Source of the DNA: an uncultured Gammaproteobacteria bacterium
GTDB taxonomy: Bacteria > Patescibacteriota > Microgenomatia > CAYQLK01
DNA length: 64,000 bases
Assembly (NCBI GenBank): GCA_964445355.1
Contig: CAYUKQ010000003.1
Coordinates: 3,693 to 67,692 of the forward strand
Direction of reading: 5' to 3'
Part shown: piece after piece, positions 1-64,000 of the stretch
How positions within the stretch are numbered: position 1 is the stretch's first letter
How the letters are laid out: every line of letters starts with the position of its first letter
Translations under genes and position numbers: made by a program
The notes under the pieces: generated by a model
The model's input: only the letters and a program-made list of their open reading frames with translations
Databases searched by the model: none
Told to the model about the DNA's origin: nothing

Positions 1-88
1 GATGGCCAGACTTCCGAAGATCGAGTGATTTGGTGTGAAACGGAGGTTACTTAAGCCACAAACGGGGTGAAAGCTGCCTTTTTCGAAT

Positions 89-128
89 GGCATCTGATAC
101 GCAGAAATGTGTTTCGGATGCCTTTTTT
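89..128 (+). terminator. Rho-independent terminator (GGCATC...GGATGCC stem then T-run) ending an upstream unit that begins before the window
   Basis: Inverted repeat ggcatc/ggatgcc followed by TTTTTT, seen directly in the sequence. Confidence 0.5.
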
Positions 129-139
129 ATGAATAAAAT

Positions 140-180
140 ATCCCGTAGTATTTGATAAGAAAGAAATAAAATGTTAAAAT
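140..180 (+). promoter_or_regulatory. Motif-promoter module copy 1: ATCCCGTAGTA then TTGATA -35, 17-nt spacer, TAAAAT -10
   Basis: Hexamers and spacing read from the sequence; same module recurs at about 870, 2228, 5977(-), 41534(-), 46903(-), 59161 and 62961(-). Confidence 0.55.
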
Positions 181-225
181 ACTGCTTCGCAACTTCACAT
201 TTTCTGGCGAGGTGAGAGTGTAGCT

Positions 226-786
226 ATGGTTGCCGTGTCTGTTGACTTAGTCGGACATCGGTTCGACTGGGGTCACACTGACAGGGTGTGGCTCTATAAT
301 CAATTTATCACAGCTTGCCGTAAGGCAGGCCTTGATATTCGCATGACTGAGACCATGTTCAAGCTCAAGATCGGAACCCGGAACGAGTTTCTGGTTTTTG
401 ATTTTGCACGCTTTGTGACGGATCCGTCTCAGTCCCAGTACGTGCCGTTGGTTGCGGATGTCTACATCAGCTACTCAGACGATGAGGGAGTCGAGCATCT
501 CATCCGTCCAGCTGTTGTGGCTCGCGATCACAGCAAAGATCGGCACCCGATCGGGTGGGCATTCGAGACCGGCCGATTGATTCGGTACAACGGCCGTTTT
601 CAGACGTTCACTGTCGATTTTGGAGAACCGATCAGGTATATCCGTCCCAGAAAAAGTCGGCACCGTCCCAAGTATTTCGCTCTCGGTTCGGTAATTTTGG
701 CCTTTTACTGGGTCAAAAAATACCTTGCCAAACGAAGGAAAAAGAAACGATCCGAGCGTCATTTGTCGTCTAAGAGCGGCAAGTGA
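226..786 (+). CDS. Hypothetical protein, GC-rich (about 55% GC), C-terminal hydrophobic anchor plus basic tail (KRRKKKRSERH)
   Basis: ATG ORF of 186 aa, own promoter upstream and terminator downstream; composition differs from backbone; no recognisable domain. Confidence 0.6.
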   Translation: MVAVSVDLVGHRFDWGHTDRVWLYNQFITACRKAGLDIRMTETMFKLKIGTRNEFLVFDFARFVTDPSQSQYVPLVADVYISYSDDEGVEHLIRPAVVARDHSKDRHPIGWAFETGRLIRYNGRFQTFTVDFGEPIRYIRPRKSRHRPKYFALGSVILAFYWVKKYLAKRRKKKRSERHLSSKSGK

Positions 787-828
787 TCTGGGGGTTTCTG
801 ATTTTGAGTGGAGGTGTTAGCGACCTTT

Positions 829-862
829 GCGCTCTAGGTAATAACTAGGGCGCTTTTTTTTT
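829..862 (+). terminator. Rho-independent terminator (gcgctctag / ctagggcgc stem with one G-U pair, then T9)
   Basis: Hairpin followed by T-run immediately after the 226-786 stop. Confidence 0.65.
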
Positions 863-889
863 GCAAACTATCCTATAGTTTGATATAAT
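861..889 (+). promoter_or_regulatory. Promoter TTGCAA-N17-TATAAT with ATCCTATAGTT element (870-880) inside the spacer; GGAGG RBS at 915-919
   Basis: Consensus hexamers with 17-nt spacing; motif copy 2. Confidence 0.55.
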
Positions 890-925
890 CAGCCTTAAGA
901 ACGTTTAAATTCTGGAGGCTAGCTC

Positions 926-1345
926 ATGCCAACTTTGATGGTCATGGTCCACGACCATCGGCAGGTGTTCGTGAAGGGTGAGTTCGGGCTTCGCGCGGAT
1001 TTTGCTGCCAGCCTGGTCGACGGCGGGCTTGGGAATAGCTTCCGCTTCCATGGCCTGCCGATTACAGAAGCATACTTTCACATCGACGGAGATGCGGAGG
1101 TGCTAACGATCAGGTTGCACCCGCAAGATGATCGGGTCAACGGTGTTGATCGGCTTGAGTTGGTGTTCGATCACGACTCCAATAAGCCTTTCTATGCTGT
1201 TTACTCCCGCTTGTGTGCGTGTGGGGCTTACCAGTTCCGCGTACGCCATTCGGAGGCAGATTTGACTCACACTCTGAGTCGGATCGTGGTCTCGTATCGT
1301 GAAGTTCGCTTAGCAGAATCGGACGCCTCAACAGTAAAGCCGTAA
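926..1345 (+). CDS. Hypothetical protein, GC-rich cassette gene
   Basis: ATG ORF of 139 aa preceded by GGAGG 7 nt upstream and followed by a terminator; no recognisable domain. Confidence 0.6.
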   Translation: MPTLMVMVHDHRQVFVKGEFGLRADFAASLVDGGLGNSFRFHGLPITEAYFHIDGDAEVLTIRLHPQDDRVNGVDRLELVFDHDSNKPFYAVYSRLCACGAYQFRVRHSEADLTHTLSRIVVSYREVRLAESDASTVKP

Positions 1346-1361
1346 ACGCTCGTATTTCTCT

Positions 1362-1398
1362 GTGGCATCTGACTATTAGTCGGGTGCCACTTTTTTTA
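1362..1398 (+). terminator. Rho-independent terminator (GTGGCA...TGCCAC stem then T7)
   Basis: Inverted repeat plus T-run directly after the 926-1345 stop. Confidence 0.6.
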
Positions 1399-1415
1399 TG
1401 GTTTTTTCTTCAATC

Positions 1416-1444
1416 TGGACAAATTAGGCCTAGAGTATTAGAAT
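1416..1444 (+). promoter_or_regulatory. Promoter TGGACA-N17-TAGAAT followed by ATCCCGAG (partial element)
   Basis: Hexamers and 17-nt spacing read from the sequence. Confidence 0.45.
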
Positions 1445-1489
1445 ATCCCGAGCACTTTTGCAAAAAGAGAGGTTCGAAGCTAACTTGCC

Positions 1490-2107
1490 GTGGTTGAAGT
1501 GAAAACGGTTCGGATCCCGGTGTCGCAGGTTAACCGCGACAGATTCAGACACACGACCAGCAACGTTTTCGCGTGGCCGGACTTGGTGACTCAGCTCATC
1601 ATGTCCTCGTCGGCGGTCTTGGGGCGCAACAAGCCGGATGTCAACACTTTGGTGCTGGCCCGGGTCGAACAGGTCAGGCTGGATCAGCGGTTGCTGCTGC
1701 GATTCGTTGCGGCTGGCAACAACGAGGATTTGCACTTGGCGGGTGTGCGGATCGAGCACGGGAGCGAACGATTGGTTACTCCAATGGTTCTCGATTCGAT
1801 GCCGATGATGGCAGCCGTCAAGGGTGTGGCCGGCGTGCCTGGCCAGACCAAGCCACACCATGGTTTTGCCGTGGCATCGCTCAAGGGTATTCTGCCTCAG
1901 GCGCGTGCTTTGGTGCTTCAGCTGCAAGTCCCGCAAGGGGCGGAGGGGCACGTTTTCGGTTGTTTGGAGCCGGTGCGTGATTCGTCCGAGGGCGAAGAGG
2001 AAGTCGCGTTTTTCAGGCATCAGCGCAGATACCCGTCCGGCCAGGGGTACGCTCGGGTCCCTTCCGATGGACAGTATCCGTTGCGACGGCGGTTCACTCG
2101 GGACTAG
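1490..2107 (+). CDS. Hypothetical protein, GC-rich cassette gene (GTG start)
   Basis: 205-aa ORF co-oriented with flanking + promoters and terminators; the opposite-strand 241-aa ORF is R/H/Q-rich with no promoter and is judged spurious. Confidence 0.5.
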   Translation: MVEVKTVRIPVSQVNRDRFRHTTSNVFAWPDLVTQLIMSSSAVLGRNKPDVNTLVLARVEQVRLDQRLLLRFVAAGNNEDLHLAGVRIEHGSERLVTPMVLDSMPMMAAVKGVAGVPGQTKPHHGFAVASLKGILPQARALVLQLQVPQGAEGHVFGCLEPVRDSSEGEEEVAFFRHQRRYPSGQGYARVPSDGQYPLRRRFTRD

Positions 2108-2176
2108 CTCCGAGAAGACTGGTATTGCGATCGAGCAAGCAAGCCGCGTCTGCAACTTGTGCGGATCGAAACAAAG

Positions 2177-2214
2177 GGCGCCTCTGTAAAAAGAGGCGCT
2201 ATTTTTTATTTTAA
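2177..2214 (+). terminator. Rho-independent terminator (GGCGCCTCT...AGAGGCGC then TATTTTTTATTTT)
   Basis: Perfect 9-bp stem plus T-run after the 1490-2107 stop. Confidence 0.65.
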
Positions 2215-2227
2215 TGCTGATTTGGTT

Positions 2228-2268
2228 ATCCTGTAGTGTTGGATTTTTATTGTCGTTGTGGGTATAAT
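2228..2268 (+). promoter_or_regulatory. Motif-promoter module copy 3: ATCCTGTAGTG then TTGGAT, 18-nt spacer, TATAAT
   Basis: Read from the sequence; drives the 2351 gene. Confidence 0.55.
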
Positions 2269-2350
2269 CTCGGACTTAGTTCGTTAACAATCCTCGGGGC
2301 AGCCGAAAAAAGAAAGACAAAAATTCACCGCAAGCAAGGAGTATACGATC

Positions 2351-2800
2351 GTGGGAGTACAAACTCGGGTAAGTCATGTCGACTTTCACACACCTCTTGA
2401 TCACAGGACCAGAATGGTTCTGGAAGGGGGGCAGTTTGAGGCCTGGATTTCGGCCCTGGTCAGGGCAATCCAGGACAGTCAGCCGATTTGGCACAAATCG
2501 GTCGATGGCGTCAGAGTCGAGCCGATCTATCGGATGTATTTTCCTTACCGCAAGTGGCTGATCTTTGGCCTGAGTCTGCCTGAAGGCGGGTCGGGACTGA
2601 AGGTGGTCAACATTGAGTTCCAAACAGATCACCCCAACGTTCCCATCATCAATTCCAGGGTTTTCCCAGAAGGAATTTCGGGGGGAGACAAATTCGTCGG
2701 ATGGCGTTATTTTGACGCTGTCGAACTTCGCGACTACGCCAAGCAGCTGACCGGAATCCATTTTTCGGTTGAGCTGGTAACCACACAGGAGGAGGTCTAG
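2351..2800 (+). CDS. Hypothetical protein, GC-rich cassette gene (GTG start, AAGGAG RBS 7 nt upstream)
   Basis: 149-aa ORF with strong SD; preferred over the antisense 301-aa ORF 2276-3181, which has no promoter or RBS. Confidence 0.6.
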   Translation: MGVQTRVSHVDFHTPLDHRTRMVLEGGQFEAWISALVRAIQDSQPIWHKSVDGVRVEPIYRMYFPYRKWLIFGLSLPEGGSGLKVVNIEFQTDHPNVPIINSRVFPEGISGGDKFVGWRYFDAVELRDYAKQLTGIHFSVELVTTQEEV

Positions 2801-2891
2801 GTTTATCAAAACGTTACGCATTCCCCTGAGGAACCGGCGGTATTGGTGGGCACGCCAGCCGCAAGATCGAATTCCTGTACTGCTAAGCGAC

Positions 2892-3251
2892 ATGATCAAG
2901 CAGTCGGAAGATCCTGAAGGAGCGCTGCAAGGACTGATCCTGAGAGTCGAAGAAGCCAAGATTTTCGGAGCGCGAGCGGTTGCGTTCCGCTTGGAACGTG
3001 CTTTTAGTCGGGGGCCGAAGTTTGCGGCGAGAGTGTATCTCGAGTCTCTTGATGGGGTACGGTTGGAGGCTGCACCGTCAGCCGGCATCGACGGATCGGG
3101 AACGGGTAACCGGATTTTCATGTACAAGGAGTTCTTGACCGCTTTGGGTTCGGCAGATTGTCTGGTTTTTGAGGTCGACACTCTTGACTCTAATCCAGGC
3201 GTGTTTGTTCGAGCACTCCAGTCGGTCGGCAGCCGCCTCCGAAGATCTTGA
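2892..3251 (+). CDS. Hypothetical protein, GC-rich cassette gene
   Basis: 119-aa ATG ORF, co-directional and followed by a terminator. Confidence 0.55.
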   Translation: MIKQSEDPEGALQGLILRVEEAKIFGARAVAFRLERAFSRGPKFAARVYLESLDGVRLEAAPSAGIDGSGTGNRIFMYKEFLTALGSADCLVFEVDTLDSNPGVFVRALQSVGSRLRRS

Positions 3252-3269
3252 ACAGCAAAAGAGCAATAT

Positions 3270-3303
3270 GGGTACTTGTAGAAATACAGGTACCCTTTTT
3301 TTG
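3270..3303 (+). terminator. Rho-independent terminator (GGGTAC...GTACCC then T9) closing the five-gene GC-rich cluster
   Basis: Hairpin plus T-run; GC content falls to backbone level right after. Confidence 0.65.
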
Positions 3304-3511
3304 GATCAGGAGAGTGATGATTAAGACAAAGGATTTTGGTTGCATACTAAATATTGGTGTGGTTATATGAATATATGGGAGGAAATCTGTTGCAGGTTAC
3401 CCTAAATGTATTGTTGGAATTGATATTTTGCCTGGGTCTGGTAGTCGTGTTTTTCCTAAAATTGCGATTTTTTAGTTCAAGTCTATTATTTTCAAACAAA
3501 GGGAGAAAAAA

Positions 3512-5128
3512 ATGAAAAGAATGTTAAAAAAAGTATATTTTGCCTTGATTTCGGTTTTTGCGGGGACTGTGTTAGCCACAGTGGCTGTAAGGGCGGCAGA
3601 CACGACGATCGTGGTGTTACCGGGCGATATGGCGACGAGTGTGGCAGATGTGATTGCAGATCCCAGTAAGTGGATGTTTTATAACGATGAAACTGACACA
3701 ATTGACAATTCACTTGGGTCGTTTGTTTTGGGCCCGGGAGTTACCCCGCTTGGTAATGATAGTATCCAGATCTCAGTCAGCGGTACTCAGAGGCGTAATT
3801 TGGCGACTTATCAATTCAGCGGTACGACCTTGTCTTCAATTACCGAGCTTAAGTTTAGTACTTTTAACCCATCGGCAGGAAATGGCGGAAGTGCCAGTCG
3901 TTCAGGATACTTGCATTTCAACGCAGATTTTAACGGTTCGGATACTTGGCAGAGAAGGTTGGTCTATGTGCCGTCCGTGAATGGGGCAGTGATACAGGAT
4001 ACTTGGCAGGAATGGGATGCAATAGATGGGGGAAATGCAAAATGGCTGTATTCCGGTTCAACCTGGCCGGTGACCGGGGAGCCGGGTTCGACGACAAAGA
4101 CTTGGAGTCAAATATTAAGTGACTATCCGTCGGTCAGGATGCGGGTTACAGATTCATTCTTGGGAATTCGTGTCGGTGAGCCGTATGCTGACGGATATAC
4201 AGAAAATATTGACGGTTTTAAGTTAGGGGTGAGTGGAAATACTAAGATATTTGATTTTGAGGCTTCGGTAGCGCCGGGTGTTCCGACAATTATTTTGCCG
4301 GCAAATAATGCTACGGTGACGAGTTCGGCACTAGTTAAGATCGATTGGACGGATTCGACTGGCGGTTCTAATCCACCGTTTGAATATATGTATGAAGCAT
4401 TTAACGATGCCGGGTATACGACGAGTATTTATACCAGCGCGTGGTTGTCAGTCTCCGAAATACCCACGCCGGGTACGTCACCTGGGGTATATTACGTTCG
4501 AGTTAAGGCTAGAAATGCATTAGGTGATGAGACTGCTTGGAGTAATGACGCCGTTAATCCATACAAAATTACGGTCATTGCTGATGGTCCGGTCTTGGTT
4601 GGGCCACCAACAGATAAGAATCAGTGCAAGAGGAACGGTTGGAGGGTATTTAATAATCCAACGTTTATCAATCAAGGTCAATGTGAAAAGTACGTTAAAG
4701 ATCACAGAGATGATGGCAAGGCGGAGGGGGATTTGCGTTTGATCAATCCTAATCAGAGGATCAAGTTCAAATTATCAGAGAAGGATGTCTCAAACTCTAA
4801 CCATCACAAATCAAAACATAATTATGTTGAATACTGGAATTATGAATATCCTGGTATTTTGCACTACAAAGCAAATGTGATCTGTGCTGAGGTTGATAAG
4901 ATCACAAAAGAAGCGCGTTTTGTATTCCAAATTCCACCAGGTTGGCCAGGTCTAACGGGCTTATATGTAACTGCTTATGTTAAGGATACGAAACAAAAAG
5001 GTGTTGCTGATCTTTATGGTCATGCAGCAACCGGTGATCTGACGATAGCTACGGCTTGGTGTGATACTGGTGTTGGGTTTGCTCCGGCAATGTACTCAGT
5101 TGTAAAAGGTAAAGTTGAAGTGAAATAA
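3512..5128 (+). CDS. Large secreted or surface protein (538 aa) with N-terminal signal peptide, Thr/Ser/Gly-rich beta-type repeats and C-terminal cysteines
   Basis: Signal peptide MKRMLKKVYFALISVFAGTVLATVAVRAA; GGAGAAAAAAATG RBS; backbone GC. Confidence 0.7.
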   Translation: MKRMLKKVYFALISVFAGTVLATVAVRAADTTIVVLPGDMATSVADVIADPSKWMFYNDETDTIDNSLGSFVLGPGVTPLGNDSIQISVSGTQRRNLATYQFSGTTLSSITELKFSTFNPSAGNGGSASRSGYLHFNADFNGSDTWQRRLVYVPSVNGAVIQDTWQEWDAIDGGNAKWLYSGSTWPVTGEPGSTTKTWSQILSDYPSVRMRVTDSFLGIRVGEPYADGYTENIDGFKLGVSGNTKIFDFEASVAPGVPTIILPANNATVTSSALVKIDWTDSTGGSNPPFEYMYEAFNDAGYTTSIYTSAWLSVSEIPTPGTSPGVYYVRVKARNALGDETAWSNDAVNPYKITVIADGPVLVGPPTDKNQCKRNGWRVFNNPTFINQGQCEKYVKDHRDDGKAEGDLRLINPNQRIKFKLSEKDVSNSNHHKSKHNYVEYWNYEYPGILHYKANVICAEVDKITKEARFVFQIPPGWPGLTGLYVTAYVKDTKQKGVADLYGHAATGDLTIATAWCDTGVGFAPAMYSVVKGKVEVK

Positions 5129-5162
5129 CAGCGTCTAAACTAGCTTTTTAAGTTAAAAGTTA

Positions 5163-5200
5163 AGAAAAAACCCGCTCGTGCATGTAAGCATAAGCGGGTT
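5163..5200. terminator. Bidirectional intrinsic terminator (AACCCGCT...AGCGGGTT stem flanked by A-run and T-rich tail)
   Basis: Hairpin between convergent genes 3512-5128(+) and 5286-5819(-). Confidence 0.6.
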
Positions 5201-5285
5201 GTTGGTTGTTGTGGGGGTCAGAAGCTTGCTGATCTTTCGAGCGTTTCTGGCCCTCTAGGCTGAACGGCCCGGAGGAGTCGTGCTG

Positions 5286-5819
5286 CTAGGGATGGAAGAA
5301 GTGGGCGACGAGGTTGCCTTTGTGGCTCTCGGTCAGTACATGGTATTCCCACGTGCCCCAGATCGACCATTCGGGATTGCCGACGTAGCGCGGATCGTTT
5401 TGGCTAACGATTTGGTAGTGATACGCGCCGTTGCCGTCGTATCCGCTGCAGTGGATCATGTTCGAAATGACCCCATGGTCCATGTAGGGGTCGTTGTTGA
5501 AGTCGCCCTTGGTGTGGATGCGATAGAAGCAGGTCGAGAGTGTGTCGGCGTCGAGGTCGGCGATTTCGGTGATGCCGGGAGAAGTGTAGACTCGCCCATC
5601 GCCGAGATCCCAGTAGTAGTCACCTGTCGCGTCGTAGGCGTAGATGCTGTCGTACGTGCACACGACCTGGACACCGGCATCGCCGATGCCGTTATGGTCG
5701 GTGTCCCCGTTGCGGGGAATCATGCAGTTCGTGTTCTTGCCGCCGGCGGCCGAGACGGTCGCGGTTGTGACGAGCATGAGGCAGAAGAGTGCGGTGGTGA
5801 TCAGGATGAGTTTACGCAA
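5286..5819 (-). CDS. Secreted small Cys-, Asp- and Gly-rich protein, GC-rich cassette gene (TTG start, signal peptide)
   Basis: N-terminus MRKLILITTALFCLMLVTTATVSAAGG; about 58% GC; own promoter and terminator. Confidence 0.6.
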   Translation of the reverse strand: MRKLILITTALFCLMLVTTATVSAAGGKNTNCMIPRNGDTDHNGIGDAGVQVVCTYDSIYAYDATGDYYWDLGDGRVYTSPGITEIADLDADTLSTCFYRIHTKGDFNNDPYMDHGVISNMIHCSGYDGNGAYHYQIVSQNDPRYVGNPEWSIWGTWEYHVLTESHKGNLVAHFFHP

Positions 5820-5947
5820 GGTCAGAGTTACTCCTGTTTTTTGCAGAGATGTGAAAGATCAAAATGTTTCGCCCCCACGGCGGAACAAGTGCATTTTTGA
5901 CCAGAGCCAGCGGTTAAGCAGGTCCGGATCAATCAGTGCGATTGCGA

Positions 5948-5990
5948 ATTATAGGTTATAAATCTGTGATAATCAATCGTAAAAGGATAT
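5948..5990 (-). promoter_or_regulatory. Motif-promoter module copy 4 (minus strand): ATATCCTTTTACGA then TTGATT-N17-TATAAT
   Basis: Reverse complement of 5948-5990 read directly; drives 5819->5286. Confidence 0.5.
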
Positions 5991-6016
5991 TAGTAAATTT
6001 TTGCTGTGTTTGAAAA

Positions 6017-6697
6017 CTAGATCAGGTTTAATACTGCCTTTATGGTTTCTGAATCGAATAGGATTTTGTGATGACCTCGAACTGCAGAGGTTTGGTTAAT
6101 TAAGGCGGTGGGAAGCCTGCTTTTGCGCGGATGCCAAACATGATTATCAAAAGTCGGAATAATGGTGCATATTTTGCTGTCAAGATCACATTTGCTGCTT
6201 AGGTTAAGTATAGTTTCACTTTTTGGACGAAGTTCTTTGAATGGTTTGCCGATTAAATATTTTGTTAAGGTTGAGCCGTGAAATGGTGTGGCGATCGCGA
6301 TGACTTTTTTAATTCGAGGAGAAACTGAGGAGTGGTTAAGCAGGTGTTTAGCGATTAACCCCCCTTTGGAGTGGGCGACAATGACTACTTCGTCTAAGGA
6401 ATTATCAATAATTATTTTTTCGATAATTTTTGATTGAGCGGGGACAGATCCGAGATTATGTCCGAGTTCCGGGGCGATATAGACTGGGTGGCCGGTGAGA
6501 GAAATAGAGTCGCCTAATTTTTTCATAAACCCCCATTTGAGGGTGACACCCTGTATCAAAATGACTGGACTTTTGCCTCTGATTGTATGACCGAGATAGT
6601 GCTTGGGTGGTTTGCGGTATTGGTACATCATTCGCCAGCCGTTGGCCATATAAGCGTAGTCAATGGTCCAGTAGATTATTTTTTTAAGTTTTTTCAT
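6017..6697 (-). CDS. Alpha/beta-hydrolase lipase or esterase (class-2 lipase-like, AHSKGG nucleophile elbow)
   Basis: AHSxGG motif as in Bacillus LipA-type lipases; 226 aa. Confidence 0.6.
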   Translation of the reverse strand: MKKLKKIIYWTIDYAYMANGWRMMYQYRKPPKHYLGHTIRGKSPVILIQGVTLKWGFMKKLGDSISLTGHPVYIAPELGHNLGSVPAQSKIIEKIIIDNSLDEVVIVAHSKGGLIAKHLLNHSSVSPRIKKVIAIATPFHGSTLTKYLIGKPFKELRPKSETILNLSSKCDLDSKICTIIPTFDNHVWHPRKSRLPTALINQTSAVRGHHKILFDSETIKAVLNLI

Positions 6698-6793
6698 ATT
6701 TGTACTAAGTAGTCGTGTGAAATCAATTAATTATGAGTGTAACTTATTTTTATGTTAGTCTGAGCTATAAGGTGTGAAAATTATATAAGTGGA

Positions 6794-7552
6794 ATGGAAA
6801 ATGGATGGTCAGAGACAAATACTCCGAATCAGTTTAGCGGAAATCCTGATGGTGGTGTATTAAGAGGGTTACATTTTAATTTGATCGCAATATTATCCAT
6901 TGTTGTGGCAGTGATTTTTTTGGTGATGTCCTTTGTAATTTGGAGAGGTTTTTTTGTTGCTTATGAGACGGGTGGTGATATTTTCGAGTCGAACTCAAGG
7001 GCTATAAATAGTGAGTTAGACAAATCGGTTGAGTTGGCTAAGGTTGAAACGGGTGTCCCGTCTAATAAGGACCTGCTGCAGATCATGCAATATCAGGATT
7101 GGGAAATATTTGTTGATGAGCAGTACAAATTCCAACTGCAATATCCAAAAGGGTTCGCTGTGGTCAGGCAGGCGGTAGGTGCCAATGATGATACGGTCGA
7201 ATATCAGCGGCTGTTTGTTGGGGCTGGGGATCAGATCAACCCGCCATTTGCAACCAATGGAATAGGTATGACGGTTTTGCTTTTTAAGACTGACAAAAGT
7301 TTTGACGAAATAATTCAGGTAGTTACTGATCAGTTTTTGGGAAGTGAGGCGGTATTGTCTGACTATGAAATCGAAGATGGGGTGGTTGGTAAACAGCTCG
7401 AGTTTGTGACTCCGGACAAACAGAAAGTCATCCAAAGATATTTCAAAGCTCATCTTGATAATTATTATTATGAAGTCAAGGTGATAGTTGACGGAGAAAG
7501 TTTTGAATCGACTGCCAGAAAGATGATAAATACTTTCAGGATTGCAAAGTAA
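6794..7552 (+). CDS. Hypothetical membrane-anchored protein (single N-terminal TM helix)
   Basis: 252-aa ORF with TM segment IAILSIVVAVIFLVMSFVIW. Confidence 0.55.
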   Translation: MENGWSETNTPNQFSGNPDGGVLRGLHFNLIAILSIVVAVIFLVMSFVIWRGFFVAYETGGDIFESNSRAINSELDKSVELAKVETGVPSNKDLLQIMQYQDWEIFVDEQYKFQLQYPKGFAVVRQAVGANDDTVEYQRLFVGAGDQINPPFATNGIGMTVLLFKTDKSFDEIIQVVTDQFLGSEAVLSDYEIEDGVVGKQLEFVTPDKQKVIQRYFKAHLDNYYYEVKVIVDGESFESTARKMINTFRIAK

Positions 7553-7683
7553 TTAAATACCGAAAAATACCCGAACATGTGGTAGGATAACGGAATGCAA
7601 TCGCGAGCAGTAAAAAATAATCACTCAGGACTTTATATAAATCCCTACGTTTTATTTTTACTGCCTGAAGAGAATATAAATAT

Positions 7684-8832
7684 ATGATTCCGTTAGCAGC
7701 AAAAATCAGACCAGCTGATCTGAGTGGATTTGTCGGACAGAAACATCTTGTTGGCCGAGGCAAGCCACTAAGAGTCGCGATCGACAAAAAACACTTGTTT
7801 TCCTTTTTGTTATGGGGACCACCTGGAGTCGGTAAGACAACCTTAGCTAGAATTTATGCTAGAACTTTGGGTGCTGAGATTTTTGAATTATCTGCGGTTT
7901 CTGCCGGCAAGGATGACATTAAAAAAATCTTAGGAACTGATGAACGCCAGCAGTCTTTGGCACCTAAGGTGCTGTTTTTGGATGAAATTCATAGATTTAA
8001 TAAAAGCCAGCAGGATTTTTTGTTGCCTTATGTTGAGAGCGGAAGATTAACACTTATTGGTGCGACAACGGAAAATCCAAGTTTTGAAGTTATTCCAGCA
8101 TTGCTTTCAAGATGCAGAGTTTTTACCTTGACCGCTTTGAATGAAAAAGAGATGGATGAGATCATTAATCGGACAGGTATGGGTTTGGACGATGAGTCGA
8201 GACGGTGGCTGATCGCGATGTCTGATGGTGACGGACGTCAGGCAATAACAATGTTGGAGAATACGCACGATCTATATGGAAAGATCACTTTAGAAAATCT
8301 CAAAAAAACACTTCAGAATAAATTCCTCCGCTACGATAAGGCCGGGGAAGATCATTACAATACGATCAGTGCTTTTATTAAAAGTATGCGAGCAGGGGAC
8401 GCTGATGCGGCGATTTATTATTTAGCCAGAATGATCGATGCGGGTGAAGATCCGAAATTTATTGCCAGACGTATGGTGATATTTGCTTCTGAGGATGTCG
8501 GATTGGCGGTACCGACTGCATTGGTGGTAGCAAATGAAGTATTTAGAGCGGTTGAAACTATTGGTTATCCGGAGTGTGGAATTAATCTGGTTCATGGGGT
8601 GGCGTATTTGGCTTGCTGCAAAAAAGATAGAAGTGCATATGATGCTCTCCAGGAAGCACTACTTGATGTAAAGAAACTTGGTAATTTGCCAATACCACTT
8701 AAAGTTAGAAACGCTCCGACGAAACTGATGAAGGAAATGGGGTACGGGAAAAATTATGAGATGTACGACAAAGAATCTCTATTGCCTGGCGAGTTGAGTG
8801 GTAAGAAATATCTTAAGAGAAAATCTGATTAG
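7684..8832 (+). CDS. rarA: Replication-associated recombination protein A (AAA+ ATPase RarA/MgsA)
   Basis: Walker A LWGPPGVGKTT and RarA-like C-terminal region. Confidence 0.85.
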   Translation: MIPLAAKIRPADLSGFVGQKHLVGRGKPLRVAIDKKHLFSFLLWGPPGVGKTTLARIYARTLGAEIFELSAVSAGKDDIKKILGTDERQQSLAPKVLFLDEIHRFNKSQQDFLLPYVESGRLTLIGATTENPSFEVIPALLSRCRVFTLTALNEKEMDEIINRTGMGLDDESRRWLIAMSDGDGRQAITMLENTHDLYGKITLENLKKTLQNKFLRYDKAGEDHYNTISAFIKSMRAGDADAAIYYLARMIDAGEDPKFIARRMVIFASEDVGLAVPTALVVANEVFRAVETIGYPECGINLVHGVAYLACCKKDRSAYDALQEALLDVKKLGNLPIPLKVRNAPTKLMKEMGYGKNYEMYDKESLLPGELSGKKYLKRKSD

Positions 8833-9323
8833 ATCTTGAGGAGTAGGCCGACAGCGATACCGATTATTGCGGCGATGCCACCAACAACAAGCATTTCGAT
8901 TCCTGAGCGGTTACGATTGATCTTAACGATTTTACCTTTGGTGTAACCCAGCAAATATAAGCCGATGAATGCGCAGATAACTGAGATAAAACCGGCTTGA
9001 GGTAAGGGGAAAAACAGAATAGGTAGAACCGGAATAAGTCCGGCTAGGGCGTACGAAGAGAACATGATTATTCCGCCGAAGATGAAATTGTTAGTGGTCA
9101 GCTCATCCTTTTCAAGCTCATGGACGGCTCTTTCGGACAGAAATTCTCCGGCACCCATGCTACTGGCCTCGACGGCGATCGTAATTAGACTAGCGAGGAG
9201 AATGAATTCTTTAGTTGGGGAAGCAGCGATTAGGCCAACAATCATACCCGTGGTCGAAACCAACGCATCTTCGACACCAAAGAGTGAACTGCGAAGATAA
9301 TCATCCTGAGCGGTTGTGGCCAT
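8829..9323 (-). CDS. VIT1/CCC1-like (DUF125-type) small membrane protein
   Basis: GVEDALVSTTGMIVG motif typical of the VIT family; multiple TM helices. Confidence 0.5.
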   Translation of the reverse strand: MATTAQDDYLRSSLFGVEDALVSTTGMIVGLIAASPTKEFILLASLITIAVEASSMGAGEFLSERAVHELEKDELTTNNFIFGGIIMFSSYALAGLIPVLPILFFPLPQAGFISVICAFIGLYLLGYTKGKIVKINRNRSGIEMLVVGGIAAIIGIAVGLLLKI

Positions 9324-9397
9324 AGATGTATTTTAGCTTATTTGGAGTGGTTGTTATAATACCTGTGTGTGTTTGGTGCTAAATAAATACCAAAAAT

Positions 9398-11161
9398 ATG
9401 CTTGAATCTGAAAAGGTAAGAAGTATTGGCGGAATTGAGAGCCCATCGGCAGAAAATATCGAACGGGAGAGTAAGTTTTTGGTTCGTGATCTAGAGAGTG
9501 TGCCGTTTTCTGAAGCGAGTGGAGAGAAAATTCATCAGGGATATTTGTATATCGGTGAAAATGGGGATGAGCTGCGTGTAAGACAAAAGGGTGAAAAATA
9601 TTATTTGACTAGAAAAAGCGGTTCTGGGTTAGTACGTGAGGAGGAGGAAGAGCAGATTACAGAGGATGAATTTGAGCTTTTATATCAACAAACAGAAGGG
9701 TTAAGAGTCGAAAAGACCAGACATATTGTTAGGCATGGCGATTTTTTAATAGAAGTTGACGTATTTGAAGGCGGTTTGGATGGTTTGGTTACTGCGGAGG
9801 TGGAATTTGATGACGAGGCTAAAAGTTTGGGGTTTGTTGCGCCTAATTGGTTGGGAGAGGATGTCACTGAATCGGGTCTATATTCGAATCAAAGATTAGC
9901 AAAATTATCTCAACAACTTGATGCGACTGATGAAGGAGCTAGTGTTGAAGTTGTCAGACGTGATACCGAGCCGTATAGATTTGGACTGAAAGAAGGGATG
10001 AATTTGCTAGTTGAAAAAACGGGTAATGATATGAGATCCGGGCAGGTTGTTGTTGCAGTAGCTGGCGGTTCCGCTTCAGGGAAAACAAGTCAGGTTGCGG
10101 ATAAATTGGTTCATGCCTACCAAGGGAATTCAGTAATGCTGTCGATGGATGATTACAGTAGAGGAAGCAAGTATGTCGATCGTTTGAAACAGCAAGGAGT
10201 TGAGATCAATTACGACATGCCGGATTATATTGATATCGATCTGATGGCAAGGCATTTGGCACTTTTGAAAAACGGAATGAGTGTTTGGGTGCCGAAGTTT
10301 GATTTTTTGACCGGTGAGCCGTCTGAGCAAAGGCGCTTGATTAAGCCCGAGGACCTGATTGTTGTGGAGGGGTTGTTTGCACTTGATGAAAGAATCGCCA
10401 GGTTATCGGATACGAATGTGTTTGTTGATATTAGTATGCATGGTCGGGCGGTGAGGCGGTTTTTTCGGGATGTTAAAAGAACGAGCATGATACCTAAGGA
10501 TATAATTCGGTATTTTGCTGAGGTGGTTGAGCCGATGCATGATAGGTATGTGTTAAGCGGGATGAAGCAGGCGGATGTGGTGATCGAGAATGAATATGAT
10601 CCTCAGATTGAATCAGGTGATGCCGGTCATCGCGAGTTGCAGCTAAAGTTTGAATCCGCGCTGCGTGAAGAGGATGTGATAAAAGTTGGAGGAATCAAAA
10701 TGGACGAATATGAACAGGCGGACGGTTATTATGAGCCATTTGATCCGGTGCTCAGAGGAAGAGGGGAAAGTCTGAGGATTCGACGAGAAGGTGATAAGGT
10801 GCTGTTTACCTATAAAGGTCCAAGACGGGATTCTGGAGTGAGGAAACGTGACAGATTTGACGCAGTCATTGACGAGCAGACCGCAGAGATATTTGTGAAG
10901 AAGTATGGGGTATGTGTTATGGAGTTATTAAAAAAACGCAAAGTATTTAGCTTAGGATCAATGAGTGTGGCGATCGATCGGGATTTGATCAGAATGACCC
11001 AAGATGGGGCGGAGTTTTTGCCAGATCATGTAGAAATTTGCCTGGATAGAGAAGAGATCACTGAAAGTGATAGGATGTTATTAGATAGATTAGGGTTAAA
11101 TATGGCAGATGCAGTAATCGAATCTTATCAGGATTTGTTGAAAGGAACGGTGGAATTATGA
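9398..11161 (+). CDS. Tri-domain protein: CYTH (triphosphate tunnel) - uridine/cytidine kinase-family P-loop kinase - CYTH
   Basis: N-terminal IERESKFLV and LRVRQKGEKYYLTRK (CYTH); VVAVAGGSASGKTS, LSMDDYS, NYDMPDYIDIDLM, LIVVEGLFAL (Udk/PRK family); C-terminal ELQLKFES and LRIRREGDKVLFTYKGP (second CYTH). Confidence 0.75.
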   Translation: MLESEKVRSIGGIESPSAENIERESKFLVRDLESVPFSEASGEKIHQGYLYIGENGDELRVRQKGEKYYLTRKSGSGLVREEEEEQITEDEFELLYQQTEGLRVEKTRHIVRHGDFLIEVDVFEGGLDGLVTAEVEFDDEAKSLGFVAPNWLGEDVTESGLYSNQRLAKLSQQLDATDEGASVEVVRRDTEPYRFGLKEGMNLLVEKTGNDMRSGQVVVAVAGGSASGKTSQVADKLVHAYQGNSVMLSMDDYSRGSKYVDRLKQQGVEINYDMPDYIDIDLMARHLALLKNGMSVWVPKFDFLTGEPSEQRRLIKPEDLIVVEGLFALDERIARLSDTNVFVDISMHGRAVRRFFRDVKRTSMIPKDIIRYFAEVVEPMHDRYVLSGMKQADVVIENEYDPQIESGDAGHRELQLKFESALREEDVIKVGGIKMDEYEQADGYYEPFDPVLRGRGESLRIRREGDKVLFTYKGPRRDSGVRKRDRFDAVIDEQTAEIFVKKYGVCVMELLKKRKVFSLGSMSVAIDRDLIRMTQDGAEFLPDHVEICLDREEITESDRMLLDRLGLNMADAVIESYQDLLKGTVEL

Positions 11162-11709
11162 AGCGGGCGCCGGTGGGGGTAAAAATTCATCATATAAATA
11201 TTCGTCAGAGTATTTCGATCATTTTGCTTAAGCTGGTATTGCTGGAGCTGATTGCTTCTTCAGGGTTTTTGTTTGTGTATTTTAGTTTTGATAGTGAGCT
11301 TATCAGAATGAGTATGCTTAATTTGTTTGAGACTTTTTTCGGTTGGATATTTTTGGTACTGATGCTGGTTAAGATTTTTATTACGGTCTATATAATTCTG
11401 GACTGGCTGAATATGTATTACGAAGTTAATGGTGAATATATTTATATAAGAAAAGGAGTGATTTGGACGACCGAGCAGAAGTTTGCGATCGAAAATTTTG
11501 GTGATGTTACGCTTGAACAAAGCTTGATGGGGAGGATATTTAATTTCGGAAATATTAGGATCTTTGATAAGGAGCTGAAAAGAGACTTTTTGCTTTATCT
11601 GATTCATAATCCGAATAAATATTACGAAATATTAAGCTCGATTAATCCTGCCGGGGACAAAGAAAAGAGAGTGATTCGCCAACATTTCAGTTCGGATATT
11701 GATCTGTAA
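11158..11709 (+). CDS. Membrane protein with bacterial PH domain (bPH_2/YdbS-like), ATGA-overlapped with the upstream gene
   Basis: Two N-terminal TM helices followed by IRKGVIWTTEQKFAIENFGDVTLEQSLMGRIFNFGNIRI (bPH_2-like). Confidence 0.6.
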   Translation: MKRAPVGVKIHHINIRQSISIILLKLVLLELIASSGFLFVYFSFDSELIRMSMLNLFETFFGWIFLVLMLVKIFITVYIILDWLNMYYEVNGEYIYIRKGVIWTTEQKFAIENFGDVTLEQSLMGRIFNFGNIRIFDKELKRDFLLYLIHNPNKYYEILSSINPAGDKEKRVIRQHFSSDIDL

Positions 11710-11713
11710 GATA

Positions 11714-11751
11714 TTGACACCGAATTAGCACTGTTGTATATTGAGTGCTAA
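11714..11751 (+). promoter_or_regulatory. hsp20 promoter (TTGACA-N17-TATATT) overlapping a perfect CIRCE operator TTAGCACTG-N9-GAGTGCTAA (11725-11751)
   Basis: CIRCE consensus TTAGCACTC-N9-GAGTGCTAA matched 17/18 in the sequence. Confidence 0.8.
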
Positions 11752-11774
11752 TAGATAACTAAATTGCAAAGGAG

Positions 11775-12209
11775 GTGAAAGATATGGCGATTGTTAAGTG
11801 GAATCCATGGAATTTGTCCTCAATATTGGATGATGATTGGGATATGCCGACACTGCCTGCACGAGTGGGTCAGGGGTTAAATGTTTATGAAACTGAAGAT
11901 TCGATTGTGGCCGAGGCGGCTATGCCGGGCGTAAGTGAAAAAGACATCGAAGTCAGTGTTGACGATGGTGTTGTGCACGTAACCGGATCCTCTTCTTCGA
12001 CTAAAGAAAATAAAGAAGGTCGAAGATACTTCATGTCCAGTATGGCTTCGACATTTAATTATTCTTTCAGACTGCCTGAAGGTGTGGCTGGGAATAAGGA
12101 GCCAAAGGCTGAGGTAGAACACGGCGTACTTTACTTGAATTTTCCTAAAGCTGCTAAGACAGAACCGAAGAAGATCAAAGTAGGTGTTCGTGGAGAAAAG
12201 AAGGCTTAA
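11775..12209 (+). CDS. Hsp20/alpha-crystallin family small heat-shock protein
   Basis: Alpha-crystallin domain pattern; AAGGAGG RBS; CIRCE upstream. Confidence 0.85.
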   Translation: MKDMAIVKWNPWNLSSILDDDWDMPTLPARVGQGLNVYETEDSIVAEAAMPGVSEKDIEVSVDDGVVHVTGSSSSTKENKEGRRYFMSSMASTFNYSFRLPEGVAGNKEPKAEVEHGVLYLNFPKAAKTEPKKIKVGVRGEKKA

Positions 12210-12237
12210 AGGTAAAATTAAGTTAGGTTAGCTAAAA

Positions 12238-12280
12238 ACAAAACCGATGCAGTTTATTATTGACTGTGTCGGTTTTTGTA
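12238..12280 (+). terminator. Rho-independent terminator (AAACCGA...TCGGTTT then T-run)
   Basis: Inverted repeat plus T-run after the hsp20 stop. Confidence 0.6.
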
Positions 12281-12345
12281 AGTAAACGGTACCGGACAAA
12301 ATAATCCGTTGAAATAATATAAGTATTAAGGTTATATGGAGGTAT

Positions 12346-13152
12346 ATGGAAAACAAAACACCAACTGATCAGTTAATTAACTTAAAGGGTAAAACTGCAA
12401 TCGTTACCGGTGGGGCGGTAGGTATTGGCTTGGGTATCGTGACTAGACTGGCGGAAGCCGGAGCAAATGTGATGATCGCTGATGTTAATCAAGAAAAAGC
12501 TGATAAGTCGGCAAATGATCTATCGCAAACTGGATTGAGTGTTAAATCCAAACTTTGCAATGTAGCGGATGAGTCGGCTGTAGAGGCGTTGGTTGCTGAA
12601 ACGGTTGAAGTTTTTGGTTCGGTAGATATTTTGGTTAATAATGCCGGAATTTATCCAAATATTCCGCTTTCGAAGATGACGACTGAGGATTTTATGATGG
12701 TAATTGAAATTAATTTGAAAAGTGTTTATTTGACTACAAAGCATGTTTCTGAGCAGATGATTAAACAGGGTGGTGGAGGAAAGATCATTAATGTGACCTC
12801 GATCGATGCGCTTCACCCATCGATGATTGGTTTGGCTCACTATGATGCTTCGAAGCATGGTGTTTGGGGTTTTACAAAAAATTCCGCACTTGAGCTTGCT
12901 CAGCACAAAATTTGGGTCAATGCGATTGCGCCTGGTGGCATTGCCACTCCTGGTGTTCAAGCGGGGACTGGTGGTTCGGTACCGCCAGAGGAAATGGCTA
13001 AAATAATCGAGGCATTTATGGCAAATATTCCAATGCGTAGAATGGGCGATCCGGATGAGATCGGCAAAGTGGCGCTATTTTTGGCTTCAGAGATGTCTTC
13101 GTATATGACTGGTTCGCAAGTGGTGGTTGATGGCGGAGCATTGTTAAGCTAA
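12346..13152 (+). CDS. SDR-family NAD(P)-dependent oxidoreductase (3-oxoacyl-ACP reductase-like)
   Basis: TGGAVGIGLG cofactor motif, NNAG, YxxxK region. Confidence 0.8.
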   Translation: MENKTPTDQLINLKGKTAIVTGGAVGIGLGIVTRLAEAGANVMIADVNQEKADKSANDLSQTGLSVKSKLCNVADESAVEALVAETVEVFGSVDILVNNAGIYPNIPLSKMTTEDFMMVIEINLKSVYLTTKHVSEQMIKQGGGGKIINVTSIDALHPSMIGLAHYDASKHGVWGFTKNSALELAQHKIWVNAIAPGGIATPGVQAGTGGSVPPEEMAKIIEAFMANIPMRRMGDPDEIGKVALFLASEMSSYMTGSQVVVDGGALLS

Positions 13153-13241
13153 GAGTGGATCGATAGAGATTTTTTACTAATTAGGCTATTGAATAAGAGT
13201 TTGTGGATTATTTTGCCTGTTGGCTTTTATAATGGCGCGAT

Positions 13242-14321
13242 ATGAATCTATCAGTTGGACTTGTCGGATTTCCGAATGTAGGTAAATCAACATTGTTTAA
13301 TGCGCTTTTGGGGCGGGTCGTTGCTGATGCCAGTAATTATCCATTCTGTACGATTGAACCAAATGTCGGAATTGTTGAAGTTAATGATAGGCGATTAGAC
13401 GAGCTGAAAAAAATAACTGAAGAAACTGAAGGTTTGGATAATGGTTTTAAGTTGATTCCGGCTGTGGTGGAATTTGTTGATATTGCAGGATTAGTTCAAG
13501 GCGCATCAACTGGTGAGGGATTGGGAAATAAGTTTTTGTCGCATATACGGGAAGTAGATGCTATTGCTTTGGTTTTAAGGGATTTTGCGGATAACAATGT
13601 GATTAGGTCTGGATCAACTACGCCAAAAGATGACAAGGAAATATTAATGGCAGAACTGGCGATTAAAGATTTGGAAACAGTGACTGAGGCGATGTCGAGA
13701 CTTGCTGCAAAAACCAAGTCACCTGCTTTTGCTAAAGAAGAACGGGAAAAGCTGTCGATATTAGAAAAAGTTCAAGCCAATCTTAATCAGGGAAATTCGG
13801 GAATACTGGGATTAAGTGAGGAAGAAAAGTTAGCAATTAAAGAATTTAGCTTGTTAACTGCTAAGCCTGTTATTGAAGTAATTAATTGTGACGAGGCAGA
13901 TTTGAAAAAACCGCTTGAAGCGAATCAAATTAGACTTTGTGCCAAAACAGAATTCGAATTAACTGAGCTTAGTGAGGAGGAGCGAGAAATATTTAGACAA
14001 GATTGGACTAATTTGGATGGAGTTGGGCTAGATGCTCTAATTGCCAAAGCTTACGAAGTGTTGGGCTTTATTTCGTTTTTTACAGCTGGACCAAAAGAGG
14101 TGAGGGCTTGGACAATTCCAAATGGAGCAACAGCTCCGCAGGCAGCTGGGGTTATTCATACGGATTTTGAAAAGAAATTTATCAGGGCTGATGTTGTTAG
14201 CTATGATAATTTTATGGAGTGTAATGGTTATGCTGGGGCTAAGGAAAAAGGTAAGTCGCGAATGGAAGGTCGCGATTATGTGGTTCGGGATGGTGATGTG
14301 ATGATTTTTCATCATAGTTGA
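13242..14321 (+). CDS. ychF: Redox-regulated ribosome-associated ATPase YchF (Obg-family GTPase)
   Basis: GLVGFPNVGKSTLFNAL G1 motif, TGS-like C-terminal region. Confidence 0.9.
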   Translation: MNLSVGLVGFPNVGKSTLFNALLGRVVADASNYPFCTIEPNVGIVEVNDRRLDELKKITEETEGLDNGFKLIPAVVEFVDIAGLVQGASTGEGLGNKFLSHIREVDAIALVLRDFADNNVIRSGSTTPKDDKEILMAELAIKDLETVTEAMSRLAAKTKSPAFAKEEREKLSILEKVQANLNQGNSGILGLSEEEKLAIKEFSLLTAKPVIEVINCDEADLKKPLEANQIRLCAKTEFELTELSEEEREIFRQDWTNLDGVGLDALIAKAYEVLGFISFFTAGPKEVRAWTIPNGATAPQAAGVIHTDFEKKFIRADVVSYDNFMECNGYAGAKEKGKSRMEGRDYVVRDGDVMIFHHS

Positions 14322-14386
14322 ACTAGCCAAATATTCCTGATATGATGTGCGCCGTTTATATAAAGACAAAAATTAAATAAGAAATA

Positions 14387-14716
14387 ATGTTATTTAACTA
14401 CGAACTAACCTTAGTGACGCCTGGCGCGGTGTCTGAGGCTGATTCTAACAAGGTTATAGAAAAAGTTAAGAAACTTTTACCAAAGGATGTCAAAATTGTC
14501 CGTGAGGATGATTGGGGTGTTAAAGACTTGGCATATCATGTTCACAAAAACGATAAGGGTAGATTCGTACAGCTTGGTTTTGTGTGTGAATCGTCTCCAA
14601 TTGGTGAATTGAACAAAGCGCTTAATATCGAAGAAGGTTTGTTAAGATATCTGTTGCTTAAGCATGATGCGGTTAAGGATTCGGCGCCTGAGGTTAAGCC
14701 TAATAAGAAAAAATAA
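14387..14716 (+). CDS. rpsF: 30S ribosomal protein S6
   Basis: N-terminus MLFNYELTLV and conserved rpsF-ssb-rpsR order. Confidence 0.85.
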   Translation: MLFNYELTLVTPGAVSEADSNKVIEKVKKLLPKDVKIVREDDWGVKDLAYHVHKNDKGRFVQLGFVCESSPIGELNKALNIEEGLLRYLLLKHDAVKDSAPEVKPNKKK

Positions 14717-14780
14717 TTTTCAATTTTGATTAAAAGTGATAAAGTACACACAACTTATAAGTAACTAAAACATAAAACAT

Positions 14781-15350
14781 ATGGCAGCACGCGGTTCACT
14801 AAACAAAGTAATGTTAATCGGAAACTTAACCAGAGATCCGGAATTGAGATACACTCCTCAGGGAAATGCTGTTTGTAGTTTTACTGTTGCTACAAATCGA
14901 AGTTGGCAGCCGTCAGAAGGTGGCGAAAGGCGCGAAGAGACCGAATTTCATCGTGTAGTTGCCTGGAATAAATTGGGTGAATTGTGTTCACAGTTGCTTT
15001 CAAAGGGTAGAAAAGTTTATGTCGAGGGTCGTTTGCAGACCAGAAGCTGGCAGACTGCAGATGGTCAAACGCGTCAAACTACTGAGGTTGTAATTACTGA
15101 TATGAATTTGCTTGATTCGCGAAAGAATTATGAGCAGAGTGGTGGTGGGATGGGTGAAGTCGAGGAATTCGTCGCTGACGAGTCTGTGGCTGGAATGGGA
15201 GATTACAGTCAACTGGAAGATGTAACCGCTGAGGATCTTGATGAGGTACCGGTAGAAACAATTGATGAAGGCGGAGTAGCACCAGAAAAGCCTGCTAAAG
15301 CTTCGAAGTCCAAAAAATCAGAAGAAACTGATGACGATTTACCTTTTTAA
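14781..15350 (+). CDS. ssb: Single-stranded DNA-binding protein
   Basis: OB-fold N-terminus LIGNLTRDPELRYTPQGNAV and acidic tail ending DDDLPF. Confidence 0.9.
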   Translation: MAARGSLNKVMLIGNLTRDPELRYTPQGNAVCSFTVATNRSWQPSEGGERREETEFHRVVAWNKLGELCSQLLSKGRKVYVEGRLQTRSWQTADGQTRQTTEVVITDMNLLDSRKNYEQSGGGMGEVEEFVADESVAGMGDYSQLEDVTAEDLDEVPVETIDEGGVAPEKPAKASKSKKSEETDDDLPF

Positions 15351-15364
15351 GTAAAAATAAATAA

Positions 15365-15586
15365 ATGAGACCTAAACTAGAATTTAGAAAACCATCCAAG
15401 TCACCGATTACTGACGACAAAGAGATCGTGTGGAGTAATGTTGATCTTTTGAAGAAGTTTGTGTCCGATCGGGGTAAAATTTTCCCGGCAGCACGAACCG
15501 GTTTGACTGCCAAGCAGCAAAGGTTACTTACCAGGGCGATTAAAAATGCCCGATTCATGGCATTAATGAGCTACACGGAAAAGTAA
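15365..15586 (+). CDS. rpsR: 30S ribosomal protein S18
   Basis: [25 protein letters not shown]18 signature. Confidence 0.9.
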
Positions 15587-15698
15587 GTTTGTTTTTGATA
15601 CGTTTAGATAAAAATTTTTTTGTGCAAGGGTTATAATTTTTCTTTTGTTGATGTAGTATATTAGGATCTTGTAGTGATCTTTTGTAACTATAAAAAAC

Positions 15699-16961
15699 AT
15701 GCCCGAAAAAACTAAAAAACTGCCAGTTAAAACCCAGAATAGGCCTCAATTGAGGAGTTTTGGTTTGGTTAAGTACATTATTTTTATTTCCATTGTTTCG
15801 TTATTGTCTTTCGTTGCCGGCTATAAAGCGTCAGGTAAGGACTTGCCCGGAATAAGTGCTGTGGGTCAGGTCGCCTCGGGTCAGGTTTTGAATAAAGACC
15901 AGCGTGGGGATTTGGATTTTGCCAGGTTTTGGGAGGTTTGGGACAGGTTGAATACGACATATTATGATAAATCCAAAATCGATGGAGAAAAAATGCTGGA
16001 AGGGGCGATTTCTGGTATGGTACGGGCAGTAGGTGATCCTTATACGACCTATCTGCCAAAGGAGGATAATAAGGCGATTAACGAGGATCTGGATGGCAGT
16101 TTTGAGGGGGTGGGGATGGAGTTAGGTTATTCTGAAGATCAGCAGTTGATTGTCGTTTCGCCGATCGAGAATTCTCCGGCGATTCGGGCTGGTGTTAAGT
16201 CAAAGGATAGGATTTTAACAATCGATGGACAGGATACTAACGGGATTACCTTGCCTGAGGCAGTTAAGAAAATTCGCGGTAAGTCTGGTACAAAGGTGGT
16301 TTTGAAGATGCTAAGTGAGGGTGAGGTTCAGCCGAAAGATGTTGAGTTAACACGTGCGACAATTAATATTCCGTCGCTGGTTTTGAGTTACAGGGACGAT
16401 TATGGAATTATCAAAATCAACAAATTCGGTGAGAAGACTAATAGCGAGTGGGATAAGGCTGTGACAGAGTTGCTTAGTAAGAAGGTTAAGGGGGTTGTAG
16501 TAGATGTTAGAAATAATCCCGGCGGTTATTTGAATAGTGCGGTCTATCTTGGTGCGGAATTTACTGGGGGTACGATCGTTATTCAGGAAGGGATTAATAA
16601 TACACGTAAAGAATTTAAGGCAGAAAGAAAGGGACGTTTGATCGGTCTGCCGGTAGTTGTGTTGATCAACCAAGGCTCGGCTTCTGCGTCCGAGATATTG
16701 GCCGGAGCAATAAAAATTTCTGGTCAGGGTAGTTTGGTAGGGGAGAAATCGTTTGGCAAGGGAACAATTCAGGAAGTTGAAGATTTTGAAAATGGGGCTG
16801 GTTTGCATGTCACAATTGCCAAATGGTTGTTGCCAAACGCCGAATGGATAAACGGCAAGGGAATACTGCCTGATTATGAGGTTAAGATGACGGAAGATGA
16901 TATAAAAGACAAAAAGGATCCGCAATTAGATAAGGCTATAGAAGTAATAAGGTCGAAGTAG
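15699..16961 (+). CDS. Carboxyl-terminal processing (S41) protease with PDZ domain
   Basis: PDZ region and S41 catalytic region (GSASASEILAGA ... KSFGKG); N-terminal TM. Confidence 0.8.
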   Translation: MPEKTKKLPVKTQNRPQLRSFGLVKYIIFISIVSLLSFVAGYKASGKDLPGISAVGQVASGQVLNKDQRGDLDFARFWEVWDRLNTTYYDKSKIDGEKMLEGAISGMVRAVGDPYTTYLPKEDNKAINEDLDGSFEGVGMELGYSEDQQLIVVSPIENSPAIRAGVKSKDRILTIDGQDTNGITLPEAVKKIRGKSGTKVVLKMLSEGEVQPKDVELTRATINIPSLVLSYRDDYGIIKINKFGEKTNSEWDKAVTELLSKKVKGVVVDVRNNPGGYLNSAVYLGAEFTGGTIVIQEGINNTRKEFKAERKGRLIGLPVVVLINQGSASASEILAGAIKISGQGSLVGEKSFGKGTIQEVEDFENGAGLHVTIAKWLLPNAEWINGKGILPDYEVKMTEDDIKDKKDPQLDKAIEVIRSK

Positions 16962-16998
16962 ATAAGATATATGATAATAAGTAGCGCACTTAACTAAT

Positions 16999-18168
16999 AT
17001 GTTAAAAAAAGCTGACATGTTTTCGAAACTTAAGAGTCCGAGTTTTGTATTGATCGTTGTTGCCTTGGCAATTGTCGGATTGGTTGTTTTTTTGCAGAAT
17101 TCCGGCAGGGTGAATTTTAGGTCCATTCAGTCTGAACAGTCTGGAAATACAAAGAACGAAGTTAAGGAGAAGGTTAAGGTTTTGCCTGAGGAGTCTTTGG
17201 TTATTGATGTCGTTAAGAAGACCAGTCCGTCTATCGTTTCGATCGTTGTACAAAGAACAGGTGCTTCTTCATTTTTCTCACCATTTGGGGGTAGTAGTTT
17301 GCCGACGGAATCGGGGATTGGTACAGGGTTTGCAGTTGATAAAAATTTGATTTTGACCAATAAACACGTTGTGGCTAATGGTGGTAAATTTACGGCAGTG
17401 GCTAAGGATAAGGATGGGCAGGAAAAGGAATACAAGGTTACGGAAATAAATATGGATCCGTTTAACGATTTGGCAATTTTAAAAATCGAGGAGAATGATC
17501 TGTTGCCTTTGGAGTTAGGTGATTCTGATGGTTTGCAGGTCGGACAGCTGGTAATTGCGGTTGGAAATGCTTTAGGTCAGTTCGATAATACGGTAACGAC
17601 GGGTGTGGTTTCCGGCTTAGGTCGAGGAATTACTGCTTCGGATCCGTTGGAGTCAGTTGCTGAACGATTGGACAATCTGATTCAGACCGATGCAGCGATT
17701 AATCCCGGTAATTCCGGCGGTCCGTTATTGAATTCAAGCGGTGAAGTGATTGGTATTAATACAGCGGTGGCCGGTGCACAAAATATTGGGTTTGCAATCC
17801 CGATTAAGGTTGCTAGCGAATTGTTGGATGGGTTCAGGCGAGAAGGTGGACGAATTGTCCGTCCGTTTTTGGGAGTTAGCTACAGTGTGATCACCAGAGA
17901 AGTGGCAATATTAAATGAATTGCCTGAGGGTGTTTATATTGAGGCGATAACTCCAGACAGTGCTGCAGAAAAGTCAGGTCTTAAGGAGGGTGATATTATT
18001 ACAGCAATCGACGGGCAAAAATTGGATAAGGATAGTCAATTATCAGAGATCGTAAGAACAAAAAAAGTTGGAGATGTGATTACTTTGAGTCTGTACAGAG
18101 ATGATCAACGATCTGAGATAAAGGTTACGCTCGAAGCGGCACCTGAGGAAGTTACGAGATCGAATTAG
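16999..18168 (+). CDS. htrA: HtrA/DegP-family serine protease (trypsin-like domain plus PDZ)
   Basis: GNSGGPLLN catalytic Ser motif, HV..N His region, C-terminal PDZ. Confidence 0.85.
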   Translation: MLKKADMFSKLKSPSFVLIVVALAIVGLVVFLQNSGRVNFRSIQSEQSGNTKNEVKEKVKVLPEESLVIDVVKKTSPSIVSIVVQRTGASSFFSPFGGSSLPTESGIGTGFAVDKNLILTNKHVVANGGKFTAVAKDKDGQEKEYKVTEINMDPFNDLAILKIEENDLLPLELGDSDGLQVGQLVIAVGNALGQFDNTVTTGVVSGLGRGITASDPLESVAERLDNLIQTDAAINPGNSGGPLLNSSGEVIGINTAVAGAQNIGFAIPIKVASELLDGFRREGGRIVRPFLGVSYSVITREVAILNELPEGVYIEAITPDSAAEKSGLKEGDIITAIDGQKLDKDSQLSEIVRTKKVGDVITLSLYRDDQRSEIKVTLEAAPEEVTRSN

Positions 18169-19619
18169 ATCTTTTTCAATTCTTTGCGTGTTAATTTGAG
18201 TAATATTAGTTCGATCTTTTCTAAGGTTTTTTCGGCTTTTAGTCCTAAAATTCCACAAATAATTATTGTACCTCCGACCGTAAACAGAACGGATTGTACG
18301 CCAAAAATATCCGACAGTGCCCCGGCAGCAAAAACCGGTACGGCTGCAACGATTCCCATGACCATGATTTGTGTAGAAAAAACACGTCCACGTAAGTGAT
18401 TGGGTGTGAATTCTTGTAGTAGAGTTTGGGTGGGGATTATGACAAATGATCCGCCAAAACCAAGGATTAATGAGAACATTGAGATGAAATATGAGAGTTT
18501 AACGGCGTTTAAAAAGTGCACAGGTTTGGAGAAATTGATATCGTGTCCAACCATAAATCCGGCAATTATCGGTGCCAGAACAATCCCTATGATCCCAATT
18601 CCACTGATAAAAAAACCTGCGGCAATCAGTGTTCTTCTGGGTAGTAATTGACCAAATCTGCCGACTGACAGTGCTCCGGTTACCATACCAAGACCTAAGG
18701 GAAGAAGTAGTACAATACTGGCTCCTTCGGCGCGAATTTTCAGTACCTGCTCCATTAGTCCAGGTCCGACCGTTACTACTAGGTTTGCAAGTGCGTTGGC
18801 GATAGCCATGGTCAGAATCGTTGCCCAAACATAACGATTGCTGGTAATGAATTTCAGTCCTTCGGCGATATGCTGGTTAGTGAGTTTGACTAGTCCGGTT
18901 AGGCTGTTTGATTTTTGTTTTTTGGATTTTTCATTTGGAAGCGGAGGTAAAAATCGTCTGAGGGCGAAGCTGACAAGTAAGCTGGTTGAGCCGAAAATAA
19001 ATATGACGTTGTTACCAAATCGGTCAATTACTGGTCCGGCGATTGCGTAACCGCCGATCATGGCTCCAAAGAGTGTCATCTGAAAAAGAGAGTTAGCTGC
19101 GAGCAGATGTTTTTTGTCTACCAACATCGGAATCGTTGCGGATTCGGTTGGTTGAAAAAATTGCAGGATCGAGTTGAGTAAAAATGTCATTAAAATTATT
19201 TGGATCGGCAGATCGATAAAAAGATAGCTAAACATACAGATTCCCACTCCGATATCAGTGATTAATAAAATCTTGCGCCGGTCGAATTTGTCGGCGACGA
19301 CACCGGCGAACATCGCCAGCAAAGTGGAGGGGATTAAATTGGTTAGCAAAAACAATGCAGAAATGGTGTTGGAGTTGGTGAGGCGGAATAGTGTCACGAG
19401 CAGGGTAAAGGAGAGCATGTTATAAGAAAGCTGAAGCAGAATTTGGTTCGACCAGATGACCAAGAATGATTTGTTGTTGAGGACAGCGATTATCGAGCTT
19501 TGATTTGAGGTTTGCATACCAATTGTAAATAGATTATCGGCGTTAGCTTGTGAGTATGCAAGCGAAAAAAGAGTGGAGGGGTTATAGGTTGTCGGAGAGA
19601 ATCTGAACGATTGGGTCAA
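18165..19619 (-). CDS. MFS transporter (12-TM); true start probably an internal ATG near 19517 to avoid overlap with prfA
   Basis: Twelve hydrophobic segments and MFS-like loop motifs. Confidence 0.7.
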
Positions 19620-20628
19620 GGTTACCCTCCAGAATCAATGGAAGATTGTGCCAGTTTTTTTTGATTCTGTGATCAGTTAGCCGGTCTTGAGGGAAATTAT
19701 AAGTCCGGATCTTTTCACTGCGATCACCGGTACCTATTTGCTCGGATCGGGATTTGGCTGCTTCGGCGGCTTGTTTTTCTAGTTCGCGCTGGTAAAGTCG
19801 GGATCTTAGTATTTGTAATGCGATTTCTTTGTTTTGAGCTTGTTTTCGCTCTGCTTGAGAGGCAACTACTTCTCCGGTGGGGATGTGCCTGACACGGACG
19901 GCGGTTGACACTTTGTTAACATTCTGCCCTCCGGCACCGCCGCTGCGAAACGTTTCGAATTCCAGGTCTTTGGGGTCGAGGTGAAAATCAATATCAGAAA
20001 CTTCTGGCATGACCGCTACGGTTGCGGTGGAGGTATGAATTCTGCCGGAACTTTCTGTTGCAGGAACTCGTTGAACCCGGTGGACTCCTGATTCAAAACG
20101 GAATAGAGAGTAAACTTTTGGTCCTGTGATTTTAATGACAGCGTGTTTAATGTTGCCAATGGCACCTTCATTTGTTTCAATCTCTTCAACAGTTAGGTTG
20201 TGGAGTTGAGCAAAGCGCGTGTACATCTTGATCAGGTCATTACCAAAAATGCCTGCTTCGTCGCCGCCGGCAGCGGCACGAACTTCCAAAATAATTGAAG
20301 GTGAGGAAAAGAGGGCTTTGTCGGGCGAAGTTTCGAAGTTTAGTTTGGCTTTGGTTTGGGATAATTCTAATTCGAGCAATTGTATTTCATCTTTAGCCAT
20401 TTTGATGATCTCTTCGTCTTTTTCAGACTCGATCATTTTATTGGTGGAGTCGATGTTTTTGGTGATACGGTCAATGTTTTCTGCCAATTCAGCGATTGTT
20501 CTGAGTCTGGCGATAATTGATGAATATTCCTTGACCTGTTCCGGGTTGCTTGCGATGTCAGGATCTAGGAGTGCTTGTTGAGCTTGATAATATTTTTCCA
20601 GCAGTTCGGAGATGTTTTGTGAAAGCAT
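19582..20628 (-). CDS. prfA: Peptide chain release factor 1
   Basis: GGQ motif ([12 protein letters not shown]) and RF1-specific [10 protein letters not shown] (PxT). Confidence 0.9.
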
Positions 20629-20710
20629 AGTGAGGTTATTTTAGCGCACTATTTTAAAATAGTTGCGTTTGCTGCGTGGTTAGTTAGCCACAGAAATAGA
20701 GTGAAAGTGG

Positions 20711-21013
20711 TTATTTCTTGGATTGTGCAAGCATTTCGCGCAGTGACATTGGCGCATTTTGCCGTCTGATCTCTTGTTCTTTTTTCTTGACAACCTCTTT
20801 TTGTCGAAGTTTGGCTTTTTCTTGAAGGGCTTGGAATTTTTCAACCTTACCCTGAGTATCGACAAATTTCATTTGACCGGTAAAGAATGGGTGGCATTTT
20901 GAGCAGATTTCGAGATGGATCTCCTCTTTGGTCGATCCAGTATTCCAACTATTGCCACAAACGCAGGTAACTTTTGCGTCGGAGTGGTATTTAGGGTGTC
21001 CAGTAGGTTTCAT
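20711..21013 (-). CDS. rpmE: 50S ribosomal protein L31 (zinc-ribbon type) with about 30-aa C-terminal extension
   Basis: CVCGN...CSKCHP zinc ribbon and L31 N-terminus MKPTGHPKY. Confidence 0.8.
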
Positions 21014-21082
21014 AATGTGGCTTATCTAGGAATGGAATTCTATCAGAATGTGGCTTATTCTGGCAACAGCTGAGTTATAAAC

Positions 21083-22009
21083 TCAGTGACGCAGGTGGAT
21101 TTTCCTTAATAAGTGAATGTGTGTGGGGAGTGGAAAATCGGCAATCGTAACGCCCACTAGAATAAAGACCGAACCGAGGTAGAAGATCGCGTCAGGCTGT
21201 TCATTAAGAATAATGATCGACGCGATAACAGCAACGACCGGCTGGATATATCCAAAAACTGATTCAAAAGAAGCGTTTAGATATTTAAGTGATCTTTCGT
21301 AGAGGATGTAGGCGAGTATTCCGCCGATTAACGAATCGTAGAGAATAAACAGAGTAATTTTTGTGTTCAATTTGGATACCCAATCCACCCCGTTTGCCAT
21401 ATCTAGCATGACAAAAGGTAGGCTGGTTAGACTTGCCATAAAAAACGAAAAGACGATTAAGGTTTGGTAATTATATTCCTTGATGTATTTTTTAATGAAG
21501 ATCGTATAGAGGGCAATTGTGACATTGCTAGCAAATAATAAAAATTGTCCAAATATTTCCTGAATACTAATATTTTTGGGGTCAAGAAAAATAATTACTG
21601 TACCGACTAGTGCAACAAGTGACCCGAAGATCGTTACTCTGCGGACTTTTTCTTTTGTAATGAAGATGGAAAGAATGATGGTAATGATTGGAAATAATGC
21701 AAAAATCACAGCTGCGGTGGAGGCTTCAGTTCGTTGAAGTCCAGAATAGGTAAGGAGGTTTGAAGCAGCTGGACCAAGGAAGGTGATGATCAGGATTTTT
21801 GGCAGGTGTTTATTATCGACGGTTTTGAGATCACCCATCAGATAATAGATCGGAGTAATCAGAAGCAGTGCTAGAGAGAAGCGTAGGAAGATGAAGGTCG
21901 AAGGGGGGATTGTTTCAACTACTGTCTTGGCAATTGGGGTGCCAAAACCAAAAAAAACAAAACTGGTAATTACACTGATTACAGCAATTTTGGGCAGGTG
22001 TTTGTGCAT
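21083..22009 (-). CDS. DMT-superfamily (EamA-like) transporter
   Basis: Ten TM segments with duplicated EamA-like halves. Confidence 0.65.
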   Translation of the reverse strand: MHKHLPKIAVISVITSFVFFGFGTPIAKTVVETIPPSTFIFLRFSLALLLITPIYYLMGDLKTVDNKHLPKILIITFLGPAASNLLTYSGLQRTEASTAAVIFALFPIITIILSIFITKEKVRRVTIFGSLVALVGTVIIFLDPKNISIQEIFGQFLLFASNVTIALYTIFIKKYIKEYNYQTLIVFSFFMASLTSLPFVMLDMANGVDWVSKLNTKITLFILYDSLIGGILAYILYERSLKYLNASFESVFGYIQPVVAVIASIIILNEQPDAIFYLGSVFILVGVTIADFPLPTHIHLLRKIHLRH

Positions 22010-22011
22010 TT

Positions 22012-23301
22012 TTAACGTGAAAGTCGTTTTATTTGTTTAAGTATCTCAATTTTTCTGTCAGTTGTCTGGTGGTTACGGTCTAGGTCTTTGAGGGTGTAGG
22101 TTTTTTCGGCGAGTTCTTTATCGCCGATTACGAGAAGAAAGTTGAAGTGACTAGTGTTGGCGTATGTGAGAACATCACGCATTTGGATGACGTTTGGAAA
22201 AAAGCTGGTATTAAGTTTGGAATTAGATTGACGTAGCTTGTGGCTTATTTCTAGCGATTTTTCAATTGCATTTTCTGATAATGCTGCCACCAAAAGCCGT
22301 TTATTACCTCTGAGTTTGGAGGGGTAAAGGTCGAATTTTTCTAGTAAGTTGTTTATAACAACGTCGCCCATGCCAAAACCAACACCAGGTAAGGTTCGGT
22401 TCGAGAATTGTCCAATTAGGTTGTCGTACCGACCGCCTCCAGCAACCGCACGGGAGTTGAGGTCGGTAGGGAAAACTTCGAAGACGGTTGAGGTGTAGTA
22501 ATCTAGACCGCGGACGATCCTCCTGTCAATTTTGAGGTACCGATCGAACCCTAAGATCGATAGCTTTTCTAAAATCATGGAAATATTGCCGGACGTGCTC
22601 TCAATTGGTGAGTTGAGTTGAGTAATGAATTCCTGTATTTTTTGTGTGTCAAGCTTGGGGTAGGTTATTTTGAGATCGCGGATGGTGTTTTCCGGTCCAA
22701 TTTTTGGAAGTTTGTCAATCGATTTGAGTATCGGTGATTGTTTGTCTGGGGGCAAATCCAGGAATTGAGAAATAAAATCCTGAAGTATTTTTTTGTCGTT
22801 AATGTGGATTTTTATTTTATCGGGGCCGAGGCCGATTTTTTGTAGAAATCGACATAAAACTGCCAAAATATCGGTGTCTTGAAGTTCCGGATATTGGCTT
22901 GGTCCGATGATATCGACGTTCCATTGAAAATGTTCTCTTAAGCGACCTGATTGTGGTTTTTCATAACGCCAAAGGACCGGGATAGAGAACCATTTGACTG
23001 GGAATGCCAGGTGGTCTTGATTGGCAGAAACCATGCGGGCTAGTACCGGGGTCATTTCCGGGCGTAAGGTGACTTCCCGGCCGCCGCGATCGGTAAAACG
23101 GTACGATTGTTCATCAACTAGTTCCGAAGATGATTTGGTTTTGTAAGTTTCTAAACTTTCGAGAACGGGGGAGTCGTATTGTTCAAACCCGAATTCTTTG
23201 GCAGATTCGATCATTTGTTCGAAAAGCCATTGTCTTTTTAAAAAGTCGTTTGGAATAAAATCCCTGGCACCTTTGACTGGTTGAAGATCAGTTTTTTTCA
23301 T
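22012..23301 (-). CDS. hisS: Histidine--tRNA ligase (class II)
   Basis: VKGARDF N-terminal motif, GGRYD motif 3, anticodon-binding C-terminus. Confidence 0.85.
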   Translation of the reverse strand: MKKTDLQPVKGARDFIPNDFLKRQWLFEQMIESAKEFGFEQYDSPVLESLETYKTKSSSELVDEQSYRFTDRGGREVTLRPEMTPVLARMVSANQDHLAFPVKWFSIPVLWRYEKPQSGRLREHFQWNVDIIGPSQYPELQDTDILAVLCRFLQKIGLGPDKIKIHINDKKILQDFISQFLDLPPDKQSPILKSIDKLPKIGPENTIRDLKITYPKLDTQKIQEFITQLNSPIESTSGNISMILEKLSILGFDRYLKIDRRIVRGLDYYTSTVFEVFPTDLNSRAVAGGGRYDNLIGQFSNRTLPGVGFGMGDVVINNLLEKFDLYPSKLRGNKRLLVAALSENAIEKSLEISHKLRQSNSKLNTSFFPNVIQMRDVLTYANTSHFNFLLVIGDKELAEKTYTLKDLDRNHQTTDRKIEILKQIKRLSR

Positions 23302-24253
23302 TGGTTTGTGTTTGAGTGTTGTTTAGGATATCTCTGACGACAAGATTACCATAGCTGTTGGTGGTAGCGGTGAAAAGCAGTGATTGACCTTTTTTAGGAG
23401 CGGTGAAATTTTGATTGTTGATCGAGGTGTTTTTGTCCCAATAATATTTGGTTTTGTCGTTTTCGAGGGTAAATAATTCACGTTTGGTGTCAACGGATGA
23501 CACGATACCTGATTTGAGATCGGCAGATATTGTCTCAAAAGGGTTTTTGTTGGAGTAAGAAATTAATTTTTGCGTGTTTTGCACTGTGTCTTTGATTTGG
23601 CCAAAACCGATAATAATGTCGTCAACTTCGAGTTTTTCAACGCCTTTTAATCCCTGGTTTTGATTACCATCGTTTTCTTCTCTGGGATTAACGAATTCAA
23701 ATTCGGTTTTGGATTCGTCGGTTTCGAATGTGTAGGTATTTCCACTAATGAGGCTTTTTAGTTCGATATTGCCACCTAAAGTCGATAATACCTTGCCATA
23801 AATACCGATGCCGACGATTGGTGTTTGTGGTTGCGGGTTGCGGTAATAGATAAATGGAATTTCTTTGGTCGTTGAAAAGTCGTTTGGATCGAGTTGTGTT
23901 AAGCGAAAAAGGTTAATTCCGGGGTTAAGGGTTAGAGTGGTTTTGATGACAGAGTTGGAGCTGGTCAGGAGTTGTGGCGGGGATTCTTTGGATGAGATAA
24001 AGCTAATTTGATTATCAGCCAGGTTCTTGAATTCGATTTCGATTGTTTCTTGGTCGGTAATATATCCGCTGTCCGGATTAAGATCTTCAATTTCTTTGGT
24101 TGGTGCAAAAATGTTTACGGTTGACTGGATGATCTTTTGGGATAAGTCCGAAATTTTTTGATTGCGGATATAGAAGCCGGTAATAATGATCGTGATCAGT
24201 AAAAATAACAGGATAAAGAAAATTATCGGAAGTAGTCGGATCAAGATTTTCAT
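23288..24253 (-). CDS. Hypothetical membrane-anchored protein
   Basis: 321-aa ORF with N-terminal TM helix; no recognisable domain. Confidence 0.5.
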   Translation of the reverse strand: MKILIRLLPIIFFILLFLLITIIITGFYIRNQKISDLSQKIIQSTVNIFAPTKEIEDLNPDSGYITDQETIEIEFKNLADNQISFISSKESPPQLLTSSNSVIKTTLTLNPGINLFRLTQLDPNDFSTTKEIPFIYYRNPQPQTPIVGIGIYGKVLSTLGGNIELKSLISGNTYTFETDESKTEFEFVNPREENDGNQNQGLKGVEKLEVDDIIIGFGQIKDTVQNTQKLISYSNKNPFETISADLKSGIVSSVDTKRELFTLENDKTKYYWDKNTSINNQNFTAPKKGQSLLFTATTNSYGNLVVRDILNNTQTQTNEKN

Positions 24254-24357
24254 TATTTAATTCTACCAAAGCTAAATATGTTATTATTGTTTTCGTTAAT
24301 CGTAAGATTAGTTGGTTTGAAGGAAAAATAGTATTATCAGTAAACAAAATAAGGAAT

Positions 24358-25008
24358 ATGGCAGATATAACTTTTAATGGTCACTCGTGTTTTACGATCA
24401 AGTCAGCAGGTGGACAGACTATTGTTATTGACCCGTTCGACCCCGAGTCGACAGGAATTAAGTTACAGAAAATCAGTGCCAATCTTTTGTTAATTACTCA
24501 TAGCCACGCTGATCATAATTATTCTGCCGGAGTTAGTCCGGATGGGGAGATGTTTACGCTGACAGGGCCTGGTGAGTATGAGATCGGCGGTTCGTTGATC
24601 CGGGGTGTGAACAGTTATCATGACGAATCAAAAGGATCTGAGCGTGGCCGAAACACGATCTATGTAATAAATGTGGACGGTGTGAATATTTGCCACCTTG
24701 GGGATTTGGGTCAAAAGAAATTAACAGAAGCTCAGATGGAAGACATTGGAGACGTGGACGTGTTATTAGTGCCGGTTGGCGGAGTGTTTACGATTGATGC
24801 TAAAGACGCGACCGAAATTATTGCCCAGATCGAGCCAAAGATCGTCGTTCCAATGCACTATAAAGAAGATGGGTTGAAGTATGAGCTGGCAACGCTGGAT
24901 GAATTCGTGAAACAAATGGGACTGACTACGGTTGAGCCAGCGAAGAAGTTGACGGTGAAGAAAGATAGATTACCTGAGGAGCTTCAGGTTGTGGTTATTG
25001 AGAAATAG
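24358..25008 (+). CDS. MBL-fold metallo-hydrolase
   Basis: HSHADHN metal-binding motif. Confidence 0.75.
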   Translation: MADITFNGHSCFTIKSAGGQTIVIDPFDPESTGIKLQKISANLLLITHSHADHNYSAGVSPDGEMFTLTGPGEYEIGGSLIRGVNSYHDESKGSERGRNTIYVINVDGVNICHLGDLGQKKLTEAQMEDIGDVDVLLVPVGGVFTIDAKDATEIIAQIEPKIVVPMHYKEDGLKYELATLDEFVKQMGLTTVEPAKKLTVKKDRLPEELQVVVIEK

Positions 25009-25072
25009 CCATAAAAAGTTGTGCTATTTACAAAAATAGTCAAAAACTTAATAATACTTTTCCTAGATAATA

Positions 25073-26428
25073 TTGGTTATTTTTATGCCAAAAGTCGATG
25101 ATTTGAGACTACCCCCCCATAATTTGGACGCTGAAAAAAGTGTGCTTGGTGCATTGCTTATAGATAAGGATGCGATAACAGAAGTTGCGGAGTTTTTACG
25201 TCCAGAACATTTTTATAAGGAGGGACATGGTGATATTTACGAGGCAATTTTGGATCTTTTTGAGAAACGCGAGCCGGTCGATCTGATCACATTGACAGAG
25301 GAGTTAAAAAAGAAGAAGAACTTTGAGAAGATCGGTGCAGCTTATTTGGCAGAGTTGGCTAGTTTCGTACCAACTTCAGTCCATGTTGTGAAATATGCGC
25401 AGATCGTTAAACATCATGCGATTAAACGACAGCTTATTGGGACAGCGAACAAACTGTCGGAGTTGAGTTTTTCTGAGACGGGTGATGTCAATGATATTTT
25501 GGATGCGGCTGAGCAGGAGATATTTGGGATTTCTCAGGCACATTTAAAACAGAATTTTGTACATGTCAAAAGTGTTTTGACGGAAAGTTTTGACAGATTA
25601 GAGGAGTTATCGAGAAGTAAGGGTGTTTTTCGAGGTGTTCCGACCGGTTTTGGTGATCTGGATAAGATACTTTCTGGTATGCAGAAATCCAATCTGTTGA
25701 TCTTGGCGGCTCGTCCGGGTATCGGAAAAACTTCTTTTGCACTAAATATCGCCCAGTTTGCTGCAGTTAAGAAAAATGTTCCTGTTGGAATATTTAGCCT
25801 TGAAATGAGCAAAGAAGAGCTTATGGATAGGGTTTTGGCACACGAATCCGGGGTTAATGCGTCGAGAATAAAAAATGGCGATTTGGATGATGCGGCCTAC
25901 GAAAGTTTGAGTATGGCGATGGGGAGATTGGCTGAAGCGCCACTTTATATTGATGATACCCCTGCGCTTTCGATCATGGAGATGCGCACTAAAGCCAGGC
26001 GTTTGCAGATCGAAAATGGATTACAATTGCTGGTTGTTGATTATTTACAATTGGCTAAAGGAAGGAATCTTGAGAATAGGGTTCAGGAAATTTCTGAAAT
26101 ATCGCAAGGATTGAAAAACTTAGCCAGAGAATTAAATATTCCAGTTTTGGCTTTGTCGCAGTTGTCGCGTGCGGTGGAGCAGCGTGGTAGTAAACAGCCT
26201 CAATTATCAGACCTAAGAGAGTCGGGAGCGATCGAACAGGATGCTGATGTCGTAATGTTTATTTATCGTGACGATCATGAAGAGAATGAAGGAGAGAAGG
26301 TAAAAAAAGAGATTTTGGCAAAATTGACAATCGCCAAACACCGAAACGGACCAACGGGAGAAATTGATCTGGTCTTTGTTGGAGAAAAGGTGGCTTTTTT
26401 CCCGCGTGATTCTAGACACTCTCATTAG
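25073..26428 (+). CDS. dnaB: Replicative DNA helicase DnaB
   Basis: N-terminal LPPHNLDAEKSVLGALL, Walker A GARPGIGKTSFALN, RecA-like C-terminal fold. Confidence 0.9.
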   Translation: MVIFMPKVDDLRLPPHNLDAEKSVLGALLIDKDAITEVAEFLRPEHFYKEGHGDIYEAILDLFEKREPVDLITLTEELKKKKNFEKIGAAYLAELASFVPTSVHVVKYAQIVKHHAIKRQLIGTANKLSELSFSETGDVNDILDAAEQEIFGISQAHLKQNFVHVKSVLTESFDRLEELSRSKGVFRGVPTGFGDLDKILSGMQKSNLLILAARPGIGKTSFALNIAQFAAVKKNVPVGIFSLEMSKEELMDRVLAHESGVNASRIKNGDLDDAAYESLSMAMGRLAEAPLYIDDTPALSIMEMRTKARRLQIENGLQLLVVDYLQLAKGRNLENRVQEISEISQGLKNLARELNIPVLALSQLSRAVEQRGSKQPQLSDLRESGAIEQDADVVMFIYRDDHEENEGEKVKKEILAKLTIAKHRNGPTGEIDLVFVGEKVAFFPRDSRHSH

Positions 26429-26491
26429 GATTTTTTTGATTTTTTTGGTTATAATTCTTCAGCCTCGATATGGGATCAGTTTGAGGTTTAT

Positions 26492-26575
26492 GCCGGGGTG
26501 GCGGAATTGGTAGACGCGCACGTCTCAAACACGTGTGAAAGCAATTTCATGAGGGTTCAAGTCCCTCCTCCGGCA
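26492..26575 (+). tRNA. tRNA-Leu (anticodon CAA), class II with long variable arm
   Basis: Cloverleaf traced by hand: acceptor GCCGGGG/CTCCGGC, anticodon loop CTCAAAC, T-arm GAGGGTTCAAGTCCCTC, discriminator A. Confidence 0.85.
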
Positions 26576-26603
26576 CTTGATGGATTTGGTAAGTTGAAGG
26601 TTT

Positions 26604-27449
26604 GTGAGTGATAACTTGAAAATGCAACATTATATTAATGGTAATTGGGTTGGAGAGGATGGGTTGGTGGTCCCTGTGAGGGATTTGGGTTTTTTGAGAG
26701 GTTTTGCGGTTTTTGATTTTTTGAGAACTTACAATGGTAGACCTTTTAAGTTAGTCGAGCATGTTGATCGTTTGTATAATTCTGCTGGTCTGATCGGCTT
26801 GCGAATAAAGCAATCAAAAAAGGAGGTCGTAGAGTTGGTAGGTGAGGCTTTGGAGAGGAATGCGAATGGGCAGGAAAAGTTTATTAAAATAATTGTTTCC
26901 GGTGGGGTATCTAATTCTATGATCGCAAGTGGTGAATCGACGATCGTGATCATGATCGACAATTGTGTTGTTTATCCAGTAGACAATTATGAAAATGGGG
27001 TTGGAGTCATTACGGTTAAGTTTGAACGATATATTCCCGAGGCAAAGACTAATAATTACATTGAGGGTGTTCATCAGTCGCAAATTGCCAAAGAGTCTGG
27101 CGCTGTCGAGCCCGTGTATTATAACGATCAGCAGGTTTTTGAAGGGTCGAATAGTAATATTTTTGCTTTGATCGAAGGTAAATTACTTACCCCCAAGAGT
27201 AATATCCTTAAAGGAATTACTCGCCAGGTATTGTTGGAAATTCTAAACTTGGACGTAGATGTGGTAGAAAAAGATTTTGATATTGAACAATTAAGGTCGG
27301 CGAGTGAAGTATTTTTTACCGGCAGCGGAAAAGAAGTTACACCAATTACCAAGATAGATTTGGGGTTTGTCGGAGACGGTATGGTAGGGTCATTGACTCG
27401 AGAGGTGGTTAAGCAGTTTCGAGAATATACCCAAAGTAGAAGGTGGTAA
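26604..27449 (+). CDS. Fold-type IV PLP aminotransferase (branched-chain or D-amino-acid aminotransferase, or ADC lyase family)
   Basis: Class IV signature region EVFFTGSGKEVTPI and overall length and pattern. Confidence 0.7.
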   Translation: MSDNLKMQHYINGNWVGEDGLVVPVRDLGFLRGFAVFDFLRTYNGRPFKLVEHVDRLYNSAGLIGLRIKQSKKEVVELVGEALERNANGQEKFIKIIVSGGVSNSMIASGESTIVIMIDNCVVYPVDNYENGVGVITVKFERYIPEAKTNNYIEGVHQSQIAKESGAVEPVYYNDQQVFEGSNSNIFALIEGKLLTPKSNILKGITRQVLLEILNLDVDVVEKDFDIEQLRSASEVFFTGSGKEVTPITKIDLGFVGDGMVGSLTREVVKQFREYTQSRRW

Positions 27450-27513
27450 TGTTCTGAGAATAGACAGTTATAGGCTGTTGTAGTAGTATTTCCTGCAGCA
27501 CATTAACGGGAAG

Positions 27514-28386
27514 GTGGTAGAAAGAAAGGTCATGACGGTAACTCCCTGGGACGCGAAAAGCCGTATCGTTGTCGCGCTCGACACACAAAGGATCGAGGAG
27601 GTGACAGCAATCGTCACCGAGCTCGCTTCCTACGTCGGTTTGTTTAAAGCCGGATTCGAGTTGACGAATGCGGTTGGAACCGAACGGGCTCATCGAGCCA
27701 TCAGAACTGCCGGGGGCGAGGTCTTTGCAGATCTTAAGCTTCACGATATTCCCAACACGGTGTCAAAAGCCGTGCAGGCTGTTGTGGGCTTCGGTCCGCG
27801 GATGACCAACATGCACATCCAGTCCGGCGATGAAGCGATGCAGAAGGCGGTATCCGAGCGTGGTGAAAGTCAACTGCTTGGGGTATCCGTTCTGACGTCG
27901 TTGACACCACTCGAAGTTTTAGAGATGTTCGTCAGACCGTTCGTCCAGGCTATCGGCGGTGACGAGTCAGCGTTCGATCTTGCAGTTTACGGCAGTCTTG
28001 TCGACGAAGACAGGACAGTAAAACCTGTTGGGTCGACACTTCAGTCAGAGTACATGCAGAGGTTGGTGCTTGGTTTTGCCGAAAAGGCGGCCAAAGCTGG
28101 CCTTGACGGACTGATCTGCTCTCCAAAAGAGCTATCATACCTGAAGTCGCACGGATCACCTGCAGTACAGCGTTTGGTCAAGGTGGTACCGGGTATCCGT
28201 ATGGTTGACGGTCAGGTTGATGATCAGAACCGTGTCGGTACGCCATATCAGGCAATCGTCGACGGGGCGGATTATCTCGTGATCGGCCGTCCGATTTTGC
28301 AAGCATCCGACAAGGTGGCTGCGGCTCAGGCGTTTGCTCGCGAGATCGAGTCGGCGCTCAAAGACATGGAGACGGGACAAGATTAA
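27514..28386 (+). CDS. pyrF: Orotidine 5'-phosphate decarboxylase (long form), GC-rich; probable true start ATG 27532
   Basis: VVALD and FADLKLHDIPNTV OMP decarboxylase motifs; about 57% GC. Confidence 0.85.
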   Translation: MVERKVMTVTPWDAKSRIVVALDTQRIEEVTAIVTELASYVGLFKAGFELTNAVGTERAHRAIRTAGGEVFADLKLHDIPNTVSKAVQAVVGFGPRMTNMHIQSGDEAMQKAVSERGESQLLGVSVLTSLTPLEVLEMFVRPFVQAIGGDESAFDLAVYGSLVDEDRTVKPVGSTLQSEYMQRLVLGFAEKAAKAGLDGLICSPKELSYLKSHGSPAVQRLVKVVPGIRMVDGQVDDQNRVGTPYQAIVDGADYLVIGRPILQASDKVAAAQAFAREIESALKDMETGQD

Positions 28387-28413
28387 GCGAAGAAAGGTAG
28401 AGAGGAGTGGCAG

Positions 28414-29073
28414 ATGACAAGTGATGAACGGGTACTGCGCCAGCTTTTGACCGAGACGGGTGCGTTGGTTGTCAACACACACGTCAAATTGGCCTCGGGC
28501 AGACACAGTGACCGATACATCGAAAAAACAGCCCTTTTGAGAAGGGCGGATCATTGCCAGGTCATCGCTGACATGATCGTTCAAAACTTCATTAACAAAG
28601 GGGTCGAAGTGGTCATCGGGCCCGCCATTGGCGCGGTTGGACTAGCCGCTATTGTCGCCCTGAGAATGAGTCAGGGGCGGATTGGTTCGGCTAACGTCGA
28701 ATGGGGGTTTGCAGAGCCGGTTCGTGATTCCGGTGGCCAGCTGGTCCTCTACGAGCTGAAGCGCGGATTCGCGCAGATGGTTGAAGACAAACGTGTGCTG
28801 GTGGTCGAGGATATCGTAACCTCGGGCATATCGAGCAATCTGGTTGTCAAAGCCGTGCGAGCAAATCGTGGCAAGGTTGTAGGCTTGGGTGTCATTATCA
28901 ACCGTGGGAGAGTAACTTCTGCGGATGTTGGACATCCGGGCAGTTTTCGGCCGCTGATGACGGTTGATATGCCAAGCTATGATTCCGAGGACTGCCCTCT
29001 GTGCCTCAGAGGTCTGCCGATCAGTACGCAGTATGGTCACGGCGGCAAAGCCGTGCTGCCGGCCTCGATCTGA
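28414..29073 (+). CDS. pyrE: Orotate phosphoribosyltransferase, GC-rich
   Basis: PRTase motif VLVVEDIVTSG; about 57% GC. Confidence 0.85.
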   Translation: MTSDERVLRQLLTETGALVVNTHVKLASGRHSDRYIEKTALLRRADHCQVIADMIVQNFINKGVEVVIGPAIGAVGLAAIVALRMSQGRIGSANVEWGFAEPVRDSGGQLVLYELKRGFAQMVEDKRVLVVEDIVTSGISSNLVVKAVRANRGKVVGLGVIINRGRVTSADVGHPGSFRPLMTVDMPSYDSEDCPLCLRGLPISTQYGHGGKAVLPASI

Positions 29074-29140
29074 AAAAGCAGCCCATAAAAACCACTCTTG
29101 CCAATATGGTGAGATGTGGAAAGAATTCGTGTCGGGTAAA

Positions 29141-29192
29141 AAGAGAGCACCTGTGTCGGTTACGTGCCGATTAACGCTCTCTTATTTTTTAA
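29141..29192 (+). terminator. Rho-independent terminator (AAGAGAGC...GCTCTCTT then ATTTTTT) closing the pyrF-pyrE GC-rich patch
   Basis: 8-bp stem plus T-run; GC drops afterwards. Confidence 0.6.
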
Positions 29193-29234
29193 ATTTGTAA
29201 ATTAAACCTAAATTTGTTATTTTGACGGTCGAAT

Positions 29235-29798
29235 ATGATTAAACCAGTCACAGATCTTAAAAAAGGCGTCGTTTTCAGAGAAGACGGGGAGCTTTGGATT
29301 GTTGAAAATTACGAACATATTAAAGTTGCAAGAGGATCCGGAACCATTAAGGTCAAGGCTCAGAGTATGCGTACTGGGGCAATAACCGAAAAATCGTTTA
29401 TGACCGGAGCCAGAGTTGATATTGTTGATGTTTTCAAGCGAAAGGCGACATATCTTTATCAGGATGGGAACAAATATTATTTTATGGATACCGAGAGCTT
29501 TGAAAATTATGAAGTCGACCAGGTAATGATTAGTGGCGTAAAGTTTCTCAAAGACGGAATGGAAGTGCGGGTACTGATCGATGATTTAGGTAAATTGGTG
29601 GGTTTGGAGATGCCGAAGAATGAAACGTATGTTATTACTGAAACAGCAGTTGGAGTGAAAGGTAATACGGTTTCTAATACGAACAAAAAAGCAATTTTGG
29701 AGAATGGTTTTGAGGTTAGTGTGCCGTTGTTTGTTAATACCGGCGATACGGTTAAAATTGATACCAGAACAGGGGCATATCTTGAGCGCGTTCAGTAA
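29235..29798 (+). CDS. efp: Elongation factor P
   Basis: KKGVVFREDGELW ... KVKAQSMRTGA EF-P N-terminal domain pattern. Confidence 0.9.
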   Translation: MIKPVTDLKKGVVFREDGELWIVENYEHIKVARGSGTIKVKAQSMRTGAITEKSFMTGARVDIVDVFKRKATYLYQDGNKYYFMDTESFENYEVDQVMISGVKFLKDGMEVRVLIDDLGKLVGLEMPKNETYVITETAVGVKGNTVSNTNKKAILENGFEVSVPLFVNTGDTVKIDTRTGAYLERVQ

Positions 29799-29836
29799 GC
29801 TTTGGAGTAGAATTAAAGAAATCAATTAAGTTATTT

Positions 29837-30805
29837 ATGCATCCGATATTTTATTCATTTGGAGATTTTTCGATCTATACCTGGGGAGTAATGCTGGCGA
29901 TTGCGGTTTTGGGGGGCGTGTTTATTTTTTGGAAATCAGCGGTTAAAGATGATAATGACGCTGAGGAGGCAATTGATATTGCGGTAGCGAGTTTGTTGGG
30001 TGGAATATTGGGTGCAAGATTGGTGTGGATCCTGATCCATTTTAATGATTTTGGAACGAATTTTATTAAATGGGTTTTGGTAAATAGATTCTCCGGATTG
30101 GATTTTTGGGGAGGGATTTTTGGGGCAATTATCTTGGGAGGTTTTGTAGCGAGGAGAAAGAAATGGAAGTTACTTAGAACTTTGGATTTGGCTGCTGTGC
30201 CATTGTTGTTCGGTTCAATTTGGGTCTGGTTGGGGCATTTTTTTAACGGTTCGGCTTATGGAGCGCAAACTGATTGGTTTGTCGGAGTGCTAGCGCCGGG
30301 ATTGGTTGGTAAGCGTCATCCGGTGCAATTGTATATTGTATTTTTGCTGATCTTGGCATTTCTTGCTTTCAAAGCCTTTGTGCGCAAGAGAAGGTTTGCT
30401 GGCGCAAAGGTATTGTTTAGTTTGGTATGGGTGGGTCTAATTATTTTTGGAACGGATTATTTCAGAGCCGAGCGGGATATGACTTTAAAGGTGATAAGTT
30501 TTACTCAGTTGGAAGCTCTGGGGTCAGTAACGATTTTGGTGGTTTGGGGATATTGGATATCTGGGCGCAATATTATTAAAGATTTTGTTTCTGTTTTGAA
30601 ATTCTTTAGAGGGATTATTGTCGGTACTGGTAATTTCTTTTTGTCGACAAGATATAGGAAGAAGATTTCTAAGAAATTTTTTAGGTCACCGGCCAAGATC
30701 GGGCAGCGAGCTATTAATGACAGTTTTGAATTGAAAAGCAGGTTAGTGTGGAAACTTACGCATTTGAAAAGTCAGAAAAAATACAGACGTAAAAGGAAAA
30801 AGTGA
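29837..30805 (+). CDS. lgt: Prolipoprotein diacylglyceryl transferase with extended basic C-terminal tail
   Basis: Lgt signature region near the N-terminus; 7 TM; lgt-lspA order. Confidence 0.85.
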   Translation: MHPIFYSFGDFSIYTWGVMLAIAVLGGVFIFWKSAVKDDNDAEEAIDIAVASLLGGILGARLVWILIHFNDFGTNFIKWVLVNRFSGLDFWGGIFGAIILGGFVARRKKWKLLRTLDLAAVPLLFGSIWVWLGHFFNGSAYGAQTDWFVGVLAPGLVGKRHPVQLYIVFLLILAFLAFKAFVRKRRFAGAKVLFSLVWVGLIIFGTDYFRAERDMTLKVISFTQLEALGSVTILVVWGYWISGRNIIKDFVSVLKFFRGIIVGTGNFFLSTRYRKKISKKFFRSPAKIGQRAINDSFELKSRLVWKLTHLKSQKKYRRKRKK

Positions 30806-31260
30806 AGATAAATAAGTTGCGGGATAAGGGGTTTCTGTTGGTGCTTTTTTTTATGGTTGTGATTATAGCGGTCGATCGGGTCAGCAAAGAGATCGCGTGG
30901 CGTAATTATCGTGATTTGGTAGTTTGGAATTCCGGAATTACTTTGGGTTTTCTGACTCCTGGTGGAATTTTTGGTAAGGTATTTTTACAATCAATAATTG
31001 TTTTGGCCATTATTAGTTTTGTGTTTTGGTTGAGCGGGGAATTCAAGAAGAAGTCCAGAAATTATTTCATTATTTTGCCGTTAGGAGTGGTTGTTGCGGG
31101 TGGAGTGAGTAATTTATTTGATCGGGTATTTTGGGGAAGTGTATTGGATTTTATTCCGTTTTTAAACCTTTGGACATTTAATATCGCGGATCTTTCTATA
31201 AGTTCTGGGATCATAGCGCTTATTTTGGGTAAGCTTTTTTATGGATCAAAAAACGCTTAA
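30802..31260 (+). CDS. lspA: Lipoprotein signal peptidase II
   Basis: FDRVFWGSVLDF and NIADLSI conserved Asp boxes. Confidence 0.85.
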   Translation: MKINKLRDKGFLLVLFFMVVIIAVDRVSKEIAWRNYRDLVVWNSGITLGFLTPGGIFGKVFLQSIIVLAIISFVFWLSGEFKKKSRNYFIILPLGVVVAGGVSNLFDRVFWGSVLDFIPFLNLWTFNIADLSISSGIIALILGKLFYGSKNA

Positions 31261-32014
31261 GGTTTTGTTTGAAGACGAAAGTATGATGGTAGTTGATAAG
31301 CCGTACGGTGTGGTGGTTAATCGGGCTGATACGACAACTAGTTTTACCTTACAAGAGATGCTTGAGAAGTATTTTGGATATGCAGGTTTGGGCGGGCCGG
31401 GTGATCGGGCGGGGATTGTTCACAGGTTAGATAAGGATACGAGTGGGGTGATGTTGGTTGCAAAGACCGATGAGGCGATGATGGAGCTACAGAGCCAATT
31501 CAAACAAAGAGTAGTGAAAAAAACGTACATTGCTTTGGCTCATGGTTTTACTAAGCCATTGTTTAAAGTTGAATTACCACTGATCAGATCTCGGGCGAAT
31601 AGATTGAGATACACGATTGACCGCAGTGTGGGAAGGTCTGCTGAAACTGACTTTAAAACGCTCAAGACCTTAGTTATTGGTGGTGAAGTCGAGGGTGAAA
31701 TTAAGAAAAAGCTGTCTAGGGATTTTTGGGTTAGTTATAATAAGTTTAGCCTTGTTGAGGCATATCCCAAAACAGGCAGAACTCACCAGATCAGGGTACA
31801 TTTGCATAGTATTTTTTCGCCAATCGTGGCAGATGAAATATATGGAGGCAGAAAGTCATTGAGGATCGACAGGATTTGGGCTACGAGAATGTTTTTACAC
31901 GCTAAAAGAATCGAATTCTATCATCCGAGAACAAAAGAGCTAGTCGCTTTTGAAAGTGAATTGCCGGAGGCGCTAAATGATATCTTGGACAAAATGGTCG
32001 AGGTTGAAGTTTAG
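31241..32014 (+). CDS. RluA-family 23S rRNA pseudouridine synthase (RluD-like)
   Basis: HRLDKDTSGV catalytic Asp motif. Confidence 0.85.
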   Translation: MDQKTLKVLFEDESMMVVDKPYGVVVNRADTTTSFTLQEMLEKYFGYAGLGGPGDRAGIVHRLDKDTSGVMLVAKTDEAMMELQSQFKQRVVKKTYIALAHGFTKPLFKVELPLIRSRANRLRYTIDRSVGRSAETDFKTLKTLVIGGEVEGEIKKKLSRDFWVSYNKFSLVEAYPKTGRTHQIRVHLHSIFSPIVADEIYGGRKSLRIDRIWATRMFLHAKRIEFYHPRTKELVAFESELPEALNDILDKMVEVEV

Positions 32015-32070
32015 ATTGCTTCAAACTAATAATAGAAACAGGTCGTAAGTTTTGCGGTTATTAGTTTTTT

Positions 32071-33135
32071 ATGCAAAAAATCGGTAAATCTAAGATAAGA
32101 AAAGCCTCTCCAGTTATAAAGAAACGTAAACGGAATAGAATGGTGTTTTTTGCGGTTCTGATTCTGGTGAGTTTGGCGACGGCGAATGGGATTTTTAAAT
32201 TTGTGAAATTTAATGACTATGTAACCAAACCGATCGATGGGACGGAGAAGAAAATGTCTAGTAGTAGTTGGAAGGGTGACAGGATTATTACAGTAGCGGT
32301 TGATTCTAATCCGGTGGTTTTGGTCGTTTTTGATCCTTCGACGCGCAAGGTTGGAATTATATCGATGCCTCGAGATACATATAGTGTAGTGCCGGCAGAT
32401 TTGGGATTGTACCCGGTCTACTCAGTCAGGGAGTTGGGCGAGCTTAAGGGGGTGCATGGTGGTGAATTATTTGAAAATACTTTGTCAAATTTTATTAATG
32501 CTCCAGTTGAAAGGTACCTGTTTTTTCCTAAGAATGAAATGGTTTTAGGTGACAATAAAGATCAGATTTTGGCACGCGTGCAAACTGCATTCTCCATCAA
32601 GAATTTAATCCAGGCACCATTTAAGGTGAACGAGAAAGAGATGGTTAGTAATCTAAGTTGGTCGGAGTCGCTTAAGCTGTGGTGGTTTGCTAGGGGGGTA
32701 AGAAGTGATAGGTTTGAATATTACGATCTAAGCAAGAACGGGGTTATTTCGCCAATTATCTTGGCGGATGGTACACCGGCTTTTGGTGCGGATGATGTGG
32801 GAGTAGCTGATTTTACGCGCAAGGTGTTTACCGAGGAAGAGATATTATCAGAAAAGCTGAAGATCGAGATACTTAACGGTACAGACTCGCCCGGAAGGGG
32901 TAATAAGATCGCTAATATTTTGGATAACATCGGTTGTGATGTTGTTAGGGTCGGTAATTATACCGGAGAGGAATTTGAGGAGACAAAAATTACGATCGGT
33001 CAGGATACGACGGAAACCTTGACGGTTAAGCGGTTAGAGGAGATTTTGGATTCGAAAGCTGAGATCGGTGATTTTGAGGCGCGTGATGTTGACATCACAA
33101 TTATTCTGGGGCAAGATATCCTGAAGAGATTTTAG
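32071..33135 (+). CDS. LytR-CpsA-Psr (LCP) family cell-envelope glycopolymer ligase
   Basis: N-terminal TM, LCP core VGIISMPRDTY, C-terminal LytR_C-like region. Confidence 0.75.
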   Translation: MQKIGKSKIRKASPVIKKRKRNRMVFFAVLILVSLATANGIFKFVKFNDYVTKPIDGTEKKMSSSSWKGDRIITVAVDSNPVVLVVFDPSTRKVGIISMPRDTYSVVPADLGLYPVYSVRELGELKGVHGGELFENTLSNFINAPVERYLFFPKNEMVLGDNKDQILARVQTAFSIKNLIQAPFKVNEKEMVSNLSWSESLKLWWFARGVRSDRFEYYDLSKNGVISPIILADGTPAFGADDVGVADFTRKVFTEEEILSEKLKIEILNGTDSPGRGNKIANILDNIGCDVVRVGNYTGEEFEETKITIGQDTTETLTVKRLEEILDSKAEIGDFEARDVDITIILGQDILKRF

Positions 33136-33151
33136 TGGGAATTTAAAAAAT

Positions 33152-33604
33152 ATGTTTACGATTTGGATAATTGCTGCAATTGTTGTTTTTGCTGTTTCGT
33201 TAGTCATCGCAGTAATCAGTGTCGAGAAAGATAAAAAGTTAGAGGCACTACAGGAGGATGTTTCTGAGCGTGGTGATGCGATGTTTCTTGATAAAGAAGA
33301 GGAAGCTCCGAAGCTCGGCCATGGAGCAACCAGGCAGGAGATCGAGCCCGGTGAAAGCAGAGAGCTTTTAGATGATACACAACATAGTCATGCTACGATC
33401 GTAGGCTCTGATACAGTAGGAGCTGGTCATGTCAGTACAAATCAGCCGGCTGTTCATTCTGGTCCCGCGGTTGCCGGGGGTTTTGAGTCTGCAGCCGCAG
33501 TTAAGAGTGAGGATGAAGAGGATGAAATAATTCCAAGATATTTGGAAGAAGAAATGAATGACAAGGAGCAGTCTAAGAAGTTAGCCGGGGAGATCGATCT
33601 CTAG
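33152..33604 (+). CDS. Hypothetical membrane-anchored acidic protein
   Basis: N-terminal TM helix then acidic low-complexity region. Confidence 0.5.
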   Translation: MFTIWIIAAIVVFAVSLVIAVISVEKDKKLEALQEDVSERGDAMFLDKEEEAPKLGHGATRQEIEPGESRELLDDTQHSHATIVGSDTVGAGHVSTNQPAVHSGPAVAGGFESAAAVKSEDEEDEIIPRYLEEEMNDKEQSKKLAGEIDL

Positions 33605-33650
33605 GCTTAAGCTAAGAGTTTAAATGTAATTATTTTTGAGCAGGGTTTAT

Positions 33651-34286
33651 TTATTCCGTAAAAGAAGGTTGATGAGAGAGAGATTTGCTGCGAGAAAGCT
33701 CAAACAAAATTACCTGAACTGTTTTCTGTGTAACAGACTTAATACAACAGTCGTAAGTGTTACCTGCAGCGATTAATTTAAGAAGTCGAAAAGATAGGTC
33801 GTCTGGTAGATTACCAACGTGTTTGTTCTCGTATGTAGCTAATTCAATAGTATGTTTTTTAGGACAAATTTTTAGTTTGTCGCCTGATGCTAATTTGGAA
33901 AGTAGAATCGGATCACCAATTTTTACCAGCTCGACAACTTTGGTTTTTCCGGGTTCAGAAGCGAGTTTTTGGAATAATTCACGAAAGTTCTGCTTATCCC
34001 CATCCAAAGTCGGAGTTTTTTGATCAGAGGCTAAGCGGTTGAGCCGGTTAAGGTTTTTTTTGGCGATTACATTAAATCCATCAAGATCTGTGACAGTTTT
34101 GTATGTTTGTCTAGATTTGGTGATATTGCCAGTTTCGAAATAAGCCCTGGCTAGGCGATTAAGGGTTTCGATGTCGTCCGGGTTATCTTTGAGAATTTTT
34201 TTGTTTAGCTCAATTGCCAGTTCCCAATTGTAATCAAGTGCCGCTGAGACTGCTTGTCCTTCAAGCATTTTGTTCTCGTTTGTCAT
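33651..34286 (-). CDS. Hypothetical protein with N-terminal TPR-like repeats
   Basis: TPR-like helices (LARAYFETGNITKS). Confidence 0.5.
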   Translation of the reverse strand: MTNENKMLEGQAVSAALDYNWELAIELNKKILKDNPDDIETLNRLARAYFETGNITKSRQTYKTVTDLDGFNVIAKKNLNRLNRLASDQKTPTLDGDKQNFRELFQKLASEPGKTKVVELVKIGDPILLSKLASGDKLKICPKKHTIELATYENKHVGNLPDDLSFRLLKLIAAGNTYDCCIKSVTQKTVQVILFELSRSKSLSHQPSFTE

Positions 34287-34443
34287 TAAGTTCTAAAGTA
34301 TATTGAATAAAAAACAAATGTCAATTTGATTATTGAAACCCGCAGATTTGAAGGGTGGAATTGCGAAGATAAATCTGACAGTTTTGACAAAAGTGTTTGA
34401 ATCGACTTTAATTTAGCTTTGATTAAACAATAATATTTGAAGA

Positions 34444-35187
34444 ATGTCAGGACATAGTAAATGGTCGACGATCAAACGCCAAAAAGGGGCAAATGACGCA
34501 AAAAAAGGTGCGGTCTTTACACGGCTGGCAAACGCGATTATGATCGCCGTAAAGGAAGGTGGTTCTGGTGATCCGGATACTAATTTTAAGCTGAGGCTGG
34601 TTCTGGATCAGGCTAAGGCAGTTAATTTTCCGAAGGAAAATATTTCCAGAGCAATCGATAAAGCTTTGGGTAAGGGTGGTGGTCCGGCGATGGAGGCGGT
34701 GATTTATGAAGGGTTTGCACCACATGGTGTGGCAATTGTGGTAGAAGCGATCACCGATAATCGCAACCGAACAGCTTCAGAGGTAAAGAGTACGATTGAG
34801 AAGTCGGGTGGAAGTCTGGGTGGTCCTGGTTCAACTCAGTGGATGTTTGAAAAGAAGGGGTTAATTGAAGTGGAGGTTGGTAGTGAGGGCTCGGACGAGT
34901 TTTTTTTGAAAGTTGCAGATTTTGGAGCCGATGATGTTGAGGTGGTCGATGGGGCGACGGTTGAGGTTGTGACAAAACAAACTGAATTAAAAAAAGTTGA
35001 AGATCAGTTAAGGGAGGCAGGTTATAATGTGAAGTCAGCCGATTTTGATTTTGTGGCAAAGAATGGAGTTAGTCTTGATGATTCGGATAAGATCAATTCA
35101 GTGCTTGGATTGATCGAAAGACTTGAGGATCTAGGTGATGTAGTTAAGGTTAGTTCGAATCTTGAACTGCGGGAAGATTTTGGTTGA
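34444..35187 (+). CDS. yebC: YebC/PmpR-family transcriptional regulator
   Basis: MSGHSKWSTIKRQKG N-terminus is diagnostic. Confidence 0.9.
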   Translation: MSGHSKWSTIKRQKGANDAKKGAVFTRLANAIMIAVKEGGSGDPDTNFKLRLVLDQAKAVNFPKENISRAIDKALGKGGGPAMEAVIYEGFAPHGVAIVVEAITDNRNRTASEVKSTIEKSGGSLGGPGSTQWMFEKKGLIEVEVGSEGSDEFFLKVADFGADDVEVVDGATVEVVTKQTELKKVEDQLREAGYNVKSADFDFVAKNGVSLDDSDKINSVLGLIERLEDLGDVVKVSSNLELREDFG

Positions 35188-35221
35188 TATTTTTTACAAT
35201 TAGAAATAAAAAAAGGATTAA

Positions 35222-35773
35222 ATGCAGGATTTGATTATTGGAATTGACCCCGGTACTGCAACAACCGGATTTGGGGTGTTGGATGTGGCCGGTATTAAGC
35301 CTGTTTTGGTTGAGTATGGTTGTATTTCGACTCCAAAGAATATTTTTATGCCGGATCGGTTGTTAATGCTGATGATGGGGTTGGATAACTTGTTTAGCAA
35401 ATATATGCCTCAGGCTGTCGTGATCGAAAACTTGTTTTTTGGAGTTAACGCTAAAACTGCGATCACCGTTGGTCAGGGTCGTGGGGTTGTTATGGTAACA
35501 GCGGCAAAATATGGATTGCCTTGTTTTGAATATCAGGGTTTGAGTATTAAAAAAGAAATTACCGGAAGCGGTAAGGCGGATAAATTGATGATCCAGGATG
35601 CAGTAGCGAAAATACTTGGAGTTGATGAGTGGACTAAGCCTAAGGAAGGTTATTTGGATGATGCCGTAGATGCATTGGCGATAGGGCTTTTTCATTACCG
35701 TCAAGTGACCGGAACAATAAATAAAAGTTTAGAGTCAGATAAAAAACCAAAACAAAAGGGGAGAGGAAAATGA
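35222..35773 (+). CDS. ruvC: Crossover junction endodeoxyribonuclease RuvC
   Basis: IIGIDPGTATTGFGV N-terminus with catalytic Asp and RNase H-like fold pattern. Confidence 0.85.
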   Translation: MQDLIIGIDPGTATTGFGVLDVAGIKPVLVEYGCISTPKNIFMPDRLLMLMMGLDNLFSKYMPQAVVIENLFFGVNAKTAITVGQGRGVVMVTAAKYGLPCFEYQGLSIKKEITGSGKADKLMIQDAVAKILGVDEWTKPKEGYLDDAVDALAIGLFHYRQVTGTINKSLESDKKPKQKGRGK

Positions 35774-36630
35774 AATTTTTGATCAAGAAGAAAATCAGAC
35801 GAGCGAAAAATCCGATGGCGGTAAGGACAAGCAAAATTAGGGTGTCTGAGAAGTTGGGAATTTCTAAAAGGCAGATTTTGGTCTTTTTTTCAATATTAAT
35901 GACTGGTGGTTTAACGGTTTCGTTACTGTCAGAAGGCAGAAGTCTGTATCTGCTGTCTTTTTTGCTGGCAGTGGCGGCAAGTTTGGTAACAATATGGGTG
36001 TTAAGAAGAGATCTGGCCGGAATTAAATATTTTGTATTGCCGATCTTGCCGTTTTTCTTCACGTTTGCAATGGCGTTGTTTTTTCAGTTACTACCGGAAA
36101 GATGGTTGACCAGATTGCCGTTTATGGCAGTGTATGGGGTGTCGATATATTTAATATTTCTTAACCAGAATGTCTACAATATTGCGGCTATCAGGACGAT
36201 TGCGTTACTGCGTGCAGCTCATTCTGTGGGGCTATTATTTACACTTATTTCGGTTTTTATTATTGCCAACGTCACATTCTCTTTAAGATTTAATTTTGTA
36301 TTTCTAACGCTGATTTTGACGACAATTTGCGGATTGATGATTTTTCAGACCCTCTGGTCATTCGAGTTGGAGGATTTGCTAACTAAGCGACTGCTTAAGA
36401 TGACGTTGGTTTTGACATTGATCGTTTCACAAGTCGTGCTGACTTTGTCCTTTTGGCCAGCTGAGCCAACGGTTCAGGCTATAGCAGTCACAACGGCGGT
36501 GTATATGTTACTGGGTTTAAGTCAGGCTTATTATTCGGAACGTTTGTTTCGACGAACGGCGATTGAATATATTTTGTTGGGAGCAGGGGTTTTTGTTCTG
36601 CTATTTCTGACGACCAGCTGGATCAGCTAA
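35770..36630 (+). CDS. Hypothetical polytopic membrane protein (about 8 TM), ATGA-overlapped with ruvC
   Basis: Multiple hydrophobic segments; no recognisable domain. Confidence 0.55.
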   Translation: MKFLIKKKIRRAKNPMAVRTSKIRVSEKLGISKRQILVFFSILMTGGLTVSLLSEGRSLYLLSFLLAVAASLVTIWVLRRDLAGIKYFVLPILPFFFTFAMALFFQLLPERWLTRLPFMAVYGVSIYLIFLNQNVYNIAAIRTIALLRAAHSVGLLFTLISVFIIANVTFSLRFNFVFLTLILTTICGLMIFQTLWSFELEDLLTKRLLKMTLVLTLIVSQVVLTLSFWPAEPTVQAIAVTTAVYMLLGLSQAYYSERLFRRTAIEYILLGAGVFVLLFLTTSWIS

Positions 36631-36639
36631 CGCCCGTTT

Positions 36640-37990
36640 AGCTTTCTGTATATCCTATAGTAATTAAATAAAATTAATTCTCATTGATCGTAATGGGTCT
36701 TGCGGATTGAGAGAAATTTCTATTGAGATCAAGACAATTAGAAAAGATAAGAGAAGGGGTGAAAAGAGAAAAATTGGATACCGATATTGAGATAGGGAAG
36801 TAAGGCGATTTAGCTTTAATGTTTGAATTTTTGATATAGTTTGATATACTTGTGAAAAATAGCGTGAAAACAAGTGTGAAAACTGATGACAGTTAAAGGC
36901 GGGGAGTGACAAACGTGTGTTTGTGGATAACTTATTTTGATCGTAGCTGGTCTTCGTCTGTTTAAGTAGGTGGTCATCTTGCCCTGTGTGATGCTTACAA
37001 GTATTGTTCTCTGTCAATTAGGTTGGAGTATGAAAATAGCTTTAAAATTGAGTGTTTATCCTATTGTAACAATCTAAATTATTAACATAAGACTCGAATA
37101 TTATAGGGTCTATTTAGCCTTGAATGCAGAGGTGTGTTGGTATCAGGTAGTAAGGGTGTAGGGACTAATAGCATTAATCAAGAACAAGGTAAAAGGATAG
37201 ATTGATTGAGCTTGTTATCTAGATCTGCACTGCTCCCAAGATAAGTGAGTCAGAAGTAAAAAATGATATGTCGTACAATATAACTTTTGCGACGTAAAAT
37301 AAAAAAAATGGAGTGGGGTTGAAAACCAATAAAAATTAGAAAAAACTTAAAAAAATGTTTTTTGAAAATTTTTTTTCTTTGATATATTTTGATTCTGCTT
37401 TCTTTTTTTCTGGGCCTATGATGATTAATTTGATATAGTTTTATACAATTGTGTAAATTTATATATTTTTTGCGGGATTTATGAGGTAAATGGCTGTAAA
37501 AATTAAAATTTATCCGATAGACTACCCTGCCCGACTAATAAAAAGCCGTTTTAGGCCCAATCAGGGGCTTTTAGCCTCAAATACTCGGTATTTTACAGCT
37601 GAGGTGGTATAAATCTTACTTGATTCCTGGACATTAAATATTCGGAGGCCAAATACTTGTTTGTTAAAAGGATTGTTTCGGAGATTATCGGTTTCTTGGC
37701 AAAATTATCCATAATCAGGCGGATTGTCTTGCTGAGTCTAGTCGTTGCAGTGCTTGCAAGCGCGACCGCTTGGATTGTGACTCAGGATGTGTCGTGGGCT
37801 TATGTAACGTTGTTCCTTGGAGCTTTTGCTTGGGCGGCTTTTGGTACCTCTGTTACACAAATCTCTCGGCTTGATTAAGGTTTTCGTCGCCTTGTACCGG
37901 TTTTTTAAATCTTAACCCACTATTTTTTGATGGGTTTAAGAATTGACTGACCGGTTTTTCTTAAAAAGTGATATGTCGCACAATGTGATA
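36640..37990. other. 1.35-kb AT-rich non-coding region with a perfect DnaA box (36922-36930 TGTGGATAA), several 7-8/9 DnaA-box-like sites, AT-tract (37320-37410), repeated TTGATATAGTTT and GTGAAAA elements and two copies of GATATGTCG(T/C)ACAAT
   Basis: No ORF over 75 aa on either strand; motifs read directly from the sequence. Confidence 0.5.
37657..37878 (+). CDS. Possible small two-TM membrane protein (TTG start, GGAGG RBS)
   Basis: 73-aa ORF with two hydrophobic helices; weak. Confidence 0.3.
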   Translation: MFVKRIVSEIIGFLAKLSIIRRIVLLSLVVAVLASATAWIVTQDVSWAYVTLFLGAFAWAAFGTSVTQISRLD

Positions 37991-38000
37991 GAGTGGATAT

Positions 38001-38972
38001 ATGGAGACTCCCAAAAACTCGTTAAAAGAAAAAACTGATAAGTTTGAGAAAGAGATTAGGGAGTTTTTGGAGTATTTGGAGGTTGAGCGTAATGTCTCTC
38101 CCCTAACGATTAGGGACTATAAACATTATTTGGAAGTATTTGCCAGCTGGGCAAACGAAAATAATATTAGTGACATCGAAAGTGTTGATATTAAACAGAT
38201 AAGGTCGTTTCGATTGTTTTTATCAAGAAAATTAACGCAGGACGGCGAGCCTATTAAAAAAATAACCCAGAATTATTATGTGATTGCCCTAAGGGCAATG
38301 TTAAGGTTTTTGGTCAAGAATGATCGGGAGGTCTTGTCTCCAGACAAGATCGAGCTCGGTAAGCAGGAGGGTCGACAGGTAAAGTTCTTGACTCAGGATC
38401 ATTTGAATCGGTTGTTGAACAGTCCGAATATTAATAGTTTAAGCGGGTTAAGGGATAAGGCTATTTTGGAGATGCTTTTTTCGACCGGATTGCGTGTTTC
38501 TGAGATGGTTAGTTTGGACCGTGATTCGATAGATTTAAATTCGGGTGAATTTGGAGTTATGGGAAAGGGCCGCAGGGTTCGAGTGGTGTTTTTGTCGCCA
38601 GATTCTGCCACTTGGATTGCAAGATACCTCAATGCTCGGGATGATCATTACGAGCCGTTATTTGTTAGATTTAAGGGTAAAAAGTCGATTGTGGATGATG
38701 ATGAGAGCCACAGGTTAACCTCTAGGAGCATTCAAAGAATCGTTGAAAGTTATGTTAAAAAAGCACAGCTACCAATAAAAGCAACTCCGCACACTTTAAG
38801 GCATTCTTTTGCGACGGATCTATTGAATAATGGTGCTGATATTCGAAGTGTACAGGAGATGTTGGGACATAAAAATATTGCGACCACTCAAATATATACC
38901 CACGTAACGAATCGTCAGCTTAGGGAGGTGCATCAGGCTTTTCATTCAAGAAAAAAGAATGCGGACGAATAG
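38001..38972 (+). CDS. xerC: Tyrosine site-specific recombinase, XerC/XerD family
   Basis: C-terminal catalytic region HTLRHSFATDLL ... LGHKNIATTQIYTHV with the tyrosine nucleophile. Confidence 0.85.
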   Translation: METPKNSLKEKTDKFEKEIREFLEYLEVERNVSPLTIRDYKHYLEVFASWANENNISDIESVDIKQIRSFRLFLSRKLTQDGEPIKKITQNYYVIALRAMLRFLVKNDREVLSPDKIELGKQEGRQVKFLTQDHLNRLLNSPNINSLSGLRDKAILEMLFSTGLRVSEMVSLDRDSIDLNSGEFGVMGKGRRVRVVFLSPDSATWIARYLNARDDHYEPLFVRFKGKKSIVDDDESHRLTSRSIQRIVESYVKKAQLPIKATPHTLRHSFATDLLNNGADIRSVQEMLGHKNIATTQIYTHVTNRQLREVHQAFHSRKKNADE

Positions 38973-39053
38973 AAATAAAGATTATGGTCTGTGAAAACCC
39001 CACCTTACCAGGCCAAGTGCCCAGGGTAAGGTGGGAGTATAAAATGATTTCTT

Positions 39054-39386
39054 TCAGCACCAGAGTGATGTTTGGCAGACCAGAATGGTTGGCATAAACA
39101 AGAGGTCGTCGAGGTGCCATCGAGGCTGGGCATGCCTGACGCTTTTTGCAGCGCCAGTCAGCAGTTCGTAAGCCAGTTCGGGGGCCATGGTCAGGTCCTT
39201 GCCGGGTTCGCGCTTGGACACGATTGGGATCTGATCCAGGTCGAAATTGATTTGTGCAAGGCGATAGGTGGGTTTGTCCGGGCTTGGCTGGACTGGTTGG
39301 CCGTTAAAGTCGGTAAATATCGGGCGATGACGGAAAAGAACCAGACTCAGTCCGCGGCGGTTGGTACTGTTTTCAAAAAACACCAA
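39054..39386 (-). CDS. GC-rich hypothetical ORF; reading frame stays open upstream to about 39546 (directly after the SIMPL gene stop) with no canonical start before TTG 39386
   Basis: Protein-like 110-164-aa frame in a 57% GC patch; start unresolved. Confidence 0.4.
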   Translation of the reverse strand: MVFFENSTNRRGLSLVLFRHRPIFTDFNGQPVQPSPDKPTYRLAQINFDLDQIPIVSKREPGKDLTMAPELAYELLTGAAKSVRHAQPRWHLDDLLFMPTILVCQTSLWC

Positions 39387-39576
39387 CCTTGCAGCTGTCG
39401 GGTACTGTGTGAGGAGTGATTCAACTAGCCCGTCGAGTTGGGGGTGGCGCTTAAAAACTTTCGCGAACAGAGTCTTTCTCCCCTTTCCCTTCGGCGGTTT
39501 TTTGGTATACCACCGAATTTGTTTTTTTGGATTAAGGTGCTTAATCTAAGATATTATCAAATCGGGAAGGTATTTA

Positions 39577-40359
39577 TTAGAGTGTTTTGTATGTTAGGGT
39601 TACCTCAAGCTTGATCTCTCCCCCACCGGGATTAATTTCGGTATTTTTATTAACTGTTTGTTCACTGCCACCTATTCCCTGTTTAGAGAAGCCCGTGTCG
39701 TAATACGGTTCCGGGTATGATGTGCCTGGTTCATATTCGTTGTAGTAGGTTATTTTGCCTAATGAAATTCCGGCAGTATCTGCTGCGGTTTGAGCCTTGC
39801 GTTTCGCGTCAGCGACAGCAAGTTTGCGAGCTTCATCGAGGGCTTTTTGGCGGTCAGTAAGACTAAATTCCAGACTGTTAACCGTATTAAGACCACCGGC
39901 AGTTGCTGTGTCGATCACGGTACCAACCTTGCTCAGGTCTTTGACTTTGATACCAAGGGTGATGTTGACCGTGTAGTCTTTGATCGCTCTTGTCGGTAGT
40001 GTGAAGTCATAGTTGGGGTTGATATTGTAGTTATTTGTTTTGATATCTTCGGATTTAATTCCCATTTTGATCAAATCTTGCTTGACTAAGTTAATGCGTT
40101 CGTTAGCTTTGGTCTGGGCAGATTTGACACTAAGGTCGTTGATTAGGATACCAAGAGATATTTCGGCTTGATCAGGTACGACGGCGACGGATCCTTCGCC
40201 TGTTACCGAAAAGTCGTTACTGATTGACTGGGTGGTGTGAAAAACGGGCGCAAGCTTTGTTTGAAAAACTGCAACAATCGATCCGACAGTGATAAGTATC
40301 AAAAGAACTGGTTTGGCACAACTGACAATAAATGTTCTCATATATTTTGATTGTAGCAC
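39577..40359 (-). CDS. SIMPL-domain (DUF541/BP26-like) periplasmic or surface protein; possibly leaderless from ATG 40341 (TACAAT 8 nt upstream)
   Basis: N-terminal TM or signal, then the SIMPL-family pattern of DUF541 proteins. Confidence 0.7.
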   Translation of the reverse strand: MLQSKYMRTFIVSCAKPVLLILITVGSIVAVFQTKLAPVFHTTQSISNDFSVTGEGSVAVVPDQAEISLGILINDLSVKSAQTKANERINLVKQDLIKMGIKSEDIKTNNYNINPNYDFTLPTRAIKDYTVNITLGIKVKDLSKVGTVIDTATAGGLNTVNSLEFSLTDRQKALDEARKLAVADAKRKAQTAADTAGISLGKITYYNEYEPGTSYPEPYYDTGFSKQGIGGSEQTVNKNTEINPGGGEIKLEVTLTYKTL

Positions 40360-40703
40360 GCATAAGTTATGTAAAAAAAAATTGGGATAAGGATCTCAGG
40401 TGAAGACGACCGACTCGCATCTTTTGCTTCGAGCTAGCGCACTCTGAAGCTATAAAAATGCTAACGCCTATTGTTGAGCCGTCTTCACCTGATGTGACAC
40501 CTTCACTCGCTGTATATCCATAAGGTTGCGTGACTGGAGAGGTTTTTCCGTGAACGCTTTTTATGGGGACGCAGTTTGTGAAGGATAATCACCTTAAGGA
40601 TGGGGACTTTCTGCTCTTGTTTCGCTGTTGAGACTCAAGCAGAGAAAAGCTCTGGTGATTAGTGAGCTGGATTGTAGCAAATTGTGGTTAATAGTCAATG
40701 AAT

Positions 40704-40739
40704 AAGAAAAAGGCCCTGGTGCGTTTTGCACCAAGGCCC
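40704..40739 (-). terminator. Rho-independent terminator on the minus strand (GGGCCTTGGTGC-aaaac-GCACCAGGGCC then TTTTTCTT)
   Basis: 11-bp stem with one mismatch plus T-run on the reverse complement. Confidence 0.6.
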
Positions 40740-41497
40740 AGAGTTGTGGTCGGGGCGCAGTCCGTCAGGACCGAGCCCCGTCTATTTGCGGGTGGCATTT
40801 TCCGCTGCCGGCTTTGGCTCGCGATTGAGCCGGTGCCCACAGTCGGGGTTCATGCCCCCATGGTTTTACCTCGCGATCGAGGCCGCTGCCTTGTGCGTCA
40901 CGGCAGAAACGGTGGCGGCTGTTTTAAGGCGGCCACTTTTGGTCAATCGCAACGAGACTTTGTATCTCGGTGCGGGCCGGCCATATTCGCGGGCGGCCTT
41001 CGCTAGTGCCAGAGGATGACGGCACATTTTTGACATCTCCGGGGAGCGCGGACGGGCTGTCCGCGCTCCTTGCGGTCCCGAAAGCCCTCGGGACAACAGG
41101 TGAAAAAGGACAGGCACGGATAAGCCATAACCACTTTTTGCGCAGGTGGGTACCCGAGTCTCATGCGTAGAGACGCGAAGCCTGAACACCAGTGCTTGGT
41201 TGGTTTTGGCAGAGAGACACCAATTCTCTTCGTCCCCCCCCCAGAATAGGGAGTTCAGAGGAGTTATTAGTGTCAGCAAATCGTTCTCCTTGTCGATTCC
41301 GTGACGCATCCTGCCCCGCGCCCCTTTTCCCGACTAATCGGTAGGATCCCAGTGTGGGTAGTCCAGGGGGAAGCGCTTAGAGATATCAGTGTAAAAAACT
41401 GGATATTCCTAAGTGTTTCTCCCTGGATGGCTTTTGAAGCAGGAGTGCAAAGTCCTGATGATTTTTATATGTGCACAGCTAAAACAAATTAACTGCG
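40740..41497 (-). ncRNA. GC-rich (about 58%) transcribed unit of about 0.76 kb with no credible ORF: candidate structured ncRNA or decayed cassette. Contains a G9/C9 homopolymer (41234-41242) and two perfect hairpins (41043-41069, 41075-41094)
   Basis: Bounded by the consensus promoter (41504-41543) and the terminator (40704-40739); only ORF-like frames are low-complexity and overlap on both strands. Confidence 0.4.
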
Positions 41498-41503
41498 GGA
41501 GCC

Positions 41504-41543
41504 ATTATATATTATAGATGATTAATTGTCAAATACTATAGGG
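41504..41543 (-). promoter_or_regulatory. Motif-promoter module copy (minus strand): CCCTATAGTA then TTGACA-N17-TATAAT (perfect consensus)
   Basis: Reverse complement read directly; points into the GC-rich 40740-41497 unit. Confidence 0.6.
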
Positions 41544-41679
41544 TTCTCCAGATTACGCTGTAATCTTCGTGTCTTCTCTTCGAGCAGGCGTTGCTTTAGT
41601 TATGCGAATTATTCTCTGGGTTTAAGCTTGGGTTTTTCAGCTACGGGGCTGGATTTGGGTTTTGTGATCTTAGTTTTAG

Positions 41680-44202
41680 CTACTTTGGCAGTTTTTGTCT
41701 CTGAAGCTGGAAGGGGGGGGCTGATTTTTCCTCTTGCTCTTCTTTGGCGATAGTTGCTGTTGCTGAGACGGTATCGCCAGCTTTGCTAAAACGCATTAAG
41801 GTAACGCCTTGAGTGTCTCTACCGAGCCGGGGAATGTTTTTGATCGGCAGGCGGATGATCTGACCTTTTTTGGAAGTTAAGACCAGAGACTCATCGGACG
41901 AATTAATTAGTTCTGCAGAGACAATTTTACCAGTTTTGCTGGTAATATTGGCAGCTTTTACTCCTTTGCCTCCCCTACCCTGCATTGTCCAGACCGATGA
42001 GAAAGATTTTTTACCAAATCCGTTCTCAGTGACAATCAGTAGTTCGTCTTTATCATTATCGATGTGGCCTACTGTTAGTCCGATGACTGAGCCGTCGTTT
42101 TTGAGGTTGATTCCCCTAACCCCCCGAGTGTCCCGGGCGGTTGGGCGGATGTTTTTTTCATTGAACTTAATTGATTGTCCGTTATCAGCAACGATAAGAA
42201 TGTAGTCTGAGCCGCTGGTTAATTTGGCCCAACGGAGTTCGTCGCCGTTGTCGAGATTGATAGCGATAATACCAGTACGGCGGATATTGCTGAACTTAGA
42301 GATGGTCGTTTTTTTGACAATACCTTTTTTGGTTACCAGTAAAATATTGGCATCAGGCGATGTGGTCTTGGCGATCGGTAGTATAGATAATATTTCTTCC
42401 CGTTGCTCAATATCGATAAGATTAATGATCGCTTGACCTTTGGCGGTTCGTGAGCTTTCCGGTACTTCGTGCGTTTTAAGCTGGAAAACCCGGCCGCGAT
42501 TAGTAAAGAACATCAATGAATCGTGGGTTTGGCAGCGGATTAAGTGTGAGACGACGTCTTCTTCTTTGGTGGTAATACCGGAGATACCCTTGCCGCCACG
42601 GCGCTGAGTTTTGAAAGTATTGGGTAATTGGCGCTTGATGTAGCCTGTTTTGGTGATGGTTACGATGGTTGGTTCGTTAGCAATGAGGTCTTCTTCAGAA
42701 AATTCACCAATCTTGTTTTTGATGATCTTGGTGCGACGGGCATCACCATATTTTTCTTTGATCTCGATCAGTTCGGTCTTGGCGAGTTGAAGGATTTTTT
42801 CTGGATGCGCAAGTAGGTCTTCTAAATAAGCAATCAATTCACGAACCTGCTTAAGCTCTTCTTCGATCTTGAGCCTTTCCAGTGCAGCTAAACGTCTTAG
42901 TTGCATATCCAAAATCGCCACAGCTTGAAGTTCTGAAAGTTTGAATTTGGACATTAATTGGGTTTTGGCTGTTTCGACATCAGCAGCGGCTCGAATAATA
43001 CGGATCACTTCGTCAATGTTGTCGACGGCAATTTTTAGCCCCTCGAGGATATGTTCTCTGGCTTTGGCCGCTTTGAGATCGAATTCACTGCGTTTGGTAA
43101 TTACATTCTGACGGTGCTTAATAAACTCGTGAAGCATGATGTTAAGAGTCATAGTTTGGGGAATTCCGTCGATCAGTCCAACCGCATTGACCGAAAAACT
43201 CTGTTGCATACTGGTGAGTTTGAAGAGATTGTTTAGGGTGGATTGTGGTTTGGCATCGCGTCGGAGTTCGATCGTAATACGCATACCCTTGCGATCGGAG
43301 TCGTCACGCAGATCGGCGATACCCTGAATCTTTTTGTTGCGTACGAGATCAGCGATTTTTTGGATCAAGACTGATTTGTTGACCTGGTACGGAAGTTCGG
43401 TAACTACAATTTGGAATTTGCCGTTTTTCCGCTCTTCAATATCGGCTTTGGCTCGGGTAATTATTCGGCCACGACCGGTAGCGTAAGCAGCGGTGATCTC
43501 TGTTTGGTCGTAGACGATTCCTCCGGTTGGAAAATCGGGTCCTTTGATAAATTGCAGCAGATCTTCGACTGAAGCTTCCGGGTTGTCGATTAGGTGCGTG
43601 GTCGCGTCAATGACTTCGCTTAAGTTGTGAGGAGGAATACTGGTGGCCATACCGACGGCAATACCATTCACCCCATTAAGTAAGAGATTCGGAATAACGG
43701 CCGGAAGCAGATCCGGTTCTTTGAGTGTACCGTCGAAGTTGTCGGTCCAGGTGACAGTGTCTTTGTCGATATCGCGTAAAAGTTCGTTGGAGATTGCAGC
43801 CATACGGCATTCTGTATAACGCATTGCAGCTGCAGGATCCCCGTCGATTGAGCCGAAGTTGCCTTGGCCATCGATCAATGGATAGCGGAGTGAAAAATCC
43901 TGAGCCATTCTAACTAGGGCTTCGTAAACCGGACTATCGCCGTGGGGGTGATATTTACCCAGTACCTCGCCGACAACCTTGGCACATTTTGAGTAGTGAG
44001 CTGAATGTGTTAAGCCAATCTTATACATGGCGTAGATGATGCGGCGTTGCACTGGTTTGAGACCGTCGCGTACGTCAGGAAGTGCACGTGCGACAATAAC
44101 ACTCATGGCGTAGTCGAGATATGAGCGTTTCATCTCGGCGACAATGCCACTTTCGATGACTTTGCCGATATAATCGATGTTGGTTACAGTATTTTCTGCC
44201 AT
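41680..44202 (-). CDS. gyrA: DNA gyrase subunit A
   Basis: Near-full-length match to the GyrA pattern (AAMRYTE active-site Tyr region, C-terminal beta-pinwheel repeats). Confidence 0.95.
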
Positions 44203-44205
44203 AGT

Positions 44206-46143
<1,938 letters not shown>

Positions 46144-46250
46144 TTAATCTGGTTGTTTAGTATTGATTAGATCAATTTAAGGGTGTAATTTAGCCTCGAA
46201 TGAGACTAAAAGATTCTAGCATAGGCCTAAGCTTTAAGGCAAATTGACAA

Positions 46251-46293
46251 TAAAAAAAGACCCGAATTTACCGTTTATAGATAAATGCGGGTC
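46251..46293 (-). terminator. Rho-independent terminator on the minus strand (GACCCG...CGGGTC then T7) after the Nudix gene
   Basis: Hairpin plus A-run on plus, i.e. T-run on minus. Confidence 0.55.
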
Positions 46294-46319
46294 GGTGGTC
46301 GGGTTCTGTTTCGGCGTTG

Positions 46320-46841
46320 TTACTTCATCCGCCTGGTTTTTGCAATCACTGTTTGCCGGATGAAGACCGCCTGTTCTTGGATGATGTCTTCGGGCAGTCT
46401 GCTTACCGGGAAAAACTGTCCGACTGTGGGTGTGCTTTGAGCCAGTGCCGTGTGAATGATCGAGAGACCAACGCCGCGGGTAACTCCATGGAAGTACATA
46501 CCGGTGTGTGTCGGACGGCTGATGGACATGCCACCGAGCTCTTCGCTGACGATTCGGTTGATGGCCAGATCGAAGCGGTCGCCCGGCTTGTCGAGGTCTG
46601 TTGCACGCAGGAGCGTGCCCGGTACGTGCCATAGTCCCGGGAAGTAGGGGTCGTCCTCTTCCCTTTTGGTTAGGAGGACTTCCGACTGCTTCGCTGTCGG
46701 GTGGAAGATTACCAGTTCGATGTACGGCAGGGCCATTGTTTCTGCAATCGCGTAGAAAACTTGCGGTGGCAGAAGTTGGCCGTGAAAGCTGCGCAGGTAC
46801 TCTGCGACAGCATCATCAGACGGCTTGTGGTCTGTTCCCAA
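46320..46841 (-). CDS. Nudix-family hydrolase, GC-rich cassette gene
   Basis: Nudix box G(X5)E(X7)REUXEEXGU matched by GTLLRATDLDKPGDRFDLAINRIVSEELGG; about 58% GC. Confidence 0.7.
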   Translation of the reverse strand: MGTDHKPSDDAVAEYLRSFHGQLLPPQVFYAIAETMALPYIELVIFHPTAKQSEVLLTKREEDDPYFPGLWHVPGTLLRATDLDKPGDRFDLAINRIVSEELGGMSISRPTHTGMYFHGVTRGVGLSIIHTALAQSTPTVGQFFPVSRLPEDIIQEQAVFIRQTVIAKTRRMK

Positions 46842-46872
46842 AACTCCTCCGATTTAATGAGCTATGGGTCTT

Positions 46873-46913
46873 ATTGTACGATATTTTGGCTCAAAAATCA
46901 AATACTATAGGAT
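46873..46913 (-). promoter_or_regulatory. Motif-promoter module copy (minus strand): ATCCTATAGTA then TTGATT-N17-TACAAT, GGAGG RBS before ATG 46841
   Basis: Reverse complement read directly; abuts the holB stop. Confidence 0.55.
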
Positions 46914-47599
46914 TATGGATGAATTTGTTGGTCGAGTGCGATGATTAGATTGTCCAGAGCCAGTCGCAAGCGAATATTGATCTTGGTTAGATTGTTAATA
47001 TCAAGTAGGGATTTCGCCAGAAAGATCTCATTTTTGGTAAGGTCAGTTCGGTTGAGTGCTAGCAGCATAAATTTGAGTAGAAATCTCAGTTCCGCTTCTT
47101 TATATGGGGTGATTAGATTAAGTTTTTGACCCAGATCAAGTTTGGGTGAAACCAGTTGACTGATAAGCGTTGATGCTTGTTGAATCTGAGCCTGGTCAGC
47201 AACCGCGGACTTTGCAGGTGATCGGGTGACGGTGATTACACGGGAAAGAATTGTTGGCAGAATGTTGTTTTTGGTTTCTGAGCGAATAATGATCAAAGTG
47301 GAGGCTGGTGGCTCTTCGAGTATTTTGAGCAGGCTATTTTGAGCTTCGATCGAGGCGTTGGTGAAGTTTTCGATCAAAATTACTTTGTGGCTGGCAAAAA
47401 GCGGACTAAGTGAGGCCTTTTTGATGACGAGGCGTGCGTCTTCGATTGAGAACTCCTTGGCTGGCGTGATTTTAATGACATCAGGGCTGGAGAGATTAAG
47501 GTCAATATTGAGTGTACGAAAAATATTAAGTATGACCCCATCGTCTAATTGGTTGACTAGAAGACGTGGTTGAAAGAGGTTGGTATCAGAATTCGACAT
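46913..47599 (-). CDS. holB: DNA polymerase III delta-prime subunit (clamp-loader AAA+)
   Basis: LLKILEEPP and ILSRV motifs typical of HolB. Confidence 0.75.
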   Translation of the reverse strand: MSNSDTNLFQPRLLVNQLDDGVILNIFRTLNIDLNLSSPDVIKITPAKEFSIEDARLVIKKASLSPLFASHKVILIENFTNASIEAQNSLLKILEEPPASTLIIIRSETKNNILPTILSRVITVTRSPAKSAVADQAQIQQASTLISQLVSPKLDLGQKLNLITPYKEAELRFLLKFMLLALNRTDLTKNEIFLAKSLLDINNLTKINIRLRLALDNLIIALDQQIHP

Positions 47600-47729
47600 A
47601 TTACCCTTTATATTGTTGACAGCTATAACAGTGATGAAGGATATTATATGTTAAGAGGTTTAGCAAAAAGTGATGAAGTTACCCTTAGATAAGGCCAATA
47701 TATAAGTTTGCTTCTTCCATAGACTTTGT

Positions 47730-49505
47730 TTGCTAACCAAAAAATTTATGCCTGCTACTGCCCCCAATTTGGTTGGAGCGATGCAATCCGCTCCGGCTAA
47801 GACGCTTACGACAATCGAAGACATTCTGCTTAGTCAGAATATTCTCAAGAAAAAAGATTACGACCAGCTAAAGCTAGAGGTTGTTTCGACCGGTAAGAAG
47901 GTTGACGATCTTTTGAAAGAAAAAGAGCTGGCGACAGATCAACAAATAGCCGAGGCGAAATCGATCCTTTTTGGTGTCCCATATGTGCAGATCGCCGGTA
48001 AGACGATCTCGCCGGATGTTTTGACCCTGGTTCCTGAGCAGGTTGCCAGGCAGTACGGAATGATTCCATTTGAGAGACATTTGAATGATCTTTGGGTTGC
48101 GCTGGACGACCCGCTTAATCTTCAGGTTGTGAAATTCCTTGAGCAGCGGACAAATATGGGTATTAAGGTCTTTTTGTCCGGTGAGAATGAGATCAAGGAT
48201 GCGATTGCGCTTGCCTACTCCCAAAGTTTGACTGGTGATATTGGCGAGGTCTTGAAAGAGGCAAATACAAGTGTAGTCGCAAGTGAAGCTGGGGTTAATA
48301 AGGTCAAGGCTGAAACGCTTTATAATGCTCCAATTGCTAAGGTTGTTTCACAGCTTTTGGAATATGGAATCAAAATCAAGGCTTCAGATATTCATATTGA
48401 ACCAATGGAAGATAAAGTTCGCGTGCGATACCGAATTGATGGAATTTTGCATGAGAAATTGATTCTTCCGAAAAAGGTTCATGAAGCGATCACAACACGT
48501 ATCAAAATTCTGGCAAAACTAAAAATTGACGAAAAGCGTCTGCCACAAGATGGAAGATTTGATTTTGAATCGGGACAGGAGGCAATTGATTTGCGTGTAT
48601 CGAGTTTGCCGACGACTTGGGGAGAGAAAGTGGTTATGAGACTTCTTAAAAAGTCCGGAGGTATACCGACTTTGTCCGATTTGGGATTGAGAGGTTCGGC
48701 ATTAAAAAACGTTGAAACGCAATTGACACGTCCGCACGGCGTTATGCTTATTACCGGACCAACCGGGAGCGGTAAAACGACCACACTCTACTCTGCTTTG
48801 GCACGACTGAATACAGCAAAAGTCAACATTCTTACGCTTGAAGATCCGGTCGAGTACCAGATCGCCGGGGTTAATCAGGTACAAATCAATACCTTAGCCG
48901 GTCTTACTTTTGCTTCCGGACTGAGGTCTTTTTTGAGACAAGATCCCAACATTATTATGGTTGGTGAAATTCGAGACGAGGAAACCGCCGATTTGGCTGT
49001 GCAGGCGGCGCTGACTGGGCATATGGTTTTTTCGACTGTTCATACAAATAATGCCGCAGGGGCATTACCGAGACTGTTGGATATGAAAATTGAGCCTTAT
49101 TTGATCGCCAGTTCGATTACAGCCGTTATCGGTCAGAGGGTTGTACGTAAGATCTGTGTAAGTTGCCGGGAACAGTATATGCCGGTTCCGGAGGTGGCGA
49201 CGGATATCAGAAATGTTTTAGGTAAGCTTTTGGATATCAAATTAAGTCAGGGACAGATGATTCTCTATCGGGGAAAGGGCTGCGAGGAATGTAACGGCAC
49301 CGGTTATTTAGGGCGAATCGGTATTTATGAAGTATTAATTCTTAATGAAAAAGTCGGCAGATTGATTCTCGAACGGGAAACCAGCGAGTCGATCGAGCGA
49401 CAAGCAATTGAGGATGGAATGGTGACGATGAAGCAGGATGGGTATTTGAAGGTTGTCGAGGGTATTACGACGATCGAAGAAGTATTAAGGGTGGCCCAAG
49501 AATAA
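47730..49505 (+). CDS. pilB: Type IV pilus assembly ATPase PilB (GspE family) with N-terminal GSPII_E_N domain
   Basis: Walker A GPTGSGKTTT, Asp box, His box, tetracysteine CVSC...CEEC motif. Confidence 0.9.
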   Translation: MLTKKFMPATAPNLVGAMQSAPAKTLTTIEDILLSQNILKKKDYDQLKLEVVSTGKKVDDLLKEKELATDQQIAEAKSILFGVPYVQIAGKTISPDVLTLVPEQVARQYGMIPFERHLNDLWVALDDPLNLQVVKFLEQRTNMGIKVFLSGENEIKDAIALAYSQSLTGDIGEVLKEANTSVVASEAGVNKVKAETLYNAPIAKVVSQLLEYGIKIKASDIHIEPMEDKVRVRYRIDGILHEKLILPKKVHEAITTRIKILAKLKIDEKRLPQDGRFDFESGQEAIDLRVSSLPTTWGEKVVMRLLKKSGGIPTLSDLGLRGSALKNVETQLTRPHGVMLITGPTGSGKTTTLYSALARLNTAKVNILTLEDPVEYQIAGVNQVQINTLAGLTFASGLRSFLRQDPNIIMVGEIRDEETADLAVQAALTGHMVFSTVHTNNAAGALPRLLDMKIEPYLIASSITAVIGQRVVRKICVSCREQYMPVPEVATDIRNVLGKLLDIKLSQGQMILYRGKGCEECNGTGYLGRIGIYEVLILNEKVGRLILERETSESIERQAIEDGMVTMKQDGYLKVVEGITTIEEVLRVAQE

Positions 49506-49546
49506 ATAGATATGCAAGAATTGAATTACAAGTTAAAAACAAAAAT

Positions 49547-50608
49547 ATGATGTCGATACAGCAACTATTAGAGACGGTAATTAAAAAAGATGCAAGTGAT
49601 CTGCACCTGGTAGTTGGTCAGCCTCCGATGTATCGGGTCGATGGTGATTTGACGGCAATTCCAGGTGAGGATATTTTGACATTAGAAGCGGCTCAGGTGT
49701 TGATATTTGATCTGTTGACTAGCGAGCAAAAGGAGTTGATCTTGGTAAATAAGGAGTTAGATTTTTCTTTTGGATTGGGTGATGTAGCGAGATTTAGGGT
49801 GAATGCCTATTATCAAAAAGGTTATCTATCGGCTTCTTTGAGGTTGATTCCGTCTAATATTAAGACGATCGAAGAGTTACAGCTACCGAAGAGTTTGCAT
49901 AATTTTGCCAAGATGAGGCAGGGTTTTGTGCTGGTAACTGGTCCAACCGGCCATGGAAAATCGACAACTTTGGCTTCGATCATTAATGAGATTAATCTTG
50001 ACAATCCGATGCATATTTTGACGATCGAGGATCCGATCGAGTATGTCTATCCCCGAGGAAGGGCACTGGTTTCACAGCGTGAATTGCATTTGGACACGCA
50101 TTCCTGGGATATTGCCTTGCGTTCTGCTCTGCGTGAGGATCCTAATGTAGTTTTGGTTGGTGAGATGCGAGACTATGAAACGATTGCGGCGGCATTGACA
50201 ATTGCCGAGACCGGACATTTAGTGTTTGCGACGTTACACACTAATTCTGCTTCACAGACTATCGATAGAATTGTGGACGTTTTTCCCGAGAACCAGCAGG
50301 AGCAGGTCAGGATTCAACTTAGCAATACCCTAGCCGGAATTGTTTCGCAGCGATTGATGCCGGCAATGGGCGGAGGGCGAGTTCCGGCGGTTGAAATATT
50401 AATCGGAACGCCGGCGATCAGGAATCTGATTCGCGAGGGTAAAACTCACCAAATTGATTCAGCACTTCAAACGTCGAGTGAGCAAGGCATGGTTACGCTT
50501 GATGCTTCACTTGCAACTCTTATTAAGGCTGGCAGGATTTCTGAAGAGGTTGGACTTTCCTACTCGACCAGGCCAGATCAGTTAATGAGATTAGTTAGAG
50601 GCGTATAA
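49547..50608 (+). CDS. pilT: Type IV pilus retraction ATPase PilT
   Basis: GPTGHGKSTT Walker A, PilT-type AIRNLIREGK motif. Confidence 0.9.
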   Translation: MMSIQQLLETVIKKDASDLHLVVGQPPMYRVDGDLTAIPGEDILTLEAAQVLIFDLLTSEQKELILVNKELDFSFGLGDVARFRVNAYYQKGYLSASLRLIPSNIKTIEELQLPKSLHNFAKMRQGFVLVTGPTGHGKSTTLASIINEINLDNPMHILTIEDPIEYVYPRGRALVSQRELHLDTHSWDIALRSALREDPNVVLVGEMRDYETIAAALTIAETGHLVFATLHTNSASQTIDRIVDVFPENQQEQVRIQLSNTLAGIVSQRLMPAMGGGRVPAVEILIGTPAIRNLIREGKTHQIDSALQTSSEQGMVTLDASLATLIKAGRISEEVGLSYSTRPDQLMRLVRGV

Positions 50609-50617
50609 AAATAATTA

Positions 50618-51829
50618 ATGGCAAATTTTTTATATACAGCTAAGGCGGTCAACGGAGATACCGTTAAGGGTTCGGTCGAGGCGAGTAATGTCGACCAGGC
50701 ACTTAACGTCATTCGTCAGAATAATCTAACCCCGATTACGATCACGGAGAATAAAAAAGGCGGACTGAGCAACCTGTCGTTTGGCAGTTTGTTCGGGAAG
50801 GTAAGCGAGGGTGATGTGGCGGTATTTACCAGACAGCTTTCAAGTATGGTTAATGCAGGCCTGCCTTTTGCTGAGAGCATGAATATTCTCAAAAAACAGA
50901 CTAAGAATGCGCATTTTTCTGCGGTTTTGGATCAAGTCGGAAAGGATGTTGAGGGTGGAATGAGTTTGGGGGGTGCGATGGGTAAGCATCCAGATGTATT
51001 CAGCCGTGTTTATGTAAATTTGGTTAAGGCTGGTGAGGCCGGTGGTGTGATTGATAAAATCTTTGCCAGACTGGCAGACTCTTTGGAAAAATCGCGAAGC
51101 TTCCATAGTAAAGTAAGAGGAGCTCTACTCTATCCGGCTATTTTGTTAGTACTGATGTTTGTAGTTATATTTGTGATGATGGTTTTTGTGATTCCTAAGC
51201 TAGCAGATCTTTACAAGGACATTGGTGCGGATCTGCCGCTGCCGACATTGATACTGATCGGAGTGTCTGAGTTTTTTGTTAATTTTTGGTATCTGATTAT
51301 TGGTGGTGTGGTGGGGTTGGTATTTTTTTATCAATATTGGGGTAAGACCGAATCGGGACGGGCGTTCTTTGATGATTTGAAGCTGAAAATTCCGGTATTT
51401 GGAAGAATAAATCGGGGAATAATCTTAGTGGAATTTACCAGAACTTTAGGATTATTGCTTGAGGCCGGAGTGCCGATAATTGAGTCATTAAGAATCAGCA
51501 CAGGCATTGTAAACAATGTTAATTATGAGAAGGAGCTCTATTTGTCGATCGACAAGATCGAAAAGGGAGCACAATTGTATGATCAGATCGATCAGTCCGA
51601 TATTTTCCCTCCGATCGTTTCGCAGATGGTAAAAGTGGGTGAAGAAACCGGTAAGCTGGATGACGTATTGAATCGTTTGGCGAATTATTTTGAAGCCGAG
51701 GCTGATCAGCTGGTGAAAAATGTCACTACGGCTCTGGAGCCGTTTATTTTGGTTATCTTAGGATTAGGGGTGGGGTTATTGGTTATTTCGATTATTCTGC
51801 CAATCTACAATCTTACAAGCAAATTTTAG
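50618..51829 (+). CDS. pilC: Type IV pilus platform protein PilC (GspF family)
   Basis: Duplicated GspF domain, three TM segments. Confidence 0.9.
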   Translation: MANFLYTAKAVNGDTVKGSVEASNVDQALNVIRQNNLTPITITENKKGGLSNLSFGSLFGKVSEGDVAVFTRQLSSMVNAGLPFAESMNILKKQTKNAHFSAVLDQVGKDVEGGMSLGGAMGKHPDVFSRVYVNLVKAGEAGGVIDKIFARLADSLEKSRSFHSKVRGALLYPAILLVLMFVVIFVMMVFVIPKLADLYKDIGADLPLPTLILIGVSEFFVNFWYLIIGGVVGLVFFYQYWGKTESGRAFFDDLKLKIPVFGRINRGIILVEFTRTLGLLLEAGVPIIESLRISTGIVNNVNYEKELYLSIDKIEKGAQLYDQIDQSDIFPPIVSQMVKVGEETGKLDDVLNRLANYFEAEADQLVKNVTTALEPFILVILGLGVGLLVISIILPIYNLTSKF

Positions 51830-51857
51830 AAAAATTCTTGAAAGGAGGTGAAATATT

Positions 51858-52409
51858 ATTAATAAGCAAATAAAAAGAGGTTTTACCTTAATTGAACTTC
51901 TGGTTACTATCGCGATTATTGGTGTGTTAGCTGGTGTCGTTTTGATTGCAATCGACCCTGCAAAGCAGATCCAGCGCGCTGGTGATGCCGGACGTAAATC
52001 TGATATTTCACAGATTGCCGGAGCCTTAGAGGCGTATGGTGTTTCACACAATGCGATCTATATTCAAGGTGTAACCGGTTCGTTGTCCGGTGCGGTTGAA
52101 GGCGCGGCAAGCGCGGGTACCTGGGATTCTACCTTAGTTACTTCGGGTGAGATCAAAAACGTGCGTGATCAAACGGTTGTTTATGATTCAACAGCCGCAG
52201 GTACGACATTTAGGGTCTATCGTCAGTTAGCAGCGACCCAATTGGCCTGGGAAGAAGGCGCTAATGACCAAGCAGGTGGTGGAGCAACTACGACTTGTTC
52301 AGCTGCTTACCCTGGTGGTTCAGCTGCGGTGTTCTATGTCTATGACACCACGGCCGGAAAGCCATACTGGCACTGTCATGCGTCTGGTACGGCTCCAACT
52401 GCCCTGTAA
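51858..52409 (+). CDS. Type IV (major) pilin with class-III prepilin leader (M)NKQIKRG|FTLIELLV and C-terminal Cys pair. Apparent ATT start (ORF track starts at internal GTG 51924)
   Basis: In-frame TGA at 51849-51851; GGAGG RBS at 51844-51848; only ATT/AAT codons precede the conserved G|FTLIE cleavage motif. Confidence 0.7.
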   Translation: MNKQIKRGFTLIELLVTIAIIGVLAGVVLIAIDPAKQIQRAGDAGRKSDISQIAGALEAYGVSHNAIYIQGVTGSLSGAVEGAASAGTWDSTLVTSGEIKNVRDQTVVYDSTAAGTTFRVYRQLAATQLAWEEGANDQAGGGATTTCSAAYPGGSAAVFYVYDTTAGKPYWHCHASGTAPTAL

Positions 52410-52490
52410 AGGTATGTATAGAAAAACTGCCCGTTTTCTATGGGTTCTAGGTATTGAGTTGTTCATAGGATAGACACTTACTTAGAATCC

Positions 52491-53111
52491 ATGGCTTGGG
52501 GCGGAAGTAATAATAGAATGCATAAGGGTTTTACATTAATTGAATTATTAATAACCATATCCTTGGTTGGGGTTTTGTCTGGGATCGCCTTTAGTTTGGT
52601 CGATCCGGCTTCACAAATTGCCAAAGCAAAAGATACTTCGATAAAGGCTGAAATAAGTCAGATCGCTGGCGCGATGGAGGCTTACGGAGCGGAAAATAAC
52701 GGGAAATATATTCTGGGTGTCACGACTGCGCCGGCAAACCCAGGTACACTTTCGGCTCCAAACGAGGGATGTGCGGGTACTTCGACCATGTGTCCAGGAG
52801 GTGTAAGCGGAGATCGGGGTTGGGACGAAATATTGGTCGCAAGCAAAATCGTTAAAGAGGTAAGAAATAAGGGGCTAGTTTATGATTCGGATAGTAGCGG
52901 ATCAAGATTCAGGATTTATGCTCTGCTTAATGCGACAAAGATCGAAGGCGAAAAAGGTCGTGAGGACACAACATTTTCGCCAAGCTGTTCGTCTGCTACA
53001 TATACTTACGGAAATAATTCCGAAGTATATTTTGTATACGATTCGTTGATTCGTAAAACCTACTGGTGGTGTACTTCAGCCGGTCCAGTTTGGCCGAGAC
53101 CAAGTTTATAA
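52491..53111 (+). CDS. Second type IV pilin paralogue (leader ...MHKG|FTLIELLI; alternative start ATG 52518), C-terminal disulfide pair
   Basis: Prepilin N-terminal motif and hydrophobic alpha1 helix. Confidence 0.8.
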   Translation: MAWGGSNNRMHKGFTLIELLITISLVGVLSGIAFSLVDPASQIAKAKDTSIKAEISQIAGAMEAYGAENNGKYILGVTTAPANPGTLSAPNEGCAGTSTMCPGGVSGDRGWDEILVASKIVKEVRNKGLVYDSDSSGSRFRIYALLNATKIEGEKGREDTTFSPSCSSATYTYGNNSEVYFVYDSLIRKTYWWCTSAGPVWPRPSL

Positions 53112-53142
53112 AATACTTCAAAAAGTTATAATCGCATTTAAT

Positions 53143-53922
53143 ATGGAAATTGGTTTTTTGATCTGGTTTATGTCTTTTGCTTTTGTATTTGGGGTGGTAA
53201 TGGCGAGTTTTTTTGGATCGTTATCCTATCGGCTTGAGACAAATAAGAAGTTTTTGCTAAAAAAAAGATCATTTTGTCCGAAATGTGAACATGATCTTAA
53301 TTATCGGGATTTGGTGCCGATACTAAGTTTTTTGTTTACAAAAGGTAGATGCAGGTATTGCAGTGTAAGGATCGATCGGAGCTATTTTGTCAGCGAGTTA
53401 AGTGTTGGGTTATTATGGGTGATTTTTGCATGGGGAATTTGGACTAGATTGGAATTTTTCGAGATATCAAATCTTATTCTGTTAGTTTTTTTACTTTTGA
53501 TTATGAGTTTTTTGATGGTGATTGATATTTTTTATTACATACTTCCCCATCAACTTAATGCTTTAGGCTTATTTGTTTTATTAGTAATAACGGGTTTTGA
53601 TCTTTCAGCTAGCAGATTGTTGGGTATGCTGGTCGCGGTTGGATTTTTTGTAATTTTGTGGCTGATAACGAAGTTCAAAGGGATAGGATTAGGTGATGTG
53701 GGTTTGGCTTTCTGGATGGGATATGGTTTGGGGGCTCCAGTTGTTATTTTGGGGTTAATGCTCTCGTTTATTTTTGGTGCGGTTTTTGGGGTCGGATTAA
53801 TGAGTGTTAATAAGAAAGGTTTGAAACAAGCAGTGCCCTTTGGTCCATTTTTGATTTTTGGTTTTGTAATTGCATGGTTCTGGGGTAAGGAGATTTTGAG
53901 TTGGTATGTCGCAAGACTATAG
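53143..53922 (+). CDS. pilD: Prepilin peptidase (A24 family) PilD
   Basis: CPKCEHDL ... CRYC zinc-finger and polytopic membrane domain with catalytic Asp. Confidence 0.85.
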   Translation: MEIGFLIWFMSFAFVFGVVMASFFGSLSYRLETNKKFLLKKRSFCPKCEHDLNYRDLVPILSFLFTKGRCRYCSVRIDRSYFVSELSVGLLWVIFAWGIWTRLEFFEISNLILLVFLLLIMSFLMVIDIFYYILPHQLNALGLFVLLVITGFDLSASRLLGMLVAVGFFVILWLITKFKGIGLGDVGLAFWMGYGLGAPVVILGLMLSFIFGAVFGVGLMSVNKKGLKQAVPFGPFLIFGFVIAWFWGKEILSWYVARL

Positions 53923-53978
53923 TTGCATAAGTTGGTGTTTGGACAAAAGCAGAAGTAAAAACTAATATTAAGTTAATT

Positions 53979-54572
53979 ATGCAACGATATCTGCCCAGAA
54001 ATAAAAAAGGTTATTCCATAATTGAATTACTGGTTGTGGTAGTGATCATGGGGTTTTTGGCGGCATTGGTTATTCCTTCGTTTACGAGTTTTCAACAAAA
54101 TCAGGATCTTAAGCTGTCGGCGGAGGAGTTAAAAAGTGATATTAGGTTAGCTCAAAGCCGGTCCTTGTCGGGATCGAAAGGTGCGACCTGTGCGGTGACG
54201 GACACGCTTTTTGGTTGGTATTTTTCAATGCAGGCTGGTGCTGGTCAGAATACTTACAGTATTTCCGGTGCCTGTAAAAACGCTGTAAATAATATCGTTG
54301 CATTTAATACCGAGAGCAAGGCAACGAAAAATAGTCGAGTTGAAATAAGCAGTATTCGTATCGATGGGGTGTCACAGCCAAGTTTGATTTTTGGACTTTT
54401 TGCTCCGGTTAATGGCAGAATTAGTTACTATCCGATTTCGTTTGCTTCAATTCCGGTGATCGCGACCCAGCAGGTGGAGATTACTTTAACCAATACTAGC
54501 ATTAGTGATCCTAGCGATAATACGTATCGGGTTATTATCACTAGATCAGGAGAGGTTTATGCGACCAAGTAG
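53979..54572 (+). CDS. Minor pilin or pseudopilin (GspH/FimT-like), prepilin N-terminus KKG|YSIIELLVVV
   Basis: Class-III signal motif. Confidence 0.7.
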   Translation: MQRYLPRNKKGYSIIELLVVVVIMGFLAALVIPSFTSFQQNQDLKLSAEELKSDIRLAQSRSLSGSKGATCAVTDTLFGWYFSMQAGAGQNTYSISGACKNAVNNIVAFNTESKATKNSRVEISSIRIDGVSQPSLIFGLFAPVNGRISYYPISFASIPVIATQQVEITLTNTSISDPSDNTYRVIITRSGEVYATK

Positions 54573-55116
54573 ATTAACGAAAATTAATGATCGTGGACAA
54601 ACGCTTATAGAAGTTTTGATCGCCTCTGCGATTGTTGTCTTGATATCCGTGTCGTTGATTTCGGCATCACTGATTTCGGTAAAAGATTCAAGATTTTCTC
54701 AGAATCAGTCGATCGCTTCGGAGTTGAGTCAAAAAATGATTGAGGAAGTTCGGGCGGAACGTGACCGAAGAATCACGGCTGATGACTGGACAGGTTTTAA
54801 TGCACTGGCTGGAGCATGCTATGGTTTTTCGGGAACACCGGCAGATTTTAATTTGACGGTTGCTGTTTCGTGTGCTTCATTACCGGTGGCAGTAAATATT
54901 GATAATACTGATTTTTATCCAAAGGCCAGAATTGAGAGGATCAATACTAATTTAGGGCAGTATGCAGTTTGTGTCTACGCAACGGTTAGGTTTGATGACG
55001 CCACCGGGGCGAGATACTCAAAAAAGAAGACGATTTTAACTGACTGGACTCAGGGTAGTTTGACTTATACCGCGGCTGATGTGAATAGTTGTAATACAGG
55101 AGATTTTAGTTTTTAG
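54559..55116 (+). CDS. Minor pilin (PilV-like), prepilin N-terminus DRGQ|TLIEVLIA; start ATG 54559 with GGAGAGG RBS (ORF track start 54505 is an upstream extension)
   Basis: Class-III signal motif. Confidence 0.65.
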   Translation: MRPSRLTKINDRGQTLIEVLIASAIVVLISVSLISASLISVKDSRFSQNQSIASELSQKMIEEVRAERDRRITADDWTGFNALAGACYGFSGTPADFNLTVAVSCASLPVAVNIDNTDFYPKARIERINTNLGQYAVCVYATVRFDDATGARYSKKKTILTDWTQGSLTYTAADVNSCNTGDFSF

Positions 55117-55118
55117 GT

Positions 55119-55667
55119 ATGAGCAATTCACTTAAAAGTGCCGGTTTTACGATCGTTGAAGTTTTGGTGGTGATGGCGATCTTGGGTATTGTGCTTACGG
55201 CGGGAACTTCAGTATTTATTTCAACGGTTTCGACCAGTAACAAGACTCAGGCACAGATCAACGTTAAAGAGGCAGGCAGAAACGCGTCTGAGCAGATTAC
55301 AAGGAAGATCCAGTCCGCGAGGGATCTAGTTTTGGTCAGTGCGACTCAAGTGACGATTATTGACGCTGACGGTGTCAGTTCCCTGTTGAGTTGTGTCAAC
55401 GGTACTTCATCGACAAACGGTCGTTTGGAAATAACAAACAGCGGTGTAACGACCGGTCTTACTTTTTATAGCGCGAGTGATAATACCATTGGGGTCAATG
55501 TGACCGGTTGTGATTTTGAAGTGGTAAACGGTGCAAGTGGCAAAGAACCACCTGCTTTGAAATATTCATTTAATATCAGTCAGCCAGTCGGTTCACCTAA
55601 TCGGCCGGAGTATCAGGCTAGTATAAAAATCGAATCAGCTGTGGTGTCTAGAACTTATGAATTTTAA
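55119..55667 (+). CDS. Minor pilin (PilW/GspJ-like), prepilin N-terminus KSAG|FTIVEVLVV
   Basis: Class-III signal motif. Confidence 0.7.
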   Translation: MSNSLKSAGFTIVEVLVVMAILGIVLTAGTSVFISTVSTSNKTQAQINVKEAGRNASEQITRKIQSARDLVLVSATQVTIIDADGVSSLLSCVNGTSSTNGRLEITNSGVTTGLTFYSASDNTIGVNVTGCDFEVVNGASGKEPPALKYSFNISQPVGSPNRPEYQASIKIESAVVSRTYEF

Positions 55668-55720
55668 GGATTTGACATTGATACACATTTGACTCTATGC
55701 TGAGGATGTAACTAATAAAC

Positions 55721-56596
55721 ATGCCCAAACGATCGAATTCTCAAGGACAAATTTTGATTGTGATTTTGCTGATAATGGTAGTGGCGTTGGCAATCGGTTT
55801 GTCTGTAGCAACAAGGTCCCTAACTAATTTAAGAGTATCTACCCAGTCAGAGTTTTCTCAACGAGCTTTCAGTGCGGCTGAGGCTGGTATTGAAAAGGCG
55901 CTAGGTAGTGGAAATGCGAGTTTTGCGGAAAGTTTTAATGTTGATGTAGGTGGTAGCTCGGTAGCTGTGGATGTAACCAGTCAAAGTTTGAGTTATGTTG
56001 AAACAGTGTTGAGCAGTGGCGGGGTTCAGGAAATTAAGGTTGATACTGCCCAAGGTAGAACTGCCAGCAGTATTATTTTGTATTGGGGTAATAGTGCGTC
56101 GGGTTCCGATGAGCTGACCAATCCCCCTTCGGTTGAGTTTACGTTAATTGATGTCGACGCCTCAAGTAATGTGATCATTCCGCCGAATGCAGGTTCGGTC
56201 CGTGGTAAGGCGGCACTAAATCCTCCGGGTTCATCCAGGGCAAATGGTTTTGCATCGGCTTCTGCACCGGCTGCAGGGTTTACTTCTCCTGGCGGTAAGT
56301 CATTCCAGGCAAGAACTGAGATATTTTTGAACCCGAATACTAAACTGGTAAGAATCAGGGCAATTTATAATACAGCGACGATTTATGTTGAAAGCGGTAC
56401 CACTTCTATAAATGCTAGCCCGGCTATAATTCCCCAACAGGTTGATGTAACCGTGTCCGAAGCCCGTGTACCAATTGGTGAACAGGGCGGTCAAAGTAAT
56501 TTGACCCGTGCTGTTCAGGTGGTTAAAAGTAAGCCGGCTTTGCCTGCAATATTTGATTATGTATTGTTTGGGGCGAACGGAATAATTAAACAGTAG
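55721..56596 (+). CDS. PilX-like minor pilin or pilus-tip protein with prepilin-like N-terminus
   Basis: SQGQILIVILLIMVVALAIGLSVA N-terminal helix. Confidence 0.6.
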   Translation: MPKRSNSQGQILIVILLIMVVALAIGLSVATRSLTNLRVSTQSEFSQRAFSAAEAGIEKALGSGNASFAESFNVDVGGSSVAVDVTSQSLSYVETVLSSGGVQEIKVDTAQGRTASSIILYWGNSASGSDELTNPPSVEFTLIDVDASSNVIIPPNAGSVRGKAALNPPGSSRANGFASASAPAAGFTSPGGKSFQARTEIFLNPNTKLVRIRAIYNTATIYVESGTTSINASPAIIPQQVDVTVSEARVPIGEQGGQSNLTRAVQVVKSKPALPAIFDYVLFGANGIIKQ

Positions 56597-56650
56597 GTTT
56601 GGGGAAATTTTTAGAGGAAAGTTTTTTTCATAACAGTTATAGTAAATGTA

Positions 56651-57670
56651 ATGAGCGCGAATATTTGTGTTGGTCTTGATATCTCTTCTACGACGGTTAA
56701 AGTAATTGCTCTGACCGATGACAAACCTAGGAAGCTATCTGGTTGGGGTAAAGTAGATTTGCCTCTGGGTATCAATCCTCTATCAGAAGCCCCAGAGCAT
56801 ACTGCGCCGGTTATTGATGCGCTTAAAAAGCTTTTTTCTGCATCAAAAGTTCAAAAAGACAATATCTATCTGTCTCTGCCTGAGTCTCAAGTTTTTAGCC
56901 GTATTATTGAGATGCCAAATTTGACCGAGCGTGAATTATCTTCCGCGATCAAGTGGGAAGCAGAGCAGTATCTGCCATTTCCGATCAAGGATGTGTCGAT
57001 AACCTGGGAAATTGTTTCACGCCCAGAGAATCCGGCGGAAAAAATGAAGGTTTTTTTGGTAGCTGCCCCGCTAAAAATAGTTAATCATTTTTTTGAACTT
57101 TGTACCCATGCGGGTTTAAAAATAACTTCGATGGAAAGCGAAGGTACGGCTTCAGCCAGAATAGTTGCTCCGCCGGGGTCGCCGGTGACTTTGGGGGTTT
57201 CACTTAAAGAGGATGGGGCCGATTTTTTTGTTTTTCGTGACGGTAAAACGACGTATTCAAGATCGATAACTACTGGAGCAAAAGCGTTAAGTCGGGCTCT
57301 GGTGGCCGAGCTGGGTTTGTCTGAGTTGCAAGCAAAAGAATATCGTGACGCTTACGGGTTACTGAAAGATCAGATGGAGGGTAAAATTGCCGCAACAATT
57401 GCTCCGGTTTTTGAATTAGTTGTCGCAGAAATTGGCCGAACAGTCGCACTTGCTTCGGCGACGGAACCGCTTTTTCCCGTCAAAAGAATTAGTGTTTTTG
57501 GACCGGGTGCTAACTTGCCCGGTTTGACCCAGTATTTGACCGAACGTTTAGGACTTGAGGCTGAATTGACCGATCCGTTTATCCAAATTGATCCCAGCAA
57601 TATTCCTTCGGACCTGGCCGCGATCAAGAGTATATTCGTTACGCCGGCGGGGCTTGCTCTACGAAGCTGA
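56651..57670 (+). CDS. pilM: Type IV pilus assembly protein PilM (actin-like ATPase fold)
   Basis: VGLDISSTTVKVIAL N-terminus and PilM pattern. Confidence 0.8.
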   Translation: MSANICVGLDISSTTVKVIALTDDKPRKLSGWGKVDLPLGINPLSEAPEHTAPVIDALKKLFSASKVQKDNIYLSLPESQVFSRIIEMPNLTERELSSAIKWEAEQYLPFPIKDVSITWEIVSRPENPAEKMKVFLVAAPLKIVNHFFELCTHAGLKITSMESEGTASARIVAPPGSPVTLGVSLKEDGADFFVFRDGKTTYSRSITTGAKALSRALVAELGLSELQAKEYRDAYGLLKDQMEGKIAATIAPVFELVVAEIGRTVALASATEPLFPVKRISVFGPGANLPGLTQYLTERLGLEAELTDPFIQIDPSNIPSDLAAIKSIFVTPAGLALRS

Positions 57671-57709
57671 AAATGTATATGATTAGTTTATTAATATTAA
57701 CTGAATAAG

Positions 57710-58258
57710 ATGTCCGACATTAACTTGCTGCCCCAGGATGTATTGGCGGCACAGTCCAGAAAAGCGTCCCCTCTACAGAAATTAGTGATTGGTTTATTGA
57801 TTTTGTTTGCGATCTTTATTGCGCTTATTTTTGGTGCAAGCTTTTGGGTAAATGGTCAGCTTGCTAGCTTGGCGGCCAAGACCAAAACTTTGGAGGATCA
57901 AATTGTTTCCAAACAGACCACAGAATCGAAGTTGCTAGTTAGGAATGAAAAAGCAGTTGGTGTAAAGAATATTCTCAATCAAAGGATTGATTACATAGGC
58001 ATGTTTAGGACACTAAAAAGTATCCTGCCGGATGGCGTTCGTTTTACTGATTTTAATTTTAAGGAAGGAAATTCGATCACCATCAATGGTAAGGCTTTGT
58101 CTGCTCAAGACCTGTCTACATTCACATCTTTACTGCTTGATCCGTCTAAAGGTGGCAAGATGTTCAGTGAGGTTAATCTGAGCTCTCTACAGGGCCGTGA
58201 AGACGGTAGTTTTGATTTTACGGTTAGTGCCATAGTAGCGACATTAGGAGGGAAATAA
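57710..58258 (+). CDS. pilN: Type IV pilus assembly protein PilN
   Basis: INLLPQD N-terminus plus single TM, typical of PilN. Confidence 0.75.
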   Translation: MSDINLLPQDVLAAQSRKASPLQKLVIGLLILFAIFIALIFGASFWVNGQLASLAAKTKTLEDQIVSKQTTESKLLVRNEKAVGVKNILNQRIDYIGMFRTLKSILPDGVRFTDFNFKEGNSITINGKALSAQDLSTFTSLLLDPSKGGKMFSEVNLSSLQGREDGSFDFTVSAIVATLGGK

Positions 58259-58260
58259 AT

Positions 58261-59085
58261 ATGGATTTTACGCCCGCAATTAACAATAATCCGATCATTA
58301 AAAAAGAGGCAAAAAGGGCCAAGGGGGTGTTAATTCCCGCGTTGGCGCTGTTGGTGATGGTTGTAGTGTTGTTTACTGTAGGTTTTCCGAAACTGAACGA
58401 GACTATAGATTTGTATAAAAGTATTAGTACAACCAATCAGGATCTGAAAAATCTTGAAGAGAAAAATAAGCTTTTGACCTCGGAAAATTCTTCTCAGTTG
58501 TCGAGCGAAATAACATTATTAAACTCAGCCGTTCCCTCTTCTAAGGATGCGATTGGTCTGGTGGCAGGAATGCAAAGATTGGCCGCTGAAAATGGGTTAT
58601 TGATGCAGACTATTCAAGTTGCTCCTGGAAAACTTAGATATGTTCAGAAAGAATCCTCAGGCTCGGCTACGATTCAGCCTGTTTCTCAAGAAACAGCGGC
58701 TCAGATATCCGCTGATGAAGCAAGTGTGCCGAATGGATCGAAGTATGTCGATGGAGTGGAAACCTTTGATTTTCAATCAACAATGACCGGGCCTTATGCT
58801 CAAGTCGAGCAATTTTTAGCATCATTTCCTTTGACATTAAGACTAATTGATCTTAATCAAATAAATATTTCTACCGAAGGTGACGCTGCGTTAGGTATTG
58901 TAAGAGTGTTGGTTTCTGGTGTGGCCTATTACAAGAGCTTGCCGGCGACGTTACCTGATCCGAAAACACCGTTAGTCAAGCTGACAAAAGACGAGACTGA
59001 TGCGATTGCTAAGATCAAAGGTTATCGCGTGGTTTCTACTCTGCCGGATCTCAAATCAACAGGTTCTGTTGAAAATCCGTTTTAA
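58261..59085 (+). CDS. pilO: Type IV pilus assembly protein PilO-like
   Basis: Single TM, coiled-coil, position after pilN. Confidence 0.6.
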   Translation: MDFTPAINNNPIIKKEAKRAKGVLIPALALLVMVVVLFTVGFPKLNETIDLYKSISTTNQDLKNLEEKNKLLTSENSSQLSSEITLLNSAVPSSKDAIGLVAGMQRLAAENGLLMQTIQVAPGKLRYVQKESSGSATIQPVSQETAAQISADEASVPNGSKYVDGVETFDFQSTMTGPYAQVEQFLASFPLTLRLIDLNQINISTEGDAALGIVRVLVSGVAYYKSLPATLPDPKTPLVKLTKDETDAIAKIKGYRVVSTLPDLKSTGSVENPF

Positions 59086-59160
59086 TTTTTCCTAAATTTT
59101 GTCGGAATTTTATATTAGTTTTACTGTTTAGATAGTGTGTTAATAATTAAGGATTATATC

Positions 59161-59201
59161 ATCCTATAGTATTTGAATTAATGTCTAAATAATGATATAA
59201 T
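59161..59201 (+). promoter_or_regulatory. Motif-promoter module copy: ATCCTATAGTA then TTGAAT-N17-TATAAT
   Basis: Read directly; followed by AAGGAG at 59217. Confidence 0.6.
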
Positions 59202-59207
59202 CAAGGG

Positions 59208-59456
59208 AGTTAGCTTAAGGAGAAGCATCTTTTTGGTTGATGAAGAGTTGGTTTGGGTAGGTCGAGGTTTTCATCGAGATCTTCGGAGAATCCGATTCCC
59301 CTGCCGCTCTGATCGCAGAGCCGGATGCTGAGTTCGTGAGGTTCGTTCTGGCTCAGCGTGCCAGCGAATTACCGAAAGAGCTTGTCTCTGCATTGCAGAA
59401 GATCGCGTCAAGCCACGGTGTTACGCTGTAGCTGGGCACAAGGGCTCTCATTAATT
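59208..59456 (+). other. GC-rich (about 56%) mini-transcription unit of about 0.25 kb: candidate small ORF (longest ATG/GTG/TTG frames about 31-33 aa, none with a convincing start) or sRNA
   Basis: Bounded by the consensus promoter and the terminator; an AAGGAG element follows the predicted transcription start. Confidence 0.4.
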
Positions 59457-59491
59457 CCCCGTTTCAGGTTTTACCTGGCGGGGATTTTTTT
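59457..59491 (+). terminator. Rho-independent terminator (CCCCG...CGGGG with inner CAGG/CCTG, then T7) overlapping the 3-prime end of convergent trmD
   Basis: Hairpin plus T-run. Confidence 0.55.
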
Positions 59492-60118
59492 GCGATTTTT
59501 TTGGCGAAATTCCTTAATGATTTTGTGATGGCCTGTAAGAAGTACCTCAGGCACTTTTTGGTTTTTGAAATTAACAGGTTCGGTATAAAGTGGTGCTTCA
59601 GTCAAATCATCCTGAAAGGTTTCGTCAATTAATGAGTCCGGGTTAAGTACTTCCGGCTGAAGTCGTGTCACTGAGTCAAGGATTGCGAGTGCGGCTATTT
59701 CACCACCGGTAGTGATATAGTCGCCTATTGAGATTGTTTGGTCAGCCAAACCGTAAACGCGTTGGTCGTAGCCCTGGTAGTGGCCGCAAATTAAGGTAAT
59801 CGACTTAATCTTGGAGAATTTTGTCGCTGTTTCTTGGTTATATGTTTCTCCAGTTGGACAAAGAAGAATTATTTTGGTTTTTGGGTCTGACTGGCGAATA
59901 TGCCGGATGGCGGAGTCGATCACGTCTACCCTAAGAACCATTCCTCCGCCGCCTCCGTATGGTTTGCCGTCAACCATTTTTCTTTGTTTTATACCAAAAT
60001 CACGCAAATTAAATACATTAATGTTGATTTTATTGTCTTTGATCGCTCGACCAATAATCGAGGTTTGGGTATAGGTATTAATTATTTCTGGAAAAAGTGT
60101 AAGAACGTTGATCGTCAT
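59471..60118 (-). CDS. trmD: tRNA (guanine37-N1)-methyltransferase
   Basis: SPOUT-class TrmD N-terminus INVLTLFPE and the rpsP-KH-trmD gene context. Confidence 0.9.
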   Translation of the reverse strand: MTINVLTLFPEIINTYTQTSIIGRAIKDNKININVFNLRDFGIKQRKMVDGKPYGGGGGMVLRVDVIDSAIRHIRQSDPKTKIILLCPTGETYNQETATKFSKIKSITLICGHYQGYDQRVYGLADQTISIGDYITTGGEIAALAILDSVTRLQPEVLNPDSLIDETFQDDLTEAPLYTEPVNFKNQKVPEVLLTGHHKIIKEFRQKNRKKIPAR

Positions 60119-60197
60119 AGTGGTTTTTTACTTATACAAAAATCCGAATATAGAGATTGTGTAGTCTGTAAGGAGGTAGTATTTACTGCGTAAAAAA

Positions 60198-60427
60198 TTA
60201 CTCGGCGATTTCAACACGGCAGTATGTACCCTGCTGAGTAGCTAGAATACCTACCAGTGACCTGATCGAGCGGATAATGCGGCCGTTTTTCCCGATCACC
60301 TGGCCAATATCGTCCTGATGGACGGTGATTGTGAGCTTGGTTTCGCTATCGGTCGTTTCTTCGTTGACATTGACTGATTCTGGATGGTCGACAATTGATT
60401 CTAAAATAAACAGGACGAAATCTTTCA
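60198..60427 (-). CDS. KH-domain RNA-binding protein (YlqC/UPF0109-like); real start ATG at about 60427, overlapping the rpsP stop (TAATG)
   Basis: GKNGRIIRSIRSLVGILATQQ KH motif; ORF track start 60485 is an upstream extension into rpsP. Confidence 0.75.
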
Positions 60428-60655
60428 TTATTTTGCCATTAGTGAGCGTACAGTAGGAGAAAGTTGAGCGCCGTTTTTGACCCAATTTTCAATTCGTTCC
60501 TTATTAAGTTCGATAGATGCCGGTTGGGTTTTGGGATTGTAAGTGCCAAGGATCTCAAGGAATTTTCCGTCTCTTGGGCCACGAGAATCCACCGCAATTA
60601 CTCGGTATGTTGGATTGCCTCTTTTGCCGGTTCTAGTAAGTCTAATTTTTACCAT
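60428..60655 (-). CDS. rpsP: 30S ribosomal protein S16
   Basis: MVKIRLTRTGKRGNPTYRVIAVDSR S16 signature. Confidence 0.9.
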   Translation of the reverse strand: MVKIRLTRTGKRGNPTYRVIAVDSRGPRDGKFLEILGTYNPKTQPASIELNKERIENWVKNGAQLSPTVRSLMAK

Positions 60656-60706
60656 AATTAAGTTAGTATTTATGCTTAAGCGATTATACTGGCAATTGAA
60701 GCTGTG

Positions 60707-61456
60707 TCAAGCTTGGCTTTTTGTATTATTACTTAGGTTTTGAAGCGCAGCTTTAGCTGCTTCCTGCTGGGCTTCTTGTTTACTGTTGCCGGTTCCTGTA
60801 CCTGATACGACTCGATTGATCGAAACTTCAACTGTGAATGTTTTGGCGTGATCAGGACCGCTTTCGGATACGGTTTTGTAAAAAGGTGAACTTTTGAAGC
60901 GTTTTTGTACGGTTTCTTGTAGCCGGCTTTTAGGGTCGAGCAGTGAATTTTCTAAATCTTCGGACGGTTTTTTGAGTAAGGTTCGGAAAACGAATTTTTT
61001 GGCTGTGGAGATGCCGGAATCGAGAAAAATTGCTCCAAGTACCGCTTCGTATGTGTTGGCCAGAATCGATTTTGTCTTTACTCCGCCCCGTTCATGCTCT
61101 CCTTTAGAGAGGAATAGGAATTTGGCTAAATCCAGTTGAGTCGTCATGTCGGCCAGACTTTCGGTGCGGACTAGAACTGAGCGGTAGTGAGTGAGTATTC
61201 CCTCTTTTTGGTCCGGGTAAGTTAAATATAGCTGTTCAGAGACAATTAGTGACAGGACACTGTCGCCGAGGAATTCTAGTCGTTCGTTGTCGTGAGTAAA
61301 AACCGTATCCGGTGCCGATACTTCGTTAAGGTAAGATCGATGTACAAATGCATTAGCAAGAAGTTTTGGATTTTTAAACTTAACTCCGATTGCCTTTTCT
61401 GCTTCAGCGACTGGGAAATTGTCGTAAAGAAGTTCGGTATTGGTTTTTTTGGTCAC
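60707..61456 (-). CDS. rnc: Ribonuclease III
   Basis: NERLEFLGDSVL RNase III signature plus C-terminal dsRBD. Confidence 0.9.
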   Translation of the reverse strand: MTKKTNTELLYDNFPVAEAEKAIGVKFKNPKLLANAFVHRSYLNEVSAPDTVFTHDNERLEFLGDSVLSLIVSEQLYLTYPDQKEGILTHYRSVLVRTESLADMTTQLDLAKFLFLSKGEHERGGVKTKSILANTYEAVLGAIFLDSGISTAKKFVFRTLLKKPSEDLENSLLDPKSRLQETVQKRFKSSPFYKTVSESGPDHAKTFTVEVSINRVVSGTGTGNSKQEAQQEAAKAALQNLSNNTKSQA

Positions 61457-61473
61457 AATAAAATTTTTGTAAT

Positions 61474-61704
61474 TTAAAGTTTGTCCTCAACTTCCGATGC
61501 CAAATCGTGAACGGTATTGATCTCCTCAATGTCAGAGTGGGTTAAGTCGATGTCAAACTCTTCCTCCAGAGCGGTAAGGATATCTTTTATTTCGAGTTCT
61601 GATAGATTAAGGTCAATTCTGAGGTCGGAGGTTTCGTTAACATCCTCAATGAGATTGCCTGTTACTTCTGCAACGATTTTGATAACTTGGTTTAGTGTTT
61701 CCAT
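61474..61704 (-). CDS. acpP: Acyl carrier protein-like
   Basis: 76-aa acidic four-helix pattern with a Ser in the DLNLSELE region; position in rnc-acpP-nusB neighbourhood. Confidence 0.6.
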   Translation of the reverse strand: METLNQVIKIVAEVTGNLIEDVNETSDLRIDLNLSELEIKDILTALEEEFDIDLTHSDIEEINTVHDLASEVEDKL

Positions 61705-61749
61705 AGCTAAACTGTATCTTACAGGAAAAAAATATCAAAAAACAACCCT

Positions 61750-62157
61750 TTATTTTTCTACTTTATCAACTTCTGTTTGTTCCTTTGGTTGGCTTTCAGG
61801 CTGAGGAATTTCCTTGACGACCGATCCAAGTACACCATTAACGAATGAGCTGGTATGTTCATTGCCAAATTCTTTGCCAAGTTCGATCGCTTCATCAATA
61901 ACAACCTTTTGCGGTTGGGTCTTGTCGAGTGTTAATTCATAGACAGCCAGACGTAAAACAGCTAGGTCGATTTTGGAGATTTGGTCAATCGGCCAGGCGG
62001 GTGCATTTTTTGCGATTAGTTCGTCAATTTGGTCGAGATGTTTAGTAATCGGGATAATTTCGGAAAAATCTGCCTGAGTATTGTCAAATTCGTAAGCAAA
62101 GAGCATGCGTACAAGTCTGATTCTGTGCTTGTGGCGCGGATCGGTTTTTGATTTCAT
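61750..62157 (-). CDS. nusB: Transcription antitermination factor NusB
   Basis: NusB-family helical pattern (RHKHRIRLVRMLFAYEF, LAVYEL). Confidence 0.8.
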   Translation of the reverse strand: MKSKTDPRHKHRIRLVRMLFAYEFDNTQADFSEIIPITKHLDQIDELIAKNAPAWPIDQISKIDLAVLRLAVYELTLDKTQPQKVVIDEAIELGKEFGNEHTSSFVNGVLGSVVKEIPQPESQPKEQTEVDKVEK

Positions 62158-62494
62158 CGCTTAGCTTGTTTGGCTTATCTTAATTACGATTATACCTGAA
62201 TTAGACAAAATAAATCCTATTGCCGAAGTGATTATTTAAGTGATTTTGGGAAAAACTGATAACAAAGGTTAATAGCTGCGTGTTTTGTACGTATTGCAGC
62301 TTGGGCAAATACGGTGAGGAAGTTTGGGTGAGTTACAATTTTTGCACAGGACGGTTTTGACGCCTGCAACTGATAATGTTGCTCGTCTTTTGCCTTGTCT
62401 GACGTTCGATAAATGTTTTTTTGGTACTGGTGCCATTTATTTTGTTAGTTTGTTTGCTGGGGAATTATATACAAGGCTAATTTTTAAGTCAAAC

Positions 62495-62531
62495 ATAAAA
62501 AATCCCCGCGAACTAATAAAAGTTGCGGGGA
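62495..62531 (-). terminator. Rho-independent terminator on the minus strand (CCCCGCAACT...AGTTCGCGGGG then ATTTTTTAT)
   Basis: Perfect hairpin plus T-run on the reverse complement, right after the 62542 stop. Confidence 0.6.
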
Positions 62532-62541
62532 GGATTGTGTT

Positions 62542-62889
62542 TTATACACAAAGGCGGGTGAGGACTTGGACAACCTCGTGAAGGTGTTGACGGTTGGTCT
62601 CGCCGAGCTGGCTGCGGCGAAGGATTGGGTTCAAGTGCTCTTCAACTAAATGCTGAGAGAGCAGTCGAACGCATTCGGGGTCGCGACGGTCAGGTTGGGC
62701 CAGACAATGCTGCAGTTCACGCTCATAGTTCCTGACGTTGGGATCGGGATTGACCAGTGAGTTCAGATCAAGCGCTGGGGTTTTTGGTGGGGTGTAGGTA
62801 TGTTTTGGCTGTTCTGCTGTTGGGGTAACCGTAGCAGCGACTGGGAGGCGCTTTGTTTTTTTGACTCTTTTTTTGTCTTTCTTAGACAC
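62542..62889 (-). CDS. Hypothetical basic protein, GC-rich cassette gene (GTG start, AAAGGAAAT RBS)
   Basis: 115-aa ORF, about 57% GC, own motif-promoter and terminator. Confidence 0.55.
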   Translation of the reverse strand: MSKKDKKRVKKTKRLPVAATVTPTAEQPKHTYTPPKTPALDLNSLVNPDPNVRNYERELQHCLAQPDRRDPECVRLLSQHLVEEHLNPILRRSQLGETNRQHLHEVVQVLTRLCV

Positions 62890-62931
62890 GAATCTTATTT
62901 CCTTTGCAAGGTGCTGGTTTGTCAGTCCGGA

Positions 62932-62971
62932 ATTTTAGACTCTTTATGAGGTATTTTCAATACTAGAGGAT
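62932..62971 (-). promoter_or_regulatory. Motif-promoter module copy (minus strand): ATCCTCTAGTA then TTGAAA-N17-TAAAAT
   Basis: Reverse complement read directly; drives 62889->62542. Confidence 0.55.
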
Positions 62972-62977
62972 ATATTG

Positions 62978-64000
62978 TTAATCAATCGGGTCTGTGGTAG
63001 CGAATGAGCGCAGGTATTCTTTGATATACGGATTGGATAATTTTGGATCGTTTTGGAGAATTTTATCGGCGATGTTCGTAGCAAGATTAATGTTGTTAAC
63101 TGATGACAGGTCGGCAATTTTGAAGTTGCCCTTGCCGTGTTGAAGGTAGCCGTATGTTTCACCAGCCCCGCGAAGCTTAAGATCAAGCAGGGCAAGTTTG
63201 GCACCATCGTGTTCTGTGACAAAATGCTTAAGTCTTTGATTTTCTACCTTGTCTTCGGTGTGGAATAAAAAGCAGTAAGCCCGTTGACCTTTTCTGCCGA
63301 TACGGCCACGAAGTTGATGAAGTTGTGAAAGACCAAATCTTTCAGCTGAACTGATAACGACAATCGAAAGATCTGGAATATCGATTCCAACTTCGACAAC
63401 AGGGGTCGAGACCAGAATTGAACCTGGATTTTTGCTGAAATCTCTTAGAATCTGATCTTTCTCGTTCCCCTTTTGCTTACCATGTAACAAATATACTTTT
63501 GTACCAGCGAAGGCCTTTTCTATTTCGGAGTGAAGTTTTTTGACGGAGACGATCGGATTATTAATTGTTTCAGATTCTTCGATGATCGGGGCGATAAAAA
63601 GTGCACTATTGCCAAGAGCAAGCTGAGTTTTAATGAATTTATAAGTTTGAGGTTTTTGTGTTGAATTAAGAATATGGCTGGAAACTTCGCGGTGCCCTTT
63701 TGGGAAGCTTTTGATCTGACTGAGATTGACATCTCCATAGATCGTCAAGGCAATGGTTCTTGGTATTGGTGTTGCAGTTAACGAAATAAAGTGGGGATAT
63801 ATGAAGTTTTTGGCTCCTAGACTGAATATTTTGGCACGTTGATTGACGCCAAAACGGTGTTGTTCGTCTACAATGACCAGGCCGGTTTTTGGTCTGAAAT
63901 ATTTGGCGGCTGATTTTTCTAGCATAGCATGGGTGCCGACGGTAAGGTTTTTGCCCCATTTTTTGTTTTGGGATGTAAAAATTCCGATATCAAGATCTGG
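62978..64000 (-). CDS. recG: ATP-dependent DNA helicase RecG, C-terminal part; the gene continues beyond the window end
   Basis: DEQHRFGV (DEAH box), helicase C-terminal motifs QLRGRIGR; frame open to position 64000. Confidence 0.8.
   Translation of the reverse strand, partial: PDLDIGIFTSQNKKWGKNLTVGTHAMLEKSAAKYFRPKTGLVIVDEQHRFGVNQRAKIFSLGAKNFIYPHFISLTATPIPRTIALTIYGDVNLSQIKSFPKGHREVSSHILNSTQKPQTYKFIKTQLALGNSALFIAPIIEESETINNPIVSVKKLHSEIEKAFAGTKVYLLHGKQKGNEKDQILRDFSKNPGSILVSTPVVEVGIDIPDLSIVVISSAERFGLSQLHQLRGRIGRKGQRAYCFLFHTEDKVENQRLKHFVTEHDGAKLALLDLKLRGAGETYGYLQHGKGNFKIADLSSVNNINLATNIADKILQNDPKLSNPYIKEYLRSFATTDPID

Follow-up and report, generated by a model that had tools for sequence, protein, structure and literature searches.

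GC-rich promoter-gene-terminator units between housekeeping genes of a Patescibacteria (CPR) chromosome

Morons of temperate phages, as outlined in PMC2920897, are promoter-gene-terminator units inserted between phage genes. The window analyzed here, a 64,000-nt stretch of the chromosome of a small-genome Patescibacteria (CPR) bacterium, holds eleven transcription units of similar build, which lie within eight GC-rich patches. Like morons, they have a promoter and an intrinsic terminator of their own around one or two genes and lie between two unrelated genes, their GC content is unlike that of the surroundings, and their cargo is mixed and often unknown. Unlike the variably present morons, however, they sit in a housekeeping chromosome instead of a prophage, are kept in place across diverged relatives, have a common promoter element (in most cases), and show a persisting GC deviation. 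The units are without a significant PHROG match (C5 has a single marginal one, E 0.006), and viral relatives of C1 or C5 were not found.

Integron cassettes resemble the tandem array of small, mostly unknown genes in the same orientation at 134-3305 (continued by the upstream part in the relative L060), and they also have repeated sequences between cassettes, here seen in relatives. In contrast, each unit described here comes with a promoter of its own and an ordinary terminator, many units stand alone at scattered sites, the order is conserved among relatives, and an integron integrase with attI and Pc is absent. A first-pass annotation had already set the units apart from integron cassettes, and indeed, no attC-like shared 3′ site is present in the window. 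Genomic islands and islets of recent transfer have the same sharp contrast in GC and codon usage and the same lineage-restricted genes, and one of our units adjoins a tRNA gene; yet the units are devoid of mobility genes, flanking repeats, and donor homologues, occupy the same sites in the relatives tested, and have kept an unameliorated composition over saturated synonymous divergence. Propagated ("mobile") promoters and REP-like intergenic repeats are a further class for comparison. Near-identical promoter and terminator modules do surround unrelated genes in L018, L028, and L044, whereas the units of the window have just 12 to 16 nt and no whole modules in common, a stretch that is part of a phylum-wide promoter, with no associated transposase seen. 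In sum, the units look freshly imported, yet close and distant relatives keep the same places and the same GC excess.

Composition and content of the units

The units and their elements are as follows (motif, the shared element ATCCTATAGTAT; promoters are given as −35 hexamer, spacer length, and −10 hexamer).

134-860, plus strand: unit C1; motif 140-151; promoter 152-180 (−35 at 152-157, −10 at 175-180); ORF 226-786 (186 aa, GC3 0.58); terminator 829-853 and T-run
861-1397, plus strand: unit C2; promoter TTGCAA-17-TATAAT 861-889, motif 870-881 within the spacer; ORF 926-1345 (139 aa, GC3 0.62); terminator 1362-1390, hairpin and T-run
1416-2210, plus strand: unit C3; promoter TGGACA-17-TAGAAT 1416-1444, spacer with degenerate motif CCTAGAGTAT; ORF 1490-2107 (205 aa, GC3 0.72); terminator 2177-2200, hairpin and T-run
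2228-3305, plus strand: bicistronic unit C4; motif 2228-2239; −10 at 2263-2268; ORFs 2351-2800 (149 aa, GC3 0.61) and 2892-3251 (119 aa, GC3 0.56); terminator 3270-3295, hairpin and T-run
5164-5990, minus strand: unit C5; promoter TTGATT-17-TATAAT 5976-5948, degenerate motif ATCCTTTTACGA upstream; ORF 5819-5286 (177 aa, GC3 0.81); terminator hairpin 5198-5171 and T-run
27461-29190, plus strand: pyrF-pyrE unit; promoter TAGACA-17-TAGTAT 27461-27489; pyrF 27532-28386 (GC3 0.59); pyrE 28414-29073 (GC3 0.60); terminator ~29142-29190, hairpin and T-run
38994-39550, minus strand: unit C7; weak promoter near 39535-39505; terminator 39037-38998 and T-run
40704-41544, minus strand: unit C8; motif 41544-41533; promoter TTGACA-17-TATAAT 41532-41504 (12/12); terminator 40739-40711, hairpin and T-run
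46252-46913, minus strand: unit C9; motif 46913-46902; promoter TTGATT-17-TACAAT 46901-46873; ORF 46841-46320 (173 aa, Nudix fold); terminator 46293-46259 and T-run
59161-59491, plus strand: mini-unit C10; motif 59161-59172; promoter TTGAAT-17-TATAAT 59173-59201; small ORF ~59234-59431, frameshifted relative to the L031 orthologue; terminator 59456-59491
62498-62971, minus strand: unit C11; motif 62971-62961; promoter TTGAAA-17-TAAAAT 62960-62932; ORF 62889-62542 (115 aa, basic N terminus, GC3 0.53); terminator 62531-62503 and T-run
36652-37109: two extra motif copies in inverted orientation, 36652-36667 (plus strand) and 37109-37094 (minus strand)

The contrast between GC-rich patches and an AT-richer backbone, described in the first-pass annotation, was confirmed by the GC profile of the window. 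The backbone has a GC content of ~0.36 to 0.47, and the patches peak at 0.61 (1601-2200), 0.60 (5401-5800), 0.51 to 0.57 (27401-29200), 0.54 (39001-39400), 0.61 (40801-41200), and 0.58 (46401-46800); patches 59161-59491 and 62495-62971, being short, peak at only ~0.48 when averaged over 400 nt. GC3 values do not overlap at all, with 0.53 to 0.81 in ORFs of the units versus 0.30 to 0.52 in 56 backbone ORFs (Mann-Whitney P = 9e-8). C3 and G3 are both elevated, the proteins contain more Arg and less Lys and Ile, and the GC content of the UTRs is raised as well (0.45 and 0.52 versus 0.38); the GC excess spans all codon positions, amino acid composition, and UTRs. The only ribosomal-protein gene of the window and efp are not GC rich, and therefore, a simple link of high expression to high GC is not general.

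The set comprises ten protein-coding units and one unit for a putative structured RNA. The earlier list of the cargo proved right: five unknown proteins, a secreted protein containing Cys, pyrF-pyrE, a Nudix-fold protein, a basic protein, C7 as an ORF lacking a canonical start, C8 as a unit with no ORF, and the mini-unit C10. Homologues of the proteins outside the clade are few or none. C1 has a predicted C-terminal helix whose composition suggests that it spans the membrane; its AF2 model (pLDDT 79) had no fold match in the PDB, and eight matches were found among 1.84e9 representatives. For C3, just two homologue clusters were present among 5.8e9 proteins. C4 was without a match in Pfam, PHROG, PADLOC, and NCBIfam, as was C11 in family searches including these four. 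The N terminus of C5 resembles a signal peptide, and the protein has several Cys; neither a significant family match nor a significant PDB sequence match was found. The AF2 model of C9 (pLDDT 80) matched Nudix domains in Foldseek (E 3e-8). The frame of C7 is open from ~39550 to 39054, with TTG at 39386 as the first canonical start; compared with L066, the minus frame has 72% identity and the opposite frame 47% (dN/dS 0.11).

Downstream of the C8 promoter follow ~790 nt of GC-rich DNA with no credible ORF: the ORF at 40866-41309 is without the codon-position GC pattern, and against L001, its translation is only 66% conserved, with DNA that is ~91% identical. Conserved blocks and nine compensatory pairs among the window, L001, L067, and L068 point to a conserved candidate structured RNA of ~0.8 kb, for which a search of Rfam gave no match.

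Promoters and the shared element

A sigma70-like promoter and a hairpin/T-run terminator are found at each unit (the promoter of C7 being weak). The terminators at 829-853, 1362-1390, 2177-2200, 3270-3295, and 40739-40711 came from a scan, and the others from direct inspection of the sequence. Simple promoter and terminator scans were not enriched over shuffles in the whole window, and therefore, the evidence for these elements is their position and their conservation in relatives, not their counts. Promoters and 5′ UTRs are conserved no less than the coding sequences and clearly more in C1 (91% versus 80% identity to L060), and terminator stems are maintained through paired changes in relatives. 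The claim that the patches are autonomous promoter-gene-terminator units occupying intergenic positions among housekeeping genes is supported. Judged from sequence and the conservation of these elements, each unit would have a strong sigma70-type promoter and an intrinsic terminator of its own and, therefore, may be expressed independently of the surrounding housekeeping operons.

The common promoter type assumed in the first-pass annotation can now be defined by a shared motif that the annotation had overlooked and that is new here. Seven units have a clear copy of the 12-nt near-palindrome ATCCTATAGTAT, which either abuts the −35 hexamer or lies in the spacer beside the −10 hexamer; a clear copy is absent from pyrF-pyrE, C7, and C5. 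The promoter type reads ATCCTATAGTAT followed by TTGAnn-17-TAnAAT or ATCCTATAGTAT followed by TGnTAnAAT. In the window, eight sites with up to 3 mismatches compare with 0.52 expected, and none of 100 shuffles had as many as eight. The same motif was found upstream of TTGA-N18-20-TAnAAT at 56 loci, of which at least 29 are labeled Patescibacteria, and only 3 times in IMG/VR; in distant CPR lineages, it also precedes ordinary genes. The element is characteristic of promoters throughout the phylum, where it stands before those of TTGAC type.

Class II activator sites and UP-like elements of sigma70 promoters are near-palindromic, abut the −35 hexamer, and are centered near −41.5. One register of ATCCTATAGTAT has this arrangement, but the second one places the motif in the spacer, abutting an extended −10, with its center near −20.5 and thus two helical turns away; a single simple activator model does not fit the two registers. 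Most likely, ATCCTATAGTAT either is an upstream promoter element or binds a dimeric regulator, by which the set would be coregulated. The extra inverted copies at 36652-36667 and 37109-37094 are the only motif sites that are not followed by GC-rich DNA, and they bracket the beginning of a gene-poor, AT-rich stretch beside the gene for a XerC/D-like recombinase. Of these, the copy directly after the DUF5656 gene is kept in L062, L066, L067, and L068.

Inheritance and origin of the units

The horizontal acquisition envisaged in the first-pass annotation, if meant as recent, is not supported by the relatives. Same-position orthologues, which persist down to 50% protein identity, were found for C1 to C3 (L060), pyrF-pyrE (L062 and L064), C7 and C9 (L066, L067, and L068), and C10 (L031); the comparison covered these units, and C4, C5, and C11 could not be traced into distant relatives. 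The C1 and C2 proteins are 83% and 77% identical to those of L060 (dN/dS 0.08 and 0.10; C3, 0.23). pyrF-pyrE occupies the same slot, dnaB/tRNA-Leu to efp, in L062 and L064 and is 10 to 13 GC points above its neighbors. C7 orthologues of 136 to 153 aa follow the SIMPL gene, and C9 orthologues lie between holB and gyrB with the motif promoter kept (C9 GC3 0.65 versus 0.45 for the adjoining genes). L031, a relative with 71% nucleotide identity, has C10 at the same position with an intact 67-aa ORF. With dN/dS values of 0.08 to 0.23, the genes are under purifying selection and evolve faster than backbone genes. Their dS values (1.07 and 1.59) are close to those of the backbone and, therefore, fit coinheritance. 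Together, these comparisons establish vertical inheritance of the units within a family-level clade. Orthologues at identical positions in relatives, which the annotation had named as speaking against its view, were largely found; likewise, variable presence of units with the promoter and the terminator as their limits is not supported, although some turnover exists, and C8 is missing from L066. Neither mobility genes nor flanking repeats were found at the units within the window, leaving the proposed mobility unsupported.

The GC excess persists through saturated synonymous divergence and is a maintained property, not the decaying trace of an import. Between the window and L066, backbone dS is 1.3 to 2.4, and GC3 is 0.61 to 0.69 in the units versus 0.43 to 0.48; the values are 0.48 to 0.55 versus 0.25 to 0.39 in L068 (~+0.2) and 0.55 to 0.60 versus 0.44 to 0.56 in L067 (~+0.07), an argument that draws on four to five genomes and on dS estimates at saturation. 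With just two changes within the units, a polarized substitution test had little power. We lean toward, without being sure of, an old, vertically inherited, lineage-specific class of autonomous units that probably grew by duplication. High GC may be caused by selection for RNA stability, by GC-biased conversion or repair tied to strong transcription, or by repeated recombination. A tentative alternative, which we consider rather unlikely but not negligible, is that the ancestor of the clade acquired GC-rich DNA from some unsampled source, a donor or an element, that host-type promoters were gained in place, and that the genes are still drifting in parallel toward host composition in all descendants. 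The GC-shifted amino acid composition and the GC-rich 3′ UTRs do resemble inherited blocks, the genes are restricted to the clade and add to a conserved CPR core, PyrF has ten clusters at 57% identity or more and the next one, outside the clade, at 42%, and third-position changes in C9 are 11 from GC to AT versus 4 to 6 from AT to GC. However, synonymous sites are saturated (dS 1.1 to 2.4) and proteins only 50 to 75% identical, and therefore, a relic GC signal should have largely decayed; instead, the GC3 excess tracks the backbone of each lineage (~+0.07 in L067 to ~+0.2 in the window, L066, and L068), donor homologues are absent among 5.8e9 and 1.84e9 proteins, and the phylum's own promoter element lies at the exact GC boundary of the seven units with a clear motif.

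An active cassette system, an integron analogue without attC in which recombination takes place at the near-palindrome or at the terminator-promoter junction and a recombinase (the XerC/D-like enzyme at 38001-38972 as candidate) inserts, excises, and shuffles cassettes, seems improbable to us. It would account for the same-strand tandem array of at least 13 units (those at 134-3305 together with the upstream ones in L060), the motif at the 5′ edge of units, the inverted motif pair next to the recombinase gene, the near-identical junction modules that separate unrelated ORFs in L018, L028, and L044, and the changes at C8, but unit order and position are kept in all relatives examined, the motif has the spacing of a promoter element and precedes ordinary genes elsewhere in the CPR, the Xer-type recombinase gene is conserved in synteny and present in a single copy, and target duplications and shared 3′ sites are absent from the window. 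Moreover, the replacement of the 5′ part of C8 in L001 sits within a wider tract of homologous recombination covering gyrA. Equally little probability is given to a small REP/MITE-like terminator-promoter element that spread intergenically and now frames unrelated genes. L018 has five copies of the terminator CGCCCTCCCGTAAAAAGGAGGGCATTTT (71 to 100% identity) and three of a 70-nt terminator-promoter junction, a 40-nt promoter module recurs (two copies in L044 are 95% identical), and the C3 terminator loop of the window resembles that module; yet this gives no reason why only the framed genes are GC-rich orphans, the terminators of the window all differ from one another, and a RAYT/IS200-type transposase is in none of the locus gene lists. 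That the assembler joined foreign GC-rich pieces is hardly conceivable: the composition contrast would fit, and nothing further, whereas diverged relatives as well as independent assemblies (ENA, Logan, NCBI, and JGI) show the same junctions.

As to how a class of old, vertically inherited units may have grown, paralogues (C1 and L060_1064, C9 and x182, and others among genes of L044, L028, and L018) and the terminator, junction, and promoter modules that recur in the latter three suggest duplication and recombination at similar terminator-promoter junctions, probably followed by rapid divergence of the ORFs. In two relatives, near-identical terminator and promoter modules separate the cassettes of arrays, which, with the ORF paralogues, makes spread by duplication plausible. 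Turnover is seen at C8, at C9, of which L068 has one additional paralogue, and after pyrE, where a small gene was lost in the window; together with the repeated modules, it leaves room for a slow, duplication-driven cassette dynamic.

GC-rich units and their promoter element

A 400-nt sliding profile placed the backbone, that is, the AT-richer remainder of the window's genes, at about 0.36-0.47 GC and returned short patches of 0.54-0.61 where the first-pass annotation had put them; the last two, which are very short, reached only about 0.48. The claim of eight GC-rich patches on an AT-richer backbone is thus confirmed, and it is sharpened by the third codon positions, since the GC3 of eleven cassette ORFs (those of the GC-rich units) was 0.53-0.81 compared to 0.30-0.52 in 56 backbone ORFs, with zero overlap (Mann-Whitney p = 9e-8). 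Cassette ORFs have the codon pattern GC1 > GC2 < GC3. The backbone is that of a bacterial chromosome, with gyrB, gyrA, dnaB, holB, efp, trmD, nusB, rnc, type IV pilus genes, and one tRNA-Leu. Sequence reading and pattern scans revealed a sigma70-like promoter at the start and a GC hairpin with a T-run at the end of each patch, and patch 134-3305 consists of four such promoter-to-terminator units in tandem. With these signals and a shared promoter element, the first-pass description, autonomous units that share a promoter type, holds. The units are as follows.

134-3305, plus strand: C1-C4, the four tandem units; C4 is bicistronic
5164-5990, minus strand: C5
27461-29190, plus strand: pyrF-pyrE
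38994-39550, minus strand: C7
40704-41544, minus strand: C8, from its promoter (12/12) at 41532-41504 to its terminator at 40739-40711
46252-46913, minus strand: C9
59161-59491, plus strand: C10, a mini-unit
62498-62971, minus strand: C11

Between C4 and C5 lies a gene of ordinary GC (0.45) for a 538-aa secreted protein without a Pfam match (3512-5128), which is also kept in the same-strain contig L061.

The shared element is a 12-nt near-palindrome. ATCCTATAGTAT precedes most cassette promoters and abuts the -35 hexamer directly; in six window promoters, CCTATAGTAT is found directly 5' of a TTGAnn -35 box with a spacer of 17 +/- 1 nt to TAnAAT. The motif is used in two registers. In one, it is followed by TTGAnn, 17 nt, and TAnAAT and is centered at about -41.5; in the other, it is followed directly by TGnTAnAAT and is centered at about -20.5 (C2, C3, and several units of the relatives L060 and L068). 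The registers differ by 21 nt, which equals two helical turns. With up to 3 mismatches, the 16-mer ATCCTATAGTATTTGA has 8 sites in the window (0.52 expected; maximum of 3 in any of 100 shuffles), and a weight-matrix scan of the window added the C2 copy to give nine. Seven of the nine mark the 5' boundary of a GC-rich unit, and such units occupy 13% of the window (binomial 2e-5). The remaining two, at 36652 and 37109, are inverted relative to each other and border an AT-rich region. This region (36650-38000; 0.30-0.38 GC) is gene-poor and separates a XerC/D-like recombinase gene from a DUF5656 gene. The inverted pair (36652+, 37109-) stands at its start, and it also contains two TTTGATATAGTTTGATATAC-like promoter sequences, at 36830 and 37429; L062, L066, L067, and L068 retain the motif copy that directly follows DUF5656.

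In a collection of species-representative genomes, the pattern CCTATAGTATTTGA-N18-20-TAnAAT was found at 56 loci, mostly of WWE3, Microgenomates, Saccharibacteria, and relatives of the window. At least 29 of them are labeled WWE3, Woese-, Dojka-, Roizman-, Gottesman-, or Levyibacteria, Patescibacteria, or Saccharibacteria, and 12 more are labeled "uncultured Gammaproteobacteria," four of which (L018, L028, L031, and L044) are demonstrably relatives of the window. IMG/VR gave only 3 matches. In WWE3 RAAC2, the element stands before an ordinary secreted-protein gene of normal GC. Its occurrence across the CPR and before this gene therefore makes it a phylum-typical promoter feature and not a cassette-specific signal; within the window's clade, it is used almost only by GC-rich units. 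A 5S rRNA gene considered to follow the motif in the WWE3 loci turned out to be wrong, the gene there being a normal secreted-protein gene. A literature search on the motif, CPR promoters, and CPR GC heterogeneity found nothing relevant. The MAG records L031, L028, and L044 (all CAYOLO01) and L018 and L064 (both CAYGIG01) are titled "uncultured Gammaproteobacteria"; they are syntenic with the Patescibacteria-type window (71-81% nucleotide identity, same gene order), and their titles are probably wrong.

Conserved positions and persistence of the GC excess

Relatives were gathered by exact-protein look-ups and homologue searches. L002, L003, and L061 (99.4-100% identity) are independent assemblies of the window's own strain. 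The others form a graded series: L001 (98%), L060 (78% at the nucleotide level), and L031 (71%), followed by L066, L062/L067, L064, and L068. C1-C3, pyrFE, C7, C9, and C10 are present at their window positions in every relative examined. In L062 and L064, pyrF-pyrE is flanked by dnaB/tRNA-Leu and efp. In L066, L067, and L068, C9 occupies the gap between holB and gyrB, and C7 follows the SIMPL gene. In L031, C10 has a pilus gene on one side and trmD on the other, and its 67-aa ORF is intact. In L060, C1-C3 are the final members of an array of small genes without Pfam matches, with eight further units upstream (seven on the plus strand and, on the minus strand, a single small divergent one), and therefore, the window begins inside an array of at least 13 units. 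The window's units outside the array are solitary. The signals are conserved as well: the motif promoter of C9 is kept in all three relatives (L066, L067, and L068), and between the window and L060, the C1 promoter and 5' UTR are 91% identical (80% for the coding sequence), the promoter cores of C2 and C3 are nearly invariant, and terminator stems are retained. The remaining C2/C3 intergenic sequence is not more conserved than the coding sequence in this comparison (64-69% versus 69-76%). The first-pass annotation had taken the units for recently acquired or mobile cassettes. This is not borne out, since relatives have orthologues at the same positions; the annotation had itself named such a finding as contrary to its reading, and it refutes that reading for the seven of eleven units traced.

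Differences in gene content and order were also seen. An ordinary class IV aminotransferase gene (26604-27449, GC 0.40) between tRNA-Leu and pyrF is missing there in L062, L063, and L064; this is a true case of presence versus absence, but it concerns a gene of the backbone type. A GC-rich gene for a 92-aa zinc-ribbon-like protein follows pyrE in L062 (the sequence is also in L064) and is missing from the window. In L068, the whole stretch that runs from the prepilin-peptidase gene to xerC has the opposite orientation to that in the window (36630-53922), L066, and L062/L067. The GC skew of the window is 0.02-0.15 over 39.5-47 kb and 0.2-0.45 elsewhere, which fits an inversion that has yet to re-equilibrate.

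Atypical GC is routinely read as a mark of recent horizontal transfer that fades with time. The genes in question are real and under purifying constraint: dN/dS was 0.08, 0.10, and 0.23 for C1-C3, 0.11 for C7, and 0.14 for C9. They evolve faster than the backbone (dN of 0.16-0.18 versus 0.01-0.12). Between the window and L066, dS was 1.07 and 1.59 for cassettes and 1.3-2.4 for the backbone, with one estimate undefined; this similar range is compatible with co-inheritance of cassettes and backbone. Despite saturated dS in this comparison, cassette GC3 was 0.61-0.69 and backbone GC3 0.43-0.48. The corresponding values were 0.48-0.55 and 0.25-0.39 in L068 and 0.55-0.60 and 0.44-0.56 in L067, and pyrF-pyrE is 10-13 GC points above its neighbors in L062 and L064. 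Hence, the excess survives saturation and tracks the drift of each genome, whereas a fading import signal predicts otherwise. A direct amelioration test, with window/L001 differences polarized by L066, was underpowered at 2 cassette changes. Translational selection as the sole cause of the excess was rejected: C3 and G3 are both raised in cassettes relative to same-strand genes, the amino acid composition is shifted (cassette versus backbone, Arg 7.7 versus 4.5%, Lys 4.2 versus 7.1%, Ile 4.7 versus 8.0%), and UTRs have a GC of 0.45 and 0.52 compared to 0.38 in backbone intergenic DNA. Furthermore, rpmE and efp are not GC-rich, and therefore, a plain expression-level effect is insufficient. Third positions also have a very strong strand asymmetry throughout the window, with C/(C+T) of ~0.2-0.3 and G/(G+A) of ~0.5 in plus-strand backbone genes and the reverse in minus-strand genes (0.5-0.6 and ~0.2); the cumulative GC skew rises monotonically, and the window thus lies on one replichore.

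Relation to known cassette systems and probable growth of the set

The nearest known concept is the phage moron, a promoter-gene-terminator unit between phage genes (PMC2920897). Like morons, the units have their own promoter and factor-independent terminator, which are kept in L060 and L066-L068, and a GC that differs from the surrounding genome. Unlike morons, they are flanked by gyrB, gyrA, holB, dnaB, efp, trmD, nusB, and pilus genes, and the seven traced units are present in every relative examined, only C8 being missing in one (L066); they differ from morons in context, conservation, and persistent composition. The tandem, one-orientation array at 134-3305 with its upstream part in L060 recalls integron cassettes. 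However, integron cassettes are promoterless and depend on a Pc beside intI and attI, whereas every window unit has its own promoter, and the 3' ends are unrelated GC hairpins with T-runs, in which neither reading nor a repeat search found attC or a repeat shared among the window's units. The annotation's view that the architecture is not that of an integron is borne out by these ends. The sole tyrosine recombinase in the window (38001-38972) is Xer-like and syntenic in the three relatives whose loci span the gene. In contrast to a recently transferred island, with donor homologues and a patchy distribution, only clade-internal homologues of the units were found, positions are conserved, and no mobility genes, tRNA target, or direct repeats were found at unit borders in the window. 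A tRNA-Leu lies near pyrFE, but this arrangement is ancestral.

How the set may have grown is suggested by duplicates and by the junctions between units. C1 has a paralogue (29% identical) in the same array, L068 has a second C9-like gene, and L044 and L028, both from one genome, contain a multi-gene stretch with GC-rich genes in diverged duplicate form. Near-identical modules lie between cassettes in L018, L028, and L044. They are the terminator CGCCCTCCCGTAAAAAGGAGGGCATTTT (5, 3, and 4 copies, respectively), a 70-nt terminator-promoter junction, and a 40-nt promoter module, between which the ORFs are unrelated or only distantly related. Long repeats of this type are absent within the window. 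These data point to growth by duplication and by recombination or conversion between junctions and not to a site-specific cassette machinery. The GC-rich small-gene arrays of L018 (1-3000), L028, and L044 also have a 96-nt repeat upstream of promoters, and several of their peptides are short membrane proteins.

The interest of the system centers on why the units remain GC-rich. Foreign-looking genes at conserved positions keep their GC excess across lineages with saturated synonymous sites. Either certain transcription units can be shielded from amelioration or a local GC-raising force exists. An ambitious model, which we regard as unlikely, is that a family-level clade keeps a compartment of GC-rich, individually promoted and terminated genes and a ~0.8-kb structured RNA, all tagged by one near-palindromic operator. 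Its GC would be kept 10-20 points higher than that of the rest of the genome by an active process, either selection on the transcripts or GC-biased repair linked to transcription or recombination, and it would grow by recombination at standard terminator-promoter junctions. If true, the compartment would amount to a cassette system that works without an integrase, and it would break the rule that an atypical composition signals recent transfer. For an uncultured phylum, the analysis yields a candidate promoter/operator element, a group of orphan genes that carry the same tag and may be relevant to the symbiotic lifestyle, and a new candidate large structured RNA.

Cargo proteins and a candidate structured RNA

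The cargo is largely clade-specific in sequence. C3 has 2 homologue clusters among 5.8e9 proteins. For C9 there are 7, all of them within the clade. C1 has 8 matches among 1.84e9 representatives: three are repeat matches of low value to giant TIG-type proteins, and the other five are small orthologues or paralogues. Looking up the exact C1 sequence yielded no record. For PyrF, ten clusters are at least 57% identical, and the next is at 42%. Pfam, PADLOC, and NCBIfam recognized none of the cassette proteins except pyrF, pyrE, and, below threshold, a NUDIX domain in C9 (score of 20.1, cut-off of 21.1). PHROGs gave no significant match (one marginal, C5, E 0.006), a viral-contig search with C1 and C5 gave no relatives, and a PDB sequence search with C5 and C9 gave nothing significant. 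The C1 model is confident, with a C-terminal helix, and a fold search found no PDB match. For C9 (AF2 model, pLDDT 80), the top Foldseek PDB matches are all Nudix domains (E 3e-8 to 4e-6), and the protein is thus predicted to have the Nudix alpha/beta/alpha fold. Its alignment to the Nudix box GX5EX7REUXEEXGU (G75...R96-I-V-S-E-E-L-G-G) has the EE and G invariant and the first Glu and the Glu of RE replaced, i.e., the box is partly degenerate. The true frame of C7 is on the minus strand, and no canonical start codon precedes the conserved N-terminal part in its window copy; the window's C10 has a frameshift. PyrE (28414-29073) is 43-44% identical to its positional counterpart in L062/L064, compared to 64% for PyrF, and therefore, pyrE evolves much faster or was replaced.

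C8 differs from the other units. Its ORF (40866-41309) has codon-position GC values of 0.57/0.54/0.60, without the cassette coding pattern, and its translation is 66% identical to that of L001, where the DNA is ~91% identical; it is not conserved as a protein. An alignment of the window, L001, L067, and L068 has long invariant blocks with variable hairpins between them, and 9 of 52 predicted pairs have compensatory double changes. Neither gathering nor permissive (E up to 1-5) Rfam searches with the window or L067 copy gave a relevant match, a metagenome scan with a conserved 22-mer gave chance matches only, and a covariance model recovered only the four training loci in 426 kb, with one copy per genome and at this site only. 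C8 is absent from L066. These alignments, which represent only three independent lineages, make C8 a candidate for a new large structured RNA of ~0.8 kb.

The stretch between C8 and the SIMPL gene contains a second non-coding unit (40375-40700, minus strand). Its own promoter, TTGACT-16-TACAAT (40698-40671), is followed by ~300 nt without an ORF; a long hairpin (caggtgaagacg...cgtcttcacctg) closes the unit, and a T9 run comes ~15 nt beyond. Its promoter and parts of its body are kept in L066 and L067, and the unit has no match in Rfam. On the other side of C8, gyrA has 153 differences between the window (41332-44202) and L001 (10886-14147), compared to 1-15 substitutions in each of the other genes. 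The 3' end of gyrA and the 5' part and promoter of C8 are replaced by a different sequence between the two (GyrA of 840 versus 873 aa), which looks like a tract of homologous recombination.

Follow-up and report, generated by a model that had tools for sequence, protein, structure and literature searches.

An 11-base element flush with the promoters of GC-rich, moron-like cassettes in a CPR bacterium, and its possible role as an operator

The window, by which we mean the whole 64-kb stretch of Patescibacteria (CPR) chromosome analysed here, contains a series of compact transcription units, or cassettes, in which an 11-base element and a sigma-70-type core promoter are followed by a short leader with a ribosome-binding site, a GC-rich open reading frame (ORF) and an intrinsic terminator. 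They are moron-like accessory units. The element, ATCC-Y-V-TAGT-R, for which the wider consensus is (A/t)(T/c)CC-Y-R-TAGT-(A/g)(T), always lies flush with a motif contacted by sigma, either the -35 hexamer (type I) or a TGn-extended -10 (type II).

The left edge of the window is occupied by cassettes in tandem on the forward strand. The first, c1, has a type I module at 140-180(+), ATCCCGTAGTA-T-TTGATA-17-TAAAAT, and spans 226-862 with an ORF of 186 amino acids (226-786; C-terminal transmembrane segment; GC3 0.58, substitutions mostly at codon position 3) and a terminator at 829-862; only two homologues were found among 5.8 × 10^9 proteins searched. The type II promoter of c2 (861-889(+), TTGCAA-17-TATAAT) carries its element, ATCCTATAGTT, at 870-880 directly before TGA-TATAAT, confirming an earlier note which had placed this copy inside the spacer of another cassette promoter; the ORF (926-1345) and terminator (1362-1397) follow. 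In c3 the promoter is again of type II (1416-1444(+), TGGACA-17-TAGAAT), and the variant element in its spacer, GGCCTAGAGTA at 1427-1437, had been overlooked; the ORF at 1490-2107(+) has a GC content of 0.60 and two homologues only, and ends before a terminator at 2177-2206. The type I module of c4 (2228-2268(+), ATCCTGTAGTG-TTGGAT-18-TATAAT), with the leader motif AGTTCGTTAA 9 nt after the -10, serves a two-gene unit at 2351-3302(+), in which c4 (2351-2800) and c4b (about 2825/2892-3251) share a terminator at 3270-3302.

Other cassettes sit singly between unrelated genes, among them holB/gyrB, pilO/trmD and recG/rpmF. The c5 unit (5165-5988(-)) comprises a promoter at 5948-5988 (TTGATT-17-TATAAT), an ORF at 5286-5819 with a GC3 of 0.81 and a terminator at 5165-5199; its element, ATCCTTTTACGA, is degenerate, keeping only ATCC (6/12 match); this is the copy listed earlier at 5948-5990(-). 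The 12/12 core promoter of c6 (41504-41544(-), ACCCTATAGTA-T-TTGACA-17-TATAAT, type I, an ACCC variant) drives a GC-rich transcript of about 780 nt (40711-41497(-), terminator 40739-40711), which is probably a non-coding structured RNA, having flat GC1/2/3, an MFE z of -8.4 and indels between strains; it matches no Rfam family. In c7 the type I module (46873-46913(-)) has an element that shares bases with the stop codon of holB, its leader motif AGCTCATTAA lies 9 nt after the -10, and the unit (46252-46841(-)) encodes a divergent NUDIX protein (ORF 46320-46841, GC3 0.65) with its own terminator (46252-46293), after which gyrB has a separate promoter (46242-46213). The c8 module (59161-59201(+), ATCCTATAGTA-T-TTGAAT-17-TATAAT with TG, type I) precedes a short GC-rich unit at 59202-59491(+), which may be coding, with a terminator at 59457-59491, and the c9 module (62932-62971(-), ATCCTCTAGTA-TTGAAA-17-TAAAAT, type I without the T linker) begins 6 nt past the recG stop codon and leads into an ORF of 115 amino acids (62542-62889) and a terminator (62497-62530), a unit of 62497-62889(-), after which comes the rpmF promoter at 62492, free of the element. 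The architecture Element-T-TTGAnn-17 nt-TAnAAT is confirmed at 140-180(+), 41504-41544(-), 46873-46913(-) and 59161-59201(+), and with the modifications just given at 2228-2268(+) and 62932-62971(-).

Beyond the left edge of the window the array continues for at least eight more cassettes in the extension L089, so that terminator, element, promoter, ribosome-binding site and ORF are repeated at least 13 times, and together with the single cassettes between housekeeping genes the total comes to about 17. The element is present in 11 of the 12 promoters of the array; as a description, its designation as the conserved 5' end of a cassette family is accurate.

That the element recurs beyond chance is borne out by its numbers. 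Six exact matches to ATCCYVTAGTR occur in the window (140+, 2228+, 36652+, 46913-, 59161+ and 62971-), where shuffling gives an expectation of 0.15 and none of 100 shuffles reached six; all lie in promoter orientation, and every promoter-linked copy has the orientation of its downstream unit. With one mismatch allowed there are 12 matches against 5.7 expected, and hits such as those at 15666, 22777 and 33246 are consequently at the level of chance, while the copies at 870, 37058 and 41544 are plausible members. The match at 15666, listed earlier as upstream of ctpA, is one of these chance hits, and at 23 nt before the ctpA ATG it is too close to act within the module architecture. Among other variants listed previously, 36652 is exact and 37058 plausible, while 37512 and 62205 show no convincing match and look like chance. 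The copy at 36652-36662(+), ATCCTATAGTA, is an orphan that lacks any usable -35 or -10; it sits within a 1.35-kb AT-rich non-coding stretch and is identical in strain L001. This stretch, which holds the orphan and a one-mismatch copy, adjoins a tyrosine recombinase gene (38001-38972).

The link to GC-rich genes is exclusive: as the earlier note had stated, every promoter-linked copy points into a GC-rich cassette, an autonomous unit with promoter and terminator. GC content over the 300 nt that follow element promoters is 0.50-0.57, against a mean of 0.43 at 97 other promoter-like sites (Mann-Whitney p = 4e-4), and GC3 is 0.53-0.81 in the cassettes against 0.39-0.45 for dnaB, ctpA, recG, xer and gyrB. 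Housekeeping promoters do lack the element, here confirmed for dnaB, gyrB, pilB, HSP20, rpsP and rpmF. One could imagine that such a restricted set, with an element abutting the -35, is read by an alternative sigma factor for which the element extends the -35, as had been suggested; but the -35 (TTGAnn, up to TTGACA), the -10 (TAnAAT, often with TG) and the 17-nt spacer are canonical for the primary sigma factor, the hexamers of cassettes and of the window's housekeeping genes are indistinguishable, and the element is also met beside the -10, so that it takes two positions relative to the hexamers. We give this suggestion almost no credence.

The element occurs in two fixed arrangements. In type I, the commoner, the element abuts the -35 and spans about -47 to -37, counted from predicted cassette transcription start sites; in type II, found in about a third of cassette and array promoters and also in L150 and L048, it lies inside the spacer, flush with the TGn-extended -10. 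An element fused to the -35 is therefore only the more frequent case. The two positions are about 21 bp, or two helical turns, apart. Since the element adjoins sigma-contacted motifs, a factor bound to it must touch or exclude RNA polymerase. It is compact and asymmetric, with no information upstream of element position -3, and no dyad partner was found for it.

The main rival to an operator is an enhancer intrinsic to RNA polymerase, either like an UP element or an extended -35, read by the alpha C-terminal domain (alpha-CTD) or by sigma region 4 of the CPR enzyme, and serving to boost a distinct set of promoters that are constitutive and very strong. The position speaks for it: most copies, and all copies in other phyla, stand rigidly 1 nt from the -35, and -47 to -37 is the place of the proximal UP subsite established for E. 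coli rrnB P1. Type I copies resemble that alpha-CTD subsite (-46 to -38) in lying directly upstream of the -35, and, as with UP elements, the tag is optional and occurs at a minority of promoters in a fixed register. Unlike an UP element it is not A/T-rich, with C, C and G invariant, and it is missing from the strongest housekeeping promoters here, rpsP (60710, 12/12 consensus) and rpmF (62492, 11/12). It also functions within the spacer, or is at any rate conserved there, beside the -10, a position that neither alpha-CTD nor sigma region 4 can use. An enhancer is thus possible but, in our judgement, unlikely.

Comparison between species indicates how strongly the element is maintained. In a phylogenetic footprint of L089 and the window against L280, with protein identities of 63-83%, the element was conserved at 72 of 77 positions (94%), compared with 93% for the -35, 95% for the -10 and 67% for other intergenic positions (Fisher p = 1e-7). 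Purifying selection acts on the element as strongly as on the promoter hexamers. For c1, promoter, leader and terminator share about 97% identity with L091/L280, whereas the coding sequence is 83% identical at the protein level; the c2 element is conserved in L091/L280 as the ACCC variant, and CCTAGAGTATTAGAAT of c3 is identical in L280. Spacers are not read base by base by RNA polymerase and otherwise drift; indeed, those of type I promoters diverge, as in IG6 (8/17 positions), yet the spacer copies of type II (IG4, IG7, c2 and c3) are conserved between species, which argues for a sequence-specific reader other than alpha-CTD or sigma.

These data also bear on whether the 11-mer has any reader at all, or has merely been copied along with a duplicated or horizontally moved promoter travelling with moron-like cassettes, persisting because the copying was recent. 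Members of the array are partly paralogous (c1 with L089_841, L089_1440 with L089_1991; L089_3907 resembles the latter two by eye only, through a shared translation motif without a BLAST hit), the array of L280 is one unit shorter than that of L089, and close relatives differ in the cassettes they carry at the holB-gyrB site. The CAYOLO/CAYGDF/CAYGIG lineage reuses the entire promoter ahead of unrelated ORFs, together with its spacer (TTTAGCCTCAAAAG), its leader (AGTTCATTAA) and even its terminator. Shared descent, together with the patchy distribution described below, accounts well for the spread of the element but not for its conservation, as neutral intergenic identity between L089 and L280 has fallen to 67%, the element persists in modules that are otherwise rearranged (type II), and it is kept by orthologues of only 36-40% protein identity in different CPR classes (L015 versus the WWE3 loci L024 and L035). 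We regard descent as the sole explanation as improbable.

Across 596 Gb of species-representative genomes the composite motif gave 59 hits, where a uniform-composition estimate predicts about 6.5 by chance; 26 come from MAGs with a CPR phylum label and 18 from TPA MAGs labelled 'Gammaproteobacteria', of which 11 have sequences or gene order in common with CPR-labelled MAGs. The motif recurs in at least seven CPR candidate phyla. In other CPR lineages, 49 instances place CC 33 nt from the -10 and 12 place it at 32 nt, figures for which the spacing had been fixed by the search pattern; among 96 further strong promoters in those loci, 12 have a copy that can be recognised at this register. In 614 kb of unselected CPR DNA, picked by gyrB homology only, none of 235 strong promoter-like sites has the element at a match of at least 9/12, and composite matches number two, versus 0-2 in shuffles. 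A motif present in at least seven phyla yet missing from unselected CPR DNA marks a patchy special class rather than a general CPR promoter; conservation over class-level distances would be expected if polymerase itself were the reader, but the essential lack of the element at those 235 sites counts against an enhancer. IMG/VR yielded no instance of the motif with its CCYR half, and the cassette genes have no PHROG hits. Unrelated phage promoters do contain the 3' half, TAGTAT, ahead of TTGACA, so that part of the element may be ordinary promoter context, a point in favour of the enhancer.

A further alternative is that the element is a site of recombination or cassette capture, comparable to attC/attI of integrons, found at promoters only because it marks a 5' boundary. 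Nearly every cassette does have it as its 5' mark, isolated cassettes open with it 0-10 nt after the stop codon of the housekeeping gene upstream, one locus varies in content, and the orphan and one-mismatch copies are neighbours of the recombinase gene. That gene, however, lies 30 kb away from the array and appears to be the single housekeeping Xer; strain differences between L001 and the window do not break at the element; and a capture site would leave the fixed abutment to sigma-contacted motifs unexplained. A search for recombination features found no inverted copy, 3' partner or adjacent integrase-array arrangement, and no hairpin, attC-like structure, target duplication or terminal inverted repeat was seen. 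The resemblance to integron cassettes is that short genes, mostly ORFans with a deviant composition, line up on the same strand in arrays whose content varies and which have a short conserved sequence at each boundary; but integron cassettes lack promoters, carry a 3' attC hairpin and are recombined by an adjacent IntI, whereas the units here possess a promoter and a terminator of their own, a 5' non-hairpin tag and no integrase adjoining the array. A capture site therefore seems very unlikely.

Other parallels exist among autonomous genes. Phage morons are transcribed independently, each from a promoter to a terminator of its own, and have a deviant GC content (PMC3594210). The cassettes share with them the sigma-70-type promoter, the intrinsic terminator, a base composition unlike that of neighbours, insertion between unrelated genes and a content that varies among close relatives, but are chromosomal, among housekeeping genes and not in a recognisable prophage. 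We know of no common sequence tag shared by morons. Phage early promoters, such as those of T4 and T5, likewise put many small ORFan genes behind near-identical promoters conserved well beyond the hexamers; they differ in having A/T-rich, UP-like tracts read by the host polymerase, as against a chromosomal setting and a C/G-specific motif here.

The reading we favour, though tentatively, is that the element is the operator of a dedicated trans-acting regulator of moron-like accessory cassettes, most probably a repressor. An operator for a dedicated regulator, as the earlier note proposed, fits best with selection equal to that on the hexamers, restriction to one gene class and conservation inside the spacer, from which we infer a protein reader distinct from RNA polymerase. 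That this reader would repress is suggested by core promoters that are already near consensus, and by the fact that a site within a normal 17-nt spacer can hardly activate. Such a repressor or gatekeeper could control at least 17 cassettes in a coordinated manner. Whole units have been duplicated in tandem, and horizontal transfer has probably also helped to spread the modules, which explains their patchy occurrence across CPR lineages. LexA and CtsR boxes are comparable short conserved sites overlapping otherwise strong promoters of a dispersed gene set, variable in position relative to the hexamers and conserved over long phylogenetic distances; they are dyads or direct repeats bound by dimers, unlike a single asymmetric 11-12-mer exactly abutting a hexamer. 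The class II marbox of MarA/SoxS and the Spx-alpha-CTD element at -44 share the asymmetry and the fixed orientation and register to the -35, but usually go with a weak -35, while cassette core promoters are near consensus, and the spacer-located copies have no counterpart in those systems.

Against an operator, classical repressor operators are dyads or direct repeats and not single asymmetric 11-12-mers, and the rigid -35 register in other CPR lineages is more typical of an RNA polymerase contact or a class II activator. If the operator reading is true, it would reveal an undescribed control system for accessory genes in an uncultivated, ultra-small CPR bacterium; we found no published description of the element in the literature. 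No obvious regulator gene is present in the window or the array. A weak lead to the reader, noticed post hoc, comes from elsewhere: an MmyB-like XRE-HTH gene, which is not beside an element promoter in L281 or L285 (the link holds for one of three further homologues tested), directly adjoins one in two unrelated genomes, L033 and L283/L284.

Patescibacteria (CPR bacteria) have tiny genomes with few recognisable regulators and very many genes of unassigned function, and to our knowledge almost nothing is known about the control of their transcription. The window is a piece of such a chromosome, with dnaB, gyrB/gyrA, a type IV pilus cluster, ruvC, yebC, rpsP, trmD, rpmF and recG, a GC content of about 0.41-0.43 and a GC skew that is positive throughout. 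Several Logan assemblies and the ENA metagenome ERZ28615168 (MUNK22-1) contain near-identical or identical pieces, and exact-sequence lookups for c1 (the first of the nine GC-rich cassettes, c1-c9), DnaB and P0158 returned no record. The 11-nt element ATCCYVTAGTR has six exact matches in the window against 0.15 expected; with one mismatch allowed there are 12 against 5.7 expected, the additions being mostly chance. The module described in an earlier note, consisting of the element, one T, TTGAnn, 17 nt and TAnAAT, is indeed seen at 140, 2228 (with an 18-nt spacer), 41544(-), 46913(-), 59161 and 62971(-), and the copy at 870 does lie within a promoter spacer, in TTGCAA-17-TATAAT. A further module had been placed at 5948-5990(-), where only ATCC is kept (at 5988(-)), and the variants reported at 15666, 37512 and 62205 are not convincing. 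The lone copy at 36652, taken for a variant, is an exact match and a promoter-less orphan, and one variant copy, GGCCTAGAGTA at 1427-1437 in the promoter spacer of c3, had been overlooked.

The element was thought to be fused to the -35 hexamer, which holds for five or six promoters of the array at the left end of the window (type I, with 32-33 nt from CC to the -10) and fails for five others, whose copies sit within the spacer, immediately ahead of a TGn-extended -10 (type II, 9-13 nt from CC to the -10, most often 12). Type II is also found at the first cassette of L150, a relative by GyrB, and at one promoter of the locus L048, and the commonest offset between the two positions is 21 bp. 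The possibility that type II copies are hidden type I promoters was rejected, as there is no usable -10 at 33 nt downstream, with c2 as a possible exception. In both arrangements the element overlaps the region bound by RNA polymerase, either abutting the -35 or sitting within the spacer. The core promoters are canonical, with TTGACA and TG-n-TATAAT separated by 17 nt, whereas promoters of alternative sigma factors have non-canonical hexamers of their own; the suggestion of an alternative sigma specificity is thus unsupported.

In a logo of 45 non-redundant instances, information is confined to the stretch that starts 3 nt ahead of the CC and runs to the end of the -35, and to the TG and the -10; C, C and G are invariant, and the information peaks at CC and at the G of TAG. 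A second half-site or dyad was sought in this logo and not found, there being zero information upstream of the element; the partial palindrome ATCCTA|TAGTAT is interrupted by the Y-R variation, and motif scans gave no inverted copy. The element therefore resembles repressor operators of the LexA or CtsR type in overlapping the polymerase region, but lacks their dyad or direct-repeat symmetry. Its reverse complement, TACTATAGGAT, has what we take to be a likeness to the T7 promoter; a T7-like promoter on the opposite strand was rejected as coincidence, because its transcripts would be antisense and head into the terminator upstream and because the Y-R positions vary.

The locus L089 continues the window leftward (L089 1-4800 lies left of window position 1), and shows that cassettes c1-c4 close, on the right, an array in which at least 13 units of GC-rich ORFan genes lie on one strand, each consisting of terminator, element, promoter, RBS and GC-rich ORF, without a single Pfam match. 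Some units are paralogous, and the neighbours of the array are a protease-like gene and a gene for a secreted protein. The related species represented by L280, at 63-83% protein identity, shares this array but for one unit, which it lacks. Over seven orthologous intergenic regions compared between L089/window and L280, the element is conserved at 72 of 77 positions (94%), as against 93% for the -35 hexamer, 95% for the -10 hexamer and 67% for other intergenic positions (Fisher p = 1e-7 for the element versus the latter). Copies located in spacers are conserved as well, whereas type I promoters have divergent spacers. That whole units are duplicated and transferred would explain how the element spread, but leaves this conservation unexplained.

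An 11-mer that is C/G-specific, asymmetric and strongly selected, that is restricted to one class of genes and that occupies two positions in the polymerase footprint fits best with a putative binding site of a dedicated factor. The main rival is that RNA polymerase itself reads the element as an enhancer, which accounts for the rigid register with the -35 and for the deep conservation, but explains neither the conserved copies in spacers nor the absence of the element from the strongest housekeeping promoters. The UP element is A/T-rich (proximal subsite consensus AAAAAARNR), lies at about -38 to -59, is bound by the alpha C-terminal domain and raises transcription without other factors. Type I copies lie in fixed register upstream of the -35, and type II copies, equally conserved, in the spacer; the invariant C, C and G are at odds with an A/T-rich site. 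As the core promoters come close to the consensus and activation from within a 17-nt spacer would not be easy, we favour a putative repressor or gatekeeper as the reader of the element.

Another block, AGTTCATTAA (matched at 8/10 or better), is conserved too and begins 5-10 nt past the -10, approximately at the predicted transcription start, in promoters of both types and in two lineages. Of the 102 element promoters, 14 have it, compared with 2.2% of random 40-mers, with copies at window positions 2277-2286, 46855-46864 (-) and 41480-41489 (-) and in L089, L093, L150, L019, L022, L030 and L055. Its placement after the -10 in both types supports the -10 assignments; a leader or RNA element and a second binding site are candidate roles.

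Every element promoter drives a short unit closed by its own intrinsic terminator. These units are GC-rich, as had been claimed: GC3 is 0.53-0.81, against 0.39-0.45 in dnaB, ctpA, recG, xer and gyrB, and the DNA downstream of element promoters has a GC content of 0.50-0.57, against a mean of 0.43 at 97 other promoter-like sites (p = 4e-4). Housekeeping promoters, also in agreement with the earlier note, are free of the element, including those of rpsP (12/12), rpmF (11/12), dnaB and pilB, and likewise those of HSP20 and SIMPL. Even c7 (46252-46913 (-)), which lies upstream of gyrB, is separate from it, with a terminator of its own, and the gyrB promoter is distinct and element-free. Searches of the cassettes against Pfam, NCBIfam, PHROG and, for defence systems, PADLOC gave no matches save a weak NUDIX match for c7 in Pfam/NCBIfam; c7 is a divergent NUDIX protein of a broad family, while the ORFans of c1 and c3 have two homologues each among 5.8 billion proteins. 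That c1-c3 might be non-coding was considered and rejected: differences from the related species are concentrated at codon position 3 (0.35-0.48 versus 0.08-0.15), so these are real genes.

The non-coding reading is retained for c6, where the best of the module promoters drives a GC-rich transcript of about 780 nt (781; window 40711-41497 (-)) that ends in a strong terminator. Its flat codon-position GC, its MFE z-score of -8.4 and its indels relative to another strain (L001) point to a probable structured RNA, a candidate for a new large one. Rfam searches (gathering threshold for the window and 18 matched loci, E<=1 for the c6 region) found only tRNAs, so that known RNA families were rejected for the GC-rich units and tmRNA and RNase P were dropped for c6, which has no Rfam match and no counterpart in the other loci. 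At the corresponding site of the other strain (L001 13350-14147 versus window 41332-41738), the C-terminal tail of GyrA is different and 33 aa longer, there is an extra small promoter-terminator unit, and the promoter context of c6 differs, with only ATAGTAC-TTGACA kept. In c8 (window 59202-59456), an RBS with a TTG start leads only to a 33-codon frame, and the longer GC-rich frame lacks a start; the unit could encode a small protein, be a frameshifted gene or act as an RNA. One more GC-rich unit, at window 39000-39530 (-) (GC about 0.54, MFE z-score about -4.2), has a terminator, lacks the element and shows ORFs of equal quality on both strands.

The tagged units recall phage morons, which carry a promoter and a terminator of their own and have a deviant GC content (PMC3594210). 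The units described here share these features, their GC differing from that of the neighbouring genes. Morons, however, sit in phages or prophages, whereas the tagged cassettes are chromosomal neighbours of holB, gyrB, pilO, trmD, recG and rpmF, have a common tag and bear no phage signature. A phage origin was rejected on several searches: PHROGs gave no matches; the full pattern had 20 matches in IMG/VR, all but three of them in a single coding sequence, conserved among low-GC phage contigs, that also matches a Lacinutrix (Flavobacteriaceae) MAG; and TAGTATTTGACA-N16-18-TATAAT had at least 120 matches there, mostly preceded by an A-tract and none with CCYR, the 5' half of the element. These IMG/VR scans brought up no module of the CCYR type. 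A large family of small phage contigs in IMG/VR (L160-L279, GC about 0.39) carries the promoter AAAAA-TAGTATTTGACA-N17-TATAAT upstream of one conserved gene, so TAGTAT before a -35 is not confined to CPR bacteria. Integron cassettes end in attC, an imperfect inverted repeat, and are promoterless, next to an IntI-type recombinase with attI and Pc; the tagged cassettes of the window end in ordinary, mutually unrelated intrinsic terminators, each has its own promoter, and no recombinase adjoins the array, the only one found being 30 kb away. A reading of the element as a recombination site lacks support. Correia-type MITEs have terminal inverted repeats and a target-site duplication, whereas the cross-lineage logo shows no conservation outside the span from element to leader and, unlike those of a MITE-style mobile promoter, the flanks of the copies are mutually unrelated. 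We rate the finding as moron-like cassettes that are joined to either a regulon operator or a promoter-proximal element. Literature searches, both on CPR promoter elements and with the motif string, brought up no relevant work, and a recent survey of horizontal transfer in Patescibacteria makes no mention of promoters or cassettes (PMC12455944).

The strict composite ATCCYNTAGTATTTGA-N18-20-TANAAT was scanned across 596 Gb of species-representative genomes and has 59 matches, where by our own estimate, made for a uniform base composition, chance would give about 6.5. There are 26 matches in MAGs that bear the labels Saccharibacteria, WWE3, Woese-, Gottesman-, Davies-, Levyi- or Dojkabacteria or 'Patescibacteria group', and 15 are scattered elsewhere, several in conserved coding sequences. 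The remaining 18 are in TPA MAGs titled 'uncultured Gammaproteobacteria', 11 of which share cassettes, promoters or gene order with CPR-labelled MAGs, the other seven being grouped with them by the common label alone. L011, L022, L030, L036, L048, L061 and other loci come from MAGs of this title and have near-identical promoters, cassette proteins or gyrA-SIMPL synteny in common with Saccharibacteria-, Woesebacteria- or Levyibacteriota-labelled MAGs; their 'Gammaproteobacteria' labels look wrong.

Outside the lineage of the window the downstream genes are mixed (secreted and envelope proteins, an M23 peptidase, an SPFH-like protein, GlpX, an XRE regulator, ORFans and a DEAD-box-type helicase, the last assigned by sequence motifs only and not Pfam-scanned) and are often, not always, GC-enriched. 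Orthologues at 36-40% identity in different classes retain the motif, and in the CAYOLO/CAYGDF/CAYGIG lineage promoter spacer, leader and terminator are all reused. On L030, one terminator hairpin, AGCCCTCCCCTAAAAAGGAGGGCT, is repeated after unrelated cassettes at 1463-1486, 2142-2165 and 3996-4017 (-), and the spacer TTTAGCCTCAAAAG is reused too. That the element is a general CPR promoter consensus was rejected on 67 gyrB neighbourhoods (614 kb, chosen by GyrB homology only), which contain two composite matches, against 0-2 in shuffles, and in which not one of 235 strong promoter-like sites reaches a match of at least 9/12 to the element. The sole convincing match in this sample is in L150, at 91% GyrB identity, whose gyrB site has two NUDIX-like cassettes, one with a type II and one with a type I promoter; L093, a 90% relative, has one cassette with a degenerate element.

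A weak lead to the reader of the element is a putative one, a conserved MmyB-like XRE-HTH protein of about 266 aa with at least 241 homologues under source names of Levy- and Daviesbacteria. Its gene lies directly beside an element promoter at L033 5863-6752 and at L283 10001-10960 (= L284 6528-7480), with the element upstream of this gene in the one genome and, in the other, 15 nt past its stop codon. There is no element near the homologues in L281 and L285, and no homologue in the 64-kb window.

More broadly, we speculate, while thinking it improbable, that CPR bacteria possess a dedicated 'expression tag' system, in which a DNA-binding factor would read the 11-nt tag set tightly against the sigma-contacted motifs and so license or gate a whole class of ORFan genes, foreign in composition and quick to evolve, together with at least one large structured RNA. 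A standard module of tag, promoter, leader motif and terminator would be copied before new genes, through duplication and transfer between CPR lineages. If this is true, bacteria credited with hardly any transcriptional regulation would have a sequence-tag-based equivalent of xenogeneic silencing and counter-silencing.

As a ready-made regulon marker, the conserved and strongly selected tag sets apart GC-rich ORFan genes that evolve rapidly and may plausibly serve in host interaction or conflict in episymbionts, and points to the possible new 780-nt RNA of c6. It also provides an experimental handle on its reader and predicts co-expressed accessory genes in thousands of MAGs, and the tagged promoters are candidate strong promoters for emerging CPR genetic systems.

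An AT-rich non-coding stretch of 1.35 kb (window 36631-38000) adjoins the tyrosine recombinase gene at 38001-38972 and contains the orphan element at 36652, a one-mismatch copy at 37058, a perfect DnaA box at about 36925 and repeated 'gatatagttt' motifs; as the GC skew does not switch there, it is probably not oriC. In the Woesebacteria-type MAGs of L036 (1997-5932) and L049 (4614-8000), gyrA matches in two pieces about 1.2 kb apart, which suggests an intein or another insertion. Finally, pyrF and a pyrE-like phosphoribosyltransferase gene (window 27514-29073) have a GC content of 0.55 and a GC3 of 0.59-0.60 in a genome of 0.41 GC, with neither the element nor a separate strong promoter, and were probably acquired horizontally by a route other than that of the tagged cassettes.

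Follow-up and report, generated by a model that had tools for sequence, protein, structure and literature searches.

A 587-amino-acid protein encoded in the window (the whole 64,000-nucleotide stretch of DNA that was analyzed) belongs, by its motifs and profile matches, to an uncharacterised prokaryotic family of the TTM-UCK kind, of which Arabidopsis TTM1/TTM2 are so far the only members studied. Its Udk/UCK-like kinase and C-terminal CYTH/TTM domain are homologous to Arabidopsis TTM1 (AtTTM1) as one two-domain unit, and a second CYTH/TTM domain precedes them. With moderate confidence, the protein is read here as a pyrimidine salvage kinase that would be gated by a triphosphate through its probably non-catalytic C-terminal TTM domain and that would carry a triphosphatase at its N-terminus.

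The initial annotation, made from the sequence alone, described a 587-residue CYTH-Udk/PRK kinase-CYTH protein whose stop codon overlaps, as ATGA, the start of a membrane protein with a bacterial PH domain. Both descriptions hold: CYTH at either end and PRK in the middle all score above their Pfam gathering scores, and the gene junction reads GAA TTA TGA, with the second ATG at 11158-11160. The downstream product (ORF2) matches bPH_2 (PF03703) over residues 83-138 with 36.5 bits (cutoff 22) and contains two hydrophobic segments, with 19-residue window centres at 24-35 and 60-77. An SD-like sequence, GGAACGGTGGAA, which is kept across the window's clade, lies upstream of the second start. The 587-residue protein itself contains no hydrophobic segment (maximum hydropathy 0.94) and terminates seven residues past its C-terminal TTM domain. 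The coordinates of all features are given in Table 1.

Table 1. Features of the two-gene locus, in positions of the window
Feature	Position	Strand	Evidence
Gene for the 587-aa soluble three-domain protein (TTM, UCK-like kinase, TTM)	9398..11161	+	ORF list, Pfam, homologues, AF2
N-terminal CYTH/TTM domain, NeuTTM-like, residues ~20-170	9455..9907	+	phmmer, Foldseek, residue conservation
Linker from N-terminal TTM to the rest, residues 178-190	9929..9967	+	pLDDT <50; gap-rich and variable in alignment A1
Udk/UCK-like P-loop kinase, residues ~192-402	9971..10603	+	Pfam PRK, PDB alignments, conservation counts
C-terminal CYTH/TTM domain, SaTTM-like fold, residues ~405-580	10610..11137	+	Pfam CYTH, profile A2, motif counts
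ATGA stop/start overlap joining both genes	11158..11161	+	read off sequence
Gene for the YdbS-like membrane protein (ORF2), 183 aa	11158..11709	+	Pfam bPH_2, hydropathy, homologues
Two predicted transmembrane segments of ORF2	~11206-11403	+	hydropathy
bPH_2 domain of ORF2	11404-11571	+	Pfam
Promoter-like site TTGACA-17-TATATT, between bPH gene and hsp20	11714..11742	+	consensus scan, 11/12; consensus match only

The promoter-like site likely marks the downstream end of the two-gene unit. A simple scan found no intrinsic terminator 3' of the gene pair, and no sigma-70-like site was scored upstream of 9398. The neighbourhood consists of housekeeping genes, the window contains no paralogue of either gene, and PADLOC returned no anti-phage defence match for the fusion protein or the bPH protein.

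The homologue search returned 190 relatives of the 587-residue protein, and the 120 that were listed are mostly near full length. At 50% identity the family falls into approximately 199 clusters, the majority of them from Patescibacteria and DPANN; it includes a two-domain form, and its N-terminal CYTH domains are of at least two subtypes. Our literature searches did not reveal any account of prokaryotic proteins with the three domains. The family profile aligns with AtTTM1 (7z66, residues 26-356) in one continuous match that spans the kinase and the C-terminal TTM (E 9.8e-46) and takes in the extra helix ahead of the P-loop, which the AF2 model of the 587-residue protein places at residues 197-212, before the P-loop strand. 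AtTTM1 (7z67) is also the top Foldseek match of the model, with 408 columns aligned at E 1.2e-23. AtTTM1 and AtTTM2 form UMP from uridine and ATP in vitro, and the nucleoside site of their kinase is plugged by the TTM domain, which is inactive (PMC9582702). The model has a mean pLDDT of 85.6; however, its inter-domain geometry is uncertain (pTM 0.62; rmsd 14.9 upon superposition on the AtTTM1 crystal structure), and the plug mechanism is thus only an analogy for the protein described here.

The kinase domain matches Pfam PRK over residues 218-398 with 85.6 bits, above the gathering score, covering profile positions 1-189 of 196. It presents the P-loop GGSASGKT with K229, the general base D251, the motif N271-x-D273-x-P275, and a lid with R353, R354, R357, and D358. 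Residues K229, D251, D273, R353, and R357 are found in all 121 relatives that were compared, and R354 in 118. A further pointer to pyrimidine salvage is a prokaryotic kinase-CYTH-UPRTase fusion, which was found in a single cluster and whose UPRTase part scores 134 bits.

The substrate of the kinase is nevertheless debatable, since the residues equivalent to His117 and Arg176 of UCK2, which we take to be the readers of the pyrimidine 4-position, are not kept. The former position is occupied by Gly306 (G in 74 and S in 41 of the 121 relatives), the latter by Met364 (Q in 92, M in 13), and AtTTM1 has Ser and Gln there. The Udk equivalog models are also missed, as NF004018 yields 125.1 against a cutoff of 180 and TIGR00235 yields 120.7 against 220.3, and the PF00485 relatives among the PDB matches include phosphoribulokinase, pantothenate kinase, and nicotinamide riboside kinase. 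These observations would suit an enzyme that acts on another hydroxyl metabolite, be it a different nucleoside, a riboside vitamin precursor, or a sugar, with the tunnels handling the triphosphorylated metabolite of that pathway. The turnover of uridine by AtTTM1/2, just 0.04-0.1 per min (PMC9582702), is in line with such a reading and raises the possibility that the plant enzymes, too, have a true substrate other than uridine. However, the best PDB matches of the kinase in both sequence and fold are Udk/UCK, the ribose-binding D273, Tyr/Phe301, and the lid arginines are kept, and the UPRTase fusion as well as UMP formation by AtTTM1/2 favour pyrimidines. We consider a substrate of another class unlikely, and uridine or cytidine the most probable acceptor.

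The N-terminal domain, scanned alone, matches CYTH (PF01928) over residues 20-143 with 37.6 bits (gathering cutoff 23.2). Its closest counterpart is NeuTTM (2fbl/3typ), which it matches at E 1.4e-27 in phmmer and with 44% identity in Foldseek; the family profile detects NeuTTM at E 2.5e-47 in an alignment that spans the whole domain. The catalytic set is complete, comprising E22, E24, K26, Y49, R60, R62, K73, K106, R108, D121, E134, and E136, and the catalytic residues, including ExExK, RxR, K73, K106/R108, and ExE, are kept in 116-121 of the 121 relatives (K73 in 120). Y49 and K73 are aligned with Tyr-28 and Lys-52, the dyad proposed for NeuTTM, and are invariant in the 38-sequence alignment A1. 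NeuTTM is a specific inorganic triphosphatase (tripolyphosphatase), and enzymes of its type are reported to show no significant cyclase activity. By its motif content, the N-terminal domain is predicted to be a catalytically competent TTM.

The C-terminal domain also scores above the gathering score when scanned alone (residues 425-532, 47.2 bits), and its profile A2 detects the archaeal SaTTM (7ns8) at E 7.8e-21 and 2een at E 1.1e-16. Its basic tunnel residues are intact, while its acidic motifs are altered. ExExK is replaced by E413-x-Q415-x-K417, in which Q415 is shared by 120 and E413 by 119 of the 121 relatives. Likewise, ExE is replaced by E546-x-C548; position 548 is Arg in 108 and Cys in 8 of the 121 relatives, and the window's own clade has Cys rather than Arg. 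Alignment of the SaTTM segment fiEiE with the family segment fvEiR equates E546 with Glu135, a glutamate of the metal-1 type, and position 548 with Glu137. In ygiF, metal 2 is held by both glutamates of ExExK and the second glutamate of ExE, and mutations of these residues impair catalysis (PMC4641920). With Q415 and Arg or Cys at position 548, the catalytic metal has lost two of its three ligands, and the C-terminal CYTH domain is thus probably a ligand-binding pseudo-enzyme, that is, a non-catalytic triphosphate-binding domain. E413 and the metal-1 glutamate are kept, unlike in AtTTM1/2, which would also be compatible with residual or different catalysis at this end of the protein.

One such activity would be that of a one-metal, Vtc4-like phosphotransferase, in which the C-terminal tunnel would use an NTP to make or pass on phosphate chains and the product would be trimmed by the N-terminal tripolyphosphatase. 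Vtc4p has basic residues in place of the acidic patch of hydrolytic TTMs and retains metal site 1 (PMC4641920), a state that recalls the Arg in place of the second ExE glutamate in 108 of the 121 relatives alongside the retained Glu546 and Glu413. However, the comparison covered two of the four positions of the acidic patch and found one of them basic, the window's own clade has Cys at position 548, the TTM of AtTTM1, the nearest homologue of the module to have been characterised, is inactive, and the gene contexts are devoid of genes related to polyP; we hold this activity to be very improbable.

The initial annotation had stated that CYTH domains in general act on triphosphorylated substrates as cyclases or as tri- and polyphosphatases, and had suggested a nucleotide-signalling or nucleotide-salvage control module. 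Cyclases do occur among CYTH enzymes, relatives of the protein bear the NCBI product name 'class IV adenylate cyclase', and the C-terminal domain weakly matches the CyaB-type structures 3n0y and 2fjt (E ~1e-5). On these grounds the protein might be taken for a second-messenger synthase, in which the kinase would provide nucleotides to one CYTH domain, itself a class IV adenylate cyclase or a nucleotidyl cyclase, and the bPH protein would serve as a membrane effector. Nonetheless, the HF of the signature HFxxxxExExK, required for a true class IV adenylate cyclase (Vogt et al. 2021), is missing before both ExExK-type motifs; Ser-Ala occupies the positions six and five before E22 and Gly-Asp those before E413, and the family consensus is equally devoid of HF. 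TIGR00318 reaches 38.6 bits against a cutoff of 57.95, and the C-terminal domain is without two metal-2 ligands, whereas both metal sites are occupied in CyaB (PMC4641920). Together with the inactivity of NeuTTM-type enzymes as cyclases and the lack of a conserved bPH partner, these results leave a second-messenger synthase scarcely tenable, and identity as an adenylate cyclase was rejected on the missing signature, the TIGR00318 score, and the state of the metal sites. The signalling part of the earlier proposal is thus not borne out, while salvage gains from the plant TTM1/2 module and the UPRTase fusion. Action on triphosphates is predicted for the N-terminal domain, and catalysis by the C-terminal one is disfavoured by the loss of its metal ligands.

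Patescibacteria are generally held to depend on salvage. In the pyrimidine salvage reading that we prefer, the Udk-like P-loop kinase would phosphorylate a nucleoside, with uridine or cytidine as the likeliest substrate. In the C-terminal tunnel, a triphosphate-metal complex would be held by the basic residues together with the glutamate of metal site 1, and this tunnel probably binds PPPi, short polyP, or NTP without hydrolysis, thereby gating the kinase as proposed for AtTTM1. The flexible linker would tether the NeuTTM-type N-terminal domain, whose likeliest activity is the hydrolysis of inorganic triphosphate or of another triphosphate akin to it and which could remove the ligand sensed by the C-terminal domain. 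A more elaborate form of this scheme is a self-resetting, triphosphate-gated salvage kinase, in which the C-terminal tunnel would sense PPPi, short polyP, or NTP and thereby switch the kinase, and the N-terminal tunnel would destroy the same ligand. As a corollary, the prokaryotic module (Patescibacteria/DPANN type) would be the origin or the sister group of plant TTM1/2, and in the Curtissbacteria-like clade the coupled bPH protein would provide in trans the membrane anchor that the plant proteins have in cis. Taken as a whole, this form appears distinctly improbable.

The initial annotation had named a gene pair that is not kept together as one refutation of its proposal, and the distribution of the bPH gene largely bears this refutation out. 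The bPH gene was sought with a bPH-subfamily HMM in 80 genome loci and in contigs that encode specific homologues. It was found next to the fusion gene at six loci, all within the window's own syntenic clade (enzyme identity at least 47%), and near it at none of the 23 other family loci. ORF2 has 23 homologues, one of which is named 'membrane protein YdbS with pleckstrin-like domain' and one of which is from Candidatus Curtissbacteria. Five distant lineages of the bPH protein are encoded in unrelated contexts without the fusion gene beside them, and one of these lineages adjoins a 60%-identical SDR gene instead. A conserved module of fusion gene and bPH_2 gene was accordingly rejected. No other neighbour of the fusion gene is conserved either, its contexts being TrmB/DUF4349, ATP synthase/MetK, HPP, and RNR/DHH. 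The bPH_2 protein is not a general partner of the family, and any role that it might have, for example as a membrane tether, is a clade-specific addition; the two proteins would be co-translated exclusively in the window's own Curtissbacteria-like clade.

Within that clade, the coupled bPH_2 protein might tether or regulate the enzyme at the membrane, a parallel in trans to the membrane anchor of plant TTM1/2. The 4-base ATGA overlap recurs at loci L001, L002, and L083, and the genes abut as TAAATG at L081; one or the other arrangement persists in each of the five clade lineages, even where enzyme identity drops to 47%, while hsp20 and the upstream 235-aa gene are present in some syntenic relatives and missing in others. 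The bPH protein is under stronger constraint than the enzyme, with identities of 96.7 versus 80.1, 80.9 versus 60.0, and 51.9 versus 46.8%. Moreover, the C-terminal enzyme tail QDLL[KR]GTVEL is common to clade members of 60-80% identity, and plant TTM1/2 are tail-anchored. However, the stretch encoding this tail overlaps the ribosome-binding site of the next gene and could be conserved for that reason, and the whole MgsA-to-CtpA block is syntenic in the same genomes, so that the adjacency of the two genes is not independent evidence. The missing bPH gene at the other family loci and the scattered contexts of the distant lineages also speak against a functional pair, and the literature on known bPH_2 proteins (YdbS/YdbT) connects them with envelope stress and the handling of bacteriocins rather than with nucleotides. 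A functional pairing confined to this clade is therefore regarded as doubtful, albeit with some weight.

Plant TTM1/2 affect senescence, immunity, and flowering time, and two recent papers have termed their kinase-TTM module plant-unique or restricted to Viridiplantae and Amoebozoa. The present analysis finds it widespread in ultra-small Patescibacteria and DPANN archaea, where it is usually accompanied by an additional, intact domain of the tripolyphosphatase type and, in one case, by a UPRTase. The prokaryotic versions tie the module to the salvage of pyrimidines, a pathway considered essential in organisms that are unable to make nucleotides; being small and soluble, they would be easier biochemical subjects and offer a concrete place to test the regulatory role of inorganic triphosphate. 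If the self-resetting scheme were true, PPPi would gain a defined regulatory function. For annotation, the database name 'class IV adenylate cyclase' is misleading for this family, and the bPH_2 pairing that gave the locus the look of a signalling module is a peculiarity of a single clade.

Compared with known systems, ORF2 resembles YdbS/YdbT-type bPH_2 proteins in its two N-terminal transmembrane segments followed by a PF03703 domain; such proteins have no known link to nucleotide enzymes, and the more distant homologues of ORF2 occur in contexts unrelated to the fusion gene. The N-terminal domain shares ExExK, RxR, the equivalents of Tyr-28/Lys-52, and ExE with NeuTTM (NE1496 of Nitrosomonas europaea); however, NeuTTM is a stand-alone protein of the 151-aa class, whereas the domain here is part of one polypeptide with a kinase-TTM module. 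Among solved structures, the C-terminal domain is closest to SaTTM (Saci_0718) and related archaeal stand-alone TTMs, with which it has in common the basic residues and the tyrosine of the C-terminal plug helix. SaTTM is an active triphosphatase with ExExK and ExE, in contrast to the ExQxK and ExR/C of the family. The kinase shares its fold with T. thermophilus Udk (3asy) and human UCK1/2 (TM ~0.75-0.8 on the target), as well as the P-loop, the general-base Asp, the ribose-binding Asp, and the lid arginines. It departs from them in the UCK2 His117/Arg176 equivalents, in falling short of the NCBIfam Udk equivalog cutoffs, and in the replacement of their C-terminal helix by a linker to the TTM domain.

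The nearest counterpart is Arabidopsis TTM1/TTM2 (7z66/7z67), in which the extra helix and the UCK-like kinase are likewise followed by a directly fused TTM whose ExExK is degenerate and whose basic tunnel is intact. AtTTM1 also shares the lid motif R-[TA]-G-Q-x-P and a small residue at the position of UCK2 His117. The plant proteins possess a C-terminal coiled coil and a membrane tail anchor, both of which are missing here, and their cluster has lost ExExK and ExE, whereas in the protein described here the second glutamate of ExExK is the only one lost from that motif and the metal-1 glutamate is kept. Finally, the hosts of the present family are prokaryotes (Patescibacteria and DPANN), and the protein adds to the shared module an N-terminal TTM domain that, by its residues, appears catalytically complete.

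The pair proposed in the initial annotation, a CYTH-kinase-CYTH fusion gene overlapping the gene of a bPH_2 membrane protein by ATGA, was borne out in full by the ORF list, Pfam and hydropathy. CYTH at both ends of the fusion protein, PRK between them and bPH_2 in ORF2, the bPH protein, all score above their gathering cutoffs, and the three fusion domains still do so when the protein is scanned as three separate thirds. Hydropathy places two hydrophobic segments N-terminal to the bPH_2 domain of ORF2 and none in the fusion protein. The junction reads GAA TTA TGA, in which the ATG of the second gene overlaps the stop of the first, and an SD-like GGAACGGTGGAA lies upstream of this overlap.

Features of the gene pair and its surroundings (nucleotides count within the window; residues within the named protein)
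Feature	Position	Strand	Details
Fusion gene	9398-11161	+	587 aa, ORF list
bPH gene (ORF2)	11158-11709	+	183 aa, ORF list
CYTH, N-terminal	fusion residues 20-143		Pfam, above gathering score
PRK (uridine kinase family)	fusion residues 218-398		Pfam, 189/196 profile positions, above gathering score
CYTH, C-terminal	fusion residues 425-532		Pfam, above gathering score
bPH_2	ORF2 residues 83-138		Pfam, 36.5 bits vs cutoff 22
Sigma-70-like site, near-consensus	11714-11742		TTGACA-17-TATATT, 11/12 matches; directly upstream of hsp20
hsp20 gene	11775-12209		directly after sigma-70-like site
SDR gene	12346-13152
ORF without Pfam match	6794-7552		252 aa
tRNA	26492-26575		only one in the 64-kb window

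The gene neighbourhood of the pair is housekeeping, and neither protein has a defence-system match. Besides the tRNA, no further Rfam family was found in the 64-kb window. GC skew is above 0 in every 2-kb bin (0.07-0.38), and G+C is 0.46-0.51 at 1-6000, 28-30 kb and 40-46 kb and about 0.41 elsewhere. The related locus L081 carries a 262-aa gene without Pfam match in the same place before MgsA as the 252-aa ORF of the window.

The N-terminal CYTH domain matches the stand-alone tunnel enzyme NeuTTM (NE1496) with a phmmer E of 1.4e-27 and a family-profile E of 2.5e-47; aligned by Foldseek, the two are 44% identical. NeuTTM hydrolyses inorganic triphosphate with high specificity and showed no significant adenylate cyclase activity; Tyr-28/Lys-52 have been proposed as its catalytic dyad (PMC3440374). 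Of the TTM residues for catalysis and binding that were compared, E22, E24, K26, R60, R62, K73, K106, R108, D121, E134 and E136 are each kept in 116-121 of 121 aligned relatives; Y49, the equivalent of Tyr-28, is invariant in the family alignment of 38 sequences. Judged by these residues, the N-terminal domain looks fully competent.

The C-terminal CYTH domain is nearest to the archaeal SaTTM (E 7.8e-21) and PH1819 (E 1.1e-16) in a profile search, and retains the basic tunnel residues R460, R462, K473, R482, R484, K512 and R514 as well as the DxY motif and the C-terminal Y577, a tyrosine found in the plug helix of SaTTM and AtTTM1 (Arabidopsis TTM1). However, the ExExK position reads E413-x-Q415-x-K417, with Gln in 120 of 121 relatives, and the ExE position, which aligns with fiEiE of SaTTM, has lost the second Glu, reading E546-x-R in 108 of 121 relatives and E546-x-C in the window's clade. 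In ygiF, the ligands of metal 1 are the substrate and the first Glu of ExE. The attacking water is positioned by metal 2, whose ligands are the two glutamates of ExExK together with the second Glu of ExE; mutation of these residues strongly lowers activity (PMC4641920). Compared with these ligands, the family motifs keep a metal-1 type site and lose two of the three metal-2 ligands, and we infer that the domain binds triphosphate but is hydrolytically impaired. A Vtc4-like one-metal transferase in this tunnel has little probability. Even less probable is a cyclase or second-messenger enzyme, which is contradicted by the absence of the HF motif, a TIGR00318 score under the threshold and the ligands lost from the C-terminal metal site.

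By sequence as well as by fold, the kinase domain resembles Udk of T. thermophilus and UCK1/2 of humans. All or almost all relatives retain the P-loop GGSASGKT with K229, the general base D251, N271-x-D273-x-P275, Tyr/Phe301 and the lid arginines R353, R354 and R357. Departures from canonical UCKs occur at the positions of UCK2 His117 and Arg176, which we take to be the readers of the pyrimidine 4-position: the former is Gly or Ser in the family and the latter Gln or Met. The scores of the domain also fall below the cutoffs of the NCBIfam Udk equivalog models. Use of some other phosphate acceptor is unlikely. The salvage reading of the initial annotation gains support from P0248 (L094:4001-6157), a prokaryotic kinase-CYTH-UPRTase fusion of 718 aa with a C-terminal Pfam UPRTase match of 134 bits, since uridine kinase and UPRTase both yield UMP; its gene sits in a dense prokaryote-type context and overlaps an HD-domain gene upstream.

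The family is widespread, uncharacterised and misnamed in databases. A word-indexed search gave 190 relatives, of which 120 were listed, mostly 550-590 aa long; among the matches listed, the few with source names belong to Patescibacteria groups and one Micrarchaeota archaeon, and some are annotated as 'class IV adenylate cyclase', others as 'uridine kinase' or 'CYTH domain-containing protein'. Exhaustive phmmer over 1.84 billion representatives gave 199 clusters at E <= 1e-30. When architectures were assigned with domain HMMs over 255 collected sequences, 173 were N-CYTH-kinase-C-CYTH and 73 kinase-C-CYTH, with a few other forms. In P0250, P0255 and P0275, the module is preceded by another CYTH subtype of about 200 aa (ELELKF, ELEVKF or EQEVRF); thus, at least two subtypes occur in front of it. 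One in-frame stop interrupts the metagenome-assembled orthologue at L001:6001-7719, within the helix that precedes the kinase (…EFGL*EGLS…); recoding or a sequencing error could account for it, or the gene could be a pseudogene. Although both carry the label 'uncultured Gammaproteobacteria', L001 and L002 share the gene order of the Patescibacteria-type window.

Conservation of the gene pair, whose lack the initial annotation had named as a refutation, is confined to one syntenic clade. A bPH_2 gene lies directly 3' of the fusion gene in the window, L001, L002, L083 and L081/L082, with the same ATGA overlap except for direct abutment in L081, within a block of MgsA, VIT1, fusion, bPH, (Hsp20), SDR, YchF, S6, SSB, S18 and CtpA; hsp20 is present in L001 and L083 and absent from L002 and L081. 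The other family loci with sufficient flank all have unrelated genes downstream, and the bPH subfamily HMM found no copy in the fetched flanks of 23 other family loci. The pairing is therefore clade-specific and does not define the system. A true enzyme-bPH complex within the clade, compatible with the salvage-kinase reading, is possible but doubtful. In its favour, the tight coupling lasts while neighbour genes come and go, and the bPH protein is better conserved than the enzyme (bPH vs enzyme identity to the window by global alignment: 96.7 vs 80.1% in L083, 80.9 vs 60.0% in L002, 51.9 vs 46.8% in L081, whose enzyme has 48% in search listings). Clade members at 60-80% identity also have a common C-terminal enzyme tail, but this overlaps the bPH ribosome-binding site, and the whole block is syntenic, so that adjacency does not count separately as a sign that the two are functionally linked.

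Reverse look-up placed five bPH homologue lineages (34-43% identity) in unrelated gene contexts. In L086 (3233-4618), P0128 (39% identity) lies directly 3' of an SDR gene 60% identical to that of the window, with no CYTH-kinase gene nearby; bPH-SDR adjacency may outlast bPH-fusion adjacency. Distant homologues (L084, L085, L088, L095) recur near PPDK/PEP-utilizer, cupin, Crp-family, PAS histidine kinase or Usp genes, a hint that the context of this subfamily is another one, tied to stress or signalling, and some published accounts link the known bPH_2 proteins YdbS/YdbT to envelope stress and bacteriocin handling. With a cyclase role contradicted and the pairing local, the framing as a signalling module with a bPH effector was not sustained.

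Domain identities, residue states, module homology and distribution were computed directly for the fusion family, from which substrates, gating and coupling of the two tunnels are set apart as inferred. The reading we favour, by a modest degree of confidence, is a UCK-like salvage kinase that would be gated, as proposed for AtTTM1, by a C-terminal pseudo-TTM binding a triphosphate ligand, which the flexibly tethered N-terminal NeuTTM-type tripolyphosphatase may remove.

The closest known system is that of the plants, whose module has the kinase-C-CYTH arrangement of the two-domain form. Built from 38 family members, a profile aligns with AtTTM1 (7z66) as a single unbroken match (profile 185-524, chain 26-356, E 9.8e-46), spanning the helix before the P-loop and the kinase and running into the TTM domain. 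Furthermore, AtTTM1 is the top Foldseek match (408 columns, E 1.2e-23) of the AlphaFold2 model of the fusion (mean pLDDT 85.6, pTM 0.62; low confidence at residues 1-18, linker 178-190 and the last six residues); the global rmsd of 14.9 indicates that the folds agree while the domain arrangement differs. The family and AtTTM1 have the lid motif R-[TA]-G-Q-x-P in common, as well as a small residue where UCK2 has His117. In AtTTM1, the TTM domain is catalytically incompetent, both ExExK glutamates being replaced, and enters the kinase nucleoside site, locking the kinase inactive; AtTTM1/2 convert uridine and ATP to UMP at 0.04-0.1 per min (Pesquera et al., PMC9582702). The same authors term the TTM-kinase family plant-unique, and Vogt et al. 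state that the CYTH cluster carrying a phosphoribulokinase domain is exclusive to Viridiplantae and Amoebozoa (PMC8233210); our literature search found no description of a prokaryotic TTM-kinase family. On sequence grounds, the present family is a prokaryotic relative of this module outside the coverage of both papers, a TTM-UCK variant of the kind known from plants with a predicted extra catalytic TTM domain. It thereby widens the range of a module regarded by the two papers as plant-restricted, and gives questions on TTM1/2 and inorganic triphosphate a tractable system.
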